Assembly (NCBI GenBank): GCA_964415795.1 | Contig: CAYQBN010000001.1 | Location: 212,164 to 276,163, forward strand | Reading direction: 5' to 3' | Length of the DNA stretch: 64,000 nt | DNA from: an uncultured Spirochaetales bacterium | GTDB lineage: Bacteria > UBP6 > UBA1177 > JAKLFG01 | Part shown: piece after piece, positions 1-64,000 of the stretch | Layout of the letters: the number at the start of each line of letters is the position of its first letter | How positions within the stretch are numbered: position 1 is the first letter of the stretch | The notes under the pieces: generated by a model | What the model was told of the DNA's origin: nothing | The model's input: the letters and a program-made list of their open reading frames with translations, nothing else | The model's database searches: none | Position numbers and translations under genes: made by a program

Positions 1-215
1 GTGAGATAGGGACTGGTCCGACGCCAGTCGGCGAGGGTTCGTATCATCCCGCGGTCGAGCAGGCCGATGAACGCGGCATCGCCGATGTCGTTCTTGATGA
101 CGGTGTTGTCCCAGTCGAACACTGCCACTTTGCGGCCCGGACGCTTCGCCTCGGCGGTGAGAAAGGCGATAAGCGCCGCGTGGTTCTTCGGGTCCCATCC
201 GTCGGGGTTGAGCAT
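1..215 (-). CDS. HAD-superfamily hydrolase/phosphatase, 5' part only (runs off the window)
   Basis: Manual translation from ATG at 215 with a GGAGAGGAG RBS: MLNPDGWDPKNHAALIAFLTAEAKRPGRKVAVFDWDNTVIKNDIGD... contains HAD motif I DxDxT (FDWDNT). Not in the supplied ORF track. Confidence 0.75.
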   Translation of the reverse strand, partial: MLNPDGWDPKNHAALIAFLTAEAKRPGRKVAVFDWDNTVIKNDIGDAAFIGLLDRGMIRTLADWRRTSPYL

Positions 216-301
216 GGACTCCTCTCCTTTAATACGAGCCTGACAACACGGAGAGAATAGAAGGTTCTCGAGCTGATGGCAAATTCTTACGAAAAAGGAT
301 T

Positions 302-394
302 CTAGAACGACTCCCTCACGGTCTGACCCACCGAAACAAAAAAAACGATCAACAAAACCACTGCAGTTCCGATCGCCCCGAGCGCCACTTTCAT
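302..394 (-). CDS. Putative 30-aa single-pass membrane small protein (MKVALGAIGTAVVLLIVFFVSVGQTVRESF)
   Basis: ATG at 394 preceded by GGAGG (400-404), stop TAG at 302-304, hydrophobic run of about 18 residues, directly downstream of a Pho-box-like repeat. Confidence 0.6.
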   Translation of the reverse strand: MKVALGAIGTAVVLLIVFFVSVGQTVRESF

Positions 395-439
395 GATAAC
401 CTCCATTCACGAGCTACGATCCTATCATGGCTTCGTTAT

Positions 440-466
440 GTCAGGATACGGTAAAGGGCGGGTGAA
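440..466 (-). promoter_or_regulatory. Pho-box-like 11-bp direct repeats (TTCAC/TTTAC/CTGAC)
   Basis: Minus strand reads TTCACCCGCCC TTTACCGTATC CTGAC; oriented toward the small ORF and the HAD gene. Confidence 0.65.
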
Positions 467-487
467 ACGATCATGAAAACAGAAGTG

Positions 488-2128
488 TTACTTCTGTATC
501 TGGAAGGTGTCGATGAAGCCCATCGAGGCGCCGGTATCGCTGTTGAGTTCCACCGCCCGGAAGCTGAGGTGTGCGCCGTCGATGGTGACCGCAACATAGT
601 GAATCGCCGCCTTGGTCACCTTGACCTTGTCGGTCGTCTTCACATCGTAGAGAGTCGCACCGGCACCGGCGGTGACGATGTAGTTGACTCCATCGGCCTC
701 CGTCGGCTGCTTCACATCTCCCTTAAGCGGCACCGAGCGCTGGTAATAGTGGTCATGACCATTGAAAACCATTGTGACGCCATACTGATCGAAGACGGGT
801 GCCCATACCGCTTTGAGATCGCTGTTGAAACTGCCGCCGTGCGTAAGGTCGGTCGTTTCGCTGTAGATGGGGCGATGATGCGTGACGAAGCGCCACACGG
901 CATCGGGGAACCACTGGCTAAACACCTGATGCATGAACTGGGTTTGCTGGTCCTTGATAGAACCGTCCTTCATGAGGGCGCCGGTGCAGGCGGTGCCATA
1001 GGTGCCCCACAGCCCTGCGCCGTTCCAGCAATCGTTGATGTTGACGAACACCGCGTTACCGTAGCGGATAGCGAACCAGTGCTCATTGCCCGGCATCGCG
1101 AACTGGGCGAAATAGTTCACCGCCGACTGTTCATGATTTCCGACCACTGAGAGGATCGGCACGCTGCGCATCCATTCTTCGGCCTGCTCGAAGACATCGA
1201 ACCACTGACTCTGGGTGGTTCCTTCACTCACCCAGTCACCACCGAAACTAATGAACACCGGATCCTCGTTCTCGATCGCTGCCCTGATGGTCCGGGCGAG
1301 CCGGTCGGGGGCGCCGCGGCTGTCGCCCATCGCGACGAAGGTGAACGGCGGAGCCGGTTTGCGCGGATCGGGGGCCGTGCGGAAGTGCGATACCGGCGAG
1401 AGGTGATCAGGATCACCGACCCGATAGTAGTAGGTCGTCCCCGGCGTAAGTCCGCAGAGTTCGGCAACATGAACCGTTTTTCGGGCACTGTCGTAGGGAA
1501 GTACCCACGCCGCCCCTTCCATCGAACCGGTGTTGCTGGGGCCGGTCTCAACGCAATTCTGCGTCATTGCCTCGTCGGTGCAAGCTTTCGCGTAGGTCAT
1601 CTTTGTCATCGAGCCGGCCGAGGAATCGAGTGTGGTCCACGTAAAGGTCATCGAGATCGCCGGTTCGCTCTGCCACGAGAGGTGAACATAGCGCGGCGTC
1701 GGTGCGTCGCCGATCGTGGGGTCAGCAGGCATCGGGATGAGCGCGGCATTGCCCGTTTCACCCTGATTGGTGCCGCAGGTTGGGTCGATGATCGGCGGTT
1801 CTCCGCCATCGTCGGGCTGTTCGTTGTCCACCGGGGTTCCGTTGTCGGTCGGCGTCGTATCTGGCTGGGGTTCGGTATCGTTCGACTGAGTGCCATCGGT
1901 CGGTTGATTGTCGATCATCCCGCCGGTATCGGGCTGTTCGGTGTCGATCACTTGGCCACTGTCGGTCGGTGGAGTCGTGTCGGTCTGTTCAGCGGTGTCG
2001 GTCACGCCGGTGTGGTCGGAAGTACCGGCGGCATCGTTCTGTACATACTGCGAACTGTCCGAGACATCGCACGCAGCGGCCACAAGAGCCACTACACCAA
2101 CGAACAGCAAAAGGTACGGCATCTTCAT
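488..2128 (-). CDS. Purple acid phosphatase-like metallophosphoesterase lipoprotein with FN3-like domain and acidic Thr/Asp/Pro stalk
   Basis: Lipobox-like AAAC; motifs GDSRG, GGDWV, GNHE, THHRP, GHDH. Start moved to ATG 2128 (AAGGAGG RBS). Confidence 0.85.
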   Translation of the reverse strand: MKMPYLLLFVGVVALVAAACDVSDSSQYVQNDAAGTSDHTGVTDTAEQTDTTPPTDSGQVIDTEQPDTGGMIDNQPTDGTQSNDTEPQPDTTPTDNGTPVDNEQPDDGGEPPIIDPTCGTNQGETGNAALIPMPADPTIGDAPTPRYVHLSWQSEPAISMTFTWTTLDSSAGSMTKMTYAKACTDEAMTQNCVETGPSNTGSMEGAAWVLPYDSARKTVHVAELCGLTPGTTYYYRVGDPDHLSPVSHFRTAPDPRKPAPPFTFVAMGDSRGAPDRLARTIRAAIENEDPVFISFGGDWVSEGTTQSQWFDVFEQAEEWMRSVPILSVVGNHEQSAVNYFAQFAMPGNEHWFAIRYGNAVFVNINDCWNGAGLWGTYGTACTGALMKDGSIKDQQTQFMHQVFSQWFPDAVWRFVTHHRPIYSETTDLTHGGSFNSDLKAVWAPVFDQYGVTMVFNGHDHYYQRSVPLKGDVKQPTEADGVNYIVTAGAGATLYDVKTTDKVKVTKAAIHYVAVTIDGAHLSFRAVELNSDTGASMGFIDTFQIQK

Positions 2129-2142
2129 GGTATCCTCCTTCG

Positions 2143-3648
2143 CTATAACGCGAACTGTGCTTGTAGTATCCAACTATCGTTCCGTATCTGCGCGTTCGGC
2201 GGATAGGGAGAACCTTCACCCGGATTGAAGTTCTCGATCTCGTCACGCAAGTGGTAATCGAAACTAATCTTGATCGTGTTCTTTCTTCCACCGGGACTGA
2301 AGTAGAGGTTGAAGCCGAAGGTAGTCGTCCGCATCTTGCGATCCATCACCTTACCGATCCCCTGAGGTACGAAGGCATCCGCATCGGCAGCAGAGTACTT
2401 GTGCCCGCCGATCATCTGGTAAGGATCGAACTCCTCGTAGCGGAGCTTGAGTTCGAGATGTTCCCGGACCCAGTAGGGGATTGGAACAAAGAGCCCCGCC
2501 TGCAGATACCATCCTTCCGACTCCCACGCCGGATCGAATACCGACTGCGCCTCATATTTCTTGCTTCCGGCGCTCTGGAGGAGCACCCAACCGCCGCCGA
2601 GCGAAAGACCTTCGAATCCGATAACGCCGTCTATCGCATAGAAGTAGGCGTCTTTGTCAACATCGTAGGCCGACTCGAGATCGATGCTCTTGCCATAGTT
2701 GAATCCGATACTGCCGGTGAAGTCGCGCCAGTTCCAGTCGGTCGGCCAGTGGTCGGGATTGAATTTCCAGTGACTCTCGTTGTACTCCCCGTAGCCGAAG
2801 GGATTTATCTCGGCGCGAAGCGAATACATCGATGCGCCGTTGCGGCCCGATCCCGATTTGAAATCATAGCCGTTCTGGTAGGCAAAGTAGTAGCGGACGA
2901 TCCCCTGCGGCCATTCCTTGAACACATCGAGTTCTGGCCACGGGAAGAGATCGCCTTGGATCATCGCGCCAAAGTCGCTCCCAGGGAACGCGCCGGTTTT
3001 CTTCGAGGGATCGAACCCCTTGATGCTCATGGTCCGCTGGCGAACCGCCATCGCCTCTTCGGCGAAGAGGTGTTTCGAGCCCGACATCATCTTCTGGTAG
3101 AGGAGCGGCGCCTTGATGAGTCCTGTCCGTATCTCGGCGTAACGGACGATCGGGAAGCTGACATACGCTTCGGAGACGATACTGTCGCCGATCTTCTGGT
3201 CCCACAGGTCGAGTTCCATCTTGAAGCCGCTCCACGAAGCGAATTTCCCCGCGAAGGCCATCCGCGCCTTGTTGAGCGAGAAGACATCGACGAGGGAGGT
3301 CGGCGGCATGTTGGCGTCGTTGTTCTGATAGGTGAATCGGCTCTGAAGGTACCCCGAGAAATAGAGGTAACTCTCGTTGGTGTCGTTCGACCAGAGAATA
3401 AGTTTATCCTCCGGTAGCGGCTTTTTCTCTTTCGGTGCGTCCTTCTTTTCTTCGCCGGCCACCGTATGGGCCGCCCGTTCTTTTTCGAGCGCATCGCGTA
3501 CCGCTTCGTTCACGATGCGGCGCACCTCCTGTTCAGTGAGGGTCCGTTCGGTGTTTCTGGCGATCTCCCCGTCGTCAACGAACTCATCCTGAGCCAAAAG
3601 AAAGGACGAGAAAAGGATCGGGAGCAGAAAAAGGGAGAGATGATTCAT
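2143..3648 (-). CDS. Outer-membrane porin, phosphate-selective OprO/OprP-like
   Basis: Signal peptide, short coiled segment, then GYLQSRF...KARMAFAG...EAYV...GLIKAP pattern of porin O/P; C-terminal aromatic strand (LQAQFAL); sits between two phosphatases. Confidence 0.7.
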   Translation of the reverse strand: MNHLSLFLLPILFSSFLLAQDEFVDDGEIARNTERTLTEQEVRRIVNEAVRDALEKERAAHTVAGEEKKDAPKEKKPLPEDKLILWSNDTNESYLYFSGYLQSRFTYQNNDANMPPTSLVDVFSLNKARMAFAGKFASWSGFKMELDLWDQKIGDSIVSEAYVSFPIVRYAEIRTGLIKAPLLYQKMMSGSKHLFAEEAMAVRQRTMSIKGFDPSKKTGAFPGSDFGAMIQGDLFPWPELDVFKEWPQGIVRYYFAYQNGYDFKSGSGRNGASMYSLRAEINPFGYGEYNESHWKFNPDHWPTDWNWRDFTGSIGFNYGKSIDLESAYDVDKDAYFYAIDGVIGFEGLSLGGGWVLLQSAGSKKYEAQSVFDPAWESEGWYLQAGLFVPIPYWVREHLELKLRYEEFDPYQMIGGHKYSAADADAFVPQGIGKVMDRKMRTTTFGFNLYFSPGGRKNTIKISFDYHLRDEIENFNPGEGSPYPPNAQIRNDSWILQAQFAL

Positions 3649-3657
3649 GCCGTTCTC

Positions 3658-5823
3658 CTACTTGAAGTAAACGCCCAGTCCGGTCTTCTCCTGAAAGTCA
3701 ACGATCTTCGCGGCACGCAGGTTGGCGATTGGGTCGGAGCTGCGGGTCGGGTCGGCGAGTTGCATTCCGTGGTCGCTCGTAAGGATGACGACGGTGTTCT
3801 CGAGCATTCCCCATTTGGCGAACCAGTTGAACATCACCCTGAGGTTGTTGTCGATGTGTTCGAGCACCTTACCCATGAGATCGCCGTGCGGCCCGCGGTC
3901 GTGGCCGGTTCCATCGGTCGCCGGGAAATTCATGATGACGAACTTCGGACGCGGTTGGACCTTCTCGAAAAGATTGTAGAACTCTGTCATCGAGGCGAGT
4001 TCCGTCATCTGTTCGCCGAAGATACTGTAACTTTCGGTCACGCTTACATTGGGATAGGTGAGTCCGTCGAACGGAATGAGTGACGAAAGTGCCTTTTGAA
4101 CGAGCGGCACTTGTCCCGACCGATCGCGGAACTCGAGATCGGCGGTATCGGCGTCGCTGACCGACGGGTCGAAGAAACTGGCAGTGTAGGCGCCGTTCGG
4201 CTCATCCCACTGCCCGAAGGCGCGGTGGAGCGCCATGTGGAGCGATTCGACCTGTTCGGGAATGACCGGATTCCAATACTTCTCGGTGTTGAAGGTGTCG
4301 CCGATCGGGGTCGCCGACTCTTTGGTGTCGCGGTAGTAGTAGGAGTTGTCCACAAGCCCATGATGGCCGCTGTAGGCGCCGGAACCAAGCACATTGTGGC
4401 TCGGATAGGTGACGCTCGGCCAGTTAGTGATACTGCCATACTTCGCCCACATTCCCTCGTTCCTCATCTTAGCGATGGTCGAATACTTCTCTGGTTCGGT
4501 GTCGATCCGCCGGTGCAGTTCGGTGTGGTTGAGCCCGTCGCAGGTCACGATGATAACAGTTTGCACTAGTTCCCCCGAGAGGATCTCCTCAATGACATGG
4601 CCATCCTGCCAGCGGAGGTAGCAGTGGTGACTGAAGATGCCGCGCTCGTCAACGCAATCGGTCTTCGGCGCACCGAGCATCTTCATGACGGTCGGCGCGA
4701 CATCGACATGGCGGAGCGGCCCCTCATAGACGCCCGGCAGGATCCCTTTCCCCCACGCAACGAAAGGGGAACGACTCTGGATGAGATTGAGACTCGCGTG
4801 TTCCCCCGGCGCAACGGCGAAGTGGGCGAAATTTGCCCAGTTGACCATGAGATCGGCACTGTCGTAATGGTCGAAATAGGCGGCAATTCTCTCGTAACCG
4901 TACGGATACACTTCATCTTTTAGATCTATGAACGACAGGCGCGGGTCACCGTCGGCATACCCTTCGACCGTGGCGTTGTTGGGGTTCGATCCCAGCGCCA
5001 GTTCCTCCGCGTAGGTCGGGGCAACGAACTGGCTTTGATTCTCGATCGGATTGCCCCCTTCGAGGACCTCGACATCGTAGCGGTACCCTTTGTTGGTGTT
5101 GACCCGAGTGAACCGTATCTTGCCGCGCGCGGCGGTCACTTCATAGGTGTTCTCACCGATGCGCGTCGCAACGAAGTCGGTGCCGGGATCGGCGACAAGG
5201 AAATCGAGCGCTTTCGCGTAAAGTTCCTCCTCGCCGGGATTGATCCCCTGCTTTTCCTGCGGGAGAACCACAAATCCGCTGTGCTCCTCGACATTCATGA
5301 GGTAAAAGGGACCGGCTTCGACGGGAGCGTCTTTTCCGCTTTCGAAACGGAAGAATATCTCTCCCGCGCATCCCGCCTCCTGCTCCCAACTGTACCAGAC
5401 GACCGTCTGCGGTTCGGCGGCAAGCCCTTTGAGCGAAGAAGGGGTATCTATCGGCGTCCACTCGGCGGCGCATCCTCCTCTGTAGGAGATCATGAGGTCG
5501 CGCGGTTCACCGTCTTCGGGAGACAAGATGAACGAAACGGTGATGTCGCCCCAATCGGGACTCATTGCCACGCCACTGACGAACGGTATCTCTGGCTCGA
5601 CGAGGTCCTCATCGGTAAGAAGATCGTCCTCTCCGTTCACACCTTCGTCCGTTATCCCCTGATCGTCCGCCATCTCTTCCTTTTCTCCCGCTCCCTCATC
5701 GACCGACATCGTCTCGTCCGTTGCCGCGACGGTATCGTTCTCGGCGACGACCCACGGGTCTCCTTCTCTATCGCACGCCCCAAACAACAGCATGCTGACG
5801 ACGACGAAAAGTATCGTTCTCAT
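3658..5823 (-). CDS. Alkaline phosphatase/nucleotide pyrophosphatase-phosphodiesterase superfamily lipoprotein, apparently circularly permuted
   Basis: Lipobox FGAC; motifs CDG, PSVTYPSH, GHHGLVDN, DGTGH, SDHG, and GEH/PFVAWG/VDVAPT in non-canonical order. Confidence 0.8.
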   Translation of the reverse strand: MRTILFVVVSMLLFGACDREGDPWVVAENDTVAATDETMSVDEGAGEKEEMADDQGITDEGVNGEDDLLTDEDLVEPEIPFVSGVAMSPDWGDITVSFILSPEDGEPRDLMISYRGGCAAEWTPIDTPSSLKGLAAEPQTVVWYSWEQEAGCAGEIFFRFESGKDAPVEAGPFYLMNVEEHSGFVVLPQEKQGINPGEEELYAKALDFLVADPGTDFVATRIGENTYEVTAARGKIRFTRVNTNKGYRYDVEVLEGGNPIENQSQFVAPTYAEELALGSNPNNATVEGYADGDPRLSFIDLKDEVYPYGYERIAAYFDHYDSADLMVNWANFAHFAVAPGEHASLNLIQSRSPFVAWGKGILPGVYEGPLRHVDVAPTVMKMLGAPKTDCVDERGIFSHHCYLRWQDGHVIEEILSGELVQTVIIVTCDGLNHTELHRRIDTEPEKYSTIAKMRNEGMWAKYGSITNWPSVTYPSHNVLGSGAYSGHHGLVDNSYYYRDTKESATPIGDTFNTEKYWNPVIPEQVESLHMALHRAFGQWDEPNGAYTASFFDPSVSDADTADLEFRDRSGQVPLVQKALSSLIPFDGLTYPNVSVTESYSIFGEQMTELASMTEFYNLFEKVQPRPKFVIMNFPATDGTGHDRGPHGDLMGKVLEHIDNNLRVMFNWFAKWGMLENTVVILTSDHGMQLADPTRSSDPIANLRAAKIVDFQEKTGLGVYFK

Positions 5824-5887
5824 GGCAATCCTCCTCGAAAAACGGGAACATGGTGCCTTCCCATCATGTGGCGATGATGAGGCGTTC

Positions 5888-5914
5888 GTTAGAATGCAAT
5901 GTAAGGACGGTAAA
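5888..5914 (-). promoter_or_regulatory. Pho-box-like 11-bp repeats (TTTAC/TACAT/CTAAC)
   Basis: Minus strand TTTACCGTCCT TACATTGCATT CTAAC upstream of the phosphatase-porin operon; the middle unit is degenerate. Confidence 0.5.
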
Positions 5915-5915
5915 A

Positions 5916-6818
5916 TTATGCCGCCCGAATCACCTGCGATGGCGATGAAACCTCGAATTTCGCACCGACTTGACCGTTCAACTTGTCCATGTCGAGCAGG
6001 GTGAGGAAATCGGCACAGCGGAAGTGACGGTCGATTATCGGTTCGCCGAGCACCGTGGCTCCTGCTTTAAGATAAGCCTTGAGAAGTGGCGGTATAAGAG
6101 CCTTGGCGTGTTCCTCGTCAATGCCACCGATCGAGGAGACGAAGCGATAGTAATCATCGAACTGACGAATACGGAATTTCCGGTTCGGCTGGGCGTGCAC
6201 GACACCATTTCCCGCATGATAGACTGAAAAATAACCGTGGAGCGCAACGAGATCATCCATGTCCATCGTCTTGATGCTCGAACAACCGAAGAGCCATTGC
6301 GCACCAGTATGTTTGGCATATTCGGCGATCCCCTTCCACAACAGAAGAATGGCGGCACCGGTGCGATGATCGGCATGGACGCAGGCGCGTCCCAACTCGA
6401 CCTTGACTCCCGGCAGTTGGAGTATCTCTCTGATGTTGAATTCGGTTGCCGTGTAGAAGTTGCGCGTGAACAGCGAACAGTTGAACCGGTACGTACCAAC
6501 GCAGGCACCGCTTTCCCGGTCTATGAGCATGAGGTGATCGCACTTGAGATCGAATCGGTCGAAGTCGAGTCCGAGCGGGTGACGGATGTGGAGCAGTTCC
6601 TCGTAGAACACCGCATGTCGGAGCAAGAGAACCTGCCGCAGATCATCGCCGTTCTCGGCCATCTTAACCGTGTAACGCTTATTTTCCAGCAAGAAGCGGA
6701 CATGCGGCCGGTAGCGGTCGAGTTGCGCATCGATGCGAGACACCACGAATTTGCGGGCGATCTGCCCGACGAGCGGCATCGAGAACGGGGCTTTCTTCAT
6801 CGTGAGCGTCGTGCTCAT
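5916..6818 (-). CDS. GNAT-fold N-acyltransferase, OlsB-like (ornithine/amino-lipid synthesis)
   Basis: LRHAVFYEEL, DRFDLKCDHL, VGTYR, ELGRACV, IPPLLKAYL..GA...GEP..D..F...D pattern typical of the OlsB/Acetyltransf_5 family. Confidence 0.75.
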   Translation of the reverse strand: MSTTLTMKKAPFSMPLVGQIARKFVVSRIDAQLDRYRPHVRFLLENKRYTVKMAENGDDLRQVLLLRHAVFYEELLHIRHPLGLDFDRFDLKCDHLMLIDRESGACVGTYRFNCSLFTRNFYTATEFNIREILQLPGVKVELGRACVHADHRTGAAILLLWKGIAEYAKHTGAQWLFGCSSIKTMDMDDLVALHGYFSVYHAGNGVVHAQPNRKFRIRQFDDYYRFVSSIGGIDEEHAKALIPPLLKAYLKAGATVLGEPIIDRHFRCADFLTLLDMDKLNGQVGAKFEVSSPSQVIRAA

Positions 6819-6879
6819 CAGACACCTCCATTTACCTTTCTATAACGGAGGAAACATCGTCCCTTCGTATTGTCGCATG

Positions 6880-6906
6880 ATGAAAGGCGTGTTGAAAAAC
6901 GGTGAA
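6880..6906 (-). promoter_or_regulatory. Pho-box-like 11-bp repeats (TTCAC/TCAAC/TTCAT)
   Basis: Minus strand TTCACCGTTTT TCAACACGCCT TTCAT upstream of the OlsB-like gene. Confidence 0.55.
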
Positions 6907-6916
6907 AAGTGAAGGA

Positions 6917-7618
6917 TCATCGTATCTTCACCGTCTCGTACCAGAGCGTTTCGGTGTCGAGAATGACCCCCTGAAAGCGCCCCATCGAGCAGGAGCCGCA
7001 GTTGAGGTAACGCTTCTTTTTATTGAGGTAATAGGTCTTGTGGTATTCGATCTTGTGGGTGTGTCCCAGTATCACCACATCGTACTTCCTCAAAAGGCCG
7101 AGCGCATAGTTAAGGTATCGGAACGAATTATACTTTCGCGGTATTCGATGGATCTCGTCATCGAACGCGATCGCCGCACGATAGAGTTTCTTGAACCACT
7201 TGAAGCGGCACATTGCCTTGATAAGCAGATACATCCACCGTCCGAACAGGCGCCCGATACGGGTGCCGTTCAAGAAATCGGCGTTGTGTCCATGTTCGAT
7301 GTAGATCGTTTGACCGCCCGCGTTACGAATGAGGAGATGGTCTTTGCCGAAATTGTTGAAGATATCGTGATTGCCCCGGATATAGATCGGCTTTTTCGAG
7401 TAGAGATAGGCGAGCAGTTCACGGTTGTGTTCGACTATCTCCGTAAAATCCCATTTGTAGAGTTCATAGATGTCGCCGTTGAGAACGATCATCTCCACCT
7501 TGTACTGCGCAATGACCGATTCCATCGTGGCAATGAACTCGGTAGGGTGCCAGCCGAAGATGTCCGATCCATCCTTCGGAACACCGAGGTGAAGGTCGGA
7601 GATGACCATGATTTGCAT
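6917..7618 (-). CDS. Calcineurin-like metallophosphoesterase, LpxH/PlcP-like
   Basis: ISDLHLG, NGDIYE, RGNHD, EHGH, LGHTH motifs. Likely start ATG 7618 (MQIMVISD), 1 nt after the upstream stop. Confidence 0.8.
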   Translation of the reverse strand: MQIMVISDLHLGVPKDGSDIFGWHPTEFIATMESVIAQYKVEMIVLNGDIYELYKWDFTEIVEHNRELLAYLYSKKPIYIRGNHDIFNNFGKDHLLIRNAGGQTIYIEHGHNADFLNGTRIGRLFGRWMYLLIKAMCRFKWFKKLYRAAIAFDDEIHRIPRKYNSFRYLNYALGLLRKYDVVILGHTHKIEYHKTYYLNKKKRYLNCGSCSMGRFQGVILDTETLWYETVKIR

Positions 7619-7619
7619 G

Positions 7620-8981
7620 CTACACTCCGAGGGGGCGTTCTCCGGGCGAAAACTTTCCCGTCGCGACGACCTCTTCGATGAAGTAGGTGCCCTTCTTGCG
7701 TCCCTTGAGAAAACCGTTCCACGCCGCTTCGGCAAGCCGTCCCTTCCGACGGAGATCAAAGAGCCACTCGTTACAGTACCGTGCTGGCCCGGGCATCTTG
7801 AAACCGGCCCCCATCTCGCGGACCCAGCGGCGGTTCTGTTTCTCGTGGTACCCGACCGGCTGAGAAAAGATGATGGGAATGCCGAGCGCGCAGTAGAACG
7901 ACAGTTCACTCGGTTTGGTCCAGAGAACATCGACTTCTCGAAGGACTCGGTTGAATGCGGCGAAGTACTCGTCGTAGCCGGCGCCCCAAACGATCCTGAC
8001 CGCATTGTCGAGTCGGTATACCCCCGTTTCGACGAGATAAGACTCGAACTGCCGCTTTACCGACCTACTGACGCCTGCTGAAAGAAGCAGCCGTACCTTG
8101 CCTCCTTCAATGAACGGAATGAGCGCAGTCAAGATGTCGCGCGTCATTGCCGCCTGCGTACCCGAACCGCCGACCGCAAAGAGAAGCGTCAAATGATCGC
8201 GCCGTCGGAGCGGTATCTCGCGATCTCCGAGAAAATGGCGCACCTCTCGCTCATGGAGAGGGAAAAAACGGTTGTCGGGATCGAGCCGGATCAGGCGCTC
8301 AAAGAGGTCGTCACGGAGGATCTCGAGATGCTCCTTGCTCCCCAAGCACTCTTTCGGAAGCGGAAATCCGGTGAGATGGATTCGTTCCTCGGGGACGCCA
8401 TAATTTTTAAGACGGCGTACCACATTGGCACACGGTGCACAGTAGTGAAGGGCGCTCCGCGCGGGGTCGCGCGGCACCCAGACACGATTGACGTCACTGT
8501 CGGTGACGAGCACGAAGGTCGGTTGCTCGCGGCTCCCAAGTGCATCCTGTGCGAGCGCCGTAGCAAAGAAGGTGTGGATCGAGGGGAGCGGTCGCTCCCT
8601 GATACGACGAATGAGGCTTGCACCAAGCCCCCGGAATCGGATGAGAAAATCAACATACCGGAGACCGATCGTTGGTCGCGATAGATCACGCGAGGGGTAG
8701 CGCGGTGGAATACGGAACAACCAATCGAGGAGAGCAAAAAGCCAAGGTCCGATGATCGGAACATCGAGTGCCCGTGAGAAAAGGTAGTAGAGCCGACGTG
8801 TCCGCCGCAACGCCCGGGCCTCGACGGTATCGGTTATCGTTTCGTCGCCATAGACGATCGTTTTTCCTTCCTCAGCGAGGTCACGGAGGGGGTAAGCGGC
8901 ACGAAGATGGCCGAGACCCATCTCGACCGAGATGACCCACGCCTTGGGAGAGGTATCAGTTTTCGTACTCGAGTCCGCCAT
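7620..8981 (-). CDS. GT-B fold glycosyltransferase-like protein resembling GT28 (MGDG synthase/UgtP-like)
   Basis: N-terminal MGLGHLRAA, VTD, TGFP, AVGGSG, LWTKPSEL and ALGIPII...HEKQN elements paralleling GT28 signatures. Start set at MADSS (8981). Confidence 0.55.
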   Translation of the reverse strand: MADSSTKTDTSPKAWVISVEMGLGHLRAAYPLRDLAEEGKTIVYGDETITDTVEARALRRTRRLYYLFSRALDVPIIGPWLFALLDWLFRIPPRYPSRDLSRPTIGLRYVDFLIRFRGLGASLIRRIRERPLPSIHTFFATALAQDALGSREQPTFVLVTDSDVNRVWVPRDPARSALHYCAPCANVVRRLKNYGVPEERIHLTGFPLPKECLGSKEHLEILRDDLFERLIRLDPDNRFFPLHEREVRHFLGDREIPLRRRDHLTLLFAVGGSGTQAAMTRDILTALIPFIEGGKVRLLLSAGVSRSVKRQFESYLVETGVYRLDNAVRIVWGAGYDEYFAAFNRVLREVDVLWTKPSELSFYCALGIPIIFSQPVGYHEKQNRRWVREMGAGFKMPGPARYCNEWLFDLRRKGRLAEAAWNGFLKGRKKGTYFIEEVVATGKFSPGERPLGV

Positions 8982-10128
8982 CGGGTACCAGAGCGATGAG
9001 AGAATCCTTTTCAACGGTAATGGTACGTCCGCGCCACCGGACACGGCGGGTCACAAAGGGAGAAAGGTAGATGATGAACGAAAGGATATCCTTGACCACC
9101 ACGACCATCGGAAAAACGAGCAGTGTCCGCCACGACGGCCGTTCGTTGGGCTGAGAGAGCGCGTTGATATATTCGAGCACCATCTTGACGACCGTCGCGG
9201 TCACCAAAAGGAGCATCCCGCTCTTGCCGAGAAAAGGCACAGACACCAGCGACCACACGATCGGGTGCATGAGCACTTCCGAGAGATACAGTTTCGGTTT
9301 TATCTGAAACCGCATCACCGCCCAGCGGCTCATCCGATCGTAGAAGGAACGGAGCGAACTGTCGCGGTTCACGTTCTCGGCGGGAGTGAAGTTGGTCGAG
9401 ACCCGGAGATTCTTCTTCCGGAAGAGAAGCCCCATCATGTAATCCTCGGCAAGATAAGGCTCAAAGGGACGAAACCCGCCGAAGTGTTTCTCGAGCGCTT
9501 CCCGCTCGATGAGCAGTGACTTGCCGATGACGATCGGTATGCGGAACAGGCGCCACGCGGCGATGAGATTGCCGGTGATGTAGTAGTTGAGATAGGCGTT
9601 CTCGACGAGTGCGCCGAAGGTGCGCGCGCCAGTCGCCGTGATAGGACAGAACACTAGTTTAGTGCCATTGAGAAGGTACTCCTCCACAAGACGCGAAAGC
9701 GTATCGGGAGACACCCTTACATTGGCATCAGCTATCCAGTAGAGGTCTCCCGTCGCGTGCCGTTCCATCTTGGCGAGGTTATCTACCTTCGGATTGAGCG
9801 GCTTATCGGTGCCGGTAACGAGGATGAGCGTGCGAATGTGCGGATACCGCACCGCGACTTCGCGGATGACCGGCACCGCCGGATCGTTCTCGGTCTCGAC
9901 GGCGAAGAGGACCTCGAAGTTCGGGTAATCGCTTCTGTAGAACGACTCGATGTTCTCGGCGAACGGGCCATCGGCGTTCTTCACCGGTTTGAGGATCGAC
10001 ACTCGCGGCAGACGGTCATCTTTCAACCGTTCCTTCTTTTCTAACGAGCGCACGCTACGCGGTCCCACCGCATAGAAAGAGAGAAGAACGAACGGCGCGA
10101 ACACTACGATCATCCAAAAAAGGAGCAT
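8956..10128 (-). CDS. Glycosyltransferase family 21 (ceramide glucosyltransferase/HpnI-like)
   Basis: N-terminal TM, VSILKPV, NPKVDNL, ADANV, GKSLLI, LAEDY, RMSRW, C-terminal TMs. Start ATG 10128 with GAGGAGG RBS. Confidence 0.8.
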   Translation of the reverse strand: MLLFWMIVVFAPFVLLSFYAVGPRSVRSLEKKERLKDDRLPRVSILKPVKNADGPFAENIESFYRSDYPNFEVLFAVETENDPAVPVIREVAVRYPHIRTLILVTGTDKPLNPKVDNLAKMERHATGDLYWIADANVRVSPDTLSRLVEEYLLNGTKLVFCPITATGARTFGALVENAYLNYYITGNLIAAWRLFRIPIVIGKSLLIEREALEKHFGGFRPFEPYLAEDYMMGLLFRKKNLRVSTNFTPAENVNRDSSLRSFYDRMSRWAVMRFQIKPKLYLSEVLMHPIVWSLVSVPFLGKSGMLLLVTATVVKMVLEYINALSQPNERPSWRTLLVFPMVVVVKDILSFIIYLSPFVTRRVRWRGRTITVEKDSLIALVPDGGLEYEN

Positions 10129-10169
10129 TGAAACCTCCTCATACCATTTCACATCACGCCGGATTCGCT

Positions 10170-10207
10170 ATCAGAAGCGCATGAAAGAATGATGAGCGCC
10201 CGGTGTG
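10170..10207 (-). promoter_or_regulatory. Pho-box-like 11-bp repeats x4 (CACAC/CTCAT/TTCAT/CTGAT)
   Basis: Four units at exact 11-bp spacing (10203, 10192, 10181, 10170) facing the lipid operon. Confidence 0.6.
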
Positions 10208-10250
10208 TTTTACGCTAAGACGAGGCGCATTGCCTTTTTTTGACCCAATA

Positions 10251-10277
10251 CACACCGTTCGCTAACCGTTTCTTAAT
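10251..10277 (+). promoter_or_regulatory. Pho-box-like 11-bp repeats (CACAC/CTAAC/TTAAT)
   Basis: CACACCGTTCG CTAACCGTTTC TTAAT upstream of the porin-phoB operon; nearly identical to the pstC-proximal unit CTAACCGTTCG. Confidence 0.65.
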
Positions 10278-10350
10278 GTTTGGCCGCTCAAAATCCTCAC
10301 TGTTTTATGACCGTTTTCTGATAACCGATTGACTAAAAACGGAGGAAAAG

Positions 10351-11736
10351 ATGAATGAAACGCTAACGCGATTGTTGGGAACGGGGCTTCTGCTCGGCGC
10401 TCTTGCCTTGGGAGCACAGGAAACGACATCGCCGGAGGACCAAAAAGCGGATGGCACAGCGGTCTCCAGCGAATCTGCACCCGCCACTGAGCCGGCCAAG
10501 GAAGATCCTGACTCCGCCTCTGTTCCCACCGGGGCAATCCCAGTCGATGTGAAAAAGGAACCCGACTCTGCCTCTGGCTCCGCCGGGGTAAAGAAAGAGG
10601 AACCTTCGGTGCCCGACTGGGTGAAGAATCTCAAATTCAAGGGCGACTTCCGGTTCCGGTATCAGTACCAGAACTTCGAGGACGCGGTGAAGGACGATAC
10701 GCTCGAGCGCAATCGTCTCCGCTACCGGGCACGGCTCGGGCTCGACGCGAAGATCAACGACTGGGCGAAGGTCAACTTCGGTCTCGCGTCGGGATCTTAT
10801 GAAAGCAAGATAACGCCCGACCAACTGGCGTCAGGAAAGGACATCAAGGCGTCGCTCGGGCAGGATCTCCGCTCGACCAACCAGACCTTCGACGACTTCT
10901 TCAGCCATAAGCCGGTCTGGATAGACTACGCCTACGCCGAGTTCATGCCGTGGTCGTGGCTGACGCTTTCGGGCGGCAAGATGAAGAATCCCTTCCATAC
11001 CGCCTCGGAACTCATCTGGGACGGCGACATCACGCCGGAGGGCGCGGCGCTCCAGTTCAAGTATGCGGTGATCGACGAACTGTCGCTTCTCGCCAACGCC
11101 GGTATCTTCATCCTCGACGAGGTAAAATCGCTCACCGATCCGATGATGGCGGTCGTGCAGGCGGGCGCGGTGCTCAAGGTTGGTGACTTCGACGCCACCG
11201 CGACCCTTTCCTTCTACGATCCAATGAACCTCATGAACGCCGAGACGAACACGAGCGAAGGATCGAAGATGCGCGACTATGTCTCTCAAGGGTACTATTG
11301 GAAGAATCTCGCCGCGGCGCTCGACGCTTCCTACACCATTAAAGATAAGTATCAGATAGGGCTCATGGGCGAACTCACGGCGAACCTCTACGACCTCAAC
11401 AAAGATGCGCTCGGTGCGAAGGCCAACGATACGGTCGCCTTCTTCGTAGGCATCAAGGGCGGCACCAAGGCACTCAAGGACCTCGGCGACTTCCAGAGTT
11501 CGCTCTCCTACCGACAACTGGGCATCGCATCGTGGATACCGTTCCTCATTGAGTCTGATCCCTTTGACGGCAATGTGAACGCCGAGGGCATCAAGTTCGA
11601 TGTGAAAGCGGGGCTCTACAAGAACTTCTCGTTCGCCGCGACGCTCAACTACTTCTGGACGCTCGACAAGAAGTTCAACTCCGACAAGCGCAACCGTGAT
11701 CTTCTGCTCCAACTCGATCTCAACTACAAGTTCTGA
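10351..11736 (+). CDS. Putative outer-membrane porin
   Basis: Signal peptide, low-complexity linker, LKFKGDFRFRYQ...RLRYRARLG...IWIDYAY-like pattern, C-terminal LQLDLNYKF. Confidence 0.75.
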   Translation: MNETLTRLLGTGLLLGALALGAQETTSPEDQKADGTAVSSESAPATEPAKEDPDSASVPTGAIPVDVKKEPDSASGSAGVKKEEPSVPDWVKNLKFKGDFRFRYQYQNFEDAVKDDTLERNRLRYRARLGLDAKINDWAKVNFGLASGSYESKITPDQLASGKDIKASLGQDLRSTNQTFDDFFSHKPVWIDYAYAEFMPWSWLTLSGGKMKNPFHTASELIWDGDITPEGAALQFKYAVIDELSLLANAGIFILDEVKSLTDPMMAVVQAGAVLKVGDFDATATLSFYDPMNLMNAETNTSEGSKMRDYVSQGYYWKNLAAALDASYTIKDKYQIGLMGELTANLYDLNKDALGAKANDTVAFFVGIKGGTKALKDLGDFQSSLSYRQLGIASWIPFLIESDPFDGNVNAEGIKFDVKAGLYKNFSFAATLNYFWTLDKKFNSDKRNRDLLLQLDLNYKF

Positions 11737-11740
11737 TCCC

Positions 11741-11778
11741 TTAACCGAAAATTGACCAAGTCCTGGATTCTTCCTAAC
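11741..11778 (+). promoter_or_regulatory. Pho-box-like repeats upstream of phoB (TTAAC/TTGAC/CTGGA/CTAAC)
   Basis: Units at 11741, 11752, (11763 degenerate) and 11774; consistent with autoregulation. Confidence 0.6.
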
Positions 11779-11826
11779 ACTTCCTCTATACTTTTCGTAT
11801 GGTAAGCAAACCTTTGGGAGGTGCCC

Positions 11827-12522
11827 ATGGCTCGCGAACGAATCCTTGTGGTGGACGATGAGCAGGACATTCTCGAACTCATCCGCTACAACCTGTCGCG
11901 GGAAGGCTATCAGATCGAAACGGTGACCACCGGTGAAGAGGCGATAAAGGTCGCCCGCGATCGTCATCCCGACCTCATCATCCTCGATCTCATGCTCCCC
12001 GGCATAGACGGCCTCGATGTCTGCCGCCTGCTCAAAGGCGAGACGCGCACGAGCGACATCCCCATCATCATGCTCACCGCGAAAGGGGAAGAGAGCGATG
12101 TCGTCGCCGGTCTGGAGCTCGGCGCCGAGGACTATATGACCAAGCCATTCAGCCCTAAGGTGCTCATCGCACGGGTCCGCAACATCCTGCGGCGCAAGAC
12201 ACGGAGCGCCGAGGAGAAGGAGGTCAAGATCATCGTCATCGAGAACATGAAGATAGACCCCTCGAAGCATAAGGTCACCATCGGGAAAGAAGACATAGAC
12301 CTCACCGCGACCGAATTTTCCCTGCTTCTCTTCCTCGCCAAGCGGCCCGGCTGGGTCTTCACGCGCAGTCAAATAATCACCGGCGTCAAGGGCGATGACT
12401 ATCCGGTGACCGACCGCTCGGTCGATGTCCAGATACTCAATCTGCGCAAGAAACTGGGCAAGATGGGCGACTACATCGAGACGGTGCGCGGCGTCGGCTA
12501 CCGGTTCAAAGAGTTGACCTGA
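11827..12522 (+). CDS. phoB: OmpR/PhoB-family response regulator
   Basis: VVDDE, LDLMLPGIDG, MLTAKGEE, GAEDYMTKPF, winged helix RSVDVQI...IETVRGVGY; pst/phoU/phoR context. Confidence 0.85.
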   Translation: MARERILVVDDEQDILELIRYNLSREGYQIETVTTGEEAIKVARDRHPDLIILDLMLPGIDGLDVCRLLKGETRTSDIPIIMLTAKGEESDVVAGLELGAEDYMTKPFSPKVLIARVRNILRRKTRSAEEKEVKIIVIENMKIDPSKHKVTIGKEDIDLTATEFSLLLFLAKRPGWVFTRSQIITGVKGDDYPVTDRSVDVQILNLRKKLGKMGDYIETVRGVGYRFKELT

Positions 12523-12694
12523 TCCTTTTAAAGCAACACCAGAGAACGCGATCGCGCGGCGAACAACCTACGCCAAGGAGTGCACGGTGCGAGAGGACGA
12601 ACGCCGGACACATACCGGCCTGCTCGTGTCCCGCCTGCGGCGTGAACTTAAGCCAGACGATGTCGTCCCGCTGAGGAACATACTTCGTTACCAT
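12506..12694 (-). pseudogene. mazF: Truncated MazF/PemK toxin
   Basis: MVTKYVPQRDDIVWLKFTPQAGHEQAG..PAFVLS matches the MazF N-terminus; similarity is lost after about 36 codons and the frame runs into the phoB 3' end. Confidence 0.8.
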
Positions 12695-12920
12695 GCCTTT
12701 TTACCCCGCGTCGGACCGGTGCTTATCTCCGCGTGAAGGTTTCGGGTGTGATGCAGGCGAGCATCTCGTCGAGCGTCGCTTCGCCGGATGGCTCTACGAT
12801 GAGACGGTTCTTCTCGATCTTGACCTTGACCATACTTCCTTCATTCAGCCGGAGCGCTTCAGTAAAGACCTTCGGCAGTCTCAACGCGAAACTGTTGCCC
12901 CAACGCATGATTCGTAGCAT
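12688..12920 (-). pseudogene. mazE: MazE/AbrB antitoxin with a 1-nt deletion
   Basis: RWGNSFALRLPK...LDEMLACITPE. Adding one A to the run at 12740-12742 restores NLHAEISTGPTRGKKAW* whose stop overlaps the mazF ATG. Confidence 0.8.
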
Positions 12921-12993
12921 GACGCACATCCCCCTGCTCTACAATGTATATACGTCAAGCAGGTGCGGGGAAATATTTTTCAATAACAAGCGG

Positions 12994-14400
12994 TTAGTGC
13001 GTCGGCGCGGGTTCACCCGCCTGCAGGTCGGCGAGCCGATCGGCGTATTCCTTCTTGAGCGCGGCGACCTTCTCGATCGCCTTCTCGTATTCCTCGGCGA
13101 AGGCGACCCATTTCTGTTCGTAGCCTTTCTTTATCTCAGCGATCTTTCGGTCATAAACCGTCTCGTACTCCTTCTTCACGGAGGCGAGTCGGGCGAGCGC
13201 TGCGTCGTATTCCTCTTTCCACTGGGCGATGCGGTTCTCGATGAGCGTCTTCCGTTCACCGATGGCGGCGGCAAGCCGTTCCCTGAACTTGGCGAACTCA
13301 TCCTGATAGAGGGTCACCATGGCCATCTCGTACTGATCCTTGAGCTCAGCGACGAGTTCCCGTACTGGGACGATCTTCTCTATGCGCCACGCATTGCTTC
13401 CGCAGAAGGCGAACCCATCCTTCATCTCCCCTTTCCGTGCATTATTGAGCGCCTCGGAAATGCAGTACTGGGCCTCCCGCGCATTGCAAGACTCCAGACA
13501 GCGCCACGGGCAGCGGAAGTCTTTTCGCTCGCCACGTGCGACCTCGACAAGGAAATCGTTACGAATGGCACGACCCGGCATCCCAACGGGACTCTTGATA
13601 ATGATGATGTCTTCCGCGCGACAGGAGACATAGGCCTCCTTGAACCGACGGTCCGCGTCGCATTCGTCGGTAGCGACGAAGCGGGTCGCCATCTGGACCC
13701 CCGCCGCGCCGAGGCGGAGGATGCGCTGAATGTCGTCGCCGGTATAGATGCCGCCGCCCGCTATGACCGGAACGGGGCGTTCGAACCGTTCCGCGAACTC
13801 CTTCACCGCAGCGATCACCTCGGGAAGTATCCTCTCCAGCGCGTATGCCGGATCGTCTATCTGTTCTATCTTGAAGCCAAGATGACCGCCTGCCTTAGGA
13901 CCTTCGACCACAACGGCATCGGGTATATCGCGGTAGTGCTTCTCCCATGAACGGAAGATGAGGTTCGCAGCACGTCCCGACGAGACGATGGGAACCACCT
14001 TGACCTTCGCGGCGCGCAACGCGGCGACCGGAATATCCTTTATCGGTAGACCGGCGCCGAGGAAGACGACATCGGGTCGCTCCTCGACGATGACGCGAAG
14101 CATATCCTGAAAGTCGTTGACCGCCACCATCAAGTTGACACCGATGATACCTTGGGAACGCTTTCGCGCCGCTCGTATCTCGCGTCGTAGAGCGCGAATG
14201 TTCGCCTCGCGTCCGTTCTCACGATAGTCGGGCTCCATGAGGCCAATGGCATTCGCGGCGATGACGCCGATGCCACCTTCATTGGCGACGGCGGAGGCGA
14301 GGCCGGAGAGCGATATGCCGACCCCCATGCCGCCCTGAACGATGGGAAGCGTCGCGGTCGAATCACCGATGGTCAGCGTGGGCATCGAGAAAAAGCGCAT
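12994..14400 (-). CDS. Nitronate monooxygenase-family (NMO/FabK-like) flavoprotein with a C-terminal coiled-coil tail
   Basis: PIVQGGMGVG, GAGLP, VEGPKAGGHLG, PVIAGGGI, GVQMATRF, SPVGMPGRAI. Start ATG 14400 with AGGAG RBS. Confidence 0.85.
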   Translation of the reverse strand: MRFFSMPTLTIGDSTATLPIVQGGMGVGISLSGLASAVANEGGIGVIAANAIGLMEPDYRENGREANIRALRREIRAARKRSQGIIGVNLMVAVNDFQDMLRVIVEERPDVVFLGAGLPIKDIPVAALRAAKVKVVPIVSSGRAANLIFRSWEKHYRDIPDAVVVEGPKAGGHLGFKIEQIDDPAYALERILPEVIAAVKEFAERFERPVPVIAGGGIYTGDDIQRILRLGAAGVQMATRFVATDECDADRRFKEAYVSCRAEDIIIIKSPVGMPGRAIRNDFLVEVARGERKDFRCPWRCLESCNAREAQYCISEALNNARKGEMKDGFAFCGSNAWRIEKIVPVRELVAELKDQYEMAMVTLYQDEFAKFRERLAAAIGERKTLIENRIAQWKEEYDAALARLASVKKEYETVYDRKIAEIKKGYEQKWVAFAEEYEKAIEKVAALKKEYADRLADLQAGEPAPTH

Positions 14401-14488
14401 GAGAGACTCCTGAAGACTGATTGGTAAGGAACACCTTAGTAAGTATGGCGTGATATGCAATAAAATCGGAACGATTTCCTGACCCGGT

Positions 14489-15721
14489 CTATTCGGTTGG
14501 TTTCTTTTCCGGAGTCGGCGTCGCTTCGGGAGCCGGTTGTGATGCCGGTTCGGCGACGGGTTCTTCGGCCGGCTTTTCTTCTGTGGCTGGCGCCTCGGCC
14601 GGCTTCGCCTCGGGTGCTGGGGCGGGCGCTTCGGCCGGTTTCGTCTCTGGTGCCGGCGCAGGCGCTTCAGCCGGCTTCGTCTCGGGAGCGGGCGGATTCT
14701 CGGGCACCTCCTTCTCGAACGAGTAGCGGAACGAGACAAGCAGGTTGTTCTGTATCTGCCACTCCTCGCTCACCTGCGTCTGGCGTACGACCGAAAGGCG
14801 GTAGCCGACCGAAAGCCACGGCGCCACCTCGACCCCGAGGTTCGCACCGAAGGTGTAGTTGGTCAGGTCGCCTGCGCTCCGTTTCTGCGGGTCGTCATAG
14901 ACGAACGGCACGAGGATATCGGCGGTCGCGCCGTAGGTGATGGGTGCCTTCAGCGTGTAGGTCCCGCCGAGCATCGCGGCGAAGGCGGCGCCGAGCTGGT
15001 TGAAGCTCTCCACCTGCGTGAGCGGTATCCGTCCGGTCGCCGCATCCTTAGCGCCGGCGATGTAGACCTCGTCGGCGACGACATGGAGACCGCCGAGACC
15101 GGCGCGCAATTCGATCTTGAGCCAGTCGCGCGTGAGCGGCTTCACAAACAGACCGACCGATTCCGACATCTTGATGGGGTCGAACGAGCCTGATATCTTG
15201 AGTTTGTCGAACGGGGCGACGGTGGTGCCGTCGGGAAAGATGTAGTATTCGGGACGCAGGGTGTTGAGGAAGCCGTCGAAGAGCTGAGTCTCGAAGTGGA
15301 ACCGCGCAAAGGGGCCCCAGAGGTTTTCGTGGATGTTGTAGAGGTAGATCGCGTCGAACGCCAGTTTATCGGCGCTCTTTATCATCCGCTCGAGGTCGGG
15401 GGTGTAGCTGAACTGTTCGTCGACGAGTAGAGCGGTTCGCACTTCGTGGTTGAGTTTGTAGTACTCGAGCTTGGTGTCAAGATTGAGCCCGATGAGGAAC
15501 GAGGTGCCGGTCGTTTGGCCAACCACATCGCGGTTGTCGGTGAGCGAGAAGTTCACGCCGGTGCCGATCGCGAAGAAGAGCCGGTCGCCCTTCTTGGCGT
15601 CGGCGGTCGATGTCGGGACGGCGGTCGCTTCCTTGGCGGCGTCGGTCTCCTCCTCGGCCTGCGCCATGGCGGCGAGCAGAAGACCGCAACAGATGAACAG
15701 GACGACGAGATAACGCTTCAT
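14489..15721 (-). CDS. Outer-membrane beta-barrel protein (DUF3078-like) with Pro/Ala/Glu-rich C-terminal tail
   Basis: Signal peptide, alternating beta-strand pattern ending NNLLVSFRYSF, then a PAE-rich tail. Confidence 0.55.
   Translation of the reverse strand: MKRYLVVLFICCGLLLAAMAQAEEETDAAKEATAVPTSTADAKKGDRLFFAIGTGVNFSLTDNRDVVGQTTGTSFLIGLNLDTKLEYYKLNHEVRTALLVDEQFSYTPDLERMIKSADKLAFDAIYLYNIHENLWGPFARFHFETQLFDGFLNTLRPEYYIFPDGTTVAPFDKLKISGSFDPIKMSESVGLFVKPLTRDWLKIELRAGLGGLHVVADEVYIAGAKDAATGRIPLTQVESFNQLGAAFAAMLGGTYTLKAPITYGATADILVPFVYDDPQKRSAGDLTNYTFGANLGVEVAPWLSVGYRLSVVRQTQVSEEWQIQNNLLVSFRYSFEKEVPENPPAPETKPAEAPAPAPETKPAEAPAPAPEAKPAEAPATEEKPAEEPVAEPASQPAPEATPTPEKKPTE
14588..14693 (-). repeat. 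About 36-bp imperfect tandem repeat x3 encoding PETKPAEAPAPA
   Basis: Seen directly in DNA and protein. Confidence 0.85.
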
Positions 15722-15722
15722 G

Positions 15723-16112
15723 TCATGCCTCCTCTTTCTTTTTATTCGAAATGCCCGGGATCTTCACATCCGGCATCGTTGGCATCTTGAGTTCCTGCAG
15801 GCGCCGGAGCGAGTTGACCCCCTTGACCAGCAAAAAGACCGCCCATGCCACGATCATGAAATCGACGACGGTCTGGATGAAGCGGCCGTAGTTCAGCAGG
15901 ACCGGCGGCGCGCCGTTCTCCGCCGCCTTGAGTGTTATCGAGAGGTTGGTGAAGTCGGTGCCGCCGAGCAGAAGACCGATGGGCGGCATGATGACATCGT
16001 TGACAACCGAGGTGACGATCTTGCCGAAGGCAGTGCCGAGGACAACACCGACCGCCATGTCCACGACGTTGCCCTTCGAGGCGAATTCCTTGAACTCGTT
16101 GAGCATGCTCAT
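15723..16112 (-). CDS. mscL: Large-conductance mechanosensitive channel
   Basis: [44 protein letters not shown]...[12 protein letters not shown]. Confidence 0.95.
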
Positions 16113-16210
16113 GCGGGGGACCCTCCGTGAAAAGTTGATCAAGGGGCGGGAACGGCCAGAGGAGATCATACTCCCCCCAAAAAGGTAACTCAAAAAAAAG
16201 ATTGAGAAAA

Positions 16211-16238
16211 TTGACTCTTTTCCCTTGCTCCCTATCAT
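16211..16238 (+). promoter_or_regulatory. Sigma70-like promoter TTGACT-N16-TATCAT
   Basis: Lies 45 bp upstream of the DUF3332 gene. Confidence 0.45.
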
Positions 16239-16282
16239 GAAGATTTGTCCGTTCCGTCAGTGATGAACGAAAGGAGGTTTCC

Positions 16283-16771
16283 ATGAAGAAATCGCTCATG
16301 GCGCTCATGATGGCTGGCATCATGCTGTTCTCGTCGCTCTTTATGCAGAGTTGCTACGGCACCTACCCGCTTTTCAAGAAGGTGAACAAACTGGTCGGCG
16401 ACATAGACGGCCGCTGGGGTTCGACCGCCGTGCACATCATCTGCTGGGTGTTTCAGGTCTATTCGGTCGTTCTGTTCCTCGACCTCTTCATCCTCAACAC
16501 AGTGGAGTTCTGGACCGGCAGCGACCCGCTCGCGATGAAGGATGGCGAGAGCGAGACGCAGGTGGTCGAGTATCTCGGCGACCTCTATCGGATAACAGCC
16601 ACCAAGAACCGTTTCGATGTCTACTGCATCGAGGGTTCGCGCAAGGGCGAGAGCGCATCGCTCGTGTGGGACTCCGACCGGCGCATCTGGCGCGGCGAGA
16701 ACGGCGATGTGGTGCGCGAACTCGTCAAGGTCAACGAGGACGGCTCCTTCGTCGCGCTCGTGACCGAGTAA
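16283..16771 (+). CDS. DUF3332-family lipoprotein
   Basis: SCYGTYPL...FLDLFILNTVEFWTGSDPLAM pattern; AGGAGG RBS. Confidence 0.75.
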   Translation: MKKSLMALMMAGIMLFSSLFMQSCYGTYPLFKKVNKLVGDIDGRWGSTAVHIICWVFQVYSVVLFLDLFILNTVEFWTGSDPLAMKDGESETQVVEYLGDLYRITATKNRFDVYCIEGSRKGESASLVWDSDRRIWRGENGDVVRELVKVNEDGSFVALVTE

Positions 16772-16786
16772 GGATACCGGATTCCC

Positions 16787-17815
16787 CTACTTCCACACCG
16801 GCTGGCCGGCTGCCTTAAGTTCCTTCTTCCACGCCGCCTGCACGAGGTCTATGAGCGTCTTCGGCAGTGGGACATAGTCGAGTGCCTTGGCCGCCTTGTC
16901 GCCATTCTTCAGGCACCAATCGAAGAACTTGAGCATCGTCTGCGCCTTCGCGACATCGGGCATTTCCTTATAGATAAGGATGTAAGAAGCGCCGACGACC
17001 GGCCAGCTCTGGTCGCCCGGCTGGTCGGTGAGCACCATGTAGAAGCCCTTTGCGTTCGCCCAGTCGGCGTTCGCCGCGGCGCTCTGGAAGGTGTCGATGG
17101 AGGGGGCGACGAACTTGCCCGCCTTGTTCTTGAGTTTGGTGTAGGTCATCTTGTTCTTGAGGGCATAAGCATACTCGACATAGCCGATCGAGCCGCCGGT
17201 CTGCTTGACGAACGCGGCAACGCCCTCGTTGCCCTTGCCGCCGACACCGGTCGGCCAGTTGACCGCCTTCGCGTTACCGACCTTGCTTGCCCAGTCGGCG
17301 CTCACCTTGGTCAGGTAGTTGGTGAAGATCCAGGTAGTGCCGGAACCGTCGGAGCGGTGAACCACGACGATCTTCTGGTCGGGGAGCGCGACGCCCGGGT
17401 TTTCGGCCGCGATCTTCGGGTCGTTCCACTTCTGGATGTTCCCGAGGAAAATTTGTGCGAGCGTTTCGCCCGACAGTTGCAGTTTCCCCGCCTCGATACC
17501 CTTGAGGTTCACCACCGGCACGACGCCGCCGATGACCATCGGGAACTGAAAAAGTCCCGCCGCGTTGAGCTCCTCCTCCTTGAGCGGTTCATCGGATGCG
17601 CCGAAATCGACCGTTTTCGCCTTGATCTGCGCGATGCCACCGCCCGAGCCGATCGACTGGTAGTTGAGCTGCATGCCGGTGACCTTGTTGTAGTCGTAAG
17701 CCCACTGCGAGTAGATGGGGAACGGGAAACTCGCCCCTGCGCCGTTGATTGTCTCGCCCGCCGAAAGCATGGCGAACAAAAAGGTTGCGCCGAGTACCGT
17801 AAGTAACCTCTTCAT
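16787..17815 (-). CDS. pstS: Phosphate ABC transporter substrate-binding protein
   Basis: GAGASFPFP, NYQSIGSGGG, DFGASD, RSDGSGTT, GKGNEGVA, IGYVEYAY. Confidence 0.95.
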   Translation of the reverse strand: MKRLLTVLGATFLFAMLSAGETINGAGASFPFPIYSQWAYDYNKVTGMQLNYQSIGSGGGIAQIKAKTVDFGASDEPLKEEELNAAGLFQFPMVIGGVVPVVNLKGIEAGKLQLSGETLAQIFLGNIQKWNDPKIAAENPGVALPDQKIVVVHRSDGSGTTWIFTNYLTKVSADWASKVGNAKAVNWPTGVGGKGNEGVAAFVKQTGGSIGYVEYAYALKNKMTYTKLKNKAGKFVAPSIDTFQSAAANADWANAKGFYMVLTDQPGDQSWPVVGASYILIYKEMPDVAKAQTMLKFFDWCLKNGDKAAKALDYVPLPKTLIDLVQAAWKKELKAAGQPVWK

Positions 17816-17892
17816 AGTGTCCTCTCCTCGTTGTGTTATCAAAAACCCTCCGGCGCACCGGCGCCGGTCGGTGAGAGAAGTATGGCCGCTTT

Positions 17893-17919
17893 GTTAAGAA
17901 ACGGTGAAGGTAGTATGAG
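17893..17919 (-). promoter_or_regulatory. Pho-box-like repeats facing pstS (CTCAT/TTCAC/TTAAC)
   Basis: Minus strand CTCATACTACC TTCACCGTTTC TTAAC, 11-bp period. Confidence 0.7.
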
Positions 17920-17952
17920 AATACGGCAAACAAAGAACGAATTGTCGGCCAA

Positions 17953-17979
17953 TTAACGGTTTGCTAACCGTTCGTTAAC
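17953..17979 (+). promoter_or_regulatory. Pho-box-like repeats facing pstC (TTAAC/CTAAC/TTAAC)
   Basis: TTAACGGTTTG CTAACCGTTCG TTAAC, 11-bp period. Confidence 0.75.
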
Positions 17980-18028
17980 AATCGGCGCCTACTCTGCGAG
18001 TAGTGTTGAAAGAGGAGCATACGGAACC

Positions 18029-18985
18029 GTGCAGGTCGTCAAGCGATACTTCACAGAGCATTTCGAGTCGCTGTTCAAGTGGTTCACGATCTGCTGTGCC
18101 GCGCTCGTGCTTCTCATCATGGCGGCGATGTTCCTGCAACTGGTCTGGAACGCGCGGCTCGCCATCGGGCACTTCGGGATCTCGTTCCTCTGGACCGACC
18201 AGTGGGATCCGGCGACCCATCAGTACGGCGCCCTTTCGAGCATCTACGGAACGCTCGTCTCGACCATCATCGCCATGGTCATCGCGGTCCCGATGAGCGT
18301 CGTCATCGCCCTCTTTCTCGTCGAGCTCGCTCACCCCGTTGTCGCGAAGATCGTCGGCACCGCGATAGAACTGCTCGCCGCGATCCCGAGCATCATCTAC
18401 GGTATGTGGGGACTCTTCGTCTTCGCCCCGATCATGGCAGAGAAGGTGCAGCCATTTCTGCAAGAAACGCTCGGCCTCGAGAAGGTTCCCGGCATCGGAA
18501 AACTCTTTACCGGCGCTCCGATGGGGATCGGCATGCTTACCGCGGGACTCATCCTCGCGCTCATGATACTGCCGTTCATCAGCGCGGTTATGCGCGATGT
18601 CTTCGCGATGGTTCCCTCGGTCGTCAAGGAGTCGGCCTACGGGATGGGATCGACGACATGGGAGGTGACTCGCAAGGTGACGCTCCGTTACGGCATCCAA
18701 GGCATCATCGGCGCCTGCTTCCTCGGGCTCGGCCGCGCGATCGGCGAGACGATGGCGGTCACCTTCGTCATCGGCAACGCCCACAACATTTCGCTTTCGC
18801 TCTATGATCCCGGCAGTTCGATCGCTTCGACGCTCGCCAACGAGTTCGCCGAGGCATCCGAGCCGATCTACCTCCATTCGCTCATCTACCTCGGGCTCGT
18901 GCTCCTCGTGATGACCTTCGTCATTCAGGTGCTCGCCCAGTGGTGGGTGCGGCGGCTCAAGAAGAGCATGGGGGCGGGGCTGTGA
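18029..18985 (+). CDS. pstC: Phosphate ABC transporter permease
   Basis: [34 protein letters not shown]. Confidence 0.95.
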
Positions 18986-19830
18986 AGAAGGCCGACAACA
19001 TCCGCCGGCGCGAGGCACTCAACCGGACGGTAAGCGTTCTCTCGGGACTCGCCGCGCTCGTCGGCATCTTCTTCCTCGGCTGGATACTCTGGACCGTCAC
19101 GCGACAGGGTCTCGCGGCGTTCGACCTCGAGTTCTTCACGCAACTGCCAGCGCCGCCCGGCATCGAAGGAGGCGGTCTCGCCAACGCGATCGTCGGCACG
19201 GTGCTCATCACGCTCCTCGCGACGCTGATGGGCGTTCCGTTCGGTCTTTTCACCGGTGTCTATCTCTCCGAGTTCGGGAAACATTCCCGTTTCGGCGATC
19301 TCGTCCGGTTCACAATGAACATCACGATGGGAGTCCCCTCGATCATCGTAGGTCTCTTCGTCTATACGATCCTCGTCCTGCCGGTGGGACATTTTTCGGC
19401 CTATGCCGGCGCGGTCGCGCTCGCCATCATCATGCTGCCGGTCGTCGCACGGACGACCGAGGACATGCTCGGGCTCGTTCCGAATGCGCTCCGCGAATCG
19501 GCGCTCGCCATCGGCATGCCGCGCTGGCGCATGATCGTCGCGATACTCTTCCGGGCGGCGCGGTCGGGCCTTCTCACCGGCATCCTGCTCGCCGTGGCGC
19601 GGGTCTCGGGCGAGACGGCGCCGCTCCTCTTCACCGCGATGAGCAGTCCTTACTGGATGAAGGGTCTCGCCGAGCCGACGGCCAATCTTACCGTCACGAT
19701 ATTCAACTACGCCATGAGCCCGTTCGACGATTGGAAGCAACTTGCGTGGGGCGCCTCTCTGCTTATCATGGCGGCGGTGCTCGGCGTGAACATCGCGGCG
19801 CGTGTTCTGTTAAAGGAGAAGAAACGATGA
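18982..19830 (+). CDS. pstA: Phosphate ABC transporter permease
   Basis: [35 protein letters not shown] start overlaps the pstC stop (GTGA). Confidence 0.95.
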
Positions 19831-20621
19831 GCGACACTTCGACTCTTCCTCTCTATGGCACACCGGCCGATCCGACGCCCACGATAGCGGTGCGCGGCCT
19901 CAATTTCTTCTACGGCACCCAGCAGGCGCTCTTCGACAACGATCTCGATATCGCACCGAACCGCGTGACCGCGGTCATCGGCCCCTCGGGGTGCGGCAAG
20001 TCCACCCACCTTCGGGTCTACAACCGCATCTTTGAACTCTACCGCGACCAACGGGCCACCGGCACGGTCTTTCTCAACGGTGAGAACATCTTCGCCATGA
20101 ACCTCCTCGACCTGCGCCGCCGCGTCGGGATGATCTTCCAGAAGCCAACGCCGTTCCCAATGTCGGTCTTCGAGAATGTCGCGTATGGCATCCGGCTCCA
20201 CTACGAGGTTTCCAAAAGCGAACTCGAGGGACGCGTCGAGGCGGCGCTCAAGGGCGCGGCGCTCTGGGAGGAGGTGCGCGACCTGCTCCACAAGCCGGGA
20301 ACGGCGCTCTCGGGCGGCCAGCAGCAGCGGCTCTGCATCGCGCGGGCGATCGCGGTCGAGCCGGAGGTGCTCCTCATGGATGAACCGACGAGCGCGATAG
20401 ACCCCATCGCGACGGCGAAGATCGAGGAACTGGTCGAAAGCCTCAAGAGCCGATTCACCATCGTCATCGTGACCCACAACATGCAACAGGCGGCTCGCAT
20501 CAGCGATTTTACCGCCTTCTTCTTCAAGGGCTACATCGTCGAGTTCGGGGAGACGAGGCAGATATTCACCAACCCGAAAAACAAGAAGACCGAGGAATAT
20601 ATCACCGGACGGTTCGGTTAG
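19827..20621 (+). CDS. pstB: Phosphate ABC transporter ATPase
   Basis: [49 protein letters not shown]. Confidence 0.95.
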
Positions 20622-20633
20622 AGGGAGGTTACC

Positions 20634-21305
20634 ATGCCGATGCGTATCCAGCGCGACATCGCAAAACTCAAGACACGGCTCCTCGAGATGGGGCTCAAGA
20701 TAGAGGAGACCTTCGCCCGGGCCGTCCAGTGCGTCCGGGACCGCAACACCCAAATGGCCAGCGCCATCGTCGCAGGAGACCGAGAGATAGACCTCGCCGA
20801 GGTGGACCTCGAGGAGGAGTGCCTCAAGACGCTCGCCCTCAACCAGCCGGTCGCGGGAGATCTGCGGCTCATCGTGACGGTGCTCAAGATAAACAACGAC
20901 CTCGAGCGGATCGGCGATCTCGTCGTCAACATGGCCGAACGGGTCATTACCCTCGCCGCCCATCCCGAGGTGGAACTTCCTTTTGATTTCAGCCGGATGG
21001 CCCACACGGCGCACCTCATGCTCCACGCCTCGATCGAGGCACTCGTGAACCTCGACAAGAGCCGCGCCTACGAAGTTCTTGCCCGCGACGAGGAAATAGA
21101 TACCATGCACCGAGAGATGTACCAGCGGGCGGGGCAGATGTTGCGCGAACGACCGGGACAGGCGGAGATCCTTCTCCATGGCATCGCTCTCTCGCGTTAC
21201 CTCGAACGGATCGCCGACCATGCGACCAACATCGCCGAGGATGTCATCTACCTCGTGGACGGCGAGATCGTGCGGCACCAGGTAAAAGAGGCACCGCATC
21301 AATGA
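20634..21305 (+). CDS. phoU: Phosphate signalling complex protein
   Basis: EEECLKTLALNQPVAGDLR, DLERIGD, YLERIADHATNIAE. Confidence 0.95.
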   Translation: MPMRIQRDIAKLKTRLLEMGLKIEETFARAVQCVRDRNTQMASAIVAGDREIDLAEVDLEEECLKTLALNQPVAGDLRLIVTVLKINNDLERIGDLVVNMAERVITLAAHPEVELPFDFSRMAHTAHLMLHASIEALVNLDKSRAYEVLARDEEIDTMHREMYQRAGQMLRERPGQAEILLHGIALSRYLERIADHATNIAEDVIYLVDGEIVRHQVKEAPHQ

Positions 21306-23056
21306 CCCGAAAACTTTTCTGGAGGCTTTTCTTCTTTCTCACCCTTGCCGCAGGAACCGCGCTCATTCTTTCGGCGATCGTCTCGTGGCGTCTCTTTGAC
21401 CGCTTCACCCGCGAGCAGACCGTCACCGAACTCAAAGAGTCTCTCGTCACCCTCGAGCGGGTGCTTCGCATCGAGGAGGCATACGGTCACGGCGCCTCAT
21501 TCGGCGAAACGGTACGCGACCTCGGGACGCGGCTTGGCATCCGCTTTACCGTCGTCGCTCCCGACGGAGCGGTGCTCGCCGATTCGGAAGAAGATCCATC
21601 GCATATGGCCAATCATGGCGACCGCCCCGAGATCCGCGACGCGCTCGGCGGGATCGTCGGCGTCGCCGCGCGCTACAGCCCTACTCTCAAAACTGAACAA
21701 CTCTATGTTGCCCTTCGGGTCCGCGATGGTGCCGAGACCCGCTTTGTGATACGCGCCTCCAAGACGATTTCGTCGCTTCGAGAAAGCATGCGTCCGCTCA
21801 CCGCCGACCTTCTCTTCGTCACCGTCCTTATTCTCTGCGGCATCTTCGGCATGAGTGTTCTCATCGCCCGCGCCATCAGCAGGCCGATAACGACGCTCCA
21901 GACCGGAGCCGAGCGCTTCGCGGCCGGAGATCTCAGCAGTCGCCTCCCCATACCTGAAACCGAAGAATTCGCGCGGCTCGCCCGGTCGCTCAACACCATG
22001 GCCTCAGAACTCGAGACACGAATCTCCGAGATCACGGCACAGAAGAACGAACTTGAGGCGATCCTCTCGAGCCTCGACGAAGCGCTGGTCCTCGTAGATG
22101 AAAACGAGCAGGTGCTCCGCGTCAACGCCGCCGCCGGCAGGCTCTTTCACACCACTCCTGCGGAGGCCGCCGGCAAGCCGCTCGTCGGGGTGCTCGCCAA
22201 CAAGGCGCTCTACGAGTTCGCCCGGGAGGTCATCACGGCACGGGAGACCCTCGAGCGGGAGATAGACCTCTACGACAGCGAAGGAAAGATGCTCTACGCG
22301 CACGGCGTGCCGGTGGCCAACCGCCCGTGCATATTGCTCGTTTTCACCGACATCACCCGCCTCAAGAAACTCGAGAACATCCGCAAGGAGTTCGTCGCTA
22401 ATGTCTCGCACGAACTGCGCACCCCCATCACCGCGATAAAGGGCTATGTCGAAACCCTCCGCGACGGCGCGCTCGACGATCCGGCGGCGGCGCGCAACTT
22501 CCTCGACATCATCGCGCGCCAGAGCAACCGGCTCGGCGCCATCATCGAAGACCTGCTCGCCCTCTCGAAGATAGAGCGCGACGCCGAACACGGAGAGATC
22601 GTCAAAACGACCTCTCCGGTGAAGCCGGTTCTTCTCGCGGTGGCGCAGACCTTCGCCGAACGAGCCGCAAAGAAGCATATAACCATTGAAGTTCACTGCG
22701 AAGATTCACTCTCCGCCTCCCTCAACGCACCGCTCATCGAGCAGGCGGTCGGCAACCTCGTTGACAACGCCGTCACCTACTCGCACGACGACGGCATCAT
22801 CACCATTGCCGCCCGTGAAGAAGGAAACGACATCGTGATAAGTGTCACCGACACCGGCATCGGCATCGCATCGGAACACCTGCCGCGCCTGTTCGAGCGC
22901 TTCTACCGCGTGGACAAGGCACGGAGCCGTGCCGTCGGCGGAACTGGCCTCGGACTCGCCATCGTCAAGCACATCGTGCTCGCCCACAAAGGCGCCGTAT
23001 CGGTAAAAAGCGAACTGGGGAAAGGCTCGACATTCTCGATACGCCTGCCGCGGTGA
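21302..23056 (+). CDS. phoR: Sensor histidine kinase (HAMP, PAS, HisKA, HATPase)
   Basis: EFVANVSHELRTP, NLVDNA, DTGIGI, FERFYRVDKARSRAVGGTGLGLAIVKH. Confidence 0.9.
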   Translation: MTRKLFWRLFFFLTLAAGTALILSAIVSWRLFDRFTREQTVTELKESLVTLERVLRIEEAYGHGASFGETVRDLGTRLGIRFTVVAPDGAVLADSEEDPSHMANHGDRPEIRDALGGIVGVAARYSPTLKTEQLYVALRVRDGAETRFVIRASKTISSLRESMRPLTADLLFVTVLILCGIFGMSVLIARAISRPITTLQTGAERFAAGDLSSRLPIPETEEFARLARSLNTMASELETRISEITAQKNELEAILSSLDEALVLVDENEQVLRVNAAAGRLFHTTPAEAAGKPLVGVLANKALYEFAREVITARETLEREIDLYDSEGKMLYAHGVPVANRPCILLVFTDITRLKKLENIRKEFVANVSHELRTPITAIKGYVETLRDGALDDPAAARNFLDIIARQSNRLGAIIEDLLALSKIERDAEHGEIVKTTSPVKPVLLAVAQTFAERAAKKHITIEVHCEDSLSASLNAPLIEQAVGNLVDNAVTYSHDDGIITIAAREEGNDIVISVTDTGIGIASEHLPRLFERFYRVDKARSRAVGGTGLGLAIVKHIVLAHKGAVSVKSELGKGSTFSIRLPR

Positions 23057-23120
23057 AACCTTTAGCGTAGAAATAATCAAATAAAATCAAAGTAAAATAT
23101 AAAAGTAGTTATTTATCCTA

Positions 23121-23149
23121 TTGACATATGATTTTGAATATGTTATTAC
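23121..23149 (+). promoter_or_regulatory. Sigma70-like promoter TTGACA-N17-TATTAC with TG extension and AT-rich upstream region
   Basis: Sits at the abrupt AT-rich left edge of the RM island. Confidence 0.6.
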
Positions 23150-23175
23150 ATAGTCTACTTACTATTGAGGTTGTG

Positions 23176-23754
23176 ATGTTTCTCACATTGGACAAGGTAG
23201 CAGAGATAAGAATCGGCTATCAACCGCGCTCCTCCCTCCGGGGAGATACGAGTGGAACCCACCGCTTGGTTTTTGGTAAAAACATCTCTCCAGATGGCAA
23301 ATTGGAGGGTCCTTTTCTCCAGATTGTTCCCGATCGGAAAGCGAATCTCTATGAGGTGCGTCCAAGAGATATCCTTTTCCTTGCGCGCGGGACCGAGCAT
23401 AAGGCCATTTGCATTGATTCCGAGATTGCCCCGAACCTGCTTGCTTCTTCCAACTTCTACATCGTCAGAGTAAAAACGCCGACCGTATTACCGTGCTTTC
23501 TCGCATGGTACATGAACCAAAAACCGGCGCGTGAACATTACGAGATACATGCTGCCGGGGCAACCATTTCCTATATTTCCAAACCGGCCCTCGCCGCGTT
23601 GCCGATTCCGGTCATCCCGATTGAAAAACAACAAGCCATCGTAAAGATTGCTCAGTTACGGGATGAGGAGCGAGTCATCGAACAACACCTGTCGCGGTTG
23701 CGCGATCGCCTCGTCGACAAGCAATGTTTAAAAGCACTTGAACAAGGGAGATAG
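23176..23754 (+). CDS. Half-size HsdS-like protein (single TRD plus helical arm)
   Basis: L..VAEIRIG, GDILF-like RDILFLARG, GATISYISK..LAALPIPVIPIEKQQAIV. ATG 23176 with GAGG RBS. Confidence 0.7.
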   Translation: MFLTLDKVAEIRIGYQPRSSLRGDTSGTHRLVFGKNISPDGKLEGPFLQIVPDRKANLYEVRPRDILFLARGTEHKAICIDSEIAPNLLASSNFYIVRVKTPTVLPCFLAWYMNQKPAREHYEIHAAGATISYISKPALAALPIPVIPIEKQQAIVKIAQLRDEERVIEQHLSRLRDRLVDKQCLKALEQGR

Positions 23755-23756
23755 CA

Positions 23757-25283
23757 ATGAACGGCGCTGAGTACCAAAAGAAGATCAATGACACCGTATG
23801 GCGGGCCTGTGACACCTTTCGAGGTGCGGTCGATCCAGCCGAGTATAAGAACTACATCCTCACCATGCTTTTCATAAAATACATGAGCGATCTGTGGAAA
23901 GACCGTCGTGAAGAGTACGCCAAGAAATATGACGGCGACACGGAACGCATCGAGCGGGCACTTTCCCGGGAACGCTTTGTCGTACCGAACGAGAGCAACT
24001 TTGATTATTTGTATGCTCACCGGGATGCTCCGAATATCGGCGAACTGATAAACATTGCTCTAGAAAAAATCGAAGAAACCAATAAGGCAAAACTTGAAAA
24101 TGTATTTCGAAATGTTGATTTCAACAGTGAAGCGGCTCTAGGGCAAACCAAAGAGCGGAACCGTCGTCTCAAGAACCTTCTCGAAGATTTCAAGGCCCTC
24201 GATCTTCGGCCATCGCACCTTGGCAACCGCGACATCATCGGCGATGCCTACGAATATCTCATTGCGCAGTTCGCGGCAGGCGCTGGCAAGAAAGCGGGAG
24301 AGTTTTACACCCCGCCGGAGGTCTCGACGCTACTCGCCAAACTCGTTGACCCAAAACCGGGCGCCCGCATCTGCGACCCTGCGTGCGGCTCCGGATCGCT
24401 CCTGATCAAGGTGGCGAAAGAGGTCTCCGACAAAAACTTCGCCCTCTTCGGGCAGGAATCGAACGGTTCGACATGGTCACTGTGTCGCATGAACATGTTC
24501 CTGCACGAAATGGACTCGGCCCGCATCGAGTGGGGAGATACGCTGAACAACCCGAAGTTGATAGAAAACGACGAACTCATGCGTTTTGATGTGGTTGTCG
24601 CCAATCCTCCCTTTTCGCTCGAAAAATGGGGGCACGAAAATGCGTCGCACGACCGGTTCAAACGCTTTTGGCGCGGGGTGCCGCCCAAAAGCCGGGGCGA
24701 CTATGCCTTTATCAGCCACATGGTCGAGGTGGCGTTGGCAGGAATCGGCAAGGTCGGCGTCATCGTGCCGCACGGTGTCTTGTTCAGGGGCAGCGCCGAG
24801 GGGACGATCCGGCGAAAATTCATCGAAGAGAACATCCTTGAGGCGGTCATCGGTTTGCCGGAACAACTCTTTTATGGGACCGGTATCCCGACGGCGATCC
24901 TTATTTTCAACAAAGGCCGCAAACCGCGTGACCTCGCGACGACGAAGCGCGACAAGCATATCCTGTTCATCGATGCGAGTCGCGAGTACGAAGACGGCAA
25001 AAAACAGAATCGCCTGCGGCCACAAGATATCGAGAAAATAGTGACCACCTTCCGCGAGTTCAAGGAGATACCGAAGTACTCGCACCTAGCGTCATTCGAC
25101 GAAATCGAAGAGGCGGAGTACAACCTGAACATCCCGCGCTATGTAGATACCTTCGAAGAAGAACCCGATGTGGACATCCCGGTGGTACAAGCCGAAATAA
25201 AGCGCCTCGAGACGGAACTTGCCAAGACACGCGAAGAAATGGACGGGTATCTGAAGGAACTTGGGCTTTATGAAAATCGTTGA
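23757..25283 (+). CDS. hsdM: Type I RM DNA methyltransferase subunit
   Basis: GEFYTPPEV, DPACGSGSLL, VANPPFS, PHGVLFRG, YNLNIPRYV. Confidence 0.97.
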   Translation: MNGAEYQKKINDTVWRACDTFRGAVDPAEYKNYILTMLFIKYMSDLWKDRREEYAKKYDGDTERIERALSRERFVVPNESNFDYLYAHRDAPNIGELINIALEKIEETNKAKLENVFRNVDFNSEAALGQTKERNRRLKNLLEDFKALDLRPSHLGNRDIIGDAYEYLIAQFAAGAGKKAGEFYTPPEVSTLLAKLVDPKPGARICDPACGSGSLLIKVAKEVSDKNFALFGQESNGSTWSLCRMNMFLHEMDSARIEWGDTLNNPKLIENDELMRFDVVVANPPFSLEKWGHENASHDRFKRFWRGVPPKSRGDYAFISHMVEVALAGIGKVGVIVPHGVLFRGSAEGTIRRKFIEENILEAVIGLPEQLFYGTGIPTAILIFNKGRKPRDLATTKRDKHILFIDASREYEDGKKQNRLRPQDIEKIVTTFREFKEIPKYSHLASFDEIEEAEYNLNIPRYVDTFEEEPDVDIPVVQAEIKRLETELAKTREEMDGYLKELGLYENR

Positions 25284-25359
25284 AATACAATAGGTTTGTG
25301 AATACAACAGAAAAATAATTGGCAGATATTATCAATTATTCTTGACAACGGAGGTGGAA

Positions 25360-25695
25360 GTGGATATCCTCTATAGGAATAAGGGGCTAGAAAAGGCATG
25401 TACGGAACAAAAAGAGGCTGTGAAACGGTATGGACCGAACAACCAGAAAAAATTGTTTCAGAGGCTCAGCGAAATTGATGCGGCTGACAACCTCGAGATT
25501 CTCTGCAAAATCCCCGCTGCTCGCTGTCATCCGCTTACGGGCAATCTCAAGGGCCTGTGGGCCGTTGATCTGGTGCATCCGTTTCGTTTGTTGTTCCGCT
25601 TAGTAAAATCTGATGGTACCGATATCGAGGAGGAGGAGATCATTCCGGCATTGGTAGTTGCCGTGATGATTTGGGATATAAAGGACTACCATTAG
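25360..25695 (+). CDS. higB: HigB/RelE-like toxin (plasmid-maintenance killer type)
   Basis: RCHPLTGNLKGLWAVDLVHPFRLLF, C-terminal IKDYH. GTG 25360 with GGAGG RBS. Confidence 0.8.
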   Translation: MDILYRNKGLEKACTEQKEAVKRYGPNNQKKLFQRLSEIDAADNLEILCKIPAARCHPLTGNLKGLWAVDLVHPFRLLFRLVKSDGTDIEEEEIIPALVVAVMIWDIKDYH

Positions 25696-25704
25696 GGGAG
25701 AAAC

Positions 25705-26793
25705 ATGGGCAGAAGAAGTTATCAGCCCGACGATGCGATCGGACCGGGCGCCACGATCCTTGAGACCATAGAGGCGATCAACCTCTCGCAAAAGGAATTG
25801 GCGCTCCGCATGGGGCGCGATGAGGCAACAATCAACAAACTGATCAAAAACGCGCTCGGCATTACTCAGGATACTGCCATTCAGTTGGAAAATGTTCTCG
25901 GCATTCCGGCCTCGTTCTGGATGAATTTGGACCGGAACTATCGAGAGAATCTTGCCCGCATAGAAGAACAGAAGCGACTGGAAGAGGAACGAGCCGTTCT
26001 GGAGCAGTTTTCCTACAATCCTTACCGCGACTTGGTGAACCTCGGCTGGGTTGAATCTTTCAAAGACCCGCAGGATCAAGTAAAAGCACTCTTACGGTTC
26101 TTCGGTGTTCATTCGTTCAGATCCTTGCAGGATGTAGTTTCGGTTGCGTTCAGAAAGGACAAGAAAAAAGAGTGTGAACCGCTCGCCATCGCAGCATGGT
26201 TAAGAAAGGGTGAGTTGTACGGTCGCGAAATCAGGACAGCCCCGTATGATAAGGCCCGATTGACGAATACACTGCCGGAACTGAAAAAACTTTCAAGAGA
26301 AGAACCGGAGGTGTACTCTAAAAAGATTCAAGAACTGTGCGCCGCTTGTGGCGTTGCGGTAGTGTATCTACCACACTTGCCGAAAACCTATGTGAATGGC
26401 GCGACAAAGTGGTTAACGCCGGAACGGGCGCTTATTCTCCTGACGCTGAGAGGAAGGAAAGACGACATTTTCTGGTTCAGCCTTTTCCATGAAATCGGAC
26501 ATGTACTGAAGCATAGCAAGAAGGAAACCTTTGTCTCCTTCGAGAAATGTGTTGAGAAAGACGATTACGAGAAAGAGGCGGATCGTTTCGCAGCCGAGAC
26601 ATTGATTCCTTCCGTTTTGCTTCGATCTTTTGCCAAAAGAGGTGTTTTTACGGCAGAGGCCATAAAGACCTTTGCGAAAAGGGCCGAGGTTGCGCCGTCG
26701 ATAGTGGTCGGGCGGTTGATGCATGAGAAAAAGATTCCGTTCAATAGTCCTTTGAACTCGTTACGAACTACGCTAGAATGGCGTGAAGAATGA
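25705..26793 (+). CDS. higA: HigA-type HTH antitoxin fused to an ImmA/IrrE-like Zn metallopeptidase
   Basis: PGATILE...SQKELALRMG...FWMNL HTH; FHEIGH and EKEADRFA. Confidence 0.85.
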   Translation: MGRRSYQPDDAIGPGATILETIEAINLSQKELALRMGRDEATINKLIKNALGITQDTAIQLENVLGIPASFWMNLDRNYRENLARIEEQKRLEEERAVLEQFSYNPYRDLVNLGWVESFKDPQDQVKALLRFFGVHSFRSLQDVVSVAFRKDKKKECEPLAIAAWLRKGELYGREIRTAPYDKARLTNTLPELKKLSREEPEVYSKKIQELCAACGVAVVYLPHLPKTYVNGATKWLTPERALILLTLRGRKDDIFWFSLFHEIGHVLKHSKKETFVSFEKCVEKDDYEKEADRFAAETLIPSVLLRSFAKRGVFTAEAIKTFAKRAEVAPSIVVGRLMHEKKIPFNSPLNSLRTTLEWREE

Positions 26794-26826
26794 CTTTTGA
26801 TTCTGACGAACCGATTATTTTAGCAA

Positions 26827-26868
26827 ACCCGCCGGGCGCTGGCGAAAGCCAAGCTCACTTCGGCGGGT
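26827..26868 (+). other. Structured intergenic element: outer stem ACCCGCCG/CGGCGGGT enclosing a GCTGGC-GAAA-GCCAAGC stem-loop
   Basis: Base pairing read directly; GNRA-type tetraloop. Function unknown (terminator or ncRNA). Confidence 0.55.
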
Positions 26869-26900
26869 GTCTCATTAATATCAAGATGTTACGGTTGCGA

Positions 26901-26956
26901 TAGACTATGATGGATTATGAGGTGCTATGAGGTGTTATGAGATGCTATGAGATGCA
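26901..26956. repeat. 10-bp tandem repeat, five full units plus a partial (TAGACTATGA, TGGATTATGA, GGTGCTATGA, GGTGTTATGA, GATGCTATGA, GATGCA)
   Basis: Seen directly; abuts the hsdS RBS. Confidence 0.9.
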
Positions 26957-26968
26957 AGGAGTGATCGC

Positions 26969-28273
26969 ATGAGCATACGCAACGAGAACCGGCCGGGATA
27001 CAAGAAAACGAAAGTCGGCTGGATACCGGAGGAGTGGGAGGTAAGAAAATTATCGGATTTGTGCCGGTATCCTGAGTCCGGCTTTAGCGCAAACAACACT
27101 GATAATAGCGTCGCTCCTCATTCAGAATTCAAAGGTGTTTTGAAACTAAGTTGCATTTCGGACGGAAAATTTAACCCTCTTGAGAATAAAGAGGTTATCC
27201 CAGAAGATAGTGAAAAGTTATTTGCCCCAGTAAAGAGAAACACCATCATCATAAGCAGATCAAATACCGCAGAACTTGTGGGGGCTGTCTGTTTCGTAAG
27301 AGAGGATATTCCCAATTTGTTTTTATCAGATTTGCTATGGTCAATTTCTCCCAAGAATGAAAAAGCAACCAACATGGAATGGCTGGCGATATTGTTACAA
27401 CTAAAGAGGTTTCGTCAGGAAATCATGGCGAGGTCTCATGGTACCAGCGGCAGTATGAAAAAACTGACAAAAGATGAGTTTTTAGGAATAACTATTCCCT
27501 ACCCTCCCTTCCCCGAACAACGCCGCATCGCAACCATCCTCTCTACATGGGACCGCGCGATCGATCAGGTACGGGCGCTCATCGAGGCGAAAAAGAAACT
27601 CAAGAAAGGGCTGATGCAACAACTCCTCACCGGCCGGATGCGCTTCCCCGAATTCGGCAAACCGGCCAAACAAGGCCAACTGCCGGAAGGGTGGAGGCAA
27701 GTTAAGATAGGCGACCTACTAAAAGAAACAAGTCGGCCGGTGGATTTTAACGACAACGATTTTTACCCGCTCATAAGTGTTCGACGCAACTCTGGCGGTG
27801 CGTTTTATCGCCAAACACTTAAGGGCTCGGACATCGCAACAAAAAATCTCTTCGTCACAAAACAGGGCGATTTTCTGATCTCAAAGATGCAGGTGCTGCA
27901 CGGCGCGATGGCCGTGACTCCTAGCGAATTTGACGGAATGCATATTTCGGGAAGCTACATAGCTCTTGTTCCCAAAAACAAAGAAGACCTCTCTATTGAG
28001 TATTTCAACTACCTCGCTCAGACACCGAAGATGTACCACAAGGCATATATCTCAAGCCATGGTGTGCATATAGAAAAAATGACCTTCGACCTCGATCTGT
28101 TTCTTAACGAGAAGATAGTTGTTCCTACAAAAAGAGAGCAGGAGAAAATCGTTCATGTCATTAGGAGCATAGAGCAAATAGTAGGTCTGCTTGATGCAGG
28201 CGTTGAGCATTTCAAGCAACAGAAAAAAGGACTCATGCAGAAGTTGTTGACCGGTGAGATACGGGTGAAATGA
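26969..28273 (+). CDS. hsdS: Type I RM specificity subunit (two TRDs)
   Basis: GWIPEEW, PEQRRIATILS...KKGLMQQLLTG repeated as EQEKIV...KKGLMQKLLTG. Confidence 0.95.
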   Translation: MSIRNENRPGYKKTKVGWIPEEWEVRKLSDLCRYPESGFSANNTDNSVAPHSEFKGVLKLSCISDGKFNPLENKEVIPEDSEKLFAPVKRNTIIISRSNTAELVGAVCFVREDIPNLFLSDLLWSISPKNEKATNMEWLAILLQLKRFRQEIMARSHGTSGSMKKLTKDEFLGITIPYPPFPEQRRIATILSTWDRAIDQVRALIEAKKKLKKGLMQQLLTGRMRFPEFGKPAKQGQLPEGWRQVKIGDLLKETSRPVDFNDNDFYPLISVRRNSGGAFYRQTLKGSDIATKNLFVTKQGDFLISKMQVLHGAMAVTPSEFDGMHISGSYIALVPKNKEDLSIEYFNYLAQTPKMYHKAYISSHGVHIEKMTFDLDLFLNEKIVVPTKREQEKIVHVIRSIEQIVGLLDAGVEHFKQQKKGLMQKLLTGEIRVK

Positions 28274-29493
28274 ACAACTCTTGGGTTAATGTTTTCGTTG
28301 ATGAATCTGGTACCAACGAACTGGATTCCACAAAACAAGGGGTTTCCAACCTTTTCATTTGTGTGGCTGTCGTCGTGGACGATGAACACATGGATGAGGT
28401 AACGACAGCGATCAATGATATCCGCAAGAAGCTTTGTAGCGGTGCCGAAATAAAGAGCAGCAGAATAGCTTCGAACCATGACAGAAGGCTCCAATTTTTA
28501 AGAGGAATAGAGAAGCTTCCTTTCAGATATTATGCCTTGGTGATTAACAAAGATGCTGTATACAGCGATTCCGGCTATCAATATAAACGCACTTTTTATA
28601 AAGCAGTACATCGGCGCCTCTATAACTTAGTCTCTTCTAGCGGAAAAAGTCTGCGAGTAAAAGCGGATGAAATCGGCGGGCAAGATTATATGGAAGGGTT
28701 CGATGATTACTTGAAGGACAAAGATTATCCCAACCTATTTACTCAGTTTGAGCATTCATTTGTGAAAAGCGAGAATGAGCCCGTTATACAGTTGGCTGAC
28801 TTGATTGCTGGAACATTGGGATATTGTTTTGATGAAACAAAAAAATCCGAGAAAGCGACAGAGTTCCGGAAAATATTAAGAAAATTAGAGGTTGCGGTTG
28901 ATTGTTGGCCTCCTTTGCCCATGGAGGTGGGCAAATCGGCAGGCAATCAATGGGACGAGAAAATACGAGAAGCGGCAAGAAGAAGGGCGATCTCTTTCAT
29001 TGAAGAAAATGAGAATTCATCAGAGATAGATGAACAAATACAAGCGGCAACACTTAAAAGACTCTTTTTTGCCAGAGAGTTCGAGGATAGGGAAGATCAA
29101 ACCATTTTTTCTGATAGTCTGATCGCTTCGTTGGAAAACGAGGGCTTCGGGAAAATATCGAAACAGGCATTCACTTCGCGCATCATTGGAAAACTGCGAT
29201 TTGAAGGAGTCGTTATTTCGGGCTCCAAGGACGGATATAGACTGGCGCTTTCTCATGAAGACATTCACGAATACCTCTGCCATGATAAAACCATAATAGA
29301 GCCGATGCTCGCCAGAATCGGAAGAGCGCGCCAAGCCGTTCAAGAAGCAACAGAAATGAAACTCGATATTCTGGCCGAAGAACCATATCTTGTTTTGGGA
29401 AAGATATTGGAGGCGGCCAAAGACTATGATCTTGACAACAGTACCAAGCGTTTGTGCGATGAAGAAGAGGACGAAACGGAGGAGAAAATATGA
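28270..29493 (+). CDS. DUF3800-family protein (RNase H-like fold) with C-terminal extension
   Basis: VFVDESG, IKSS, IQLADLIAG motifs; ATGA overlaps with both hsdS and hsdR. Confidence 0.8.
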   Translation: MNNSWVNVFVDESGTNELDSTKQGVSNLFICVAVVVDDEHMDEVTTAINDIRKKLCSGAEIKSSRIASNHDRRLQFLRGIEKLPFRYYALVINKDAVYSDSGYQYKRTFYKAVHRRLYNLVSSSGKSLRVKADEIGGQDYMEGFDDYLKDKDYPNLFTQFEHSFVKSENEPVIQLADLIAGTLGYCFDETKKSEKATEFRKILRKLEVAVDCWPPLPMEVGKSAGNQWDEKIREAARRRAISFIEENENSSEIDEQIQAATLKRLFFAREFEDREDQTIFSDSLIASLENEGFGKISKQAFTSRIIGKLRFEGVVISGSKDGYRLALSHEDIHEYLCHDKTIIEPMLARIGRARQAVQEATEMKLDILAEEPYLVLGKILEAAKDYDLDNSTKRLCDEEEDETEEKI

Positions 29494-32400
29494 CGAACAT
29501 GAACCCAACCGCCGCCCCCGCCTTCGATGAAGACAATATCTCCAAAATTCCAGCGCTTCTCCTCTTGCAGAACCTCGGTTACACCTACCTCTCCCCCAAC
29601 GAAGCGCTCACCCTGCGCGGCGGCAAACTCTCCAATGTTCTCCTCGAAGGCATCCTCGTCCCATGGCTCCGTGAAAACAACCGCTTCCGGTATAAAGGCG
29701 CCGACTACCCGCTCTCGGAGAATAACATCTACACCGCCGTGCAGGCGCTCAAAGAGACGCCCTTCGACGGCCTCATCCGCACCAACGAGAAGATATACGA
29801 CCTCCTTTGCCTCGGAAAAAGTTTGCAACAGCAGATAAGCGGCGACCTCAAGAGCACTACACTCAAATACATAGACTGGGAACATCCCGAAAACAATGTC
29901 TATCATGTCACCGAAGAGTTCGCAGTCGAGCAGACCGGCAGTTATGAAACGCGGCGCCCCGACATCGTTCTTTTCGTCAACGGCATTCCGCTGTGCGTCA
30001 TCGAATGCAAGTCGCCGCACATCAAGGAGCCGATGCGGGAAGCGATCTCCCAGCACATCCGCAACCAGAAAGACGAGGAGATACCGAAACTGTTCATCTA
30101 TTCACAACTGCTCCTTGCCCTGTCCAAGAACGAGGCCATGTACGCCACGACCGGAACGCCGCTCAAGTTCTGGGCGCAGTGGCGCGAGGAAGACGAGAAC
30201 CTCGACGAAACGCTGAAACCGCTCATCGAGCAGCCGGTGAGCGAGGAACAGATCGACAAGATGTACGGCGCGGGTTTCATCCGCGAGAAACGCCCCGCCT
30301 ACGGAACGCTGACACGACAGGTGACCGAACAGGACCGGGCGCTCTATGCCCTGTGCCGTCCCGAACGGCTTCTCGAACTTACCTACCGCTTCATCCTCTA
30401 CGATGCGGGGGTGAAGAAGATCGCGCGGTATCAGCAGTATTTCTGCGTGAAGAACATCCTTAAACGGATTCAGACGCGCGACGCCGAGGGTCGGCGCACG
30501 GGCGGTCTGGTGTGGCACACGCAGGGAAGCGGCAAGTCGCTCACGATGGTGATGCTCGCCAAGTCGCTGGCGCTTGCCGAAGGAATCGGCGATTACCGGA
30601 TCGTGCTCGTCACCGACCGGGTCGATCTCGACGACCAGATTTACAAGACCTTTACCTATTGCGGAAAAGAAGTGGACCAAGCCGAAAGCGGGAAACATCT
30701 GTGCGAACTGCTGACGAAAGGAAAGAACCGTATCATCGCGACAATCATAGACAAGTTCGAAGCGGCGGTGTCGAAACAGCAGGTGGAGATCCCGAGCACC
30801 GAGATATTCGTATTGGTTGACGAAGGGCACCGGACGCAGTACGGGCCGCGCCATGCCAAGATGCGGCGGGTCCTTCCCAACGCCTGTTACATCGGTTTTA
30901 CCGGAACGCCGGTGATGAAAAAGGACAAGGATACCGTCAGGAAGTTCGGGGGGCTTATAGAACCGACTTACACCATAGAGAAAGCGGTCGCCGACAAGGC
31001 GGTGGTGCCGCTGCTCTACGAAGGGCGCCACATCGACCAGTTCGTGGACGAGAAAGGGATAGATGCATGGTTCGAACGGGCCACGCAGAACCTCTCCAAA
31101 GAACAGGCGGCCGATCTGAAAAAGAAGTTCTCGACCACCGACCAACTCAACGCGGCAGATCAAAAGGTAAAGGCGATCGCATGGGATATCAGCGAACACT
31201 TCCGCGATAACTGGCAGGGAACCGGTTTCAAAGGTCAACTGGTAACGCAGAGCAAGACAACGGCGCTCAAGTACAAACGCTATCTCGATGAGTTCGGCAT
31301 GGTTTCCTCGGAGGTCCTGATATCGGGCCCCGACGAACGGGAAGGGGAAACCGACATCTATGAGGGAAATTCGCAGGAAGTTCAACGGTTCTGGAAGGCG
31401 ATGATGCAGCGATTCGGCTCCGAGCGGGCCTACAACAAACAGATCATCAATGCCTTTCAGACCGCCGAACACCCCGAGATCATCATCGTGGTCGACAAGT
31501 TGCTGACCGGGTTCGACGCGCCCAAGAACACCGTGCTGTACCTGACGCGGATACTGAAAGACCACACCCTTTTGCAGGCCATCGCGCGGGTGAACCGGGT
31601 AGCGGAGGGTAAAGATTTCGGGTACATCATCGATTACCGCGGCGTTCTCTCCAATCTGGGGAAAGCGCTCGATCTGTACCGGGCTTTGCCGGAGTTCGAT
31701 GCGGCCGACATCGGTGAAGTGTTGACCGATGTACGCAAGGCAATCGCTTCGCTTCCCGAAAAACACACGATTCTTTGGGACACCTTCAAAGAAGTTCGGA
31801 ACAGAAACGACGAAGAGGAGTACGAACGGTTGCTCGCCGACGAGGAAAAACGACAGAAATTCTACGATCGACTTTCGGTCTTTTCCCGTTCATTGGCTAT
31901 CGCTTTGGCAAGCGAGGCGGCCTACGAAGTAATTCCGCGCGACACGATGGAACGCTACAAAAAAGACCTCGCTTTCTTCGTAAAATTACGCACAGCGATC
32001 CGGAGGCGGTATGCCGAAGTGATCGATTTTGGTGAATACGAGCCCAAGATACAGAAACTGCTCGACACCTATGTAGGGGCGGGAACGGTCGAGAAATTGA
32101 CGCCTCTCGTCAATATTTTCGACAAGGAATCTTTCGCCCAAGAGGTCGACAAGGTGCAAGGGGCGGCGGCAAAGGCCGACACCATCGCCTATCGGACTTC
32201 TCGTATGATCCATGAACGGATGGGAGAGGACGAGGTCTTTTACAAACGGTTTTCCGAACTGCTGAAAGATACCATTCGCGCTTTTCGGGAAGGAAGGATC
32301 AGCGACACGGAATATCTGCGCCGCGTCAGCGAATACTGGCAATCGGTGGTGAACCGAACAGGCGACAAAACGCCACGCAAACTCGACCACCGCGATATTG

Positions 32401-32687
32401 CGAAGGCATACTTCGGCATCATCAAGGAGGTGATTCCAGAGCAGGTGTTCGAACACAAAGAGCGCGACGAACTCATCGCCGACATGGCGCTCCTGATCGA
32501 CGATACCATCGAACGATTACGCATCGTGAACTGGACAAACAATATCGATGTCCAGAATCGCATTCGTACCGCTATCGAAGATGCGCTGTTCGATTTCCAG
32601 AAGGCACAGGGAATAACCATTTCCTTTGCCGAGATTGACGCTATCATGGAACGGTGCATCGCTACCGCCAAAGTGCGGAGACCATGA
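29490..32687 (+). CDS. hsdR: Type I RM restriction subunit
   Basis: RRPDIVLFVNGIPLCVIECK, WHTQGSGKS, VDEGHRTQY, GFTGTP, DKLLTGFDAP, QAIARVNR. Confidence 0.97.
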   Translation: MTNMNPTAAPAFDEDNISKIPALLLLQNLGYTYLSPNEALTLRGGKLSNVLLEGILVPWLRENNRFRYKGADYPLSENNIYTAVQALKETPFDGLIRTNEKIYDLLCLGKSLQQQISGDLKSTTLKYIDWEHPENNVYHVTEEFAVEQTGSYETRRPDIVLFVNGIPLCVIECKSPHIKEPMREAISQHIRNQKDEEIPKLFIYSQLLLALSKNEAMYATTGTPLKFWAQWREEDENLDETLKPLIEQPVSEEQIDKMYGAGFIREKRPAYGTLTRQVTEQDRALYALCRPERLLELTYRFILYDAGVKKIARYQQYFCVKNILKRIQTRDAEGRRTGGLVWHTQGSGKSLTMVMLAKSLALAEGIGDYRIVLVTDRVDLDDQIYKTFTYCGKEVDQAESGKHLCELLTKGKNRIIATIIDKFEAAVSKQQVEIPSTEIFVLVDEGHRTQYGPRHAKMRRVLPNACYIGFTGTPVMKKDKDTVRKFGGLIEPTYTIEKAVADKAVVPLLYEGRHIDQFVDEKGIDAWFERATQNLSKEQAADLKKKFSTTDQLNAADQKVKAIAWDISEHFRDNWQGTGFKGQLVTQSKTTALKYKRYLDEFGMVSSEVLISGPDEREGETDIYEGNSQEVQRFWKAMMQRFGSERAYNKQIINAFQTAEHPEIIIVVDKLLTGFDAPKNTVLYLTRILKDHTLLQAIARVNRVAEGKDFGYIIDYRGVLSNLGKALDLYRALPEFDAADIGEVLTDVRKAIASLPEKHTILWDTFKEVRNRNDEEEYERLLADEEKRQKFYDRLSVFSRSLAIALASEAAYEVIPRDTMERYKKDLAFFVKLRTAIRRRYAEVIDFGEYEPKIQKLLDTYVGAGTVEKLTPLVNIFDKESFAQEVDKVQGAAAKADTIAYRTSRMIHERMGEDEVFYKRFSELLKDTIRAFREGRISDTEYLRRVSEYWQSVVNRTGDKTPRKLDHRDIAKAYFGIIKEVIPEQVFEHKERDELIADMALLIDDTIERLRIVNWTNNIDVQNRIRTAIEDALFDFQKAQGITISFAEIDAIMERCIATAKVRRP

Positions 32688-33391
32688 TGCTTTTTCTGCC
32701 GATTTCATTCGGAACACGCACTTTCATGGTGCAAGTGTTATTCTCGGAGAAAAGACATTTGTCTCTGCGTGTCTATCCCGACTGCTCAATCGTCGCACGG
32801 GTCCCGAAAGGAAACGATGTCGAAAAAGTATCTAAAATCATTAGCAGAAAGGCGTCTTGGATTGTCAAGCAATTAGATTTCTTTTCCAATTTTCCATTGC
32901 CACAGCCTGAACGACGCTATGTCAGCGGAGAAACGCACCGCTACTTGGGACGGCAGTATCGGCTCAAAATCCGACAAGGAGAAAAGGGGGTCCGGCTGAT
33001 CGGGCATCATTTTGAGATCACGGTTCCCGATCCTCATGATGCGCGTAAGATCAAAATGGCGCTCGACGCATGGTATCGGGAGCATACCATTTCGTATATC
33101 AGCAGCCGCATCGAACATCTTTGGCCACGATTTGAACGAACCGGCATCCAACGCCCCCCGCTTATTTTCCGCAAAATGAAAACCCGCTGGGGTAGTTGCT
33201 CTCCGCAGGGCCGCATAACATTCAATACCGAACTCATCAAGGCACCCAGCGACTGCATTGACTATGTGATCGTGCACGAACTCTGCCATCTGAAATACCC
33301 GAAACACGATCGTGTTTTCTATCGCTTACTCGAACGGATCATGCCCGATTGGGAAACTAGGAAAAAGCGCCTAGAACAAATGTTGTGGTGA
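32684..33391 (+). CDS. YgjP/SprT-like (DUF45) zinc metallopeptidase
   Basis: MKTRWGSCS, IDYVIVHELCHL...HD..FY; common companion of type I RM loci. Confidence 0.9.
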   Translation: MMLFLPISFGTRTFMVQVLFSEKRHLSLRVYPDCSIVARVPKGNDVEKVSKIISRKASWIVKQLDFFSNFPLPQPERRYVSGETHRYLGRQYRLKIRQGEKGVRLIGHHFEITVPDPHDARKIKMALDAWYREHTISYISSRIEHLWPRFERTGIQRPPLIFRKMKTRWGSCSPQGRITFNTELIKAPSDCIDYVIVHELCHLKYPKHDRVFYRLLERIMPDWETRKKRLEQMLW

Positions 33392-33570
33392 TAAAAGGGT
33401 TCCCTTTTGCTACCGCGCTAACGGCGCCACCCCGCTGACCGCAACGCGTTTTCTTCGCTGACACCACGGGCACTTATTCTGGCAAGTAGCAATAATATGT
33501 GGTACAAAGGGGCACTAAATAGAGCGATTACGGTCGAATCCGTTTATTGTGAATAACGGGGGAAAAACAA

Positions 33571-34956
33571 ATGAAAAGAACAGATTGGGTCATGCTAGGA
33601 ATCACCTTCCTGCTGTGGGGCTGCGGCGACGAGACAGAGCATAAGCCGGCAAGCGACGCCGATCAGGCGACCGTCACCGACGACACGGTGACCGACGAAA
33701 CAATTACCGATGACACGGTGACCGACGATGCGGTGAACGACGACACGACCGTTGACAATCAGTCCGATTCGATTGACCAAGATCTTTGTTCATGCGATTA
33801 CGGACCTGATGCCGATGAGACTGGTCCCGACGATGTCGAGCTGGACGAGATACCCGACATCGATAACCAGAACTGCTTCAACCTCGGGACGAGCTACAAC
33901 AAAGATGGCCTTGACGATGTCGCGACCGGCATATCGCTCGCGGTCTACTCGAATGGCTGGGGGAACCTGCTCGACACCATCACGATGGAGACCGAAGGGA
34001 CCATCACACTGGAGGTCCCCGAGGAAAATCCCTATAACGGAGAGACGCCCTCTTACTTCATCTACGAGACGGCGAACGGTTTTTTCACCAAGTACGCCTA
34101 CGCGCAGTTCGACGACACGATAACGGTAGACCTCGATCCGGTGATGCCGAACAATCTCATCAACGGCAACATCTTCATCGTGCAGTACTACTTCGGGCCG
34201 ACCGCGCTCGCGAACACCGCGATAACGGTCACCGACGCTACCTATGCGCTCGTCGGCTGTTTCACGACCGACGGAGAAGGACGATTCGTCATCAACCTTC
34301 CGGCGGGTGACTACCGGTTCCAATTCAAGGACATGGATACGCAACTGTACGACGAGGCGGTCTCGACCACCGGCCCCGGCGACTACCTCGACCTGCGGAT
34401 ACCGGCTCAGGCGCAGATGGCCAAGCCGAACATCTACCTCTATCCGACCGAGACGACCGAGGTTTCGGTCACGCTCGGCTTCCCGCAGGGCGGCTTCATC
34501 ACCACCTCTATTCCCGACTACGGCGACGGCTGGCAGGTGATGGTGACCCCCGACGGCATCATTGACGGCCAGTACGGCTATCTTTTCTACGAGGCGCAGC
34601 AGTTCGACCACTACCAATACAAAGAAGGATGGACCGTGGCGACGGCTGGGTTGGAAAAGTTCTTCCGCGGCAACCTCGCCGCTTACGGCTTCGCGGGACG
34701 CGAGATAGAGGACTTCATCGCGTGGTGGATACCGCGCCTGAACGAAGGTCCCTGCTATGACATCTACCCGCAGACCCGCGCCGAGATAGACCCCTTCGTC
34801 ACGCTCGACATCGCCCCGGCGCCCGACTCGGTCCAGCGCCTTTTCTATGCGACACGGCCCACCGGCGACTGCGCGGCGCACCTCGACGAACCGGTCATCG
34901 TGCCGTTCGTCCGCGATGGCTTCGCCGTCCTCGAATGGGGTGTCGTCCTGCGGTGA
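33571..34956 (+). CDS. Lipoprotein with acidic stalk and conserved C-terminal KPNIYLYP-type domain, function unknown
   Basis: Lipobox LWGC; KPNIYLYP...YLFYEA...DFIAWWIPRL...VLEWG. Confidence 0.65.
   Translation: MKRTDWVMLGITFLLWGCGDETEHKPASDADQATVTDDTVTDETITDDTVTDDAVNDDTTVDNQSDSIDQDLCSCDYGPDADETGPDDVELDEIPDIDNQNCFNLGTSYNKDGLDDVATGISLAVYSNGWGNLLDTITMETEGTITLEVPEENPYNGETPSYFIYETANGFFTKYAYAQFDDTITVDLDPVMPNNLINGNIFIVQYYFGPTALANTAITVTDATYALVGCFTTDGEGRFVINLPAGDYRFQFKDMDTQLYDEAVSTTGPGDYLDLRIPAQAQMAKPNIYLYPTETTEVSVTLGFPQGGFITTSIPDYGDGWQVMVTPDGIIDGQYGYLFYEAQQFDHYQYKEGWTVATAGLEKFFRGNLAAYGFAGREIEDFIAWWIPRLNEGPCYDIYPQTRAEIDPFVTLDIAPAPDSVQRLFYATRPTGDCAAHLDEPVIVPFVRDGFAVLEWGVVLR
33676..33750 (+). repeat. 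15-bp imperfect tandem repeat x5 (ACCGACGACACGGTG; TDDTV)
   Basis: Units at 33676, 33691, 33706, 33721 and 33736. Confidence 0.85.
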
Positions 34957-35006
34957 CGCCTCACGAAGGACCGGCCTTCGACCGGCCGCACCTATAGGAT
35001 GACCGC

Positions 35007-35765
35007 TTACCGACGCTCCCCTTTCGGCATTGGTTTGAAATCGGTCGCATACCACTTGAAGTGGAGGATGCGCTCCGGCTGGAAGATGAAGAAGGCGATG
35101 CGGGCGCGTGCCTCGCCGGCGGTGAAGCAGTAGTAGTCGCCGAAATCCTTCGCGTCGAAGAAGACATCGAGTTCATGGAGCCCGATGCGGAACTTTCCCG
35201 CGGTACCTTGGAACCGGATGAGGTCAAGGTCCTCGACCGTCGCCCAGACGAAGCCTTTGAAGTGCTCGTTCTTCGGCTTGCGTGGGATCACCTGAATTTT
35301 GTAGGCCGGGACCCCCTTGACCGTTTCGACGGCGACGACCGTGCGGAGGTATTCTTTCTCGCCGTTACGGTCGAAGATGGGTATCCCCGGTTTCGATTCG
35401 TGCGGATCGTAGTCGTCGGGATCCTCCGGTTTTCCGTCCACCTCGTAGGAAAGCGTCTTGTATTCGAGGTCCTCGTAGAAGTCGTCCCAGCGGGTATAGA
35501 CCACCTTCTCGGTCTTCACGAGTTCCATCGTATCGGGCTTGTACCACTTCACCTCGAGGTGGCGCGTGGACTGACAGCCGGCATATTTGTCGTACATCTT
35601 CGAGTACTTATCGGTGAGTTTCGCGATGATATCGCGCGAAAGTTCGGGGGTTATCTTCTCGGGAACCGCTGGCTTCGCGGTGAGCGCATCGTCATCGGAA
35701 GGTGGCTCAGCAGCATGTCCACCCAGAGCAAACGCAACCCCAATTACGAACAAGATGTACTTCAT
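35007..35765 (-). CDS. Exported hypothetical protein
   Basis: Signal peptide MKYILFVIGVAFALG; GGAG RBS 9 nt upstream of 35765. Confidence 0.6.
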   Translation of the reverse strand: MKYILFVIGVAFALGGHAAEPPSDDDALTAKPAVPEKITPELSRDIIAKLTDKYSKMYDKYAGCQSTRHLEVKWYKPDTMELVKTEKVVYTRWDDFYEDLEYKTLSYEVDGKPEDPDDYDPHESKPGIPIFDRNGEKEYLRTVVAVETVKGVPAYKIQVIPRKPKNEHFKGFVWATVEDLDLIRFQGTAGKFRIGLHELDVFFDAKDFGDYYCFTAGEARARIAFFIFQPERILHFKWYATDFKPMPKGERR

Positions 35766-35866
35766 CGTCGGCATCTCCGTTATCGTTCGGCGCGCGTTGT
35801 ACCTGAGGAAACGGCGACTGTCAACAGCCATCGCCTCGGAGATATGCCACCTATAGGTGGTGGACC

Positions 35867-37636
35867 CTACTCCTTACAGCACGGGTCGTTCGCATGGGCG
35901 GCATTGCACCGGCCGCCGGCGCGGAAGAGTTTGATGCAGGCGGAGACGAGGTTGTAGTAGAAGTCGCCTTCGTTCTTGTTCGGCTCGATGTCGCGGTTGT
36001 ACTCGGTGGTGTACTGATCGAGGAAACAACCATTCGCGTTCTGCGGATCGGAACAGGGACAGAGAGGTACCTTGTCGCACGGCTGGCGCCCTACCACCCA
36101 CTCGTTCCAACCGGTGATGAGCGCGATCGGGATCTCGGGATTATCGAAGAGGTTCTGGACCTGTTTACGGAAGGTCTTGCCATGGTGTTTCGGCGTCGCG
36201 GTATTCGTGTGGCTCATGTAGTCGGCGCCGTAGGCGAGACCGATCGGCAGTTGCTCCGGCGCCCCGTTGTACTGCGAGATGCGCACGAAACAGGGCTCGC
36301 TTTCGAGCGGCGAAGCGGGGCACCGTTCGAGGTAACTCCATTTGGCGGTGCCGGCCGGTTCGAAGGCCCACATCCGACGCACGGTGTAGTTCACCGCGAG
36401 CTCGGCCTCGGTCGCGGCGTCCACCGGCCACTGATCGTTCTCGGTGATGATGACGAGCGGTTTCCCCTGATAGACGAACTGGAGCCCGGGATGGGCGTTG
36501 AGCATGGTGAGAAGAGAATAGACCATGTACTTGTTCTTGTCGGAACTATAGGCGGTCGTCACCGGCACCCACGGAACGATGCGTGGTGCGCCGGGGACCG
36601 TGCTCCACACCTCGACGAGCGTCGCAAAAGGCTGAAGGATCATTTCTTCGGGACGGTCGCAGAGCGTTCCGGTGTTGTAGGGATGGTTGGTGACATCAAC
36701 GAAGACGAAATCGGCTCCCATGTCTCGGAGCATCTCGGCGTGCTTGGCGAGAAGCGCCGTGTTGTTGGTGAGACAGTAGTAGCCGTCGTTCGGTTCGCCC
36801 CACCAGAACGAGGTCGGCGGGAACGGGTTGGTCGGCCACGCGGGCCACGACTCCTGCCCGGCGAGGATCTTCGAGATGTCGTGCGGCTCGGCCGCCGATG
36901 GACAGTGCCATGTGTGATAGAACACGCCGATCTTGGTCTTGTTCGGATCGAACGGTTTGTCCACGCAGATGAGTTTGTCGGTGTCGCAGGTGTAGCGGGT
37001 ACCGGGGCAATCGCTGTCCTTCTGACATTCGACGCAGTACCCGCCGATGGTGCACACATTACCCGAGGGTTTCCAGTCGCACGGATTGATATACGGTGTA
37101 CACTTGTCACGGCAAATGCCTTTGTAGCAGATACGCGTCGCCGATCCGCAGTCGGTATCGTACACGCACTCGACTGACGGCATCGTATCGGCATCGGGCA
37201 AAGAATCGCCTGCCGGTTCATCGGCGTCAGGGACCTCATCGCCGTCGGGCTCCCCTATGCACATCGAGGTATCATACCCGGAGCAGTCTTCACGGCAGAC
37301 TGCCATGCCACCGGTATAGCCGCTGTCGATCTCGGCGCACTCTTTCGCATCGCCATCGCAGATCTCCCCTTCGTCGGTGAAATTGTTTCCGCAGGTAGGC
37401 GGCGTGACGAAGTCATCATCAGCGGCCGAGGCGGCGTCATCGTCGCTGGTAACATCACTGTCCTGCGTCATCGGTTCGTCTCCCGCATCATTGAAGAGAC
37501 CCTCGTCACCGTGAGCGTTTTCTTCCCTATCGCCGATCGGGAGCGTATCACCATCGTCAGCCGGGGCGCCCGAGGAAGAACACCCATTGAACAACACGGC
37601 CAGTACGGTAAGAGAAAGAAAAAGAGATTTTTTCAT
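35867..37636 (-). CDS. Lipoprotein with acidic stalk, Cys-rich modules and a GH99/GH71-like glycoside hydrolase domain
   Basis: Lipobox FNGC; IGVFYHTWH, WWGEPNDGYY, HAEML...DFVFVD, ITGWNEW, RDIEP. Confidence 0.6.
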   Translation of the reverse strand: MKKSLFLSLTVLAVLFNGCSSSGAPADDGDTLPIGDREENAHGDEGLFNDAGDEPMTQDSDVTSDDDAASAADDDFVTPPTCGNNFTDEGEICDGDAKECAEIDSGYTGGMAVCREDCSGYDTSMCIGEPDGDEVPDADEPAGDSLPDADTMPSVECVYDTDCGSATRICYKGICRDKCTPYINPCDWKPSGNVCTIGGYCVECQKDSDCPGTRYTCDTDKLICVDKPFDPNKTKIGVFYHTWHCPSAAEPHDISKILAGQESWPAWPTNPFPPTSFWWGEPNDGYYCLTNNTALLAKHAEMLRDMGADFVFVDVTNHPYNTGTLCDRPEEMILQPFATLVEVWSTVPGAPRIVPWVPVTTAYSSDKNKYMVYSLLTMLNAHPGLQFVYQGKPLVIITENDQWPVDAATEAELAVNYTVRRMWAFEPAGTAKWSYLERCPASPLESEPCFVRISQYNGAPEQLPIGLAYGADYMSHTNTATPKHHGKTFRKQVQNLFDNPEIPIALITGWNEWVVGRQPCDKVPLCPCSDPQNANGCFLDQYTTEYNRDIEPNKNEGDFYYNLVSACIKLFRAGGRCNAAHANDPCCKE

Positions 37637-37706
37637 GAGACCTCTCCCACTGTCGTTCCGCTAAAAAAACGCTACCGACGCTGAATTTTTTGGCAAGAAA
37701 ATCTTT

Positions 37707-38552
37707 TTATCGCCGGTTGAGGTAGTTTCCATACCGCCGTTCCAACCAGTTTTTCGGTCTCTTTCCCTCCGGGCCGGCGGCGTCGAGCGCCGCGAGATCG
37801 TAGGGTTTCACCGGAAAAACACGGAACCAGCGCGGTCGTATCGCGTGGACGGGACAATGGGCGATACAGCGGAGGCACACCATACAGCACTCATGAAACT
37901 GCACGCCATCATTTGTCACCATAATGTTCCGCATCGGACACTCCTCTGCACAAAGGCCACACCGGGTACAGACGTCCCCTACCCGGAGATCGCGGCCGAA
38001 AAGGGAACCGCCTCCTGCAAGGATACGATTCCACAGACGCGCCAAGAGATGGGAAAAAAGAGCGGTCTGTTCGAGCGATGTCCGGCCGCTTATCAGATCA
38101 TCAGCCAGACGCTCGACACGCTGTCGCGCCGCGGCGATGATGAGCGCAGCAAGGTCGTCGCTCGCGCGGTAGAAGATGTTCGGCGGCATCACGATCATCC
38201 GCTCGAGGCGCACCTGCCAGCCACGCTCTTCGAGAATGCGCCGCATGGTACGCGTTGTCCCGCCATCGAAGAAGGGATCGCCCGGCGATCGGACAACCAC
38301 GGCGGGGCGGCCGTTCCCGTCAGGAAGTCGCCGCGCCCACGCCTGCACCGCCGGCGGCGCGTCGAGTGCATAGACCGGATAGCAGAGGACCATCGCCGCC
38401 GTTTCGGAAGGGAACCTATCTGAAACCTCATTCAGAGCGAGGTTTGCGAGCGAAATGCTCCTCCCCCGCTGTTCGAGCGCCTCGCCGATCCGCGTCGCAA
38501 GCCACGCGGTGTTCCCGGTTCCTGAGAAATAGCGGATAACGATGAGACTCAC
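37707..38552 (-). CDS. EFR1-family ferrodoxin (flavodoxin plus 4Fe-4S dicluster)
   Basis: YFSGTGNT, YPVY, CTRCGLCAEECP and CMVCLRCIAHCP. Confidence 0.9.
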   Translation of the reverse strand: MSLIVIRYFSGTGNTAWLATRIGEALEQRGRSISLANLALNEVSDRFPSETAAMVLCYPVYALDAPPAVQAWARRLPDGNGRPAVVVRSPGDPFFDGGTTRTMRRILEERGWQVRLERMIVMPPNIFYRASDDLAALIIAAARQRVERLADDLISGRTSLEQTALFSHLLARLWNRILAGGGSLFGRDLRVGDVCTRCGLCAEECPMRNIMVTNDGVQFHECCMVCLRCIAHCPVHAIRPRWFRVFPVKPYDLAALDAAGPEGKRPKNWLERRYGNYLNRR

Positions 38553-40348
38553 GGAAGCGCTTCGGTCTGGCAGAGCGATGAACAGCCATCACCACTCACG
38601 GTGTTGCCATCGTCGCAGAGTTCATGGCGGTAGAGCGGCAGGAGAGCCAGTTGCTCGGGAGAAAGTGACCTGCCGTAGATGCGCACCTCGTCAATGAGAC
38701 CTTTCACCGGTGAAGCGGCGCATCCGCCGCCGATGGTAAGCGGACCGCTCGAGAGGAGCGGGACCTGACTGTAAGCCGCCTCACCATGGACTACTCCATC
38801 AATGAGGATCTGCGCCGTCGTCCCGTTGTAGGTCGCCTCGATGCGATGCCACTGGTCATCGGTCACCGCGATGTCGGAGAGGAGGTTGAGCCACTCGGCC
38901 GCCTCTATCTGAAAGAGGACCTTTCCCGTTCCCGGCTCGATCCACAGACCGTAGTTCCGATTGGCACACGAGGTGTCGCTCTTGCCGAGAATGCGCACCC
39001 AATTGCTGGGAATAGTTCCTGTTTTCAGCCACATCTGAAGGGTCATCGCCGCGCCGAGGTCGAGCCACTCACTGTGCGGCACCGTGAGTTGTCCCGCCGC
39101 ACCGTTGAACGAGATCGCGGCACCGAAGCGCCCTTCCCCCCACTCGACGCCGATGAGCGAACCGGTGAGGCTGTTACCCGACCCGTCAACCACGGTGGTC
39201 CCGCTTCCCTCATCGAAAGATAAGCGAATACGGGCGCTTGCGATTTCGGCGATCTCCCACGCCTCGAGCACTCGGTTATAGATGCGGAGATCGTCTATCT
39301 GGCCGTGGAAACCGAGGCCCACGAGTACCCCGCCACTCGTATCGGCAGGCACGACATCGACCTGCGCTTCGCTGTGCCACACACCGTCTATGAAAAGTTT
39401 CATGACCGAACCGTCGTAAGTCCCCAAGACATGGTGCCATTTGCCGTCAACGATGGAAAAGTTCGACATTGTCCCCTTCCAATCTTCAGGAATACTGCTC
39501 GTGAGCGACAGGAGCGCCTTCCCTTCGTTCCCCGGATTATCGGCACCGGCAACGAAAAGGCCGTAGTTACGGACGAGTTTTCCGTCCTTTTGGACGATAC
39601 CAACATAACTTCCCGGCATCGCCGAGAGTTTCACCCACGCTGCCACGGTGAAGGTGGTGAGTTTGAGCGATGGGTGCTCCGCGATCGCTACGGTCTCACT
39701 GCCGGAAAAGGAAAGGCCGTTCCCGAAGCGGCCGGGGACCCATGTCGCGCCATTTATCGTGCCATGGTTGCCGAGCCCTGAGAGGTCGTTTGCGGTGTCT
39801 CCTTTCCCTTCGTTGAAGGGGAGGAGCAGCACCGCGCCGGGGTCGGTGAAGCGCACGCCGTCACCGCACCGGTTCATTTGGCAGTCGTTGCGGCAGGCGT
39901 CGTCGTTCACCTTGTTGCCGTCATCGCACTCTTCACCCTCCTCGAGGTAGCCGTTACCGCAGGGAGAAACCAGTTCATCGGTATCGGAGACGAGTTCGTC
40001 GGAGACAAGGTCATCGGCATCGGGAAGACCCCCCTCATCCACCGTATCGGGAAGGACTTCCGTCTCTCCTCCGTCCTCTTCATCCGGGAGCACATCCGTC
40101 GTCTCATTTTCTCCGAACGCCGGTTCGTTCTCGGGCACACCGCCGCCGCTGTCGGCATCGCTGGTTGCGACCGCATCGTCGGATTTCGGCATGGTGTCCA
40201 CCGTCGCCGGATCGGCGCACCACCCCTCTTCGGTGCAGATCTCTCCCTCGGGACAATCGAGCGAAGTCACGCACGCCACCGGCCCCTGTTTGCCGCCCGA
40301 ACAGGCGATGACCAATATTCCAAGGACAAAAAAGGAAAATCGTTTCAT
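38549..40348 (-). CDS. Lipoprotein with Myxococcus-type Cys-rich repeats and two LamG-like jellyroll domains
   Basis: Lipobox VIAC; CGNGYLEEGEECDDGN; two LamG units (DGKWHH...LFIDG; DDQWH...ILIDG...IDEVRIY). Confidence 0.8.
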   Translation of the reverse strand: MKRFSFFVLGILVIACSGGKQGPVACVTSLDCPEGEICTEEGWCADPATVDTMPKSDDAVATSDADSGGGVPENEPAFGENETTDVLPDEEDGGETEVLPDTVDEGGLPDADDLVSDELVSDTDELVSPCGNGYLEEGEECDDGNKVNDDACRNDCQMNRCGDGVRFTDPGAVLLLPFNEGKGDTANDLSGLGNHGTINGATWVPGRFGNGLSFSGSETVAIAEHPSLKLTTFTVAAWVKLSAMPGSYVGIVQKDGKLVRNYGLFVAGADNPGNEGKALLSLTSSIPEDWKGTMSNFSIVDGKWHHVLGTYDGSVMKLFIDGVWHSEAQVDVVPADTSGGVLVGLGFHGQIDDLRIYNRVLEAWEIAEIASARIRLSFDEGSGTTVVDGSGNSLTGSLIGVEWGEGRFGAAISFNGAAGQLTVPHSEWLDLGAAMTLQMWLKTGTIPSNWVRILGKSDTSCANRNYGLWIEPGTGKVLFQIEAAEWLNLLSDIAVTDDQWHRIEATYNGTTAQILIDGVVHGEAAYSQVPLLSSGPLTIGGGCAASPVKGLIDEVRIYGRSLSPEQLALLPLYRHELCDDGNTVSGDGCSSLCQTEALP

Positions 40349-40555
40349 CGTTCCTCTCATCCCGAAAAAACACTTGGGTGAGCATTAACGGGAAACAGCA
40401 GAAAGGCAAGAATTCCCGTACCACCTGACTCTTTACCTTTCCCAGAACTCATCATCCCTGTCAGACATTCCCAGCACACCGCTAAGTTCTGTCAATCGTA
40501 TCTTTATCTTTCCTAGTTTTCCGTAAAAAAATTCGATTGTTCGGTTTACTACGCT

Positions 40556-42358
40556 TTACCCCCGCAGGGTGCCGAAGATGAGGAGGAAGACCCCCGCGAG
40601 GCTCTCGCCGGCGATGAGGCCCGAGGCGGCAGGAACGATCTGTTCCTCCCACGACTTCTTCTTCCACGAGATGATGAGCACGATGAGGGCGCCGATGAAC
40701 ATCGCAAGACACGAGGAGAACGGTATCGTGAAGGCGAGCCCTATCCCCATCGCCGAGGGGGTGAAACGGGCTATCTTGGGCAGAAAGCGTTCGACGAGCG
40801 GTATCGCGACACCGAGGAGCGCGCCGGCGAGGATCGACCAGCGGATCGAGACATCGAGGCTCGCGATTCCCTCCGAAAGCAGTTTCGCGACCGAAGCCCA
40901 TATCTGCGCCGCGGGAGCCGGGAACATCTGCGTGCCAAGCGCCTCAGGCCCCGGGACGAGGACATAGAAGACCGGTACGACGACGAAAGTGCCGGCGAAG
41001 ACACCGATGAACTGGGCAAGGAATTGCTTGCGCGGGTTGGCGCCGAGGAGATAACCACACTTGAGACCGGTGAGGAGATCGGCCGAGGCACCGGCGGCAT
41101 CGGCGGTGATCGAGGCGGCCATGAGGTTCGGCACCATCCGCTTCGGCACGAGGATGCCGTAGACGAGTTGGGTGAGCTTTCCCATCGCCCCAACCGGCGT
41201 CGTATCGGTCTCACCGGTGGCGCGACAGGCAACCATCGCGAGAAGGAACGAAAGGACTATGGCGACGATTGACATCAGGACGCCGACATCGAAGACGAAG
41301 TACATGATGAGGCAGATGCCCGCCGAGACGACCGCCATGCCGGCGGCGAACCACGAACCGGGCACTTCTATCCGCTCGTAGGCGGTCAGTTGCCGCTTCT
41401 GCCTGCGGAAGATGTCGCCCAAACCGGCGAAGGTCCGCATGATGACGCGCCACTGGAAGGCGAACGCGGTGAGCCCTGCCATGACCATCACCGAGGCACC
41501 GAACCAGAGGCTCCACTTGACGATGGTGCTGTAGGAGAACATACCATCCTCACCGGGATGGATGATCCCCTTCGCAGCGAGCCACGGCGCGATGACGGCA
41601 TAGTTGAGGATCGCGCCGAAGAGGATGCTCCACGCGGTGCGCCATCCCATGAGCGCGCCGCCGCCGACGAGCAGCAGGCTCGATTCGAGCGATATCGAGA
41701 ATCTCTGCGCCCACTGGCCGAACACGAAGTACTCGTAGCGGACAAGGCCCAAGAGATCCTCGCCGAGCATCTTGTTGACGATGCCGATACCGGCGGTCGC
41801 GAACAGCACCTTCGCGTTGCGCACCCCTTCGGCCCCCGACGAATAGAGGCTCTTCAGGGTCTCCGCCGACGCGGTGCCGGAAGGGAACGGCAGTTTCTCG
41901 ACATTGATCATCTGTCGCTTGAGCGGTATCGCCATGAAGGTGCCGAGGAGCGCGATGAGCATGATCCAGAGTCCGAGCACGATGATGTTGAGGTGGTGTC
42001 CCGTCACGAGAAGGTAGGCGGCTATCGCCGAGACGAGCGTCCCGCCGGTCGTGTAGCCCGAGGCCGAGGCGAGCGACTGCATGATGTTGTTCTCGAGGAG
42101 CGTCATGTTCCGGGTACGGAAGACCTTCGAGATGGCGCTCCATATCGCGAACGAGAGGATCACCGCCGTTATCGCGACGCCGAACCCCCAGCCGGTCTTG
42201 AGTCCGATGTAGAGATTGGTGAGCGACATGAACCCGCCGAGGAGGATGCCGGTCACCGCCGCACGCAGGGTCAGTTGCGGCTTATCACCCTGATAGACCG
42301 TCTCGAACCACCGCTGTTCTTCCTCTTCGGGAGTCAGTTTCCGTTCCCCATCGCTCAT
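40556..42358 (-). CDS. OPT-family oligopeptide transporter (YSL-like)
   Basis: QLTLRA, YIGLKTG, LENN, LPFPSGTA, GETDTTP, DLLT..K.GY..GANPRKQ, SGLIAGES. Confidence 0.9.
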   Translation of the reverse strand: MSDGERKLTPEEEEQRWFETVYQGDKPQLTLRAAVTGILLGGFMSLTNLYIGLKTGWGFGVAITAVILSFAIWSAISKVFRTRNMTLLENNIMQSLASASGYTTGGTLVSAIAAYLLVTGHHLNIIVLGLWIMLIALLGTFMAIPLKRQMINVEKLPFPSGTASAETLKSLYSSGAEGVRNAKVLFATAGIGIVNKMLGEDLLGLVRYEYFVFGQWAQRFSISLESSLLLVGGGALMGWRTAWSILFGAILNYAVIAPWLAAKGIIHPGEDGMFSYSTIVKWSLWFGASVMVMAGLTAFAFQWRVIMRTFAGLGDIFRRQKRQLTAYERIEVPGSWFAAGMAVVSAGICLIMYFVFDVGVLMSIVAIVLSFLLAMVACRATGETDTTPVGAMGKLTQLVYGILVPKRMVPNLMAASITADAAGASADLLTGLKCGYLLGANPRKQFLAQFIGVFAGTFVVVPVFYVLVPGPEALGTQMFPAPAAQIWASVAKLLSEGIASLDVSIRWSILAGALLGVAIPLVERFLPKIARFTPSAMGIGLAFTIPFSSCLAMFIGALIVLIISWKKKSWEEQIVPAASGLIAGESLAGVFLLIFGTLRG

Positions 42359-42373
42359 GAGCCTCTCCGTCCG

Positions 42374-42721
42374 CTAAAGGTATTTCGCCGCGAGCACCGC
42401 ATAGACATTCACATCGAACCACAACTTTCCGTAGCCGTAGAACAACACGGCAAGGAACGCGAGGAACATCAAAAAGAATCCGACACGCCGACCGAGGAAC
42501 TTCGCTCCTGCCCGGATAAGGGACTTCGAGAGCGCCGTCGCCCACCGATCTAGGTAGGTGTAGAGCGGCACGAGAACGACGACGAGCACCACCATGGCGA
42601 CCGCTGTCGCGGTGACCGGGGAGAATTCGTGTTGCATCTTCGTCAAAATAATTTTCGAGCAGAGATTCGTGAGGAGGTTCGCCGCGAGGACCGAGACGAA
42701 CATGAGGAGGAATTTGGTCAT
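42374..42721 (-). CDS. Small hypothetical membrane protein (about 3 TM)
   Basis: ATGA overlap with pdxA; hydrophobic segments. Confidence 0.6.
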   Translation of the reverse strand: MTKFLLMFVSVLAANLLTNLCSKIILTKMQHEFSPVTATAVAMVVLVVVLVPLYTYLDRWATALSKSLIRAGAKFLGRRVGFFLMFLAFLAVLFYGYGKLWFDVNVYAVLAAKYL

Positions 42722-43653
42722 CGTACCGCTTCCACCATTTCGAGCGCCCACTGCACCGCCGTGGTGAAACTCTTTTCAGAGGCGAGCCCTTTACCGGCGA
42801 TATCGAACGCCGTCCCGTGATCAGGGGATGTCCGAACTATCGAGAGGCCGACCGTTACATTGATACCTTCGTGAAATGCGAACATCTTGAACGGGGCAAG
42901 CACCTGATCGTGGTAGCATCCGACGAAGAGGTCCACCCCGGCGGCGAGCCCTTGCGCGAAGAAGGTATCGGCAGGAAACGGTCCTTCGACCGTTATTCTC
43001 TTCTGCCGGAGCAGAGCGATCGCCGGGACGAGGATCGCGATCTCTTCCGTCCCGATGGTTCCCCCCTCGCCCGCGTGCGGGTTGAGCCCTGCCATCCACA
43101 CCTTCGGCGGCCGTTTCTTCCAGCGATGGAGCCACTCGTAAACGAGCGTCACCTGCCGCACGACAAGGTCTATGGAGAGTGCTGACGGCACCGCCGCGAG
43201 CGGGATGTGGCGCGTGAGCGGCAAAACCATCATCCGCGTTCCGCCGAGCACCATCGCCACCTCGTCGGATCGTTTCCCGTCGAGCCGCGCGAGCAGTTCG
43301 GTATGCCCCGTGAAGCCGGGGCGCGAAAGGGAAACCGCCTCCTTCGCGAGTGGGAGCGTCACGAGCGGGATGCCCCGTCGCTTCGCCTCCCCGTAGGCGA
43401 TTTCGACCGCCTGCGCCGCCGCCTCGCCGGAGACCGACGAGACCTTCCCCGGCTCGGGATGGTAGCGAATGTTGAGGTCAACCATCTCGAAATTCACAGG
43501 AATACTGAGTTCCCGCGACCAGTAGAGGAGCGCGGTCCGGTCGCCGACGCAGAGGAGCGGCATATCGGGATGCGCTTTATGAAACTTGAACAGGATCTCC
43601 GGCCCGACGCCATTGACGTCGCCGAGACTCACGACGAAACGAGGCTTGCTCAC
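42718..43653 (-). CDS. pdxA: 4-hydroxythreonine-4-phosphate dehydrogenase
   Basis: GDVNGVGPE, FTGHTE, LNPHAGE, GPFPADT, YHDQ, RTSPDHGTAFDIAGKG. Confidence 0.95.
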   Translation of the reverse strand: MSKPRFVVSLGDVNGVGPEILFKFHKAHPDMPLLCVGDRTALLYWSRELSIPVNFEMVDLNIRYHPEPGKVSSVSGEAAAQAVEIAYGEAKRRGIPLVTLPLAKEAVSLSRPGFTGHTELLARLDGKRSDEVAMVLGGTRMMVLPLTRHIPLAAVPSALSIDLVVRQVTLVYEWLHRWKKRPPKVWMAGLNPHAGEGGTIGTEEIAILVPAIALLRQKRITVEGPFPADTFFAQGLAAGVDLFVGCYHDQVLAPFKMFAFHEGINVTVGLSIVRTSPDHGTAFDIAGKGLASEKSFTTAVQWALEMVEAVR

Positions 43654-44978
43654 GGGACCTCCATATCCAGATCGCGATTCGCGCAGTTATCGTACTCGTC
43701 ACAGGCGGTCACGGTCAAGGTCTTTTTCCCCGTGCCAAGTTCCGAGACCGCTATTGGCCCTGCCTTCGCGCCCGCCTCGTCAAAGGCAGTGACCTCGATG
43801 AAGAAGCGCCGCGGTCCGTAGTCGCCTGCACTCGTCATCCCGGCGTCACCGCAGAGGTAGTAGTCGCAGGCGAACTCCTCTTTCACGAACGAGAGACCCG
43901 CGACGAAATCGTAACCCGGCCGCTCGAGGATCGTTTCCCCTTTCTCGTCTTTCACCGTCACCGCAAAACGGCGCGGCGGGAGCGGCCACGGGTTGTCGTC
44001 CATGAGGTCATAAGTCTCGATGACGACGCGGAAATCCCCGGTCACCGCCGCCGGATCGAGCGCCGCGCTCCGCGCCGCGTCCACGAGCGTCACTGCGGCG
44101 ATCTCGGGCGGCGTAGTGTCGGGATGCGGCAGGAGAAGTTGAAGCCCGTCGAGCGGCAGAAGGTCACGGGTGAAGGTGTTGAGGTGGAGGTGGTGGAACG
44201 GCTCATTCGTGTAACCGGTCTCGGTCACCGGCCACGAAACGATGAAGCCGATCTCGGCGCCGGCGGGCAGGATCTCGCCGCTCTCTTTCGCCTCCTTCAC
44301 CGCATCGCTCACGCTGTCGGGATCGATGTGATGGTACTGGAGCGTAAGCCCGTTCACCGTCTCGAGAACCACCTCGAAGTACATGCGGTCCTGCGCGTTC
44401 CCGCCCGACAGATCGTAGTAGTCGTACTTCACCACGCGCCCCGGCAGGATGTTGTAGACCTTCGAATTCTCCGGCATCACGATGTCCACGCCCGGATGAA
44501 AGTACTCGTCGCCCGTAAGCGGCGAATAGTCCTGAAAACTGTTCACCGTATGCCCGACCGGCTGCGCTTTGTCCTGCGGCTTGAACGGCCAGCGCATCGT
44601 CCGCTCCGGAATGAGAAGAAGAGCATCGAGCGCCTCTTTGATCGCCGGCAGGCCGCACCGTTTTTCGGTGGTCCCGACCCGAAGCGTCAGCACCGGTGCG
44701 CTCGTCGGATCAGCGATCGGGCACTCATCGGAAACCGGTGTCTCTTCGAGCGCGGCGTACACCGTGTCGAGATCGTCGGGGTGCATCACGAACGAAGCGT
44801 CGGTCGGTCCGAAGGTGCGCGTCACCACGCCCTCCGCGAGAAGGAGCGCTGCCGACTGGAGCACGGTCGTCCGTTCTATCGAGACGAAGGTTACGCCTTC
44901 GGGACGCTGACGGGAAACATCATCTTCACAGGAAACGAAGAAGAAAAGGAGGAGCACCACCGCGATGATTGGCACCAC
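43650..44978 (-). CDS. M23-family metallopeptidase-like lipoprotein
   Basis: Lipobox FVSC; HxxxD (FHPGVD) and HxH (HHLHL) motifs. Confidence 0.65.
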   Translation of the reverse strand: MVPIIAVVLLLFFFVSCEDDVSRQRPEGVTFVSIERTTVLQSAALLLAEGVVTRTFGPTDASFVMHPDDLDTVYAALEETPVSDECPIADPTSAPVLTLRVGTTEKRCGLPAIKEALDALLLIPERTMRWPFKPQDKAQPVGHTVNSFQDYSPLTGDEYFHPGVDIVMPENSKVYNILPGRVVKYDYYDLSGGNAQDRMYFEVVLETVNGLTLQYHHIDPDSVSDAVKEAKESGEILPAGAEIGFIVSWPVTETGYTNEPFHHLHLNTFTRDLLPLDGLQLLLPHPDTTPPEIAAVTLVDAARSAALDPAAVTGDFRVVIETYDLMDDNPWPLPPRRFAVTVKDEKGETILERPGYDFVAGLSFVKEEFACDYYLCGDAGMTSAGDYGPRRFFIEVTAFDEAGAKAGPIAVSELGTGKKTLTVTACDEYDNCANRDLDMEVP

Positions 44979-45017
44979 GATCCTCCGGTAACTGAGAGAA
45001 GAGACGAAATGAGGGAA

Positions 45018-45233
45018 CTACGCGCGCCTTTTGCGCATATTTTTCCTGCGACGCCGTTCGGCCTCTTCGCGCTTCCGCCGATCGCGGACGCTCGGCGGCT
45101 CATAGTGCCGGCGTTTCTTGAGTTCCTTGAAGAGTCCCTCGAGCGCCATCTTCTTCTTGAGGATCTTGATGGCTCGTTCGAGGTCGTCGGTCACGGTCAC
45201 TTCGAGAGGCCCGATGATCTTCGCACGCTTCAT
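45018..45233 (-). CDS. rpsU: 30S ribosomal protein S21
   Basis: LERAIKILKKK...ELKKRRHYEPPSVRDRRK; start at ATG 45233. Confidence 0.9.
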   Translation of the reverse strand: MKRAKIIGPLEVTVTDDLERAIKILKKKMALEGLFKELKKRRHYEPPSVRDRRKREEAERRRRKNMRKRRA

Positions 45234-45362
45234 GCAGTGTTCACCACCTTTCGCTAGGGTTGATTGTTGCTTCTTTACGCCCAAGGAGCGAAAAACAGGG
45301 GGCGATTGTAGCCGGAAACGGCCATTGCGCAAGATTTTTTTGTTTGGGAATGCGGTGAATCG

Positions 45363-45390
45363 TTGCCATCGGGGCTTGCCACGCTATAAT
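45363..45390 (+). promoter_or_regulatory. Sigma70-like promoter TTGCCA-N16-TATAAT
   Basis: 30 bp upstream of the AAA ATPase start. Confidence 0.55.
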
Positions 45391-45419
45391 GTCCCCAGTA
45401 CCGTTCAAGGGAGGGCGCC

Positions 45420-46751
45420 ATGCTCCGCATCATCCGCACCGACGATCCGTTCTTCAGCACCATCGCCGTCAGAGGGCGCATCGACTGGGGCTCCGGCGAC
45501 GCATCCGCGCTCCTCGACAAGGTCATCGCCGCGATGCGGCGCGGTGAGCCGGTCGCCGTCCCCTACGCCGAACACCTTTTCACCACGGAAGAGCGAGCGC
45601 TCCGTTTCCTCGACGCCGCATTTGCCGCGACCGCCGAGGTCGTCCTCTACTGCCGTGATCTTTTGCTCCCGCCGGTACTTCTCCGCTACGCGCTCATCGA
45701 AGAGGCACCCGACCATCGTGAGGAATTCCTGCCCCGCATCGAGCGGCTCCCCTTCTCGCCCGAGACGCGCCGGGCAATTGCCGAGAACCTCCGCGGATTC
45801 CCCGCGACGCGCCTCGCGGCGCTTCTCGACGAACTGGCGACAAAACCCGAAGAGAAAGCGGTGCCGACGCTCCTTTCCCACAAACGGGCGCTCCTCAAGC
45901 GCAACACGGTGCTTGAGGCGGTCACCGTCGAAAGCGGCCTCGACGACATCGGCGGACTCGCCGAACTCAAGCAGTGGATCATCGAGCGGCGCGGCAACTT
46001 CTCGCCCGAGGCGCGGGCCTTCGGCATCCCGATGCCCAAGGGGCTCCTTCTCCTCGGCGTGCAGGGGTGCGGCAAGAGCCTCACCGCCAAGAGCATCGCG
46101 AACATCTGGCGCTTTCCCCTCGTCCGGCTCGACTTCGTGAACCTCTTCCGGCAGGAGCGGAGCGTCGAGGAACTCGTGCGTGACGCGATCGCTGCCGCCG
46201 AATCGTTCGCTCCCCTCGTCCTCTGGATAGACGAGATAGAGAAGGCGCTTTTCCAAGAGGCGCAGTCGGCGGAGGTGCGCCGCGTCCTCGGCTGGCTCAT
46301 GACGTGGATGCAGGAGAAGACCGCCCCTGTCTTCCTCGTCGCCACAGCGAACAATGTCGAGATACTGCCGCCCGAACTTCTGCGCAAAGGGCGCTTCGAC
46401 GAGATATTCTTCGTGGACCTTCCCTCCGCCGAGGAGCGGACCGAGATACTCCGCATCCATCTTGCGCGCCGCCGCCGCGATCCGAACGCCTACGATGCAG
46501 CAAAGATCGCCGGAGCCGCCGAACACTTCTCGGGTGCCGAACTCGAACAGGTGGTCATCGACGCGCTCGTCGCCGACTACGCGAAAGGGCGCGACCTCAC
46601 CCAAAAGACGCTCGAAGAGGTGCTCCGCCGCACCGTACCGCTCGCCGTCACCTACGAAGAGCAGATAAAGAAACTCCGGATGTGGGCCCGCGGCCGCGCA
46701 CGCAACGCCTCGGGGAACCTCCGCATCGAGGCGCTCTTCCAGTCGCCCTAG
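45420..46751 (+). CDS. Classical AAA+ ATPase (Ycf46-like)
   Basis: [47 protein letters not shown]. Confidence 0.9.
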
Positions 46752-46760
46752 CACCGCGCG

Positions 46761-48077
46761 ATGTACCTCTCGGAACTCTCTGCCGCCACCGCAACGCTCG
46801 CCGACCTCGGTACCGGCGCGCTCGTGAACACCGTCTATCGCTCCTGCGGCGGCACGCTCGTCAAACTCTACGGCGCCCGCGAACCGCTCGAAGGTTTCTT
46901 CTTCTCGACGGCGAAGCGTCTCTTCTTCCCGGTCCGCGACATCGCCGCCTTCCCGCGCGAGGAGATAACGACCCTCGAATCGGCGCTCCGCAAGTACCTC
47001 GGTGGCAAACCGCTCGCCGCCACGACGGTCGAGACCGCGTATGGCCGTGTGGTCACCGTGCGCTTCGGGACGATAACGCTCGTCGTGCCGCTCTTCGCCG
47101 GCAAAGCGGTCTTCATCCGCGACGGAGAAGACGTCCTGCTCTGGCAGGAACACCCCGATGCGCCGCTCGAGCCGCTTTCCGCGCCGCTCGGCGACAAGGA
47201 GCCGCGACTCGACGACCCCTTCGACTGGGAATCGCGGTTCCTCGCCGAGGAAGAAGAACGCCGGAAGGAGGAGCACCGAAAACGGATCGAGGCGGCGCGT
47301 CGCACCCTCGCCGAGCGGATAGCCAAGATGCGCGCCGAACAGCGGCGGGCGCTCGAGCGTGCCGAAAGACATCGCACCGACGCCGAACTCATCAAGGCAT
47401 GGCTCTACACCCTGCCGGCGCAGGAGCGGCGCGCCTCGCTCACCCTCGTGGACCGCGACGAAACGGAGAAGACCATCGCCCTCGATCCCGAACGCACCAT
47501 CACCGAGAACATGAACGCCCTCTTCGCCGAGGCGAAACGGCTCCGGCGCGGCGCCGCGACCCTCGAGGCGCGCATCGCCGAGAACGAGCGGGCGCTCTCC
47601 GCGCTCGAAGAGACGCCACCGCCCGCCCCACGCCGCGAACGCGCCGAACGCCGCGAAACCTCCGCCAAAGAGGCGCACCGTCATCTTCCCTACCGCCGCT
47701 TCCGCGCCCCCTCCGGACGCCTCTTCCTCGTCGGCAAATCGGCCCGCGACAACGACGAACTCACCTTCAAGGTCTCCTCGCCGCACGACCTCTGGTTCCA
47801 CGCGCAGGGACAGGCGGGAAGCCATGTGATACTCCGCAAAGGCAAAGGAGAGGTCGCGACCGAGGAGGAGGTCTTCCTCGGCTGTTGCCTCGCCCTTTTC
47901 TACAGCAAGGCACGCACCGCGATGGAGGGTGAGGTCTGGTTCACCGAGCGGAAGTTCGTCCGCAAAAAGAAGGGGATGCCCCCCGGCATGGTGCTCGTCA
48001 CGCAGGGCAAGCCGAAGTTCGTTCGCGCCGATCCTTCGTTCTTTTCGAGGCTTACCCGCGAAGACGGCGACGAATGA
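46761..48077 (+). CDS. NFACT RNA-binding domain protein (RqcH/FbpA-like)
   Basis: Coiled coil, then VGKSARDNDELT, DLWFHA..QAGSHV, FYSKA, TERKFVRK..G.PPGMV. Confidence 0.85.
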   Translation: MYLSELSAATATLADLGTGALVNTVYRSCGGTLVKLYGAREPLEGFFFSTAKRLFFPVRDIAAFPREEITTLESALRKYLGGKPLAATTVETAYGRVVTVRFGTITLVVPLFAGKAVFIRDGEDVLLWQEHPDAPLEPLSAPLGDKEPRLDDPFDWESRFLAEEEERRKEEHRKRIEAARRTLAERIAKMRAEQRRALERAERHRTDAELIKAWLYTLPAQERRASLTLVDRDETEKTIALDPERTITENMNALFAEAKRLRRGAATLEARIAENERALSALEETPPPAPRRERAERRETSAKEAHRHLPYRRFRAPSGRLFLVGKSARDNDELTFKVSSPHDLWFHAQGQAGSHVILRKGKGEVATEEEVFLGCCLALFYSKARTAMEGEVWFTERKFVRKKKGMPPGMVLVTQGKPKFVRADPSFFSRLTREDGDE

Positions 48078-48173
48078 ACCGGCTTTTTTTGAATAAAACT
48101 TTTTTCACGCTATCCTTTTCACCACACGGCGGAACCGCGGTCCGCGTGAACAACTGAACGAAGGAGACAAACG

Positions 48174-48764
48174 ATGAGAACACTGATGCTTATTGCCGCG
48201 TTCCTCTTCGCCGCCGCCCCGCTGTGGGCCGATGCCGAGAGCGGCGAAGGATGTCTCGGTCTCGATCTCGGCTTCTCGTGGGGACACTACTACTACTCGC
48301 CGTTCCCCGACGCGATGGGCGCCAACATCGGCCTCCACTACGAACCGCCGCTCACCGAGGAACTCAATCTCGTGGTCGGCGCGCGCTACAACTTCCTCTA
48401 CTGGAGCGACACCTACGACGGAACCGAGGAGAACATGATGTACCACCTGTCGCAGGCGGGCGTCGGGATAAAGTTCCTCTTCGATGTCTACAACATCCTT
48501 CCCTATATGGGCGTCGGTTTCACCTTCAATGTGAACGCCTACGACCCGAACGACGCCTTCGCCGCGCGCCGCGACCGTCCCGCCGGCGTCCGGTTCGCTC
48601 CCGGCGTCTATTTCGATCTCGGCACCGACATCTACACCGGGGACGACTTCAGCGTCGGCCTCGACCTGCGCTACGACTGGATACTCGACTACCTCTACAA
48701 CGACATCAAGATACCGAATCTCTTCTCGTTCAACCTGCGACTCAACTTCCTCACGATCAACTGA
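48174..48764 (+). CDS. Small outer-membrane beta-barrel (OmpW/OmpA-like)
   Basis: Signal peptide, LPYMGVG, aromatic alternating strands. Confidence 0.65.
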   Translation: MRTLMLIAAFLFAAAPLWADAESGEGCLGLDLGFSWGHYYYSPFPDAMGANIGLHYEPPLTEELNLVVGARYNFLYWSDTYDGTEENMMYHLSQAGVGIKFLFDVYNILPYMGVGFTFNVNAYDPNDAFAARRDRPAGVRFAPGVYFDLGTDIYTGDDFSVGLDLRYDWILDYLYNDIKIPNLFSFNLRLNFLTIN

Positions 48765-49390
48765 TGACCGACCACACCGCCCGACGAAGAGACCTCGAAG
48801 AACTTGCGCGGCGTCTTACCTCGCCGCACGACATTCAGCGGCTTCTCAACAACCTCCCCTACTCGACCCACAAAGCGTGCCTCTCGCCGTGGCGCGTCCT
48901 CAAAGAGCAGAGCGCCCACTGCGCCGAAGGCGCCTACCTCGCGGCAGCGATATTCGCCCTGCAGGGAGGAAAACCGCTCGTCGTCGACCTCCTCGCAGAG
49001 AACGACGACGACCATCTCATCGCGCCGTTCCGCATCGACGGCCGCTGGGGCGCCGTCGCCAAGTCGAACACGACGATGCTCCGCTACCGCGAACCGGTAT
49101 ACGAGAACCTGCGTGAACTCGTCATGTCCTACTTCGACTGCTACTTCAATACCAACGGCTTCAAGTCGCTCCGCGCTTACTCAGAATCAGTGAACCTCGA
49201 CGAGATCGACGGCCCCGACTGGATGACGAGCGACGACGACCTCAACTTCATCGGGGAACGGATCACGGCGATGCCACACCACGCCATCGTGGACGAAAAG
49301 ATGCGTTCACGACTCTCCCCTGCCGACCCCGACCTCGTGAAAGCCTGCTTCCTCGGCTCCCGCGAAGAGGGTCTCTTCAAACCGCGGTGA
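48764..49390 (+). CDS. Conserved hypothetical protein with transglutaminase-like Cys/His motifs
   Basis: TGATG coupling to the upstream gene; AHCAEGA, DDDHLIA, WGAVAKSN...LRYREPVY. Confidence 0.65.
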   Translation: MTDHTARRRDLEELARRLTSPHDIQRLLNNLPYSTHKACLSPWRVLKEQSAHCAEGAYLAAAIFALQGGKPLVVDLLAENDDDHLIAPFRIDGRWGAVAKSNTTMLRYREPVYENLRELVMSYFDCYFNTNGFKSLRAYSESVNLDEIDGPDWMTSDDDLNFIGERITAMPHHAIVDEKMRSRLSPADPDLVKACFLGSREEGLFKPR

Positions 49391-49394
49391 GAAC

Positions 49395-49459
49395 AACTCA
49401 CCCCGCTTCGCTACGCTCCGTCTCCCCTCTCTTACCACGAGAGGGGTCGGGGGTGAGTT
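49395..49459. repeat. 65-bp REP-like nested inverted repeat between convergent genes
   Basis: AACTCACCCC...GGGGTGAGTT enclosing CCCCTCTC/GAGAGGGG. Confidence 0.7.
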
Positions 49460-50003
49460 TCCGCTCCCTCACCTTCACCGCCGGATTTCCCTGATAGATA
49501 CCGTAGGGTTCGAGGTCTTTCGTCGCGACCGAGCCGACGGTGAGGATCGCGTGGGTCCCCACCCGCACCCCCGGGCACACCACCGCCTTGGCTCCGATCC
49601 ACGCGCCGTCCTCTATCGTGATGGGCCCGACGATGAGGTCGAACGACTCCTTCTTGTAGTCGTGGTTGCCGCAAAGCAGCATCGCCCCCTGCGAGAGCGC
49701 CACATGGCTCCCGATGGTCACCTTCCCGAGGTTGTCTATCCAGACCCCCTCGCCGATCCAGACATGGTCGCCCACCTCGAGGAACCACGGGTACTTGATG
49801 TTCACCTTCGGCTTTATCACGACCCCGCGCCCCAGTTTCGCCCCGAAGAAGCGGAGCGCAAAACGCTTCACCCACATCGGCCACGGCAGGTAGGTGTTAA
49901 GAAGGATGCGCCCCTTGATGAACCAGAGGAGCCGCCGCAGGAAGCACCCCGGCCGGTACCACGCGTTGTTGAACTTCGACAGGTCGACCGCATTTTTCAT
50001 CAT
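49398..50003 (-). CDS. wcaF: WcaF-like polysaccharide acetyltransferase (left-handed beta-helix)
   Basis: LRFFGAKLG, KPKVNIKYPWFL..GDHVWIGE, LCGNHDY, IYQGNPA. Confidence 0.85.
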   Translation of the reverse strand: MMKNAVDLSKFNNAWYRPGCFLRRLLWFIKGRILLNTYLPWPMWVKRFALRFFGAKLGRGVVIKPKVNIKYPWFLEVGDHVWIGEGVWIDNLGKVTIGSHVALSQGAMLLCGNHDYKKESFDLIVGPITIEDGAWIGAKAVVCPGVRVGTHAILTVGSVATKDLEPYGIYQGNPAVKVRERKLTPDPSRGKRGETERSEAG

Positions 50004-50078
50004 AGTGTCCTTCTACTCTCCTCCCGATTTGGCCAACCAAACAGGAGCATGCTCCTTTTTTATCCAGAGGCAAGACTT

Positions 50079-50999
50079 TTAGAGGCCGGGGGTGAGTTCG
50101 ATCCCCAGGACCTCCTTTATCGCCTCCCGCATCGAAACGCCTTTTTCTTTCGCGTACTTCTCGGTCTGGTAGATCTTCGCGTCCACGAGGAAGCGGTACC
50201 AGAACCCCTGCAGGAAATGGAAGATGAGTCCCGGCATCCCGTCGAGGAAACCGAGTTTCAGGAAGTAGCGGTACTTCCAGTAGATGAACGCCCGGAGGAA
50301 GAGCGGCAGGCGGTAGTAGAAGTTTTCCTTAAGCCACCGTTTTCGCTCGGTAGTGGTGGTCCCGCTCATCGAGCCGACCGAATCGAGTCTGAGCAGATCG
50401 TACTTCTGAACGAGGTATTCCGCCGCTTCGCGCGACGAATAACCGTTGTGTTTCTTCGTGAAATCAGTGAGCGAATACATCCGGTCATGGTTCATCTCGA
50501 GGACATCGATGTTCGACTTCACCGTCGATCCCTCGACCCGGATATGCTCATCCATGAATCGGTCTTCCATCGCCCCCTTCGATTTTCGGTAGACCCGCAG
50601 GAAGTAATTGGGATAAAATGCGCCGTGCTTTATCCACCGTCCCATAAAAAATATCTTCATTTTCACATAGATGCCGTCGTACTTCCCCGACTCGATGAGT
50701 TCCTTCAGTTCGGCGAACCCCTCCGGTGTCCACCGCTCGTCGGCATCGAGACGAAGGATCCACTCGTTCCGTGGGTTAGTGTTGTTCATCGCCCAAATGT
50801 ACTGCGTGGCGTAATTCACCCACTTGTTTTGGAATATGCGATCTGTGTATCGTCGCGCGATCTCGAGCGTTTTATCGGTCGAGAAACAATCCACGACAAT
50901 GATCTCGTCGATGAACGGAGCCACCGAATCGAGACAGGCAGGCAGATTCCGCTCTTCGTTGAGCGTCATCACGATGGCGGTGATGGGGAGTTTGCTCAT
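50079..50999 (-). CDS. Glycosyltransferase family 2
   Basis: TLNEERNL, VVDCFSTD, LRLDADE, FLQGFWYRFLVD. Confidence 0.9.
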   Translation of the reverse strand: MSKLPITAIVMTLNEERNLPACLDSVAPFIDEIIVVDCFSTDKTLEIARRYTDRIFQNKWVNYATQYIWAMNNTNPRNEWILRLDADERWTPEGFAELKELIESGKYDGIYVKMKIFFMGRWIKHGAFYPNYFLRVYRKSKGAMEDRFMDEHIRVEGSTVKSNIDVLEMNHDRMYSLTDFTKKHNGYSSREAAEYLVQKYDLLRLDSVGSMSGTTTTERKRWLKENFYYRLPLFLRAFIYWKYRYFLKLGFLDGMPGLIFHFLQGFWYRFLVDAKIYQTEKYAKEKGVSMREAIKEVLGIELTPGL

Positions 51000-52186
51000 T
51001 TTTTTATCACCCTTTCATACATCTTCACATACTTTTCTATCAACGCTTCGCCTCTGTACTCCCGCGCCAGCATTATCGCGTTCTCCTTCATACTTTTTCG
51101 TTCAGTATCGCTCTGTGCAAAGAACCGTTCCAACGCCCGCGCGAGCGACGCCGGACCGTTCGGCACCCAGTAACCGGCCCCTTTCTGTTCGAGCACCTGC
51201 CACGGCGTTTTGTTCGAGGCGATGACCGGCACTCCCTGGGCGAGCGATTCGAGCACCACCATCCCGAAGTTCTCCGACTCCGACGGCAGAACGAACACCT
51301 CGGCGTGGCGGTAAAGCGTCGCCTTGGCGCGCCCCTCCACCCGCTTTTCAGTAAAGACAACGCGGTCCCCAAGGTTCAACTTTTCGACCAGCCCCTTCAA
51401 CGTCCGTGTGTATTCAGGAACCTCGCCGGTCCATCCCGCGATTACGAGTTTCAGATCGTTATCCCGCAGTGTCAATTTTGCGAATCCTTCTATGAGATTT
51501 TCTATCCTCTTTTTCGGATGGATACGGCCAAGGTGAAGAAGGTATCGGAACGGATACGGCGAATCTTCGTCTCCGGGAACAAAAATTTCTTCACCAAAGA
51601 GAATAGGTATGTTATGAATTCTTCTGTCGAGTGATTCGCCAGTATAGTCCTTTATGAATTCCCTTACATATCTTTCTTCCTCGTCTGAAGTGACATGGAA
51701 ATGGCATCCGGTCAGTCCTTTCTTCACCCATGGCATCGAGAGGAACATTTTCTTTTTCAGTGTTCCACGGCTGAAAGTGTAAGGGAGAAGCGACCCGTGA
51801 GGTGTCCAAACAAGCGGTATATTATGTTCTTTGGCATATCCTGCCGAGATATGAGAAAGTATGGTATAGAGCATATTGGTGTTCATAACATCGCAGGAGA
51901 CATCTTTCAGAATACCGGTCAGCAAGAATGGCCGTGCAAGTAACAAGAGGTCGAGAACAAACGGCCGCTTCGTTTTGGGCATCCGTATGTAGTAAACTTG
52001 AACACCGTCAACATCTATCCATTGGTCGAAAGGAATGCCCGCATCATCCGAGATATCGAAATTAGTAGTTATTACCTGAACCCTATGACCTCTTTTGACT
52101 AGTCCTTTCCCTAGGTCGTGGACCGAGTTGCATGGTCCGCCCTGCTGACTTGGATAATAACTGCCGATGGAAAAGAGAATGTTCAT
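50996..52186 (-). CDS. Glycosyltransferase family 4
   Basis: WTPHGSL, LGRIHPKK, PSESENFGMVVLESLA. Confidence 0.9.
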   Translation of the reverse strand: MNILFSIGSYYPSQQGGPCNSVHDLGKGLVKRGHRVQVITTNFDISDDAGIPFDQWIDVDGVQVYYIRMPKTKRPFVLDLLLLARPFLLTGILKDVSCDVMNTNMLYTILSHISAGYAKEHNIPLVWTPHGSLLPYTFSRGTLKKKMFLSMPWVKKGLTGCHFHVTSDEEERYVREFIKDYTGESLDRRIHNIPILFGEEIFVPGDEDSPYPFRYLLHLGRIHPKKRIENLIEGFAKLTLRDNDLKLVIAGWTGEVPEYTRTLKGLVEKLNLGDRVVFTEKRVEGRAKATLYRHAEVFVLPSESENFGMVVLESLAQGVPVIASNKTPWQVLEQKGAGYWVPNGPASLARALERFFAQSDTERKSMKENAIMLAREYRGEALIEKYVKMYERVIKK

Positions 52187-52214
52187 GTCTCTCCTTAGAG
52201 GTATATTACAAAAA

Positions 52215-52892
52215 TTATTTCACCTCACGTTCGGTGCGGTGGAAATAAACAACTTCTTTTTTATCAAATGTTTTAATTGGCTTTGCAGGAACACCACCAT
52301 AAAGCCAGCCCTCCTCAGTATACTTAGAGGCTAGTACTGCTCCAGCCGCTAAAACAGAATAACTTGGAAGGATTGTGCCTTTCAGGATTATGCAGCCAGT
52401 CGAAACAAAACAGTATTTCCCGATGATGACAGATTCTGCATCTTGTCGATTCTTATAGATATCAATACTATGAGTTAGTATTTGTGTGCCCAGTCCTGCT
52501 ATTGTAGTAAAGTCACCGACATAGACTCCTCCGTTGCAATCTATATAGTGCCGACTTGTGATACTAACCGATTCTCCTAATACTAGTTCACATTTTCTTT
52601 CTGGTCTATGTTTGAACGAATCAAAATCATCTCTCACAGGAAATCCGGTGATATAAACATTTGATCCAATGAAAGAATTTTTCCCAATACTTAGAAGATC
52701 AATGTTTTTGCAAAAAGTTAAGTGTCCAATTCTCGCGCCTTCTGCCATTTTCAAATGCTTTGCAAGAATAATGCTCATTCCTATTTTTGCAGTAGGAGCA
52801 ATATCATAACCCCAAAACAGACTCATTAACCATCTTCTCAAAAACCAAGGAAACAACCAGATCCCTACCTGAACCAACACCGCGGCAAACAT
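52215..52892 (-). CDS. Hexapeptide-repeat acyltransferase
   Basis: ITSRHYIDC, QILTHSID, IGKYCFV, GGVPAK. Confidence 0.85.
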   Translation of the reverse strand: MFAAVLVQVGIWLFPWFLRRWLMSLFWGYDIAPTAKIGMSIILAKHLKMAEGARIGHLTFCKNIDLLSIGKNSFIGSNVYITGFPVRDDFDSFKHRPERKCELVLGESVSITSRHYIDCNGGVYVGDFTTIAGLGTQILTHSIDIYKNRQDAESVIIGKYCFVSTGCIILKGTILPSYSVLAAGAVLASKYTEEGWLYGGVPAKPIKTFDKKEVVYFHRTEREVK

Positions 52893-52901
52893 GGCTTCTC
52901 C

Positions 52902-53768
52902 CTACAGGTATTTAAACACTTCGGTTATATGCTTTCCTTTAAATCTCCAAGTATCTATCCATGCCCATAGATAAGAACCCGAAAGTACCTTCACTACAAA
53001 GAGAAGTTTTTCATAGAAGAAAGCATTATTCCACTGGTATCTATCAGACAACAATGCTCTTTCTTTAAGAAAAGCAAATTCTGGATCGTTGTCAAAAGCA
53101 TGCGAAGTTCTAGAGAATTCGTGTATCCGAAATCCCCAAAAATAATGTTTCAACCGAAGAAAAGGTATGTTTAGTTTTGCAAATTTTCCCCACAAATCTA
53201 CATCCATTGCATAACGAAGGTTTTCATCAAAACCTGAGGCCATTGCAAAAATATCCCTGCTAAAAAAAGATGTTGGACCATGAACATACGGAGGCATCTT
53301 TTTGCTGAAAATTTTTATCCAAGAAGGTCCTTGAGAGCACCACAAGATTTTTCCATCTTTTGAAAAGAAAATGGTATTTCCTACAACCCACCGACATGTT
53401 CTATTCTTCTCGAGGCAATCTCGTACCCTTGCAAGGGTATTAGGCAGCAACAAATCGTCTGCATTCAGCCAAGTAAAAAATTTACCTCGCGCCCGGGAAA
53501 ATCCTTTATTGAATGCATGACTTTGTCCCCTATCCTTTTCGGAGCACCACCATGCGATGCGGTGTTCATACTTTTTGATGATCTCGACACTGTTGTCGGT
53601 ACTGCCGCCGTCAACCACAATGAGTTCAAAATCCTGACACGATTGAGTGAGAACCGATAAAATGGCCTCCTCTAAGAATCGCCCGTGGTTATAGTTTGCA
53701 ATGACAATCGAAAAAAAAGGATCTTTCAAATCACCGGTAGATGGTCTCTCCTGATTAAAGGTAGTCAT
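52902..53768 (-). CDS. Glycosyltransferase family 2
   Basis: SIVIANYN, VDGGSTD, GQSHAFNKG, WLNADD. Start ATG 53768 by ATGA overlap. Confidence 0.9.
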   Translation of the reverse strand: MTTFNQERPSTGDLKDPFFSIVIANYNHGRFLEEAILSVLTQSCQDFELIVVDGGSTDNSVEIIKKYEHRIAWWCSEKDRGQSHAFNKGFSRARGKFFTWLNADDLLLPNTLARVRDCLEKNRTCRWVVGNTIFFSKDGKILWCSQGPSWIKIFSKKMPPYVHGPTSFFSRDIFAMASGFDENLRYAMDVDLWGKFAKLNIPFLRLKHYFWGFRIHEFSRTSHAFDNDPEFAFLKERALLSDRYQWNNAFFYEKLLFVVKVLSGSYLWAWIDTWRFKGKHITEVFKYL

Positions 53769-54913
53769 AAATAGTTCATTATCTCTTGTTCTATACGCTC
53801 TGCTATTGCATCCCAATTGAGGTATTTTTTGTATTTTCTAAAAGCATTTAGAGAAAACAAACGATAGGTATCAGGCGATTCCAGCAATTCTTTTATTTTT
53901 GTTACCATCTCATCGATAGCAGCATTAAGCGGAAAGAGCAAACCGGTAGTCTTATCCTCCACGGCAGCACTCACTCCCCCTGTATTATAGGCGATAGAAG
54001 GAAGCGCAAAAGAGGCCGCCTCTGCGAAAACAATACCCATCGCCTCTGCATGTGTTGGCAAAACAAAAAGCGTTGCCTCTTCAAACAACTGTTTTAATCG
54101 GCAAAGCTCTACCGGATTTTTTCTAGAAAGAAAAGGTTCAATCCGCACATAATCGTTATTATGGATGTTTTTCGGTGGACGGCACCCAACAACTGTCAAG
54201 GTTATAGGGAATCCCTGTCTACGAAGTTTCTTTACAATCTCGTAAGCCACAGATCCTCCTTTGCGTTCCCAATCAATCCCTACGAACAAAAAATTCTTAT
54301 GGAGGTTTGTTATTCTCTTCTCAATTACTGAAAGAACTTTTTCTTCTGTAAAGCCAGAGGTAAGGTTGGCTCCTCGACCAACTGCTACAAACTTTTCCCT
54401 AGGCAAGCCATACGCGAGAGCAGTCTCATCGCATGCCCATTCCGATGCGAGAAAGGCTTTAGTCACACATTGGAAACTGCTCCTATCAACCAGCAACGCT
54501 TCCTTTTGGGAGGGGGGAAAAAGATCTGTTGCAAATGGATAATAGTTCAATGCATTGTAAAAACTAAAATCCCCATATGTAAAAATCGGTTTCCGGGATT
54601 TTACTCCGGTTATCATCACCGTATCGCAAGAGAAAATGGCATCGTATTCCAAGGTATTGACAAAAGGTTGCATTTGACGTGCGTATGCTCTAACCGTGCG
54701 CCATGAATGAACAGATGCGAACCGCCAAGGAAAAAGACCATGATTTTTCAATCGATTAAGAACTCCGTATAAAGGGTTCTTTTCCAACTTGAGTGGACCG
54801 ACAGTCACAAGTTCAAATCTCTTTTGCATAGCTTTGTATATTTCAGAGAAACTACCGGATCCGTGACGAATATCTTCGATACTGGTCGGTAAGGGGAACA
54901 GAAGTTTTTTCAA
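53765..54913 (-). CDS. Glycosyltransferase family 4
   Basis: FVGIDWERKGG, LPTHAEAMGIVFAEA, TGG; TTG start. Confidence 0.9.
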   Translation of the reverse strand: MKKLLFPLPTSIEDIRHGSGSFSEIYKAMQKRFELVTVGPLKLEKNPLYGVLNRLKNHGLFPWRFASVHSWRTVRAYARQMQPFVNTLEYDAIFSCDTVMITGVKSRKPIFTYGDFSFYNALNYYPFATDLFPPSQKEALLVDRSSFQCVTKAFLASEWACDETALAYGLPREKFVAVGRGANLTSGFTEEKVLSVIEKRITNLHKNFLFVGIDWERKGGSVAYEIVKKLRRQGFPITLTVVGCRPPKNIHNNDYVRIEPFLSRKNPVELCRLKQLFEEATLFVLPTHAEAMGIVFAEAASFALPSIAYNTGGVSAAVEDKTTGLLFPLNAAIDEMVTKIKELLESPDTYRLFSLNAFRKYKKYLNWDAIAERIEQEIMNYL

Positions 54914-54917
54914 TCAA

Positions 54918-55547
54918 CTATCTCCTAAAAACATTTTCCACTTTTGTCTTAAGGCGGCTAAGAAGAGACTCATCATCCGGTAAGTACTGATGTTTGTTCA
55001 GTGCCCTCATCATGCGGTTGACATGCGCATGTTTTTTTCTGACTAAAAGAGCCATCGTATCCGCGCGATCTTTGCACTCTCCGAACTCTAATAAAAAGTG
55101 GTACCGTGTTCTGTTCCAAAAATCATGAATCAATACCGGACATTGAGGAACAGAAAGAAACGCCGCTAAGACGCATGCCCCTCTAAATATTCCATCCACT
55201 AAAATAAAATCATACTCTTTCCCCTCAGCAAAGGGTAACAAAGAGTAAGTAGGCCACAAATAACGACGATCTTTTTCTCAAGGACGTCCCCATGCGCTAA
55301 TGGGGCCAATATCTATAAAATGAAAAGTTAGTCTTCCTGTTGTACAAGCCGCTGATATGGGAGATAGGGAAAGCAGGGTTTTTTCCGCAAAACTCCGATC
55401 CGACTCAATTACATCTATCTTCTCGATAGTAGGCATCTCTACTGCCATCTTCGTGCTATCGCCGCTTCCGAACTCAAGATAGCGACGACACCGAGAAAGA
55501 TGTTCTCTAAGAAGCATGGTTTCTGCTTTACTCATGGTGGTGCTCAT
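54918..55547 (-). pseudogene. Methyltransferase-like protein interrupted by one in-frame TGA (55278-55280)
   Basis: YLEFGSGDST...IDIGP..AWGRP*EKDRRYLWPTY...FILVDG..R; both halves in the same frame. Confidence 0.7.
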
Positions 55548-56887
55548 TTTTCACCTTCCGTCAATATGCGTTCCCATTTTCCGTCCCACCTCTCTCCCTC
55601 ATCAAATTTAGTACTTGTCAACGATACTTTTTTGCGTCGTCGTTCCACTTCTGCAAGGGAAAGTATCATAACAGCAAACACGACACCCCATCGCGGTCTC
55701 TGGGAAAAAGGAGAAAAGAATAAGTCCCATCCGGAAGTTGTAAGAAGCAGGATAAAGTAGGCAATAAGTGGGCGGCAGAGATGAATCGCATACTTGAAGA
55801 AACGAATCATTAGAACAAGAATGAATATCCAGAAAAGGCCCCCCAAGAACCCGTGCCAGACCCATGCCTGTCCTAAATGAGAATGAGTAGGCATTCCAAC
55901 CTTTCTCATCATACTTCTTCTATAAGCCATTCGGGCAGACTCCTCGTCTCCGATATACCTCATCGTTTGGGCCATATAGTTTCGTTCGTCTTTTGCCCAC
56001 GAACCGTAACCAATAATAGGCGAGTCCTTGATCGCCAACAACGCTCCTATAAAATCAGCACGTCCTTCCAAGATTCCAATTTCAGAATCAGTCTGTTCTT
56101 CGTATTTCCGCTCTTCCTCTTCCCCCAACCAACCGCGGTTAACGGCATATGCATAGGTTTCCATCGCGATGAGTCCGCCGATGGCGGCGAATATCACGAT
56201 CATCACGGTGTTTCGCTGGATGGCCCGCAGGGAAAGGAACCGGTTTTGTGCGAGCCATGTGCCGCCGGCGCCAAGAAGGAGAACCAGAAAGCCACTCCGC
56301 GAGCCGCCGTAAAGAAACACCGTGCTTGAGGCGAGAAGAATCCACACTGTAAGACGTGGCCAATTATGGAAAAGAAGAGCAACTAGGGCACTGATTACGA
56401 GAAAAACTATTCCTGCATAGTAAGTTTTGAAATTCATGACCTCGGTAAGAGCTGCCCCCATACTTTCTGCTCGACCAATAACGCTTTGCGCATGAAACGC
56501 ATAAAGAGAAATAATACCTGAGATCGCCATTCCGAAAGCAATCCATCGTACCCGCATGAGGTCATCCCACAGGAGCGCGAATGCGATTATGAAAACGGCG
56601 CCGAGGAAAGGCAGTGCAAAAATGCCTTTAAGCGCATCCTTCGTTTCTGTTTCCCGGTACAGATCGGTAATAATAGCCGACACCATCCATAAAAAAAGGA
56701 GGAGTAGTATCTTGTGGCCCTTCGCCTCTTTGAATCTTGGCCAGATATTCACCAGAACGAAAGGAGCAAGCACTATGCAAAACGCTTCCGTAAGAGCCAT
56801 TGCTCCCACGATGCGTATCTGGGTGACAGCGCCGAGACCGAAGAAGAATGCCAACCAGTTTTTTAGTGTGGGATTCATTGCTGTCAT
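55544..56887 (-). CDS. Wzy/O-antigen ligase-like polytopic membrane protein
   Basis: About 10 TM segments, GSRSG, PIIGYGS, HSHL...W..HG..G; polysaccharide cluster context. Confidence 0.7.
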   Translation of the reverse strand: MTAMNPTLKNWLAFFFGLGAVTQIRIVGAMALTEAFCIVLAPFVLVNIWPRFKEAKGHKILLLLFLWMVSAIITDLYRETETKDALKGIFALPFLGAVFIIAFALLWDDLMRVRWIAFGMAISGIISLYAFHAQSVIGRAESMGAALTEVMNFKTYYAGIVFLVISALVALLFHNWPRLTVWILLASSTVFLYGGSRSGFLVLLLGAGGTWLAQNRFLSLRAIQRNTVMIVIFAAIGGLIAMETYAYAVNRGWLGEEEERKYEEQTDSEIGILEGRADFIGALLAIKDSPIIGYGSWAKDERNYMAQTMRYIGDEESARMAYRRSMMRKVGMPTHSHLGQAWVWHGFLGGLFWIFILVLMIRFFKYAIHLCRPLIAYFILLLTTSGWDLFFSPFSQRPRWGVVFAVMILSLAEVERRRKKVSLTSTKFDEGERWDGKWERILTEGEK

Positions 56888-56893
56888 TGTGCG

Positions 56894-57889
56894 TCAATTG
56901 TCTTTTTTATGGAATATTGCCATTGCATGATCCGGCTGGTTAAATATGTTCTGTATTCCGCGTCCTCTCCACCCAGCCAACCTGTTCACAATGTTTGATT
57001 CGACAAAGAACCACTTGAGCGGGAGCATCCTTAACACTAAAAACAGGAGACTCAAGACCACAAGTTTGATAATGCCAGCAGACCGACGAGAATGCCTTAT
57101 AAACTCATAGGAGAGATCAAGTTCGTATTTCTGGGCTAGCCATAACGCATGTTTTTTGGACAGGAAAGATACATGTTCCGGCATCGCCCCATAATAATAT
57201 AGGTTTTTTGCCAACTGGTATGGTTTGCTATCGTATGCACCGGTGGTTATCACTATGTATCCGTTAGGCAGTAACGCTTCAGAGAGATATTTCATGGCAA
57301 GGTTGCTATCTTGAAGGTGCTCGAAGACATCGGTCAGGATAATAATATCATATTTTTCAGCAGAAATCCCCTTGAGGTCATACAAGGACTCTCCCACGAT
57401 CTTAATCCCGTTTTTTTCCGCTTCGATCCTCGCTTCACGAGATGGTTCTATGCCATGAAGTGTATAGTCATCACCATGTTCACATACTCTTCGTATGGTG
57501 TTTAAGAGTGAGCCCCTATAACAACCAACATCTAATATCTTAAGATTCGTTGCCTGCAAAGAAGAAATGAAAGTGGTGACTTGGCGAAAATCTTCTCTCG
57601 TTTCATCACTACCGCCCCAAACGATCGTCAAGGGATTCATCTTGTAAAGTTCATTCATAGTCTCAAGAGAAAGGCATGGGTTTCTAAACAATAGACCGCA
57701 GGACTGGCACTCTACTAGATCTCCCTTGTTAATCGGATGAGTAAAGTGTTGTATAAGAAAAAAGAACGCTTCGGGAAGCAAACCTATGGTCTTTAAGATG
57801 TTTCCTTTACACGATGGACAGCTAGTTAGATCTTCGCCACTTATCAGCCAAGGCTGAGATTGCAACTTAACCGAATCGTTATTGCCCAC
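56894..57889 (-). CDS. Class I SAM-dependent methyltransferase with N-terminal Cys pairs
   Basis: CPSC/CQSC, ILDVGCYRG, GIEPS, DVFEHL, PEHVSF. Confidence 0.85.
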   Translation of the reverse strand: MGNNDSVKLQSQPWLISGEDLTSCPSCKGNILKTIGLLPEAFFFLIQHFTHPINKGDLVECQSCGLLFRNPCLSLETMNELYKMNPLTIVWGGSDETREDFRQVTTFISSLQATNLKILDVGCYRGSLLNTIRRVCEHGDDYTLHGIEPSREARIEAEKNGIKIVGESLYDLKGISAEKYDIIILTDVFEHLQDSNLAMKYLSEALLPNGYIVITTGAYDSKPYQLAKNLYYYGAMPEHVSFLSKKHALWLAQKYELDLSYEFIRHSRRSAGIIKLVVLSLLFLVLRMLPLKWFFVESNIVNRLAGWRGRGIQNIFNQPDHAMAIFHKKDN

Positions 57890-59219
57890 TAACCATCCTC
57901 GATATTTGCAGTTTTGTTTGTTTTCGTTGTATTATCAAAGCAAAACTCACATAGAAGACCACTTGAACAACTTGAGCCAACAATCGTGCCCCGGCTAGAC
58001 CCTCGGAACCCCAGCGGACCATGAACCAACTGCCAAACAGCATCACCACGATCCATCCCACATTGAACACAAGGCCTTGCCACATCAAACCACCAGCAAC
58101 AGCAAATTGGGTAATAGGATACATAATCGTATAAAGCGTACCGGTCGCAACTAAAAAGATCATCGTCCAATAGCCTTCGGCAAAAGTGACGCCATAACCT
58201 CTCATAATCCAAGGACTTAGGACCGAAAGCAGTAAACCTATGGGTACAACCACTACTGCAATGAGTCTCATCATGCGCCATACCATATTTAGACTACCCA
58301 GAACATCTCCGGTGCCATATTTTTCCGACATCACCGGTATCATCGCCGTACAGACAAGCCCCGGCAAGAATTGTATTGCCCCCTGCCATTGAGTTCCGGC
58401 ATTGAACATGCCTAATTCGGCGTAACCATTAGGCTGATTGGCGAGAAAGGCATTGCAGGCCCAGTAAACAGGCCCGATGAAAAGGAGGGTCAGGAAGGTC
58501 GGTAAACTAAAATCCACGAGCACCCGCCACTCCCTTTTCGCCTCCCCCCACTGGAGCCGGATATTGAACCGCCGCCACTCCCGCATCGCCACGATCCGCG
58601 TCACGATGACCGTCACCACCATCCCCGCCGCCATCGCACCAACCGCCCCTTTGAGCCCCCACAGCCACGCACCGAGGACCACCAACACCGTCTGCAGAGC
58701 ACCAGCCCCCACGCTGATATACGATTTCGTCCGAAATGCCTCGCACCCATCGAGCGAACAGGTCTGCACGCCGTTCACCACCCCCATCGCCACGGTGATG
58801 GCGCTTATCTGGAGCATCGGGGCGAGATGCGGAGCCGCAATCGTCTTTTCGGCAAGCCACGGAGCGAGAAGAACGAATGCGATCCCATAGACCACCGCGC
58901 TCACCATGGTCACCATCGAGGAAAGGGCGATGATGCGGCCTGCCTTATCGGGATCGGTGTTCCGATACTGCGCCACATGCTTGGTGACGGTGAGGCCTAG
59001 CCCCATCCCCGCGAGACTGCTCACCATACCGGCGGTGCTGTTCACCATGCCGTATTCGCCGAAGCCGACCTGCCCGAGGATGCGGGCGAGAAAGAACGAT
59101 GCCGCGATGGTAAGCACCCGCGACCCTGCCGCCGCGACACTGCCCCAGATGGCGCCGCTCGCGAGACGCTTGCGTGTTGGCGTCGAGATGAAGGATTCTA
59201 TCTTTTCCCGAAGGGACAT
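57879..59219 (-). CDS. wzx: Polysaccharide flippase
   Basis: LARILG..GFGEY, TKHVAQYR, about 12 TM segments. Start at ATG 59219. Confidence 0.85.
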   Translation of the reverse strand: MSLREKIESFISTPTRKRLASGAIWGSVAAAGSRVLTIAASFFLARILGQVGFGEYGMVNSTAGMVSSLAGMGLGLTVTKHVAQYRNTDPDKAGRIIALSSMVTMVSAVVYGIAFVLLAPWLAEKTIAAPHLAPMLQISAITVAMGVVNGVQTCSLDGCEAFRTKSYISVGAGALQTVLVVLGAWLWGLKGAVGAMAAGMVVTVIVTRIVAMREWRRFNIRLQWGEAKREWRVLVDFSLPTFLTLLFIGPVYWACNAFLANQPNGYAELGMFNAGTQWQGAIQFLPGLVCTAMIPVMSEKYGTGDVLGSLNMVWRMMRLIAVVVVPIGLLLSVLSPWIMRGYGVTFAEGYWTMIFLVATGTLYTIMYPITQFAVAGGLMWQGLVFNVGWIVVMLFGSWFMVRWGSEGLAGARLLAQVVQVVFYVSFALIIQRKQTKLQISRMVSGQ

Positions 59220-59327
59220 CGCACCTGCCACAGACACTACCGCGCGATTATAAGGAGGCACCGCTCCAACGCAAGAAAACAACCTGTTATCAGACAAATA
59301 AGAGGGGGGAAGTGTTGCAGAAGGGTG

Positions 59328-59392
59328 AGGTGAGAAGGTCCGCCTGCGGACTGGAGCCTCTGGCGGAGGACCCGGGATAGCGGATCTCACCT
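59328..59392. repeat. 65-bp inverted-repeat element in the polysaccharide operon leader
   Basis: AGGTGAGA(AGG)TCCGC...GCGGATCTCACCT with internal hairpins GTCCGC/GCGGAC and CCTC/GAGG. Confidence 0.6.
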
Positions 59393-59455
59393 ACAGCTGC
59401 GCGGTGGCAGAAGGTTGTCAAAAAAGCGACTCGGTAAAGAAAGAAATGCCGAGGT

Positions 59456-60601
59456 TCACTCGATAGGACAAAGGGTCATTTCGGCGACCTCTCCCGAAAG
59501 GTCGCCATAGGGCGTCTCGGTCGGATGGTAGAGAAGCGCATCGATGACGCCGAGGCGTATCGAGCCGCCGCTGGCGGCGGTGGTGTTCTGGGCATCGCTC
59601 ACGAAGGTCACTCCGCCGAAACTCATGGCCATGAGGCATTCGTTGTTTTCGTCCAGTTTCTCGAAAAGCATCAGCTTCACTTCTCCCGGCACGGCCGAGT
59701 TCATCCCGGAAAAACCGAGGCCTATGGCGTCGGTGGGAAAGATGAGTCGCACGACGAAATTCCTCGTCCCCGTTTGAGGTGCCGACTCCTGCCGCACGAT
59801 CACGGAGGCAGGGTCCGTGCCGTTGGGGGCATAGTGCATCGCGATAGCGACGGTGAGCGTACCGGGATACGGTATCGGATCGCTTTGCGACCCGTAGGAG
59901 CCGGTAAAAAAGGCTTGCATCACGCCACCGCTCGGGTTGTCCTGTATCTGGCTCTCGAGATCGCCGTCACCATCGTAGATATGAGAAAAGGTTTCTTCCC
60001 CGGCATTCAAGTTGCCGTAGGGTGGAAGAGAGAAATCCTCTGAAAAACAGGAGCTTATCTCATCAGGGCACTGCTCTCCCGCGCAGGAGAGGTACTCGTG
60101 CGGGTCGCTTGGTTGACCACAGTTGGAAGAAAGACAACCGGTCACGGCGTCATAGCGGGTCTTGCCGATCGAAGAGCCGCTCTGATAGCAGGCTTGCTGG
60201 CAGGTCGTATCCGCACCGCAGGCTTGCGAACAGGTAAGGATCTCCCGGCACGAGGCGGTTCCCGGCACTAAGTCGTCGTCGGGTTGCGTTTGGTCGTTTT
60301 CGGCCTCCTCTTCGGGCAGTTCCGCTTCTTCGTCGACCGGAAGCATTTCGTCCGTGTCTTCCGCTTCGGGTATGACCTCTTCGGTCATGACCTCGTCCGC
60401 ATCCACCTCGAGCACCGCATCGTCCGACACCGTGGCGTCTTCTGCGTCTTCCGGGACTGCCGGTTCGTCACCGAGAAGGGCGTCTTCTTCCGCCGGCAAC
60501 GATCCCGTATCCGGGGAGAGGTCGGTATCGGTTTCTTTCTGAGACCCGTTCTTCTCGCAGGCAACGAAGAGAAGAAGTGCGATGAGCATCATCATTTTCA
60601 T
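59456..60601 (-). CDS. Lipoprotein with acidic stalk and Cys-rich helical module, function unknown
   Basis: Lipobox FVAC; CREILTCSQAC...CQQAC...CLSSNC...C. Confidence 0.7.
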   Translation of the reverse strand: MKMMMLIALLLFVACEKNGSQKETDTDLSPDTGSLPAEEDALLGDEPAVPEDAEDATVSDDAVLEVDADEVMTEEVIPEAEDTDEMLPVDEEAELPEEEAENDQTQPDDDLVPGTASCREILTCSQACGADTTCQQACYQSGSSIGKTRYDAVTGCLSSNCGQPSDPHEYLSCAGEQCPDEISSCFSEDFSLPPYGNLNAGEETFSHIYDGDGDLESQIQDNPSGGVMQAFFTGSYGSQSDPIPYPGTLTVAIAMHYAPNGTDPASVIVRQESAPQTGTRNFVVRLIFPTDAIGLGFSGMNSAVPGEVKLMLFEKLDENNECLMAMSFGGVTFVSDAQNTTAASGGSIRLGVIDALLYHPTETPYGDLSGEVAEMTLCPIE

Positions 60602-60669
60602 GGATAGTAACCCCCTTTCAAAATCAGAAAAAAGCGGCTCTTATGTAAGGAAAAAACTCCCGCTGTCAA

Positions 60670-62190
60670 CTATTCGTGTTTCTTGAATAATCCCCGGAAA
60701 AGGAAGAGTCCTATCGGCGAGATGAGGGCGGTCACGCCGACCCAGAACCAGACCATGTAGTGCTCGGGGTAACTCGGGAGGGCGTTACCGTTCGCATCCA
60801 CCGGTACATAGGTCTCGAGGAGGTAGCCCGACATCGGGCCGACGAAGAACTTCGCGAGGAAGAACGGGAGGATGGAGAGCGAGATGTAGGTGCCTTCCTT
60901 CCCCTTCGGCGCGAGTTCGGCGGTGAACTGCATGAGGCGCGGCGACCAGATCGCCTCCCCGATCGTGAAGACGAAGATGAAGATGAGGAGCGGCCAGTAG
61001 GCGGGGTGCGGATCGCCCTGTACGCCGAGCCACTCGGTGAAGACGATGCCGGAAAGGAGCGTTCCGTTGAGCCCTTCGAACCATGCTCCCGGCATGACGC
61101 CGATGAAGCAGGCGAGCGCCGAGACCGAGGTGCCGACAAGCAACATGCGGTAGGAGGAGACCTTCTTGAAGAAGTAGCCGACGAGCGGGACGAGTATCAC
61201 GACGAGGACCGGGTTGAGGACACCGTAGAGCGCGCCGATCTTGGCGGTCGGGCCGAAGAGACGGAGACCATACTTGGGAAGCGTCATGCTGTTGAGGTGA
61301 AAGAAGACGAGCCGCACGAAGACGACGATGAAGAGGATGAGGAGAAACTTGTAGAAGAACGGGTCACCCCATGTGCTTTTGAGGCTCCGCGCCGTGCCGA
61401 TGAGAGCGTCGCGGGCGGTGTTCTTGAGAGCGACGAAGAGGTTCCCTTCCAGTTTCGGCTGAGGTTTGAAGACGATCTTCCCCTGTTCGTCGAGCTCGAC
61501 CCCGTCACGGAGGAGCGAGAGAAAAAGGAGGCTCGGCAAGGTGAGGAGAAAACCGGCGAAGAAGATGCTTTCGTACGGGGCAAGCGCGATGCCGAGTCCC
61601 GGCACGGTCCATGTCCCTCCGGCGGCGGCGACGCCGATCCGTATCTTGTCCCAGAGCCAGCCGCCGATCGCGTAGCCGAGGTTCATGAGGGTGTAGAAGA
61701 GCGCGAAGCCCATCGCGGCGGTCTCTTTGGTGGTCATCTTTTTGACGCCGACCGAGATGACCGGCGCCATCACCGCGAGACCGAAGGCGTAGGGCATGAA
61801 GCCGAAGACCGTCGCGGTGTAGATGTCGCCCGAAAGTGCGAGAATGAGACGGGTGATAACAAGGGTGATGGTACCGAGCAAGAGCGTCCGCTTGATGCCG
61901 ATGGTGTCGGTCACCGCGCCGATGATGAGGGTGAAGAAGTTAATGAGCATACTCCACACGGAAAAGTAGGTTCCTGCCGCGACATCGCCCATGCCGAAGT
62001 TCTTGGTGAGATAGAGGACGATGGTCATGTTGATCATGGCATAGGCGGAGTACTCGAGGATCTTGGTGCCATAGAGGAGCCAGAGGTCGCGTGGCGAGGA
62101 GCGGAGTCCCTTGATGTACACGACGACGATGACGGCGATGACGACGGCGACGGCGGCGGTAAGGAACTGAAACGCAAGCGCGGGGGTCAT
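60670..62190 (-). CDS. MFS transporter, POT/PTR peptide-transporter-like
   Basis: ILEYSAY, GEAIWSPRL, APKGKEGTY; 12+ TM. Confidence 0.85.
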   Translation of the reverse strand: MTPALAFQFLTAAVAVVIAVIVVVYIKGLRSSPRDLWLLYGTKILEYSAYAMINMTIVLYLTKNFGMGDVAAGTYFSVWSMLINFFTLIIGAVTDTIGIKRTLLLGTITLVITRLILALSGDIYTATVFGFMPYAFGLAVMAPVISVGVKKMTTKETAAMGFALFYTLMNLGYAIGGWLWDKIRIGVAAAGGTWTVPGLGIALAPYESIFFAGFLLTLPSLLFLSLLRDGVELDEQGKIVFKPQPKLEGNLFVALKNTARDALIGTARSLKSTWGDPFFYKFLLILFIVVFVRLVFFHLNSMTLPKYGLRLFGPTAKIGALYGVLNPVLVVILVPLVGYFFKKVSSYRMLLVGTSVSALACFIGVMPGAWFEGLNGTLLSGIVFTEWLGVQGDPHPAYWPLLIFIFVFTIGEAIWSPRLMQFTAELAPKGKEGTYISLSILPFFLAKFFVGPMSGYLLETYVPVDANGNALPSYPEHYMVWFWVGVTALISPIGLFLFRGLFKKHE

Positions 62191-62275
62191 GCGGCCTCCG
62201 TGTGCAAGTTATGGTCAGGCGATGCTAGCAGAGAATCGGGGGCGAAACAAGAGAAATCGGCTCAGCGGGTGTTTT

Positions 62276-63955
62276 TTAGTGCGAAGCGTTCGCCTCGGCC
62301 TTCTCTTCCATGTGCTTCTTGTAGATGCCGCGGAGAATGAGAAGACCGATCGGGGTGACGATCGCCATGCCGCCGATCCAAACCCAAACCATGTAGTGGT
62401 GCGACAGATCGCCGACCACCTGAACCACCTTGCCCGAGGCGTCGAGCACCTTCTGCCCCGTCTCGGGGTCTATTTTGTCTACCATCGGGGTGTAGGCGTT
62501 GACGAGAAGTCCCGACATCGGGCCGACGACGAACTTCGCGAGGAAGAAGGGAAGCACCGAGAGGGCTATGTAGGTGCCCTCCTTCCCCTTCGGCGCGATT
62601 TCGGCGGTGAACTGCATGAGGCGCGGCGACCAGATCGCCTCGCCCACCGTGAAGACGGTGAAGAAGATGAGGAGCGGCCAGTACTGCGGCGTCGGGGGAT
62701 TGGCGAGCAGTGTCGGCATGTCGGGCGCCATGCCGAGCCATTTGATGAACACGATCTCGCCGAGCACCGAATCGGTGAGCCCCGAAAAGTATTCGCCCGG
62801 TATCGTCGCGATGAAGCAGGAGAGCGCGGAGATCGTCGAGCCGACCACGAGCATGGTGTAGGAGCGCCACGATTTGGTTATCGAGGCGAAGAGCGGCACG
62901 AGGAAGATGATGAGCGTGGGGTTGAGGACGCCGTAGATGTTGCCGATCTTGGCCCCTTCGCCGAGGACGCGGATGCCATACTTCGGGAAGGTATAGTGGA
63001 GATGGAAGAAGATGAAGCGGACGAAGAGCGTCACGGTGAGGATGAGGATGAATATCCAGAAGTAGTTCTCGGTGACGGCGTTCTTGATGCGCTGGTACAT
63101 CGTGGTCGCGGCGCTCTGTATCGCGGCAATGCCGGAGCCGTGGTCCTGACTCGGTTTGATGACGATCTGCGCGTGTTTTTTCCCTTCCTCATCCGTCACC
63201 TCCTCGACCTCGACGCCGTCCCGGATGAAGAAGATGAAGACGATGCTGATGATGGTGAGGACAAGCGCGATGAGAAAGAGCAGTTGATACGAGGAGAAAT
63301 GGATGCCGTAGAGCGTCGCGCCGGCATTCTCGTTGATTATCTTGCCCATCGCGTCGCGTTCGGCGAACTTGTCGCGCACGAAATCGAGAAGCCAGCCGCC
63401 GATCGCGTAGGCGGCGTTCATGATGACATAGAACAGACCGAAGCCGAGCGTCGCTCCCTCTTTGGTCGTGAAACGCTTTATCGAGACCGAGATGACCGGT
63501 GCCACCATCGCGAAGCCGATCGCGAACGGCACGAACCCGACGAAGAAGACGAGCAGCGGGTTGGTGATGAACGACATGAAGAAGCGGGCGACGATGAGGA
63601 ACGAGACGCTGAAGACGAGCGTCCGCTTGATGCCGATGGTGTCCACGAGCGCACCGGAAACCATCCCGACGAGCGAGAGGAGGATGGACCACGCCATGAT
63701 GTAGTTACCGGCGGCGATGTCGCCGAGACCGCACTCGCGCGAAAGCCAGACGACGAGGATCGGATTCATCGCGGCGTAGGCGATGTACTGGAGCACCTTG
63801 TAAAGGAAAAGGATCCACATGTCGCGCGGCGAGTCCTTGAGCCCTCTCGCATAACTCCAGACGATGTAGAAGAAGGCGACCGCAAGCCCAACGAGCCCCA
63901 CATACACGATGATGTCGGCAAGTGAAAGGTCAAAGATGACCGCGCCGTATTTCAT
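62276..63955 (-). CDS. MFS transporter, POT/PTR-like (paralog of the downstream gene)
   Basis: Same motifs (GEAIWSPRLMQF, APKGKEGTYI). Start ATG 63955 with GGAGG RBS. Confidence 0.85.
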   Translation of the reverse strand: MKYGAVIFDLSLADIIVYVGLVGLAVAFFYIVWSYARGLKDSPRDMWILFLYKVLQYIAYAAMNPILVVWLSRECGLGDIAAGNYIMAWSILLSLVGMVSGALVDTIGIKRTLVFSVSFLIVARFFMSFITNPLLVFFVGFVPFAIGFAMVAPVISVSIKRFTTKEGATLGFGLFYVIMNAAYAIGGWLLDFVRDKFAERDAMGKIINENAGATLYGIHFSSYQLLFLIALVLTIISIVFIFFIRDGVEVEEVTDEEGKKHAQIVIKPSQDHGSGIAAIQSAATTMYQRIKNAVTENYFWIFILILTVTLFVRFIFFHLHYTFPKYGIRVLGEGAKIGNIYGVLNPTLIIFLVPLFASITKSWRSYTMLVVGSTISALSCFIATIPGEYFSGLTDSVLGEIVFIKWLGMAPDMPTLLANPPTPQYWPLLIFFTVFTVGEAIWSPRLMQFTAEIAPKGKEGTYIALSVLPFFLAKFVVGPMSGLLVNAYTPMVDKIDPETGQKVLDASGKVVQVVGDLSHHYMVWVWIGGMAIVTPIGLLILRGIYKKHMEEKAEANASH

Positions 63956-64000
63956 GACGACCTCCGCGAAAGTCAAAGTCGTTGCAGTATATCGAACTCT

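Follow-up and report, generated by a model that had tools for sequence, protein, structure and literature searches.

A conserved small single-pass membrane protein gene with a Pho-box-like promoter in an uncultured diderm lineage

The window, by which we mean the whole 64,000-nucleotide stretch of DNA analysed here, is largely a phosphate-starvation island. Near its first position it carries a small open reading frame (sORF) on the minus strand, between a cluster of phosphatase genes and a gene that is cut by the window edge. The features of this region are as follows, all on the minus strand.

1..216: downstream gene, N-terminal 72 aa only, cut by the window edge, with its own GGAGAGGAG and a HAD motif I-like FDWDNT
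302..394: sORF coding sequence, 30 codons plus TAG (stop at 304-302); product MKVALGAIGTAVVLLIVFFVSVGQTVRESF, with one transmembrane helix
404-400: Shine-Dalgarno sequence GGAGG, with a 5-nt spacer TTATC (399-395) before the ATG at 394-392
424..429: candidate -10-like hexamer CATGAT, 9 nt past the last repeat unit, placed by sequence comparison
439..477: four-hexamer array in exact 11-nt phase (TTCATG 477-472, TTCACC 466-461, TTTACC 455-450, CTGACA 444-439)
479..497: 8-bp hairpin ACAGAAGU-AAC-ACUUCUGU followed by UUUU, straddling the phosphatase stop at 490-488 with the TAA in its loop
488..2128: purple-acid-phosphatase-type metallophosphoesterase lipoprotein, 546 aa (Pfam Metallophos and Pur_ac_phosph_N; lipobox LVAAC)
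3648-2143: porin-like protein, 501 aa, with no Pfam or NCBIfam match
5823-3658: type I phosphodiesterase/nucleotide pyrophosphatase
5916-6818: OlsB-like ornithine-lipid N-acyltransferase, with TTCACCGTTTTTCAACA in front, at 6906
6917 to about 7620: second metallophosphoesterase
7620-9044: DUF6938/glycosyltransferase-like protein
8956-10152: family-21 glycosyltransferase

The genes from 5916 to 10152 (minus strand) form a block of the kind that remodels membrane lipids when phosphate is limiting, and this block adjoins the phosphatases. Farther along, at 16.8-23 kb, lie pstS, a divergent pstC-pstA-pstB-phoU and a HAMP-PAS histidine kinase; the identities of pstS, pstCAB, phoU and the phoR-like kinase were confirmed by Pfam. 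The kinase, encoded past phoU at 21302-23056 (plus strand), has HAMP and PAS domains and a weak periplasmic single-Cache-like match (E 6e-6, just under the Pfam cut-off); E. coli PhoR is not known to have a sensor domain in the periplasm. No response-regulator gene adjoins the phoR-like kinase, and the DNA directly past it (23128-32687, plus strand) encodes a type I restriction-modification system in the order hsdS fragment, hsdM, full hsdS, an inserted DUF3800 gene and hsdR.

The original prediction described a 30-aa membrane peptide behind GGAGG-N5-ATG. All of its sequence statements are correct, down to the exact translation, and its placement of the sORF holds for the sequence, to which we add that the gene lies on the minus strand, a point left unsaid there. 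The list of open reading frames also offers an alternative 34-aa form that begins at an in-frame ATG at 406-404, overlapping the Shine-Dalgarno sequence; as this ATG has no Shine-Dalgarno sequence of its own and is missing from both of the orthologues described below, the 30-aa form is the real one. The peptide has K2 as its sole N-terminal charge, reaches a hydropathy maximum of 2.64 (19-residue) and is modelled by AlphaFold2 as one helix spanning residues 2-29 with a pLDDT of 92. This helix is long enough to span a bilayer, and it is followed by a short, net-acidic, Phe-terminated tail of 5-6 residues. Among the 19 open reading frames of 25-45 aa that start with ATG behind a Shine-Dalgarno-like site on either strand of the 64-kb window, the sORF is the only strongly hydrophobic one.

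Two other lineages carry an orthologue at the same place. A search with the phosphatase as query led to a relative at 81% identity in a genome bin (locus L001), in which a 31-codon open reading frame, MKMTLNTLGTIAIMMLVFFVAVGQTIGDELF, follows GGGAGG-N5-ATG directly past the phosphatase stop. A degenerate DNA pattern found the second, MKMTLNSLGTVAIMLVVFFVAIGQTIGDELF (31 aa), on a metagenome contig (L089), again directly past the phosphatase orthologue. The sORF therefore directly follows the purple-acid-phosphatase orthologue in all three lineages, the phosphatases being 80-81% identical, and its Shine-Dalgarno sequence, ATG and stop are kept in each, with a single indel of 3 nt (one codon). The Shine-Dalgarno site reads GGGAGG in both L001 and L089, while the spacer bases vary (TTATC, TCGTT and TCACC). 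The original prediction had called the protein unannotated, a description that does not hold for the relative, whose 31-aa orthologue is a called gene in ENA/NCBI records.

Similar to the peptide of the window, those of the relatives are strongly hydrophobic, the three having GRAVY values of 1.3-1.5, no more than one Arg and no cysteine. The N-terminus carries a charge of +1, and the tail a charge of 0 in the window and -2 in the relatives. Thirteen positions are invariant, namely M1, K2, L5, G9, T10, V17, F18, F19, V20, G23, Q24, T25 and the C-terminal F; the interior of the helix is hydrophobic yet variable, and small or polar residues are kept at two levels (G9-T10 and G23-Q24-T25). At 47% identity the peptide evolves much faster than the porin (86%) or the phosphatase (81%). 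Between L001 and L089 nucleotide identity is 85-90% from the repeats through the sORF stop, and it is lower on both flanks.

The substitutions that separate these sequences are of a coding type. Differences between the window and L001 fall on codon positions 1, 2 and 3 in the proportions 14/4/14, a pattern that, read from this alignment, is the signature of hydrophobic residues interchanging, and the codons of the invariant residues V17, F18, F19, G23, Q24, T25, T10 and K2 show third-position differences. A conservation check with dN/dS had been proposed for the sORF, and the syntenic copies in the two other lineages give values of 0.27-0.42, with 0.11-0.13 for the adjacent phosphatase at a dS of about 1, bearing in mind that the sORF statistics are drawn from three sequences of which two are close to each other. 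When equal numbers of nucleotide changes were placed at random, the mean BLOSUM62 score was 35-42 (sd 11), compared with 86-90 observed (P<=5e-5, at most 1 in 20,000 trials). One may postulate that the sORF has no function of its own and is either a chance reading frame within a conserved promoter or untranslated region, or a signal-peptide remnant of a gene that was lost through rearrangement. Synteny does break exactly at the sORF stop codon, the peptide resembles the n- and h-regions of a signal peptide, and two other frames are also stop-free over the same interval. The stop position, Shine-Dalgarno sequence and ATG nevertheless persist across lineages whose flanking genes have a dS of about 1, the substitution pattern is specific to the sORF frame and no other frame of the interval contains a start codon; we consider a functionless sORF highly improbable. 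The claim that this is a genuine conserved single-pass membrane small protein is thus borne out by orthologues in place and by coding-type substitutions, and on this comparative evidence the sORF is a real, conserved gene for such a protein, its translation being predicted.

A further possibility is that the conserved entity is an RNA, either a small RNA or a structured 5′ region, with the reading frame incidental or sharing the sequence with it. In keeping with this, only 5 of the 23 codons that specify the same residue differ between L001 and L089, compared with about 40% in the adjacent phosphatase gene. This excess of synonymous conservation stands out when the whole gene is taken as baseline but is not significant with a local baseline (P about 0.06, estimated from counts), and we rejected it as a signal. 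The region shows neither covariation nor an Rfam match, and the copy in the window has diverged freely at synonymous and conservative sites, such that an RNA-level or dual-function element appears very unlikely.

The peptide family has a narrow distribution in the data that we searched. Among 1.84 billion representative proteins, a profile search recovered no sequence other than the L089 peptide, and a degenerate DNA pattern run against JGI metagenome contigs likewise recovered only L089 (one real match of 18). The same core pattern run against 185,579 species genomes identified only L001 (1 of 11 matches), as did a first degenerate pattern (VFFVxVGQT) on genome contigs, where it was the one real match of 21. 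An HMM of the three peptides, applied to all six-frame open reading frames of 103 loci and the window, gave no paralogues and no further orthologues; a homologue search with two of the sORF peptides concatenated found nothing; and comparison of the peptide with Pfam, NCBIfam, PHROGs and PDB sequences produced noise only and no family. No hydrophobic sORF lies downstream of the phosphatase in relatives at 46-57% identity, and in those at about 55% identity the porin-phosphatase pair is retained, with an ankyrin-repeat or unassigned gene directly after it. By these searches the sORF family is confined to three sampled uncultured lineages, and it is a new family, albeit of a known kind, the small membrane proteins.

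The array upstream of the sORF was the second element of the original prediction, which placed a Pho box about 45 bp from the gene. The array ends at 439-440, 44-45 nt before the sORF ATG, and its core, TATCCTGACA (448-439), is identical in all three lineages. The layout recurs in front of pstS and pstC, the phosphodiesterase-porin-phosphatase operon (hereafter the phosphodiesterase operon), the OlsB-like gene and a Porin_5 gene. Arrays in the window end 44-73 nt before likely start codons, and hexamers resembling xATxxT lie at a comparable distance past other arrays, reading CATGAT at the phosphodiesterase operon, CATACT at pstS and TACTCT at pstC. The divergent pstS (minus strand) and pstC-pstA-pstB-phoU-phoR-like kinase (plus strand) units share a 90-nt control region (17892-17980) that contains back-to-back phased hexamer arrays, one per direction.

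We scanned the whole window for at least three of four hexamers of the form [CT]T[ACT]A[CT][ACG] in 11-nt phase and obtained eight overlapping matches where 0.07 were expected in random sequence of the same composition, although this contrast is partly circular because the hexamer definition had been widened after the pst sites were seen. All matches fall at four loci, namely the sORF, the phosphodiesterase operon, pstS and pstC, and all are intergenic and correctly oriented. A regular expression based solely on the repeat units at the three sORF loci had six matches in the window, one of which is the pstS promoter, and a matrix built without the sORF site assigned that site 13.1 bits, which ranks it about tenth in the window. 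Of the four arrays in the window, that of the sORF is the weakest (three of four units; 13 bits), and in L001 and L089 only two of its four units fit the relaxed consensus, the other two carrying G at position 3. The porin-phosphatase operon of L001 is also preceded by such an array. The predicted Pho box has the right architecture, and its identity, judged from the sequence, is well supported; as the same array stands before the pst genes and the phosphatase operon, induction of the sORF by phosphate starvation is a well-founded inference.

This type of Pho box resembles that of Bacillus subtilis, in which four TT(A/T/C)ACA-like hexamers recur every 11 bp (PMC11870197). The array of the window matches it in the number of hexamers (four), their exact 11-nt phase, the TTnACn core and a position immediately before a -10-like hexamer, and it too stands before core pst genes of its genome; the PhoP of Streptomyces, with 11-nt direct repeat units, has a related architecture (PMC2275107). 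The two boxes differ in that the hexamers of the window have C-rich ends (TTCACC, TTTACC) rather than ACA and a fourth unit reading CTGACA, and in that the host is an uncultured diderm whose window contains no response regulator gene, binding being only predicted. A Sumerlaeota contig (L004, 809-858, plus strand) has a regular array, TTAACA-caatc-CTAACA-caatc-TTCACG-agggc-TTTACT, about 3 kb upstream of a phosphatase homologue, and on the strength of this array the Pho-box type seems to be widespread beyond Firmicutes. In the present genome the B. subtilis-type Pho box would mark the Pho regulon and could guide annotation of the remaining sequence.

The conserved block around the sORF is porin, purple acid phosphatase, Pho box and sORF. 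Beyond the sORF stop codon the window and L001 are no longer similar, which indicates that the sORF travels with the phosphatase and its promoter rather than with the downstream gene. In L001 and L089 that gene encodes a PhoD-family lipoprotein and not the HAD-like protein of the window, whose 72-aa fragment had no match confirming the HAD family in Pfam, NCBIfam, PDB or a homologue search. The original prediction had tied the peptide to the HAD enzyme, and this tie is not supported, as synteny with the relatives ends before that gene. In the relative (L094, 2970-7091) three further phosphatase genes lie in a row past the sORF, encoding a PhoD lipoprotein, then a metallophosphoesterase, then another purple-acid-phosphatase-like protein. 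The porin-like protein (1342-2868 in L001) is 86% identical between lineages and is always paired with the purple-acid-phosphatase lipoprotein, including in the 55%-identity relatives L098-L102; it may represent an undescribed family of phosphate or organophosphate porins.

The hairpin at 479-497 folds with z = -2.87, none of 200 shuffles folding as well, and looks like a terminator that separates the upstream operon from the sORF unit; L001 has a hairpin at the same place with another sequence (ATCAAG/CTTGAT). Downstream, the spacer between the sORF and the next gene is 85 nt in the window, and such gaps range overall from 59 to 85 nt. The sORF-phoD spacer of L001 contains neither a promoter-like nor a terminator-like site, and that of L089 contains no promoter-like site and one weak terminator-like match (1232-1215) that is within chance expectation. 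Given the lack of promoter-like sites in both spacers, phoD, a classical Pho gene, would most simply be transcribed from the sORF promoter. In the window a sigma-70-like TTGCCA-17-TATTCT lies at 282-254 (minus strand), between the sORF and the HAD-like gene, and co-transcription of these two genes is therefore uncertain; this is the only sigma-70-like match in the first 2.4 kb, where 0.9 would be expected by chance. A candidate terminator past the sORF in the window was rejected (z = 0.24).

This arrangement raises an alternative scenario in which the sORF is a leader or upstream reading frame, such that expression of the downstream phosphatase gene is set by translation of the sORF as such rather than by the peptide, by way of mRNA stabilisation, anti-termination or ribosome delivery. 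Such a role would accord with the position of the sORF as first cistron behind the sole Pho-box-like element upstream of phoD in L001 and L089, and with a GC-rich hairpin, of differing sequence, that lies past the sORF stop in both relatives. Selection on the amino-acid sequence of the sORF argues against it, however, as does the retention of the peptide in lineages that have different downstream genes. Direct translational coupling is ruled out by the gaps of 59-85 nt, the region has no conserved RNA structure (RNAalifold covariation term 0.01) and no Rfam match, and the spacers show no significant fold (z = -0.15 to -1.3). We regard a leader function as unlikely.

One explanation for our observed results, and one that we hold to be probable though by no means secure, is that the sORF encodes a Pho-induced small inner-membrane modulator or accessory protein, made as the first cistron of a phosphatase operon. 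Under this proposal, a response regulator of the PhoB/PhoP type would bind the four 11-nt-phased TTnACn hexamers, which are sited where a -35 element would be, and would thereby activate the promoter that drives the sORF. The peptide would then be made under phosphate starvation along with the secreted phosphatases, the porin, the Pst transporter and the lipid-remodelling genes, from a unit that would begin with the sORF and extend into the phosphatase-type gene that follows (phoD in the relatives, the HAD-like gene here). By the positive-inside rule the 30-31-residue inner-membrane helix would be oriented N-in/C-out, an orientation that we infer from a weak charge bias. That small and polar residues are conserved in a hydrophobic helix that elsewhere varies freely suggests helix-helix docking, and the G9-T10, G23-Q24-T25 and C-terminal acidic-x-Phe elements might dock the peptide onto a larger membrane protein, which it could then modulate or stabilise in the manner of other stress-induced small membrane proteins.

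Any partner for the peptide is speculative, and PhoR and Pst, which the original prediction proposed, are no better indicated by our results than other membrane proteins. If it is a feedback or connector modulator of a kinase, its C-out tail could reach the periplasmic Cache-like domain of the PhoR-like kinase; if it is an accessory, it could be a membrane helper that the lipoprotein phosphatases always encoded alongside it need in order to be exported or to function. A more far-reaching proposal is that the sORF represents an undescribed small-membrane-protein family in one uncultured diderm clade that serves as a dedicated component of the phosphate-starvation response, whether as kinase modulator or as lipoprotein-phosphatase accessory; this we advance only tentatively, as a rather doubtful prospect.

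A small hydrophobic peptide under stress-type control could also be a membrane-perturbing or type-I-toxin-like product induced by stress. TisB-type peptides are of similar size and have a single hydrophobic helix and a stress-type promoter, and the sORF peptide would resemble TisB in these respects. Against such a role, the opposite strand carries no promoter-like site in our scan, the tail of the sORF peptide is acidic and not basic, the gene is embedded among phosphatase genes with which it is probably co-transcribed, and the peptide matches no PHROG family; a toxin-like role would be surprising to find here and has a very low probability. Peptide-level selection, together with the absence of conserved RNA structure, weakens all four of the competing explanations considered above.

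The reading as a Pho-induced modulator or accessory protein is of limited impact at present given that the family is confined to three sampled lineages and the organism is uncultured. Within this scope, the sORF is a clean, computationally validated case from an uncultured lineage with a defined promoter type and operon position, and its invariant residues (G9 T10, V17-F-F-V20, G23-Q-T25 and the C-terminal F) provide positions that could be mutated.

Several known small membrane proteins can be set beside the sORF peptide. In B. subtilis, TatAd is encoded beside phoD and is induced by phosphate starvation, and the sORF likewise encodes a small membrane protein with an N-terminal helix that lies beside phoD in the relatives under phosphate-starvation-type control. 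TatA proteins are about 60-70 aa long and have a hinge and an amphipathic helix, whereas the sORF peptide ends right past its transmembrane helix and has no Pfam match, and the PhoD protein in the relatives carries a lipoprotein signal that lacks a twin arginine. MgrB, a 47-aa inhibitor of PhoQ, is comparable as a small membrane protein from a regulon on which it could feed back. It acts through a periplasmic region with conserved cysteines; the sORF peptide, by contrast, has no cysteine, a tail of 5-6 residues and no Pfam match.

Small proteins of the DUF1127 type are of interest with regard to their target: DUF1127 proteins and YjiS act on phosphate signalling via PhoR binding (PMC12501420), and DUF1127 proteins bind membrane-localized PhoR (PMC12648545). 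These proteins are arginine-rich, 47-54 aa long and defined by the DUF1127 domain, whereas the sORF peptide is a bare transmembrane helix with no DUF1127 match. KdpF, a 29-aa subunit that stabilises KdpABC (PMC12648545), is closer in form, as it is also about 30 aa with one helix, is also the first small cistron of a stress-induced operon and also has an acidic-x-Phe end (...AEAF in KdpF; ...RESF or ...DELF in the sORF peptides). The peptide nonetheless had no Pfam or NCBIfam match to KdpF and no BLASTP alignment with its sequence, no kdp genes are adjacent, and the sORF is followed by secreted or soluble phosphatases and not by a membrane pump. MgrB and KdpF, the analogues named in the original prediction, have no sequence or defining features in common with the sORF peptide.

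By analogy, the best functional precedent would be YoaI of E. coli, a 34-aa transmembrane protein that is induced by PhoB and that binds and activates the sensor kinase EnvZ through a cytoplasmic Glu (PMC11429745). The resemblance is not one of sequence, as BLASTP gave no alignment at E<=100 between the sORF peptide and YoaI, the YoaI sequence used agreeing with the invariant S26, V27 and E31 of the paper. The S-V...E spacing differs, the window having S21 V22 ... E28 and the relatives A21; the tail of YoaI is cytoplasmic, whereas the charge bias suggests that the tail of the sORF peptide is outside; and YoaI stands alone in Gammaproteobacteria rather than as the first cistron of a phosphatase cluster. 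What the two have in common is that both are small single-pass inner-membrane proteins in which polar or acidic residues are conserved in the tail and towards the C-terminus of the helix. Transcription of YoaI is under the phosphate two-component system, and the Pho-box-like array may point to similar control of the sORF.

Follow-up and report, generated by a model that had tools for sequence, protein, structure and literature searches.

Tandem 11-bp repeats as predicted Pho boxes in a phosphate-scavenging and lipid-remodelling gene cluster of an uncultured bacterium

Short direct repeats precede phosphate-scavenging and lipid-remodelling genes in a 64-kb stretch of DNA from an uncultured bacterium (the window), raising the question which regulator, if any, reads them and how many of the genes it may govern. 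A preliminary description had listed eight arrays of YTNAY half-sites at 11-bp spacing, each oriented with the downstream transcription unit, as operators of the PhoB encoded nearby. Our analysis leads to the reading that the arrays are very probably Pho boxes for phosphorylated PhoB, with the kinase encoded at the end of the pstCAB-phoU-phoR operon as its PhoR.

Presence and enrichment of the arrays

All eight arrays were recovered from the sequence where they had been placed. Every array lies on the strand of its downstream gene, and those of divergent gene pairs stand back to back (Table 1). Some extents had to be revised. Array 1, given as ending at 466, has a fourth unit to 477, and array 2, given from 5888, has a fourth unit, CTCAT, at 5877-5881. 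The first unit of the distal porin array is an invariant TTGAC at 10240, ahead of the 10251 given before, and a second, proximal porin array (5b) had gone unlisted. Array 3 is real and, as a correction, precedes the OlsB-like gene.

Table 1. Repeat arrays and associated features of the window. Units are spaced at 11 bp; units in brackets depart from YTNAY.
Feature	Position	Strand	Units or sequence	Matrix score	Downstream genes or context
Array 1	440-477	-	TTCAT/TTCAC/TTTAC/CTGAC	14.1 bits, p=0.001	31-codon hydrophobic sORF (395-300); HAD-family hydrolase gene (215 to past window edge)
Array 2	5877-5914	-	TTTAC/(TACAT)/CTAAC/CTCAT, then CATGAT	14.7 bits, p=0.001	NPP phosphodiesterase (5823-3658); 501-aa protein (3648-2143); purple acid phosphatase (2173-488)
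Array 3	6880-6906	-	TTCAC/(TCAAC)/TTCAT	16.3 bits, p=0.002	OlsB-like N-acyltransferase (6818-5916)
Array 4	10170-10207	-	(CACAC)/CTCAT/TTCAT/CTGAT	11.3 bits, p=0.011; weak	GT21 (10128 to 8956); DUF6938/MGDG-synthase-like gene (9044-7620); PlcP-like metallophosphoesterase (about 7630-6917)
Array 5, distal porin	10240-10277	+	TTGAC/(CACAC)/CTAAC/TTAAT	18.2 bits	Porin_5 gene (10351-11736)
Array 5b, proximal porin	10296-10333	+	CTCAC/(ATGAC)/CTGAT/TTGAC	15.3 bits	Porin_5 gene
Array 6	11741-11792, including -10	+	TTAAC/TTGAC/(CTGGA)/CTAAC	10.9 bits, p=0.013	phoB
PhoB-type OmpR-family response regulator	11827-12522	+	recognition helix VTDRSVDVQILNLRKKL		
Hairpin	17850-17867	-	CCGGCGC-CGGT-GCGCCGG, U-rich tail		pstS leader, terminator-like
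Array 7	17893-17919	-	CTCAT/TTCAC/TTAAC	25.2 bits	pstS (17842-16787)
Palindrome, exact	17940-17954	.	AATTGTCGGCCAATT		between divergent arrays 7 and 8
Array 8	17953-17979	+	TTAAC/CTAAC/TTAAC	30.6 bits	pstC-pstA-pstB-phoU-phoR (18029-23056)

The strict pattern YTNAY-N6-YTNAY-N6-YTNAY occurred five times in the window against 0.13 expected, a count reached by none of 100 dinucleotide shuffles. All of these matches fall in arrays 1, 4 (10170-10196), 7 and 8; the remaining four arrays contain one non-consensus unit each (TACAT, TCAAC, CACAC or CTGGA). Overall, 24 of the 29 units fit YTNAY and five deviate. Same-strand YTNAY pairs in the six Pho intergenic regions (756 bp) numbered 13, 12 and 7 at distances of 11, 22 and 33 bp, with at most two counts at any other spacing; no such peak was found in 18 other intergenic regions (2.7 kb). 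The ACCGTT extension previously read from the best units is likewise enriched in the Pho intergenic regions, with seven occurrences against 0.54 expected.

A weight matrix was built solely from the pstS/pstC promoters of four loci (L002, L011, L004, L005), and the gene list was curated from Pfam hits, since greedy calling by length or codon score chose antisense ORFs. In the scan of both strands of the window (128 kb), all eight arrays were among the top ten or so loci, and six loci reached at least 14 bits against 0.23 in shuffles. The preliminary description had allowed that so degenerate a motif might score no better than background in other promoters. The eight Pho upstream regions scored 10.9-30.6 bits (local-shuffle p ≤0.013 each), the GT21 and phoB arrays only about 11 bits, and none of 17 other upstream regions exceeded 5.2 bits (Mann-Whitney p=4e-5; 2e-4 without pstS/pstC). 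The upstream regions of DUF3332 and the AAA ATPase, in which no array had been seen before, scored -1.2 and -13.5.

The chance that a short degenerate pattern in AT-richer intergenic DNA produced the arrays by accident is negligible, as this explanation is rejected by the shuffle, intergenic-control, spacing and cross-genome tests. It can draw on the few bits contained in YTNAY, the five deviating units, and a coding-region match at 57864-57896 that reaches 17.5 bits. The latter was treated as a chance match, being antisense inside a polysaccharide gene cluster and having a poor middle unit.

Conservation and promoter layout

In orthologous promoters from up to eight related MAGs the pentamer cores are kept and the spacers drift. 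At the pstS/pstC arrays the cores are invariant and the spacers variable in seven genomes; phylogenetic footprints were also obtained at the porin (eight genomes), phoB (eight genomes), the OlsB-like gene and GT21. For the GT21 query the genome collection held one close relative only, and the porin query supplied the orthologous promoters. Array 5 has an invariant TTGAC, ACC in unit 2 and TAA in units 3 and 4 across eight genomes. At phoB the four unit cores are kept in eight genomes, and both the non-consensus CTGG of unit 3 and the hexamer TATACT are invariant. Array 3 is kept in L081, its deviant middle unit included; the L081 orthologue of array 2 is weaker, in register and followed by CATAAT. 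Array 4 is kept in L091 as CTCAC/CTCAT/CTGAT. With a GTG at 10152 as the start of GT21, the array would be only 18 nt away and perhaps too close; this start was rejected, since the conserved one is the ATG at 10128 with an AGGAGG ribosome-binding site. Array 5b is kept in L091 (502-545) and absent from relatives in which the HAD gene faces the porin; these relatives also have no orthologue of array 1. The HAD gene behind array 1 has its own sigma-70-like promoter.

No -35/-10 consensus was found at any of the Pho promoters; in contrast, the MscL and DUF3332 genes nearby carry ordinary -35/-10 promoters. Hexamers resembling a -10 element follow the last unit at 8-10 nt: TATACT at phoB (11787-11792, 8 nt past the last unit), TACTTC at pstS, TACTCT at pstC and CATGAT at the NPP gene; no convincing -10 was found at the GT21 and OlsB-like promoters. 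Array 5b ends about 17 nt 5' of the porin start codon. It is too near for a classical activator site and may serve as a second promoter or as a roadblock.

This layout suggests a mechanism in which winged-helix domains would line one face of the DNA head to tail, one to each 11-bp unit. Three to four units would span roughly -21 to -58, and a TA-initial -10-like hexamer would begin 8-10 nt past the last pentamer. From the occurrence of this hexamer without a -35 we propose that phosphorylated PhoB recruits sigma-70 RNA polymerase at low phosphate. That the window's PhoB binds the arrays, that it activates and does not repress, and that the response depends on phosphate are predictions from the sequence pattern.

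The same geometry has some features expected of repeats without a dedicated regulator, i.e., promoter or DNA-structure elements. These might be bent or UP-element-like DNA, -35-like TTGACA variants in phase, or sites recognized by an alternative sigma factor. TTAACA and TTGACC look like -35 hexamers, about 18 nt separate the penultimate unit from the -10-like element, and an 11-bp phase is near the helical repeat. Such an origin is nevertheless very unlikely: conservation extends over three to four units in phase, each with its T and A positions invariant; none of the 17 non-Pho upstream regions has such units, ordinary promoters included; and the units are not A-tracts.

The regulator and the type of box

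Conserved, co-oriented arrays at phosphate-acquisition promoters (8/8 against 0/17) with three to four direct repeats of 11 bp, of which a Pho box requires at least two, appear to present all sequence-level traits of PhoB/PhoP-family operators. Their initial assignment to the encoded PhoB is upheld as a prediction. The cluster itself encodes a cognate PhoB/PhoR pair. The best NCBIfam match of the response regulator is PhoB (TIGR02154) with 255 bits, below the equivalog cut-off of 296, so that its orthology is taken partly from context; the best PDB match of its DNA-binding domain is E. coli PhoB (1GXP, E=4.6e-18). The kinase passes the PnpS (PhoR-type) cut-off, and its gene lies within the pst-phoU operon.

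The arrays had been called a lineage-specific Pho box, a view that finds no support. Threefold (C/T)TAAC(A) arrays of the same kind precede pstS in about 50 of 78 loci (shuffle p ≤0.005 each) from many phyla, among them Planctomycetota, Desulfobacterota, Melioribacteraceae and Moduliflexus; within these 78 loci they are absent from Azospirillum, Lysobacter and Rhodopseudomonas. The one part that looks local is the ACCGT(T) 3' flank, favoured in the window and in some close relatives. Judged by unit counts against the published consensus (core TT(A/T/C)ACA or CTTAACCT, three to four units), the repeat belongs to the widespread TTAACA/CTTAAC type already described in Bacillus and cyanobacteria. 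For spirochaetes, a literature search turned up no relevant work on Pho boxes.

With its core (C/T)T(A/C/G)A(C/T), the motif matches the experimentally defined Pho boxes of both B. subtilis (PMC11870197) and Synechocystis (PMC1906773). The PhoP box of B. subtilis has four TT(A/T/C)ACA-like repeats with 11-bp periodicity, according to the account of Eder et al. (1999) in PMC11870197. The window arrays share the hexamer core, with TTAACA, CTAACA and TTCACC all occurring; they have the same 11-bp period, carry three to four units on the coding strand and likewise lack a -35. In B. subtilis the array ends about 20 nt 5' of the start site, a placement that the window arrays would share. Unlike in B. 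subtilis, position 1 is C or T, an ACCGT 3' flank is favoured in the window and some close relatives, three units are as common as four, and the host is of Gram-negative type with a porin in the predicted regulon. In the cyanobacterial SphR box, 8-bp CTTAACCT units follow one another at least three times, separated by 3-bp linkers (PMC1906773). Its unit is near-identical (CTTAAC, GCTAACC), a functional site is made up of three units in tandem, and pstS, pst operons and phosphatases lie downstream in both cases. In cyanobacteria the regulator does not as a rule control its own gene (PMC1906773), whereas the window's phoB promoter has a conserved array, which implies phoB autoregulation, and lipid-remodelling genes are added to the cluster. 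The E. coli PhoB box comprises two 11-bp units with the core CTGTCAT, 10 bp 5' of the -10 (PMC4415409, PMC1906773). Common to both are head-to-tail 11-bp direct repeats and phoB as a predicted autoregulated gene together with pstS and a porin; in the window, too, the array may stand in for the -35, with a candidate -10 about 10 nt downstream. The core sequence differs, as do the base-contacting residues of the helix (VDVHIRRLR in E. coli, VDVQILNLR in the window). CTGTCAT-N4-CTGTCAT with up to three mismatches showed no enrichment in the window (2 matches against 3.5 expected).

Across phyla, box type co-varies with the recognition helix of the pst-linked PhoB. Among loci with VDVQIx(G/N/S)LRKKL helices (23 loci) the box upstream of pstS had a median of 20.2 bits, against -0.15 bits for VDVHI(R/G)RLR helices (4 loci; p=7e-4). 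We tentatively suggest, as a possibility somewhat short of even, a large, multi-phylum PhoB subfamily including that of the window, in which H198, R200 and R201 of E. coli are replaced by Q, a hydrophobic residue and G/N/S, respectively, and which would read (C/T)TAAC(A) instead of CTGTCAT. If true, the covariation would be a simple, testable specificity code for PhoB. The local preference for an ACCGT flank might then stem from the Asn helix variant found in this clade. One Pho box type, that of Bacillus and cyanobacteria, appears to serve PhoB in many phyla and to track a distinct helix, a modest but useful wider point that leaves the general understanding of Pho regulation unchanged.

The helix covariation also bears on whether the arrays could belong to another OmpR-family regulator or tandem-repeat binder encoded outside the window, with PhoB acting elsewhere or not at all. 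This is improbable, as box type follows the helix of the pst-linked PhoB, the arrays stand at precisely those genes, phoB included, that are under PhoB control in every bacterium studied, and no regulator other than the PhoB/PhoR system was found encoded in the cluster. What speaks for it is that OmpR-family proteins generally bind direct repeats some 10-11 bp apart, that the window's PhoB falls below its equivalog cut-off, and that the view is limited to 64 kb of the genome.

Predicted regulon and a possible second control layer

With PhoB as the probable regulator, the predicted regulon unites high-affinity uptake (pstS, pstCAB) with its own control circuit (phoU, phoR, phoB), and it would extend to the porin, the exported phosphodiesterase, the purple acid phosphatase and the small membrane peptide. 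A third part would exchange phospholipids for phosphorus-free membrane lipids (OlsB-like acyltransferase, GT21, DUF6938 and PlcP-like phosphoesterase). Arrays precede pstS, pstCAB-phoU-phoR, phoB, the Porin_5 gene, the phosphodiesterase/purple-acid-phosphatase operon, the OlsB-like gene and the GT21/PlcP-like lipid operon. The proposal of a regulon island of more than 20 kb stands insofar as eight array-bearing units lie within 23 kb; it is interrupted by the array-free genes NMO, DUF3078, MscL and DUF3332 (12.9-16.8 kb). Furthermore, the 9.7-kb block from the purple acid phosphatase gene to GT21 is an accessory insertion, missing at this site in six of eight loci of relatives; base composition gave no sign of foreign origin (GC 0.568 against 0.57 in the flanks). 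Two porins had been assigned to the regulon. Porin_5 is the only porin shown to carry an array; the 501-aa protein of the phosphatase operon has no family match.

Lipid remodelling of the PlcP type under Pho control is established in other bacteria (PMC4796936). As in that PhoB-controlled system, a metallophosphoesterase adjoins a glycosyltransferase with a Pho box in front, and here an ornithine-lipid-type acyltransferase lies in the same cluster. Differences are the glycosyltransferase, a GT21, and the additional DUF6938/MGDG-synthase-like gene. None of the lipid enzymes passes an equivalog cut-off; the GT21 is HpnI-like with a score below the cut-off. The result is a well-supported predicted Pho regulon, from uptake to membrane lipids, for an uncultured lineage with MAGs labelled as Spirochaetales, and the matrix and promoter layout can be used for annotating phosphate-starvation genes in these and many other MAGs.

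Two further elements lie around the pstS-pstC intergenic arrays. The palindrome, with GAATTG..CGG..CAATT invariant in seven genomes, is the sole exact match in the window. The stem of the pstS leader hairpin is invariant in seven genomes with essentially no covariation, so that an RNA role is not separable from DNA conservation, and Rfam gave no match in the whole window. Together, the AATTG-N5-CAATT palindrome and the leader hairpin could mark a second control layer on the pst genes.

Tandem arrays in the Pho promoters

The first 23 kb of the window were mapped by Pfam and NCBIfam scans (table below); the remainder is unrelated and holds transporters and a low-GC polysaccharide cluster. The GT21 glycosyltransferase gene starts at an ATG that has an AGGAGG ribosome-binding site and is conserved in L091, a locus of the CALITV MAG; the GTG at 10152 is likely not the start. 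For the PlcP-like gene a start near 7630 is probable, because the longer reading frame (6917-8005) overlaps the conserved DUF6938 frame by about 385 nt. Directly 3' of phoR lies a type I restriction-modification system (HsdM, HsdS, HsdR; 23128-33391, GC 0.50), in a region that also holds an extra short S-like gene, an HTH/M78 peptidase pair and a DUF3800 gene. A 208-aa S-like gene likewise follows phoR in L001, a locus from another genome.

Genes in the first 23 kb of the window
Gene or product	Position	Strand
HAD-family hydrolase	215 to beyond window edge	-
sORF, 31 codons, hydrophobic (MKVALGAIGTAVVLLIVFFVSVGQTVRESF), GGAGG ribosome-binding site	395-300	-
Purple acid phosphatase	2173-488	-
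501-aa protein, no family match in Pfam/NCBIfam scans	3648-2143	-
Type I phosphodiesterase/nucleotide pyrophosphatase (NPP)	5823-3658	-
OlsB-like N-acyltransferase	6818-5916	-
PlcP-like metallophosphoesterase	about 7630-6917	-
DUF6938/weakly MGDG-synthase-like protein	9044-7620	-
GT21 glycosyltransferase	10128-8956	-
Porin_5 porin	10351-11736	+
PhoB-type response regulator	11827-12522	+
NMO, DUF3078, MscL, DUF3332	12.9-16.8 kb	
pstS	17842-16787	-
pstC-pstA-pstB-phoU-phoR	18029-23056	+

All eight arrays of YTNAY pentamers at 11-bp spacing listed in the preliminary description read as such in the sequence. Most of the extents were confirmed, those of the first two arrays, which have a fourth unit (440-477, 5877-5914), and of the porin array (10240-10277) were corrected. 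Strict triplets with exact spacing occurred five times versus 0.13 expected, every match inside an array. A model-free histogram of same-strand YTNAY distances had sharp peaks at 11, 22 and 33 bp in six Pho intergenic regions and none in 18 other intergenic regions of the window. TTAAC, CTAAC, ACCGTT and TAACCG were the k-mers most over-represented in the Pho intergenic regions, therefore the extended unit YTNACCGTT is also a true feature of the window.

A PstS query retrieved six related MAGs (PstS 85-96 % identical), all with the divergent pstS/pstC arrangement. In the alignment of this intergenic region both arrays had their invariant columns at the pentamer cores and variable spacers. A matrix for the 11-nt unit (7.1 bits) was trained on four of these genomes, with the window and its 96 % relative excluded, and both strands of the window were scanned for three units in tandem. 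Besides the orthologous pstS/pstC arrays, the top loci were the porin, OlsB-like, NPP, sORF/HAD, GT21 and phoB arrays, with only two or three unrelated matches; six loci reached 14 bits versus 0.23 in shuffles. Compared with background in other promoters, the eight Pho upstream regions scored 10.9-30.6 bits (each p <= 0.013 against local shuffles) and seventeen others of similar GC at most 5.2 bits (Mann-Whitney p = 4e-5; 2e-4 without pstS/pstC). Gene-by-gene scoring bore out the earlier observation that DUF3332 and the AAA ATPase gene lack arrays. One match, 57864-57896 (+), falls in the polysaccharide cluster (GC 0.43), in antisense orientation where a Wzx-like flippase gene meets a methyltransferase gene. 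It consists of two strong units, CTTAACCG and ACTAACCA, 22 bp apart, and is probably due to chance, as the middle unit is bad.

Conservation of the arrays and the phosphatase/lipid block

Orthologous promoters for further arrays were obtained with porin and GT21 queries. In the relatives' loci (about 110 kb), all but one match of at least 12 bits lay at porin, phoB, pstS, pstC or GT21 promoters. The porin array in eight genomes has an invariant TTGAC one unit upstream of the start described before, a consistently weak second unit with an invariant ACC, and invariant TAA in units 3 and 4. In eight genomes the phoB promoter kept all four units; the non-consensus CTGG of unit 3 does not vary, nor does a TATACT that follows the last unit at 8 nt. 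The OlsB-like array is kept in L081, also from the CALITV MAG, together with its deviant middle unit; in the same locus the NPP array, though weaker, keeps its register and has CATAAT after it. The GT21 array is conserved in L091. So is a second porin array of four units in the porin leader (10296-10333, +), which is absent in relatives with the HAD-porin arrangement; it stops some 17 nt short of the start codon, too near for a classical activator site. The first reading frame downstream of array 440-477 is the sORF, which has no counterpart in relatives with the HAD gene facing the porin. Next comes the HAD gene, with a sigma-70-like promoter of its own; the matrix scan found no array for it in the relatives' loci.

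The proposed regulon island of more than 20 kb holds for eight arrayed units within 23 kb, but not for four mid-cluster genes, which are outside the regulon. The block from the purple acid phosphatase to GT21 (488-10152, about 9.7 kb, four arrays) is present between HAD gene and porin in the window and the CALITV MAG and missing in L090, L092-L095 and L097. In six of the eight loci from relatives the HAD gene directly faces the porin, so at this site the block is read as an accessory insertion, with the same GC content as its flanks.

Predicted regulator and distribution of the box type

A -35/-10 consensus was found in no Pho promoter and is present in the array-free, mid-cluster MscL and DUF3332 promoters. 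At phoB, pstS, pstC, NPP and porin, less convincingly at the OlsB-like gene, the last pentamer is followed at a distance of 8-10 nt by a TA-initial -10-like hexamer. The arrays would thus cover about -21 to -58, an arrangement that promoters activated by PhoB/PhoP have. The response regulator has PhoB as best family and a DNA-binding domain closest to that of E. coli PhoB; the kinase scores above the cut-off for PnpS (PhoR-type). Layout, regulator family and kinase together therefore lead to a reading of the arrays as putative PhoB~P operators, as the preliminary description had proposed; at the sequence level this reading is well supported. PhoB~P on the predicted operators would activate uptake, porin, phosphatase, lipid-renovation and autoregulatory units; we infer both PhoB binding and phosphate dependence of the arrays.

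The box had been considered lineage-specific, which was wrong. With the matrix from the four related genomes, 300 nt upstream of pstS were scored at 78 loci of many phyla; about 50 have, on the pstS strand, (C/T)TAAC(A) three times with a spacing of 11 bp (each shuffle p <= 0.005), among them Planctomycetota, Desulfobacterota, Melioribacteraceae and Moduliflexus. Azospirillum, Lysobacter and Rhodopseudomonas have CTGTCAT-like boxes upstream of pstS instead of such arrays. The window arrays match the core of the Bacillus subtilis box, four TT(A/T/C)ACA-like units with 11-bp periodicity (PMC11870197), and that of the Synechocystis box, at least three CTTAACCT units with 3-bp linkers (PMC1906773); E. 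coli-type boxes were not enriched in the window. The one feature that looks local is the ACCGT 3' flank, shared by the window and some close relatives, all with the Asn helix variant.

Where phoB lies alongside (among L001-L080, loci from other genomes), its recognition helix tracks the box type. The helix VDVQIx(G/N/S)LRKKL (23 loci, median 20.2 bits) occurs with TTAAC/CTAACA boxes in many phyla, VDVHI(R/G)RLR (4 loci, median -0.15 bits) with CTGTCAT boxes in Proteobacteria; the pstS box scores differ with p = 7e-4. In the alignment to 1GXP, H198, R200 and R201 of E. coli correspond to Q, L and N in the window's PhoB.

Conserved elements at pstS

The only leads beyond the ordinary are this covariation between helix and box across phyla and a pair of conserved, as yet unexplained elements at pstS. 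The first is an exact palindrome, AATTGTCGGCCAATT (17940-17954), which separates the two divergent arrays of pstS and pstC and has no other exact match in the window. Seven genomes share its GAATTG..CGG..CAATT without change; a second regulator could bind here, or the element could represent a fourth PhoB unit in degenerate form (TTGTC). The second is a GC, terminator-like hairpin with a U-rich tail in the pstS leader (CCGGCGC-CGGT-GCGCCGG, 17850-17867, -), situated between promoter and pstS start. Seven genomes have an identical stem, with no covariation among them. In the relatives, a GTTATTGATAAC palindrome 3' of this hairpin adjoins the ribosome-binding site.

Follow-up and report, generated by a model that had tools for sequence, protein, structure and literature searches.

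The alkaline phosphatase superfamily, with its NPPs and PafA, is a main model in studies of how enzymes evolve, of catalytic promiscuity and of enzymology by deep mutation. Natural circular permutants are known from other folds, among them the cpGTPases of the YlqF/RbgA type, the permuted DNA methyltransferases and the swaposins. Here, fold and active site are kept while the termini are moved, and the classic explanation is that a gene is duplicated, that the copies are fused, and that the product is then trimmed. No natural circular permutant of the alkaline phosphatase fold was found in the libraries and the searchable literature, and the family to which the protein described below belongs has no curated model, experimental structure or publication there.

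The gene in question occupies positions 3658..5823 on the minus strand of the window, the whole stretch of 64,000 nucleotides that was analysed. It encodes a protein of 721 amino acids, with an ATG start and a ribosome-binding site, GAGGAGG, 6 nt 5' of the ATG. The kind of enzyme that it appears to encode, a zinc phosphoesterase of the alkaline phosphatase/NPP type, is of course well known; what is new, judging from the order of its motifs, is the rearranged layout. The catalytic domain is very probably a natural circular permutant of the NPP branch of the superfamily, carried on an exported lipoprotein. Its parts are as follows.

5773..5823, minus strand: signal peptide and lipobox, residues 1-17, read from the sequence
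5590..5772, minus strand: acidic low-complexity tether, predicted disordered, residues 18-78 (pLDDT <50 at residues 15-70)
5290..5589, minus strand: all-beta accessory domain, residues ~79-178 (AF2 strands 82-176, pLDDT >95)
4939..5268, minus strand: family-specific alpha+beta region with conserved R240, residues ~186-295 (AF2 helix 199-211, strands 215-256)
4663..4938, minus strand: permuted segment, the canonical NPP/PafA C-terminal third, residues 296-387 (profile, hhalign, BLASTP, hmmsearch)
4798-4806, minus strand: GEH, residues 340-342, read from the sequence
minus strand: PFVAWG, residues 353-358, read from the sequence
4690-4710, minus strand: HVDVAPT, residues 372-378, read from the sequence
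4558..4662, minus strand: new linker bridging the former C- and N-termini, residues 388-422 (AF2 strands 388-391 and 396-401)
3661..4557, minus strand: first two thirds of the NPP core, residues 423-721 (PF01663, hhalign, Foldseek)
4534-4539, minus strand: DG of CDG (D429), read from the sequence
4408-4410, minus strand: T472, within PSVTYPSH (residues 469-476), read from the sequence
minus strand: DGTGH (D637/H641), residues 637-641, read from the sequence
3766-3774, minus strand: DHG (D684/H685), residues 684-686, read from the sequence

From the N- to the C-terminus, the motifs thus run GEH (H342), HVDVAPT, CDG (D429), T472, DGTGH and DHG, and only 35 residues separate DHG from the end of the chain. 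This order and the motif coordinates had been given in a preliminary description of the sequence; both proved exact when the reading frame was read again.

Residues 13-17 form the lipobox L-F-G-A-C, with Cys17 as the predicted lipidation site, and the "AC" is kept in the family consensus; MRTILFVVVSMLLFGA-C17 satisfies the PROSITE-type lipobox rule by which a bacterial lipoprotein is recognized. The preliminary description had called the protein surface-tethered. The tether stands; the surface does not follow, as the residue at +2 is Asp, which by the rule for E. coli would keep the protein at the inner membrane. Pfam gave nothing significant on residues 18-280, a stretch that takes in the beta domain and most of the alpha+beta region. 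The beta domain is missing from family members of 570 aa (P0034-P0038) and of ~490 aa (P0120/P0149/P0185). The alpha+beta region is kept family-wide, the minimal forms included, and probably completes a peripheral subdomain that is cut by the permutation breakpoint. The permuted segment that follows contains the strand DLMVNW, the G-E-H342 loop with the seventh metal ligand, the SRSPFVAWG strand and the HVD374VAPT378 helix. The linker is a beta-hairpin that bears a near-invariant W-Q406-D407-G408 (Q406 in 129 of 132 relatives, D407 in 127 and G408 in 131), kept even in degenerate members. The core then carries D429, T472, N493, D637/H641 and D684/H685, and closes with the strand GVY719FK.

Homology of each piece to the canonical domain, with the order swapped, emerges from BLASTP, hmmsearch, profile and hhalign comparisons alike. 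The larger piece is easily recognized. PF01663 (Phosphodiest) matches residues 423-690 (99.4 bits, E 4.2e-28, gathering threshold 23), and the match spans only positions 1-224 of the 342 in the profile, so a colinear whole domain is not what is found. The smaller piece is harder to see with standard models. Taken alone, the fragment 280-422 matches the final 50 positions of the Pfam Sulfatase profile (E 0.0017), and a de-permuted construct widens the Sulfatase match to positions 210-300. A profile of residues 296-422 detects it far more strongly. Searched against 177,635 PDB sequences, it finds PafA (5tj3, chain residues 448-520 of 549) with an E of 7.7e-9, and H342 there aligns with chain position His475, which is residue 486 (the offset of +11 was fixed from D352/H353) and the seventh-zinc-ligand position. 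Two Phosphodiest matches in reversed order had been predicted; one was obtained, and the N-terminal piece appeared, weakly, through the end of the Sulfatase profile instead.

De-permutation provides the more direct comparison. In a BLASTP alignment of the de-permuted construct with the canonical NPP P0048, the alignment crosses the artificial junction (E 6e-7), and pairs GEH with GEHG and HVDVAPT with NIHVYPF. When hmmsearch is run on P0048 with the native family profile, the match falls into three pieces in reversed order; with the de-permuted profile it becomes a single continuous stretch, 175-405 on 172-409. The de-permuted profile is also colinear with ENPP4 (4lqy, E 1.4e-21). By hhalign, canonical 42-294 is covered by residues 419-720 (E 6e-25) and canonical 324-409 by residues 316-387 (E 1.6e-4, at a probability of ~50-56% from a canonical alignment that is rather narrow). 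The breakpoint would lie near canonical residue 294/295. Its exact position is only approximate, because residues 186-315 gave no significant hhalign match to canonical 295-323 (probability 0.1%).

The six Asp/His metal ligands and the Thr nucleophile, which is itself a ligand, are all present (D429, T472, D637, H641, D684, H685 and H342), as judged from alignments with P0048, ENPP4/5 and PafA. N493, in GHHGLVDN, aligns with the GHHGLVDN of P0048, which places it at the phosphoryl-contacting Asn (N111 in Xac NPP, N100 in PafA). The earlier claim, in which the NPP/AP fold has its C-terminal third moved to the front and every metal ligand kept, is supported at the level of sequence profiles.

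A structure prediction had also been proposed as a check, and AlphaFold (AF2) returned a confident model in one piece (pLDDT 89.7, pTM 0.86), in which both permuted pieces exceed a pLDDT of 95. Foldseek, a sequential aligner, places this model against NPP1/3/5/7 and Xac NPP in the PDB, with ~270-285 aligned columns and a TMt of 0.45. Partial coverage of this kind is just what a permutant would be expected to give under such an aligner. Foldseek found no full-length structural relative in the PDB and confirmed the match over two thirds only. Thus, the permutation is supported by four independent sequence tests, by the family-wide conservation of seven ligand positions and by the one-piece model. 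That H342 reaches the metal held by D637/H641 would follow from homology, conservation and the high pTM.

The layout is not peculiar to this locus. It is kept in 132 full-length relatives, every one of metagenomic or MAG origin, and was also seen in a set of 46 clusters at 90% identity; the names that the relatives bear are generic automatic ones at most, such as phosphonoacetate hydrolase or hypothetical. Among 202 representatives at 50% identity (E <=1e-3), the permuted segment is N-terminal in all, and the order of motifs, checked in the long forms as well, is the same. A scan of genome collections gave only 7 loci, again all in MAGs. The permuted layout is common to an uncharacterised family, known here from uncultured bacteria only. 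The preliminary description had mentioned similarly ordered proteins in other bacteria, and the retrieved relatives bear this out. By these sequences, the arrangement is heritable and conserved rather than a one-off fusion. Neither is the order a chance array of short motifs, given the PDB homology of the N-terminal segment and the persistence of the order across the relatives.

Within the 132 relatives, the ligands are retained nearly throughout: H342 in 127, D429 in 121, T/S472 in 126, D637 in 124, H/E641 in 122, D684 in 126 and H685 in 128; Asn stands at the N493 position in 114. Three arginines absent from canonical NPPs are kept nearly as well (R240 in 121, R498 in 126, R534 in 124). The family is not, of course, uniform. 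Relative P0010 lies in an unrelated gene neighbourhood, and the Acidimicrobiales forms of ~490 aa have no evident signal peptide (their N-termini were read by eye). For these reasons the family is not purely one of secreted scavenging enzymes.

In the window, by contrast with P0010, the neighbours speak of phosphate. The permuted gene has near it lipid-remodelling genes, pstSCAB-phoU-phoR and a PhoB-type regulator (11821-12522). The nearest features are these.

2143..3648, minus strand: divergent OprO/OprP-like (Porin_O_P) outer-membrane porin, 501 aa, with a Sec signal peptide (hhalign)
488..2173, minus strand: purple-acid-phosphatase-like metallophosphoesterase lipoprotein (Pfam Pur_ac_phosph_N and Metallophos)
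10252..10315, no strand assigned: candidate Pho boxes, 11-bp direct repeats TAACnGTTnnn (motif scan)

The porin gene begins 9 bp past the stop codon of the permuted gene, and this pairing is conserved in relatives' loci. The porin has no Pfam match; it was recognized by hhalign against Porin_O_P proteins from loci L014/L015 (probability 98%, E 2.4e-13). The purple-acid-phosphatase gene likely starts with MKMPY at 2128 and has the lipobox AAAC followed by D; a neighbour of this kind is also present in L009-L013.

A scan of five intergenic regions for the E. coli-type Pho box (CTGTCAT-N4-CTGTCAT) gave weak matches only. It was replaced by the TAACnGTT repeat, which had been seen in two promoters. 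This gave 9 matches against 2.1 expected, clustered at 10252-10315 and at 17954-17983, the latter being the pstS/pstC promoter. The former is a divergent promoter that heads the string of minus-strand genes ending with the permuted gene, the porin and the phosphatase. The "Pho operon" named in the preliminary description is suggested by the Pho-type gene content and by the putative Pho boxes of this promoter, which lies 4.4 kb upstream of the permuted gene. The 92 bp immediately before the gene (5824-5915) hold no Pho-box-like repeat. A scan for sigma-70 promoters and terminators around the permuted gene gave nothing useful, and Rfam found no RNA family in the whole window.

From all this a mechanism may be proposed. 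In canonical numbering, the chain would run from about 324-409, through the new linker, to about 42-294. The closing strand, the GxH loop and the xDxAPT helix would be made first, and the conserved WQDG hairpin would join them to the strand that carries the first metal ligand. The two pieces would then fold as one alpha/beta domain around a single bimetal (Zn) site, with D429, T472, D684 and H685 at metal one, and D637 and H641 at metal two, joined there by H342 from the front segment. T472 would attack phosphorus to give a phospho-threonine intermediate, which would then be hydrolysed, with N493 contacting a non-bridging oxygen. The enzyme might serve as a phosphodiesterase/pyrophosphatase induced by phosphate starvation, with the co-transcribed OprO/P-like porin and purple-acid-phosphatase lipoprotein as its partners, and with phosphate being freed from organic phosphorus. 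Such a gene could have arisen from tandem NPP genes that duplicated and fused, after which both ends were trimmed. The order of the motifs, the swapped homology of the two pieces, the conservation across the family and the neighbouring genes are observed; the metals, substrate, regulation, compartment and shared three-dimensional site are those that we infer for the permuted protein, whose role is most likely that of a phosphate-scavenging phospho(di)esterase.

The same topology might, of course, serve a phosphomonoesterase, an alkaline phosphatase like PafA or PhoK in which the family arginines grip a dianionic phosphate. This is a real but lesser possibility. The permuted segment is far nearer to PafA than to any NPP (E 7.7e-9 for PafA, 0.1 for ENPP4), and PafA is also the best NCBIfam match, though far under its cut-off. 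The family-wide R240, R498 and R534 would be suitable for such a task, as K162 and R164 confer monoesterase character on PafA, and the spacer from N493 to D637 is 143 aa, against 97 in P0048 (N109 to D207). The core argues otherwise. For residues 423-690 the best matches are NPP5/7/3/4 and Xac NPP (E between 1e-8 and 1e-7), PafA being far behind (E 0.024), and a canonical bacterial ENPP has almost the same signature, P-S-x-T-[FY]-P-x-H...GHHGLVDN. Further, a dedicated monoesterase, the purple acid phosphatase, already lies two genes downstream, as would suit a division of labour. A related and somewhat more tentative idea is that the permutation is not neutral: the WQDG linker, the alpha+beta region and R240/R498/R534 may remodel the pocket, and the clade would then form a separate branch of the superfamily that acts on substrates of its own. 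These might be compounds of the pyrophosphate/polyphosphate type, matched to the adjacent OprO/P-like porin, or lipid head-group phosphodiesters set free by the neighbouring Pho-type membrane-remodelling genes.

The other readings deny the permuted enzyme altogether. The single, partial Phosphodiest match is what would be seen if a decaying relic of the AP superfamily had been fused to an NPP truncated at its C-terminus, the two having no joint domain or metal site. This is improbable, as a relic would hardly keep H342, D374 and T378 so widely (127-130 of the 132 relatives) when identity falls to ~30%. Nor would H342 be expected to disappear together with the core ligands, as it does in four of the five relatives that lack it (Fisher p 9e-4, phylogeny ignored). 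The front segment is modelled as confidently as the core, and the core by itself, ending so soon after DHG, would be without the seventh ligand, the closing strand and the helix. Still less probable is a catalytically dead protein that merely binds ligands on an AP-like fold. The family does yield pseudoenzymes, as P0070, P0084, P0110 and P0115 have lost most ligands; the 721-aa protein, however, retains N493 and the Thr nucleophile along with every one of the seven ligand positions. The least credible suggestion, that parts of two genes were joined by an error of assembly or a frameshift, is refuted by JGI, ENA, NCBI and Logan assemblies, in which independent contigs as long as 2.95 Mb show the same architecture; the gene here is, moreover, one uninterrupted reading frame with its ribosome-binding site.

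If the permuted phosphoesterase is what it seems, the family offers a ready set of sequences in which chain connectivity, folding order and auxiliary domains can be set against a two-metal active site. Were the pocket indeed remodelled, nature would have run its own test of what connectivity does to a heavily studied fold. The family also carries a warning for annotation, as domain models detect a truncated Phosphodiest only, and pipelines name its members "phosphonoacetate hydrolase" or "hypothetical." It adds a candidate player to the microbial scavenging of organic phosphorus by uncultured diderm bacteria, one whose gene is coupled to those of a purple acid phosphatase and a porin of the phosphate type.

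Set beside described systems, the protein is closest to the NPPs (PF01663; Xanthomonas NPP 2GSN, ENPP1-7), which residues 423-700 match best both in sequence and by Foldseek, and which share PSxT[FY]PxH, GHHGLVDN, DxxxH, DHG, GxH and the xDxAPT helix. It differs from them in the swapped order of the pieces, in the conserved WQDG linker, the extra alpha+beta region and R240/R498/R534 of the permuted family, in ~45 extra residues between the Asn and DxxxH, and in the N-terminal lipobox, acidic tether and beta domain of the 721-aa protein. PafA and PhoK (5TJ3, 3Q3Q) come closest to the permuted segment, also at the seventh-ligand His and in the DIAPT helix, and would resemble the protein as scavenging enzymes of phosphate starvation. 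PafA, in contrast, is colinear, and no counterpart of its K162/R164 auxiliary domain was identified in the permuted protein; the PafA equivalog NF042991 was rejected as a name for it (29.4 bits against a cut-off of 650). With the phosphonoacetate hydrolase PhnA it shares the superfamily and an N-terminal DG...T motif match (TIGR02335, residues 422-502). That assignment, the automatic JGI name of several relatives, was likewise rejected (15.7 bits against 407.55). With the cpGTPases, permuted DNA methyltransferases and swaposins, finally, it is the event that is alike, while the folds are different.

The open reading frame at 3658-5823 (minus strand) is intact. It opens with an ATG that has a GAGGAGG ribosome-binding site 6 nt to its 5' side, and it encodes 721 residues, here called the permuted NPP. 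When motif positions were re-read from this frame, every motif noted in the preliminary description was found in its place.

Motifs of the permuted NPP in chain order, all minus strand, read from the sequence, with counts of conservation among 132 full-length family members
5773-5823: signal peptide, residues 1-17, with lipobox LFGAC at residues 13-17
4798-4806: GEH, residues 340-342 (H342 kept in 127/132)
PFVAWG, residues 353-358
4690-4710: HVDVAPT, residues 372-378
CDG, residues 428-430 (D429, 121/132)
4408-4410: T472 of PSVTYPSH, residues 469-476 (T/S472, 126/132)
DGTGH, residues 637-641 (D637, 124/132; H/E641, 122/132)
3766-3774: DHG, residues 684-686 (D684, 126/132; H685, 128/132)

Only 35 residues separate DHG from the stop codon. 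The preliminary description had proposed that the C-terminal third of the fold was moved to the front, and five tests place the third that is missing from the C-terminus there. Pfam Phosphodiest (PF01663) matches residues 423-690 with 99.4 bits, covering positions 1-224 of its 342; nothing at the C-terminus corresponds to the final third of the profile. Taken alone, residues 280-422 match the related Sulfatase profile over its final 50 positions (E 0.0017), and placing them behind residue 721 lengthens that match to positions 210-300. Of the two Phosphodiest matches in reversed order that had been anticipated, the one on the core was obtained; the front segment gave the end of Sulfatase, but no second Phosphodiest match.

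The same picture comes from a canonical bacterial ENPP of 425 aa (P0048). In BLASTP, the de-permuted construct aligns with it across the artificial junction (E 6e-7), pairing GEH with GEHG and HVDVAPT with NIHVYPF. The native family profile matches it in three pieces whose order is reversed, while the de-permuted profile matches it in a single unbroken stretch. With 81 aligned canonical NPPs as the target, hhalign pairs residues 419-720 with canonical 42-294 (E 6e-25) and residues 316-387 with canonical 324-409 (E 1.6e-4). With the solved ENPP4, too, the de-permuted profile lines up colinearly, as three stretches (E 1.4e-21). When all PDB sequences were searched with a profile built from residues 296-422 alone, the alkaline phosphatase PafA was matched at its C-terminus (5tj3 residues 448-520 of 549, E 7.7e-9); sulfatases, LtaS, PhoK and ENPP4 gave weaker matches, in the corresponding C-terminal regions. 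From these comparisons, the breakpoint would fall at about canonical residue 294/295, in a small peripheral alpha/beta subdomain after DHG. The old termini are connected through residues 388-422.

Here, H342 aligns with His475 of the PafA chain, and D684/H685 align with chain positions 341/342. These last are the metal ligands D352/H353 in published numbering, an offset of +11 that makes H342 the equivalent of PafA residue 486, the seventh Zn ligand. Of the five sequences lacking H342, four also lack several core ligands (Fisher p 9e-4, uncorrected for phylogeny), as expected if H342 is part of the same site.

The AlphaFold2 model, built from a 46-sequence family alignment, has a mean pLDDT of 89.7 and a pTM of 0.86, with disorder limited to residues 15-70 and pLDDT of 95-98 for front segment and core alike. 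Residues 325-382 run strand, GEH loop, short helix, strand, strand, helix, the order seen in the C-terminal third of canonical NPPs. Foldseek found no solved structure of the permuted family in the PDB; it matched NPP1/3/5/7 and the Xanthomonas NPP, over 270-285 columns only and with a TM-score of about 0.45 normalised to 380-aa NPPs, as expected when a sequential aligner meets a permutant. We infer a single metal site shared by front segment and core.

Positions conserved specifically in the family are Q406-D407-G408 in the new linker, R240, R498, E526, R534 and Y719. The QDG motif is present even in degenerate members, so its role is probably structural. In P0070, P0084, P0110 and P0115, most metal ligands and the nucleophile are replaced together while QDG is kept; these are apparent pseudoenzymes within the family.

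Similarly ordered proteins do exist in other bacteria, as the preliminary description had suggested: a word-indexed search gave 46 clusters that share this architecture, with lengths of 570-1114 aa. When residues 180-422 were used in an exhaustive search, 202 representatives at 50% identity came up (E <=1e-3), 107 of them at E <=1e-10. In the full-length matches, the permuted segment lies towards the N-terminus and is followed by about 300 residues. Shorter forms of about 490 aa come from Acidimicrobiales MAGs, with no signal peptide evident when their N-termini were read by eye, and multidomain forms of 1000-1500 aa keep the motif order. In some very long relatives (P0046, 1105 aa; P0101, P0111, P0113, P0141 and P0191, 1200-1500 aa), the permuted domain or its front part alone is fused to beta-propeller or WD40/PQQ-like repeats or other modules; some have a second xDxAPT motif ahead of the nucleophile. 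Every traced member is from a metagenome or a MAG, under the label Myxococcales, Deltaproteobacteria, Acidimicrobiales, Actinomycetes or plain "bacterium". In databases they go under generic or mistaken names ("alkaline phosphatase family protein", "phosphonoacetate hydrolase", "hypothetical"), and no NCBIfam model reaches its cut-off on the permuted NPP. The searchable literature yielded no account of a permuted member of the superfamily.

The genome of a distant homologue (P0017, locus L012) carries, close to the permuted gene, three more Phosphodiest genes of the canonical kind (3297-4742 and 18957-21806), two in tandem. Such paralogues could be raw material for permutation through duplication and fusion.

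Genes and repeats around the permuted NPP
488-2173, minus: purple-acid-phosphatase-like lipoprotein, next after the porin-like gene
2143-3648, minus: porin-like gene (501 aa, signal peptide), 9 bp downstream of the permuted NPP
5916-6818, minus: OlsB ornithine-lipid N-acyltransferase, upstream of the permuted NPP
6917-7639, minus: metallophosphoesterase (240 aa), PlcP-like by inference
7620-9044, minus: DUF6938 protein
8956-10152, minus: GT21 glycosyltransferase
10252-10315: TAACnGTTnnn repeats, divergent GT21/Porin_5 promoter, head of the minus-strand string
11821-12522, plus: OmpR/PhoB-type regulator
16787-23056: pstS (minus); pstC-pstA-pstB-phoU, then a PAS/HAMP PhoR-like histidine kinase (plus)
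17954-17983 (perfect at 17954-17972): TAACnGTTnnn repeats, divergent pstS/pstC promoter

The 501-aa protein has no Pfam or NCBIfam match. Profile-profile comparison (hhalign) aligns it with Porin_O_P proteins (probability 98%, E 2.4e-13), and on sequence it is classed as a divergent Porin_O_P (OprO/OprP-like) of the phosphate-selective porin family. An OlsB/PlcP-like/DUF6938/GT21 set is typical of membrane-lipid remodelling in phosphate starvation, and the string at 5916-10152 looks like such a cluster, exchanging phospholipids for ornithine lipids and glycolipids. Divergent from it stand a Porin_5 gene and the regulator; the latter and 16787-23056 together make up a full set for Pho signalling and transport.

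The 11-bp direct repeat TAACnGTTnnn matches nine times, where shuffled sequence would give 2.1. It is a candidate for the host's Pho box, the binding site of PhoB, and differs from the E. coli consensus. No such repeat lies in the 92 bp immediately upstream of the permuted NPP gene.

Elsewhere in the window, a 405-aa frame (12733-13950, plus) and a 347-aa frame (17975-19018, minus) have no Pfam match; the latter lies antisense to part of pstC and is unlikely to be a real gene. GC falls to 0.40-0.52 at about 23757-34000 and 51000-58000, against about 0.58-0.62 elsewhere. These are probably horizontally acquired islands, the first starting with the type I restriction-modification methylase HsdM (23757-25283) and holding a 1065-aa frame (29490-32687).

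The 79%-identical homologue (L009-L011) has the same neighbourhood, including the OlsB-to-GT21 string, plus an NYN-domain gene inserted ahead of the porin-like gene. Near a relative of about 47% identity, a purple acid phosphatase and a 500-aa porin-like protein again lie close by; the 500-aa protein near P0017 is 46% identical to that of the window. In two further relatives, a Porin_O_P gene is the first or second gene downstream, and three others have unrelated neighbours. Gene context here and in relatives therefore favours a module for scavenging phosphate: diesters or anhydrides would be cleaved by the permuted NPP, the breakdown of monoesters would be completed by the purple acid phosphatase, and the porin would let through phosphate or anionic substrate. 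That the permuted NPP is instead itself a monoesterase is a serious alternative, given the likeness of its front segment to PafA and the conservation of three extra arginines in the family.

The protein had been described as a surface-tethered lipoprotein. The lipobox supports the lipoprotein; the surface location is not established, because both the permuted NPP (FGAC-D) and the purple-acid-phosphatase-like lipoprotein (AAAC-D) have Asp at +2, directly after the lipobox Cys. In E. coli lipoproteins, Asp at +2 is the Lol-avoidance signal for inner-membrane retention. By analogy, the two proteins may be held at the periplasmic face of the inner membrane rather than on the cell surface.

With the residue-level features of the superfamily in place, the permuted NPP would work as an NPP/PafA-type two-metal phosphoesterase, and we hold with good confidence that it is both permuted and an active enzyme. 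The family is of value because the alkaline-phosphatase superfamily is intensively used to study enzyme evolution, and because recognising it corrects how a widespread, uncultured enzyme family of the phosphorus cycle is annotated. Since other folds already have their natural circular permutants, the system is not of a new kind. Every described member of the superfamily is colinear, whereas the permuted NPP is not; it is therefore best placed within the NPP branch, as a circularly permuted clade.

Follow-up and report, generated by a model that had tools for sequence, protein, structure and literature searches.

A candidate PhoB-controlled operon for membrane-lipid renovation in an uncultured outer-membrane-bearing bacterium

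What might four lipid-enzyme genes be doing among the phosphate genes of an uncultured bacterium? The genes lie on the minus strand (5916-10128) of a stretch of 64,000 nucleotides, here called the window. They encode a GT21 glycosyltransferase, a DUF6938 protein, a metallophosphoesterase (MPE) and an OlsB-like N-acyltransferase (table 1). Judged from the genes present, the folds and motifs of their products, and the conservation of gene order and of sequence motifs, the preferred explanation, with a probability of about 0.6, is a PhoB-controlled membrane-lipid renovation operon in an outer-membrane-bearing host. The operon probably replaces membrane phospholipids with sugar- and amino-acid-lipids, apparently on phosphate shortage. 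Two of its enzymes come from families nobody has studied.

Table 1. Genes and promoter elements of the locus and its surroundings (window coordinates).
Feature	Position	Strand	Family match or remark
Purple-acid-phosphatase / PhoD_N-type metallophosphatase	488..2173	-	PF16656, PF00149; start codon uncertain
Signal-peptide protein, 501 aa, assumed beta-barrel porin	2143..3648	-	9 bp after phosphodiesterase gene
Lipoprotein type I phosphodiesterase / nucleotide pyrophosphatase, 721 aa	3658..5823	-	PF01663, E=4e-28
Possible CTAAC-N6-CTCAT-N6-CACAT array before phosphodiesterase gene	5866-5892		poorly conserved
OlsB/GlsB/GluB-family N-acyltransferase, 300 aa	5916..6818	-	PF13444, E=5e-25
Conserved block TTTTCACCGTTTTTCAAC...TTCAT, upstream of OlsB-like gene	6880..6908	-	18 bp invariant, five sequences; flanks vary
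Cytoplasmic metallophosphoesterase with helical lid, 233 aa	6917..7618	-	PF00149 / PF12850
DUF6938 protein, divergent GT28-like GT-B, 453 aa	7620..8981	-	PF22053 sole Pfam match
GT21 membrane glycosyltransferase, Pgt-like, 390 aa	8956..10128	-	PF13506, E=5e-34
Pho-box-like array CTCAT-N6-TTCAT-N6-CTGAT	10170..10196	-	three units, 11-bp spacing, 42-68 bp before GT21 ATG
Second conserved box pair TTAAGAAACGG TTAGCGAACGG	10255..10276	-	GT21/porin intergenic; + strand reading points to porin gene
CTCAC-N6-ATGAC-N6-CTGAT-N6-TTGAC array facing porin-phoB	10296..10333	+	11-bp spacing
Porin_5 outer-membrane porin, divergent from GT21	10351..11736	+	PF16930, E=2e-31; syntenic in relatives
PhoB-like OmpR-family response regulator	11821..12522	+	TIGR02154 PhoB best NCBIfam match
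pstS, internal reference for Pho promoter	16787..17842	-	PF12849, E=4e-41
pstS/pstC divergent promoter, two 11-bp-spaced triple arrays	17893..17979	17893-17919 (-), 17953-17979 (+)	
pstC, pstA, pstB, phoU, PhoR-like histidine kinase	18029..23056	+	PF00528 x2, PF00005, PF01895, HAMP/PAS/HisKA/HATPase_c

Of the four genes, GT21 and DUF6938 overlap by 26 nt, the MPE gene follows after 1 nt and the OlsB-like gene after a further 98 bp. These coordinates and spacings are exactly those of the original prediction, and its family calls (GT21, GT-B with GT28-like motifs, metallophosphoesterase, OlsB-like) hold in Pfam and NCBIfam matches. Gene order, spacing and the divergent porin recur on contigs of four related lineages, so the arrangement is no chance juxtaposition. 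Beyond the porin, phoB is present in two of these lineages, those whose contigs extend far enough. The DUF6938 protein of these lineages is 67-74% identical. For the host bacterium, the nearest named homologues are from Fibrobacterota and Chitinivibrionia. An independent lineage, L097, carries the order GT21, DUF6938, MPE, HAD and acid phosphatase, adjoining a convergent pair of OlsB-like and OlsA-type genes.

This set is embedded in a larger Pho island. The same strand runs on into a phosphodiesterase lipoprotein (N-terminal lipobox ...LLFGAC), a putative porin and a purple-acid-type phosphatase, whose gene overlaps the 3' end of the porin-like gene. The phosphodiesterase gene is syntenic in related lineages, and the phosphatase family is also found downstream there and in L097. 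The Pfam scan gave no match for the putative porin. The divergent porin-phoB pair had been called correctly; the PhoB-like regulator scores 255 bits with its model, slightly under the cut-off of 296. Seven kilobases from the operon, at 16.8-23 kb of the window, lie pstS and pstCAB-phoU-phoR.

The unrecognised, new element of the operon is the DUF6938 protein, not the GT21. DUF6938 is a widespread family that stands by itself, with about 900 representative clusters; a literature search returned no mention of it and no characterised member. The AF2 model (pLDDT 84) shows a GT-B fold to which residues ~50-120 add a helical region. UDP-GlcNAc 2-epimerases share the GT-B fold and are not transferases. 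The protein aligns colinearly with UgtP in three hallmark segments (GxGH, central, TKP), residues G22-x-G24-H25 and K356-P357-x-E359 are invariant, and a 30-bit partial match links it to diglucosyl-DAG synthase. Among 80 loci from other phyla, DUF6938 adjoins a GT21, GT28 or GT4 gene in 59: GT21 stands directly before it in 46, a GT4 gene precedes it in two, and a true GT28 MGDG-synthase-type gene follows it in 11. One GT21-DUF6938 fusion protein exists. The MPE family is present in nine of the 80 loci and an OlsB-like gene in none. DUF6938 probably catalyses the second step of glycolipid synthesis. It is rather unlikely that the protein is instead a GT-B-fold sugar-nucleotide enzyme (e.g. an epimerase like WecB/MnaA) that makes its partner's donor, with only one headgroup sugar added. 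The sequence-level matches argue against such a role, as they are solely diacylglycerol glycosyltransferases (UgtP 9wde, E=4e-7; PRK13609), although UDP-GlcNAc 2-epimerases (5enz, 7vyy, 1f6d, 3ot5) rank high among the Foldseek matches, level with MGD1 in E-value, and no Pfam GT28 model scores above threshold. Strict pairing with a complete glycosyltransferase would also suit a donor supplier, but a shared second step accounts more naturally for partners as unrelated as GT21, GT28 and GT4 than a single donor-making enzyme would.

The GT21 had been singled out as the unfamiliar member, whereas it is the best-precedented part: Pgt is a GT21, and plcP-Pgt operons have been described (PMC3972451, PMC8231724, PMC4796936). 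Pgt of Agrobacterium and Mesorhizobium is preceded by a predicted Pho box and glycosylates diacylglycerol, forming di- and triglycosyl-diacylglycerol on phosphate deprivation (PMC3972451, PMC8231724); ceramide is also accepted (PMC3972451). A GGAGG ribosome-binding site, together with the relatives, fixes the start codon of the window gene. Over 339 aa the product of this gene shares 28% identity with the GT21 encoded after a PlcP-type MPE on plasmid pRsa, a figure that refers to this plcP-linked protein and not to the Pgt sequence itself; the motifs ADAN, LAED and RxxRW are common to both. HpnI, the best curated match, was dismissed as an identity because the score of 200 bits lies below the cut-off of 310. 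By homology, the GT21 is proposed to add the first sugar to diacylglycerol. Another acceptor may be used, since the best curated match is sub-threshold HpnI and Pgt also takes ceramide.

For the diacylglycerol itself, the proposed supplier is the MPE, acting as a PlcP-like phospholipase C. All its MPE motifs are invariant, and a three-helix insertion (residues 120-176), aromatic and basic, forms a lid. The description 'LpxH-like' stands for the fold, where LpxH structures lead the full-length matches (core and lid, TM ~0.55, 14-16% identity), and fails for the sequence. LpxH itself was dismissed: its model, with a cut-off of 134 bits, scores the MPE at 15, and a PDB sequence search returned no LpxH match. 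The protein also belongs to a different family from the two PlcP-type proteins compared, which score 38-50 bits with LpxH models versus 15 for the MPE. Alignment with a PlcP-type enzyme is confined to the N-terminal ~110 residues (2-113), and orthology with the compared enzymes was dismissed, core motifs and an LpxH-like lid alone being in common. The comparison therefore assigns the MPE no substrate. Homologues adjoin GT28 MGDG-synthase-like genes, following one in Acetobacteroides, or the GT21-DUF6938 pair.

A different lipid altogether (ceramide, hopanoid or another envelope lipid) may be what GT21 and DUF6938 glycosylate, with the MPE an unrelated phosphorus-salvage phosphodiesterase. The HpnI match and the ceramide activity of Pgt would suit this improbable alternative, as would an MPE that lies outside the PlcP/LpxH sequence family and whose homologue stands alone in some Bacteroidales. 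The HpnI score, however, is far under its cut-off and nearly equalled by the plcP-linked pRsa GT21 (183 bits). Loci without GT21 have a GT28 MGDG-synthase-type partner, which points to diacylglycerol, and the loci examined showed no genes for hopanoids or sphingolipids. The MPE, too, has a lid of lipid-enzyme character and repeatedly adjoins diacylglycerol-type glycosyltransferases.

The OlsB-like enzyme is proposed to catalyse the first aminolipid step. It scores 127 and 108 bits with OlsB models, below their cut-offs (127 versus 350 for NCBIfam); with a score so far below the equivalog cut-off, the family match assigns no particular amino acid. In Chitinispirillum and Chrysiogenes a PF01553 acyltransferase comes directly after the homologue. 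The scan of window ORFs gave no OlsA-type acyltransferase, in line with the original prediction. The genes olsB and olsF are under Pho control in S. meliloti and Serratia (PMC12971839).

Phosphate regulation of the operon would act through the repeats upstream of its genes. The pattern YTVAY-N6-YTVAY-N6-YTVAY is matched exactly at only three places in the window (0.12 expected), the GT21 array and two in the pstS/pstC promoter region; as the repeat patterns were defined from these same promoters and drawn up after viewing them, only part of the matches is independent. The 11-bp repeat noted earlier before GT21 is a clean triple array, its core bases invariant in five related sequences, and the region aligns colinearly with that upstream of pstS. 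The second box pair is also conserved in relatives. For a 22-mer from between pstS and pstC, this pair is the top non-self match in the window (18/22; best of 30 shuffles, 16). The sequence TSACCGTTTT is matched exactly only twice in the window, by TGACCGTTTT in the array facing the porin and within the block before the OlsB-like gene. At this second predicted repeat site (6880-6906) the units stand 10 and 12 bp apart and so form a more irregular repeat, which nevertheless includes the invariant block. The block matches a pstS box probe at 18/27, and a nearby inverted copy (6916-6942, +) at 20/27.

Among the 80 loci of other phyla, pst or phoU lies within 10 kb of DUF6938 in 15, and in several Aminicenantes pstSCAB-phoU comes directly after the GT21-DUF6938 pair. 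The other 65, with or without an adjacent glycosyltransferase, have no pst gene within 10 kb, so that many lineages may produce the glycolipid constitutively. That the four window genes are themselves constitutive envelope-lipid genes merely beside Pho genes, their repeats ordinary promoter elements or chance, would agree with this majority, with the slightly sub-threshold PhoB and with sigma-70-type promoter and terminator calls of no help in delimiting transcription units, but is very unlikely in view of the divergent porin in four related lineages and phoB in the two with contigs reaching it, the Aminicenantes order, a triple-repeat pattern that matches the pst and GT21 promoters only, and a pst-derived probe that singles out the GT21 region.

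The renovation operon would work as follows. (i) Phosphorylated PhoB would bind the 11-bp-spaced arrays between the GT21 and porin genes, and the block before the OlsB-like gene. (ii) This would activate a minus-strand transcription unit that begins with GT21 and includes at least the OlsB-like gene; it probably extends across the phosphodiesterase, porin-like and acid phosphatase genes. (iii) The cytoplasmic, lid-bearing MPE would strip the phospho-headgroup from phospholipids in the fashion of PlcP, freeing phosphorus and leaving diacylglycerol. (iv) The integral-membrane GT21 would start the glycolipid by linking one sugar to diacylglycerol, in the manner of Pgt. (v) Judging from gene coupling, the peripheral GT28-like DUF6938 enzyme may extend the glycolipid by another sugar or a sugar acid. 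(vi) The OlsB-family acyltransferase would N-acylate an amino acid, starting a phosphorus-free aminolipid that an O-acyltransferase encoded elsewhere would finish. (vii) The downstream exported phosphodiesterase, putative porin and phosphatase would scavenge external phosphorus. This scheme retains the general reading of the original prediction, degradation of phospholipid and synthesis of phosphorus-free glycolipid and aminolipid, which is consistent with all evidence found. The single compact unit survives as a conserved unit in a Pho island, though stripped of its LpxH-like sequence and of its 'up to three lipid classes': GT21 and DUF6938 resemble two steps of a single glycolipid pathway.

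The OlsB-like protein shares PF13444 with OlsB/OlsA, GlsB/GlsA and GluB systems; its best curated match is OlsB and its close homologues precede a PF01553 O-acyltransferase, whereas the window gene has no O-acyltransferase among the scanned ORFs of the window and is recruited into a glycolipid/Pho unit. LpxH, a UDP-2,3-diacylglucosamine diphosphatase, shares with the MPE a metallophosphoesterase core and a helical lid inserted between HGH and GHTH. It differs by the low identity and model score given above, and in its motif GNRD, where the MPE has GNHD. DUF6938 resembles the GT28 lipid glycosyltransferases (UgtP of Bacillus subtilis, plant MGD1) in its GT-B fold and in the N-terminal GxGH, central TD..W..tG.P and C-terminal TKP..E motifs, but falls under all Pfam GT28 thresholds and forms a separate family with its extra helical region. 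Gene pairs for a first and a second sugar are known from Acholeplasma (MGS/DGS) and Enterococcus (BgsB/BgsA); there, as proposed for GT21-DUF6938, the genes of two lipid glycosyltransferases stand side by side. Pgt of Agrobacterium tumefaciens and Mesorhizobium loti shares with the window GT21 its family (PF13506), membrane location and upstream predicted Pho box. Pgt is processive alone, whereas the window enzyme is tightly coupled to a second one, and one such pair is known as a fusion.

The closest parallel for the whole unit is the described arrangement of plcP followed by Pgt-type glycosyltransferases, with Pho boxes (PMC4796936). It includes PlcP of Sinorhizobium meliloti, Phaeobacter MED193 and SAR11 HTCC7211, and operon 'types 2, 3 and 5' of Sebastian et al. 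(PMC4796936). On the Rhodobacterales plasmids Fuscovulum blasticum pRsa and Gemmobacter fulvus p2 the order is MPE, GT21, VTT, GT2. The window unit differs in that its MPE is of another family, the N-terminal motif region alone aligning; its gene order is reversed, glycosyltransferases first; its second transferase is DUF6938 rather than Agt or a small GT2; it adds an aminolipid gene and exported phosphorus-scavenging genes; and its host is no proteobacterium. Common to both are a Pho-box-preceded unit that joins a cytoplasmic metallophosphoesterase to one or more diacylglycerol glycosyltransferases, GT21 included, and the same logic, in which phospholipid phosphorus is freed and diacylglycerol reused. 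The swap of phospholipids for sugar- and amino-acid-lipids on phosphate shortage is a strategy already known.

The four minus-strand genes between 5916 and 10128 encode a GT21 glycosyltransferase, a GT-B protein of family DUF6938, a metallophosphoesterase (MPE) and an OlsB-like acyltransferase. The original prediction proposed a Pho-controlled membrane-lipid replacement module here, and the spacing it gave for the genes is exact. The minus-strand unit extends past 5916 with three further genes on the same strand. Opposite it, as had been described, are the genes for a Porin_5 porin and for a PhoB-like regulator (11821-12522). Phosphodiesterase, phosphatase, porin, PhoB-like and pst/phoU/PhoR-like genes all fall in the window's first 23 kb, a stretch therefore regarded as a Pho island. 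The order GT21, DUF6938, MPE, OlsB-like, phosphodiesterase, preceded by a divergent porin and with identical overlap and gaps, recurs in all four related lineages (L082, L085 with L087, L086, L088), whose DUF6938 proteins are 67-74% identical to that of the window. A phoB gene lies beyond the porin in L082, L085 and L087; in L086 that position holds only a cut, unannotated gene, and in L088 no regulator gene adjoins the porin. Scans for tRNA and Rfam families were empty, and a sigma-70 promoter and terminator scan returned nothing usable in intergenic regions.

Coordinates of features in the window and of the compared plasmid operons
Feature	Positions	Strand	Remarks
GT21	8956-10128	minus	
GT-B protein (DUF6938)	7620-8981	minus	26-nt overlap with GT21
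MPE	6917-7618	minus	1-nt gap after DUF6938
OlsB-like acyltransferase	5916-6818	minus	98-bp gap after MPE
Lipoprotein type I phosphodiesterase	3658-5823	minus	
Signal-peptide protein, assumed porin	2143-3648	minus	without Pfam match
Purple-acid-phosphatase-type enzyme	488-2173	minus	
pstS	16787-17842	minus	faces pstC; 7 kb further on
pstC-pstA-pstB-phoU and PhoR-like kinase	18029-23056	plus	
Type I restriction-modification system	23757-33391		
hsdM	23757-25283		
HTH/IrrE-M78	25705-26793		among hsd genes
hsdS	26969-28273		
DUF3800	28270-29493		among hsd genes
hsdR	29490-32687		
YgjP-like metallopeptidase	32654-33391		among hsd genes
L095 (Fuscovulum blasticum pRsa)	3012-6238		MPE, GT21, VTT-domain protein, small GT2
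L096 (Gemmobacter fulvus p2)	3072-6249		MPE, GT21, VTT-domain protein, small GT2

Putative regulatory sequence links the unit to the pst genes. Alignment of the relatives' GT21/porin intergenic regions reveals an array, CTCAY-N6-nTSAT-N6-CTGATA, kept at 10170-10196 (minus strand), 42-68 bp ahead of the GT21 start codon. A stricter form of this pattern matches only twice in the window, once per strand, both times within the 222-bp GT21/porin region. Upstream of pstS, CTCAT-N6-TTCAC-N6-TTAAC stands at a similar distance from the start codon, and the pstS and GT21 upstream regions align colinearly. The triple pattern YTVAY-N6-YTVAY-N6-YTVAY is matched just three times across the 64 kb, upstream of GT21, pstS and pstC (0.12 expected; 0 of 100 shuffles reached three), a signal that is only partly independent because the repeat patterns were in part defined post hoc, after these promoters had been viewed. 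When a 22-mer of the pst intergenic region is compared with the window, the highest-scoring site other than itself is 10255-10276 (18/22, against a shuffle maximum of 16). Ahead of the OlsB-like gene, an 18-bp block is invariant across five sequences; it has TSACCGTTTT in common with the array on the porin side, and the window contains no third exact match to this motif. Direct repeats of 11-bp period thus lie upstream of the unit and are common to the pst genes, as in a Pho regulon, with the reservation that the pattern is partly post hoc. That they coincide with the pst promoters would be expected of a Pho box, here a predicted site. Of the two 11-bp repeat regions originally proposed, the array at 10170-10196 stands; 6880-6906, though strongly conserved, was rejected as a regular array, its units being spaced by 10 and 12 bp. 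The pstS-type box recurs in inverted form, as ATCATCGTATCTTCACCGTCTCGTACC, at 6916-6942 on the plus strand (20/27 against the pstS probe; shuffle maximum 19), within the final codons of the MPE gene and facing the conserved block ahead of the OlsB-like gene. Box and block together could form a palindromic site.

GT21 is the least unusual member of the module. Its family membership is clear (PF13506, 117.6 bits against a cut-off of 21.7, E=5e-34). The catalytic motifs ADAN, LAED and RMSRW align with those of the GT21 on pRsa, a Fuscovulum blasticum plasmid, and correspond to the DxD-type, ED and (Q/R)xxRW motifs of GT-A enzymes; hydrophobic segments at the N- and C-terminus would anchor the protein in the membrane. 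An identity as HpnI, the hopanoid glucosamine glycosyltransferase, was rejected (TIGR03472, 200 bits against a cut-off of 310); the plcP-linked GT21 of pRsa scores similarly with this model, at 183 bits. The enzyme is predicted to use diacylglycerol (DAG), on the indirect grounds that GT28 genes of MGDG-synthase type replace it as partner elsewhere and that it is linked to a candidate DAG-releasing MPE. It had been singled out as the surprising member, a view that is not borne out: lipid renovation by the Pho-induced phospholipase C PlcP and glycosyltransferases is established, including Agrobacterium/Mesorhizobium GT21 enzymes (Pgt) with Pho boxes (PMC3972451, PMC4796936, PMC8231724).

The MPE matches PF00149 and PF12850, and its metal motifs DxH, GD, GNHD, HGH and GHTH are all invariant. 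The motif set is thus complete; there is no signal peptide, motif I begins at residue 8, and the protein reads as cytoplasmic. Between HGH and GHTH lies an insertion of 55 residues, three helices rich in aromatic and basic residues. The description as LpxH-like holds for the fold and fails for the sequence: the best full-length fold matches are LpxH structures (TM ~0.55, 14-16% identity), whereas true LpxH is rejected by PRK05340 (15.3 bits against a cut-off of 134), with TIGR01854 unreported. Comparators of PlcP type were the genes ahead of GT21 on pRsa and on p2, a Gemmobacter fulvus plasmid; these are stand-ins rather than experimentally verified PlcP proteins, in an arrangement that matches the published plcP-Pgt type (PMC4796936). 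Full-length likeness to the pRsa stand-in was not found: BLASTP gives 24% identity over 96 aa, and hhalign aligns residues 2-113 only, the first ~110. With LpxH models the two stand-ins reach 38-50 bits and the MPE 15 bits. The partial alignment and the low LpxH score together place the MPE in a different family of similar architecture. Its neighbourhoods point to lipid work: the gene comes after GT21-DUF6938 in Fibrobacterota and in a single Acidobacteria MAG, after DUF6938-GT28 in one Bacteroidales MAG, and after a GT28 MGDG-synthase-like gene in Acetobacteroides. As operon partner of DAG-consuming lipid synthases under a predicted Pho box, it has in silico the gene context of PlcP, and is a candidate intracellular phospholipase C of a second family beside PlcP. 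In the public annotation, the pRsa and p2 phosphoesterases are called 'UDP-2,3-diacylglucosamine diphosphatase' and the GT21 proteins 'ceramide glucosyltransferase'; since these operons are arranged like the published plcP-Pgt type, the names are probably misleading.

For the GT-B protein, PF22053 (DUF6938) is the sole Pfam match at E<=0.01, alongside a 30-bit partial match to diglucosyl-DAG synthase. The GT28 models PF06925 and PF04101 give no match at that threshold, whereas true GT28 neighbours at other loci match both. An AF2 model (pLDDT 84) has a GT-B fold, with MGD1, MurG, WaaG and UDP-GlcNAc 2-epimerases among its best matches, and the protein could be a sugar-nucleotide enzyme instead of a transferase. 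The profile of the family matched a single PDB sequence, UgtP, a processive diacylglycerol glucosyltransferase, colinearly over three segments: the GxGH motif, a central segment and TKP..E. Residues G22, G24, H25, K356, P357 and E359 are invariant across the family. An hhalign comparison of the family profile with a single GT28 sequence yielded no match; because the PDB profile search matched UgtP, this is attributed to the shallow one-sequence template rather than to a lack of homology. What stands of the GT28-like assignment is therefore the fold, the N-terminal GxGH, the C-terminal nucleotide-sugar motif and the colinearity with UgtP, and what falls is membership of the Pfam GT28 models. 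DUF6938 is a discrete family, with more than 2,600 matches in a 90% identity database, all unnamed, and 885 clusters at E<=1e-3 among 1.84 billion representatives. No paper mentioning it was found in the literature searched.

The transferase reading of DUF6938 draws on its neighbours. The survey covered 80 loci in species-representative genomes of Aminicenantes, Elusimicrobia, Fibrobacterota, Ignavibacteria, Spirochaetes, Bacteroidales and others. GT21 lies directly ahead of DUF6938 at 46 of the 80, a genuine GT28 gene of MGDG-synthase type directly after it at 11, and a GT4 gene ahead of it at two; only 14 loci with assessable context have none of these neighbours. Glycoglycerolipid synthesis is known from three families, GT4, GT21 and GT28 (PMC8231724), and a partner drawn from any of them suggests that the second step of glycosyl-diacylglycerol synthesis is the constant one, carried out by DUF6938. 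From this adjacency and one fusion protein we infer that DUF6938 glycosylates DAG or a glycolipid. The single polypeptide concerned, P0362 (837 aa, a database protein), carries GT21 at residues 99-272 and DUF6938 at 396-828; it could have arisen by natural fusion, or could reflect a frameshift where the two genes usually overlap or a sequencing artefact. Genes for pst or phoU lie within 10 kb at 15 of the 80 loci, and in several Aminicenantes pstSCAB-phoU follows the GT21-DUF6938 pair by ~0.2-1.4 kb, once with one unannotated gene between. Parts of the system also occur in cultured organisms, among them Melioribacter or Ignavibacteria (DUF6938 with GT28), relatives of Chitinispirillum or Chitinivibrio, and Tenuifilum thalassicum (MPE).

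The OlsB-like protein carries the expected domain (PF13444, 88.7 bits against a cut-off of 22.4), so the assignment is sound at that level. It fails at the OlsB equivalog level, which would imply ornithine specificity (127 against 350 and 108 against 320 bits). The OlsB family also holds glycine and glutamine enzymes besides those for ornithine (PMC12971839). Its closest named relatives belong to Chitinivibrionales, Fibrobacterota, Chitinispirillum and Chrysiogenes. In the cultured Chitinispirillum and Chrysiogenes, a PF01553 O-acyltransferase gene follows the OlsB-like homologue with a 4-nt overlap, the classical olsBA/glsBA layout. A PF01553 gene comes right after the homologue at three of the compared loci (L092, L093, L097); among the window ORFs scanned there is no such OlsA/GlsA partner. 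At L093 6001-9934 (Chrysiogenes arsenatis), the OlsB-like gene, the PF01553 acyltransferase gene and a gene for a 762-aa GT4 protein stand in a row, another physical link of aminolipid and glycosyltransferase genes.

Neither OlsB-like nor phosphodiesterase homologues were found at the 80 DUF6938 loci, so the aminolipid link is specific to the window's lineage, apart from L097. That locus (6501-13827) has GT21, DUF6938, MPE, a HAD-family protein and a purple acid phosphatase in order, adjoined by a convergent OlsB-like/PF01553 acyltransferase pair. As an independent lineage with all four families in a different arrangement, it offers the strongest evidence for a joint function. The HAD enzyme might dephosphorylate released headgroups. 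Upstream of the L097 GT21 gene are TTAAC-N6-CTAAT-N6-ATCAT repeats.

Several other features of the window may be recorded. GC falls to 46-52% across the restriction-modification region (23757-33391), which is probably an acquired island. A polysaccharide or O-antigen-type cluster at 50079-59390 (GT2, GT4, hexapeptide acyltransferase, Wzy-like, methyltransferase and Wzx-type flippase genes) has a very low GC of 40-46%, against ~58% elsewhere. The longest ORF of a nitronate-monooxygenase-like protein (PF03060; 12994-14739, minus) opens with ~90 residues that are nearly all Arg, Pro or Lys; this stretch is probably untranslated, the true start likely being an internal Met ahead of 'RFFSMPTLTIGD'. 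Its C-terminal end is a long Glu/Lys/Ala-rich tail. A Laminin_G_3/DUF4215 protein (38549-40360, minus) and an OPT-family oligopeptide transporter (40556-42358, minus) adjoin each other. The large ORFs 33571-34956, 35867-37636, 43650-44978 and 45405-47825, in the vicinity of these two, have no Pfam match whatsoever.

Proteobacteria, cyanobacteria and plants are well-documented cases of phospholipid replacement at phosphorus scarcity; for the large, mostly uncultured phyla of anaerobes found in sediments, peat and digesters, the responsible genes are, to our knowledge, not known. On a more far-reaching reading, DUF6938 would be a new, widespread family of glycolipid glycosyltransferases acting on monoglycosyl-diacylglycerol, which it would extend once an interchangeable first enzyme (GT21, GT28 or GT4) has made it. 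With the lid-bearing MPE family, unrelated in sequence to PlcP and LpxH, it would form a non-orthologous replacement of proteobacterial PlcP-Agt/Pgt lipid renovation in anaerobic, mostly uncultured Aminicenantes, Elusimicrobia, Fibrobacterota, Ignavibacteria, Spirochaetes and Bacteroidales. We hold this reading tentatively, at a little under even odds (about 0.45). If it is true, the carrier lineages would be producers of the phosphorus-free glycolipids that have been observed in peat and anoxic sediments. DUF6938, with its ~900 representative clusters, gains a specific predicted job as second-step glycolipid glycosyltransferase; if this role and that of the MPE are confirmed, the genes would become markers of phosphorus stress and glycolipid origin for metagenomes and environmental lipidomics. 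Known analogues of the DUF6938 pairing are two-gene first-sugar/second-sugar pairs. What would be new here is the DUF6938 partner, the non-orthologous lid-bearing MPE, and the union of glycolipid, aminolipid and exported phosphorus-scavenging genes in one non-proteobacterial unit, apparently under PhoB control.
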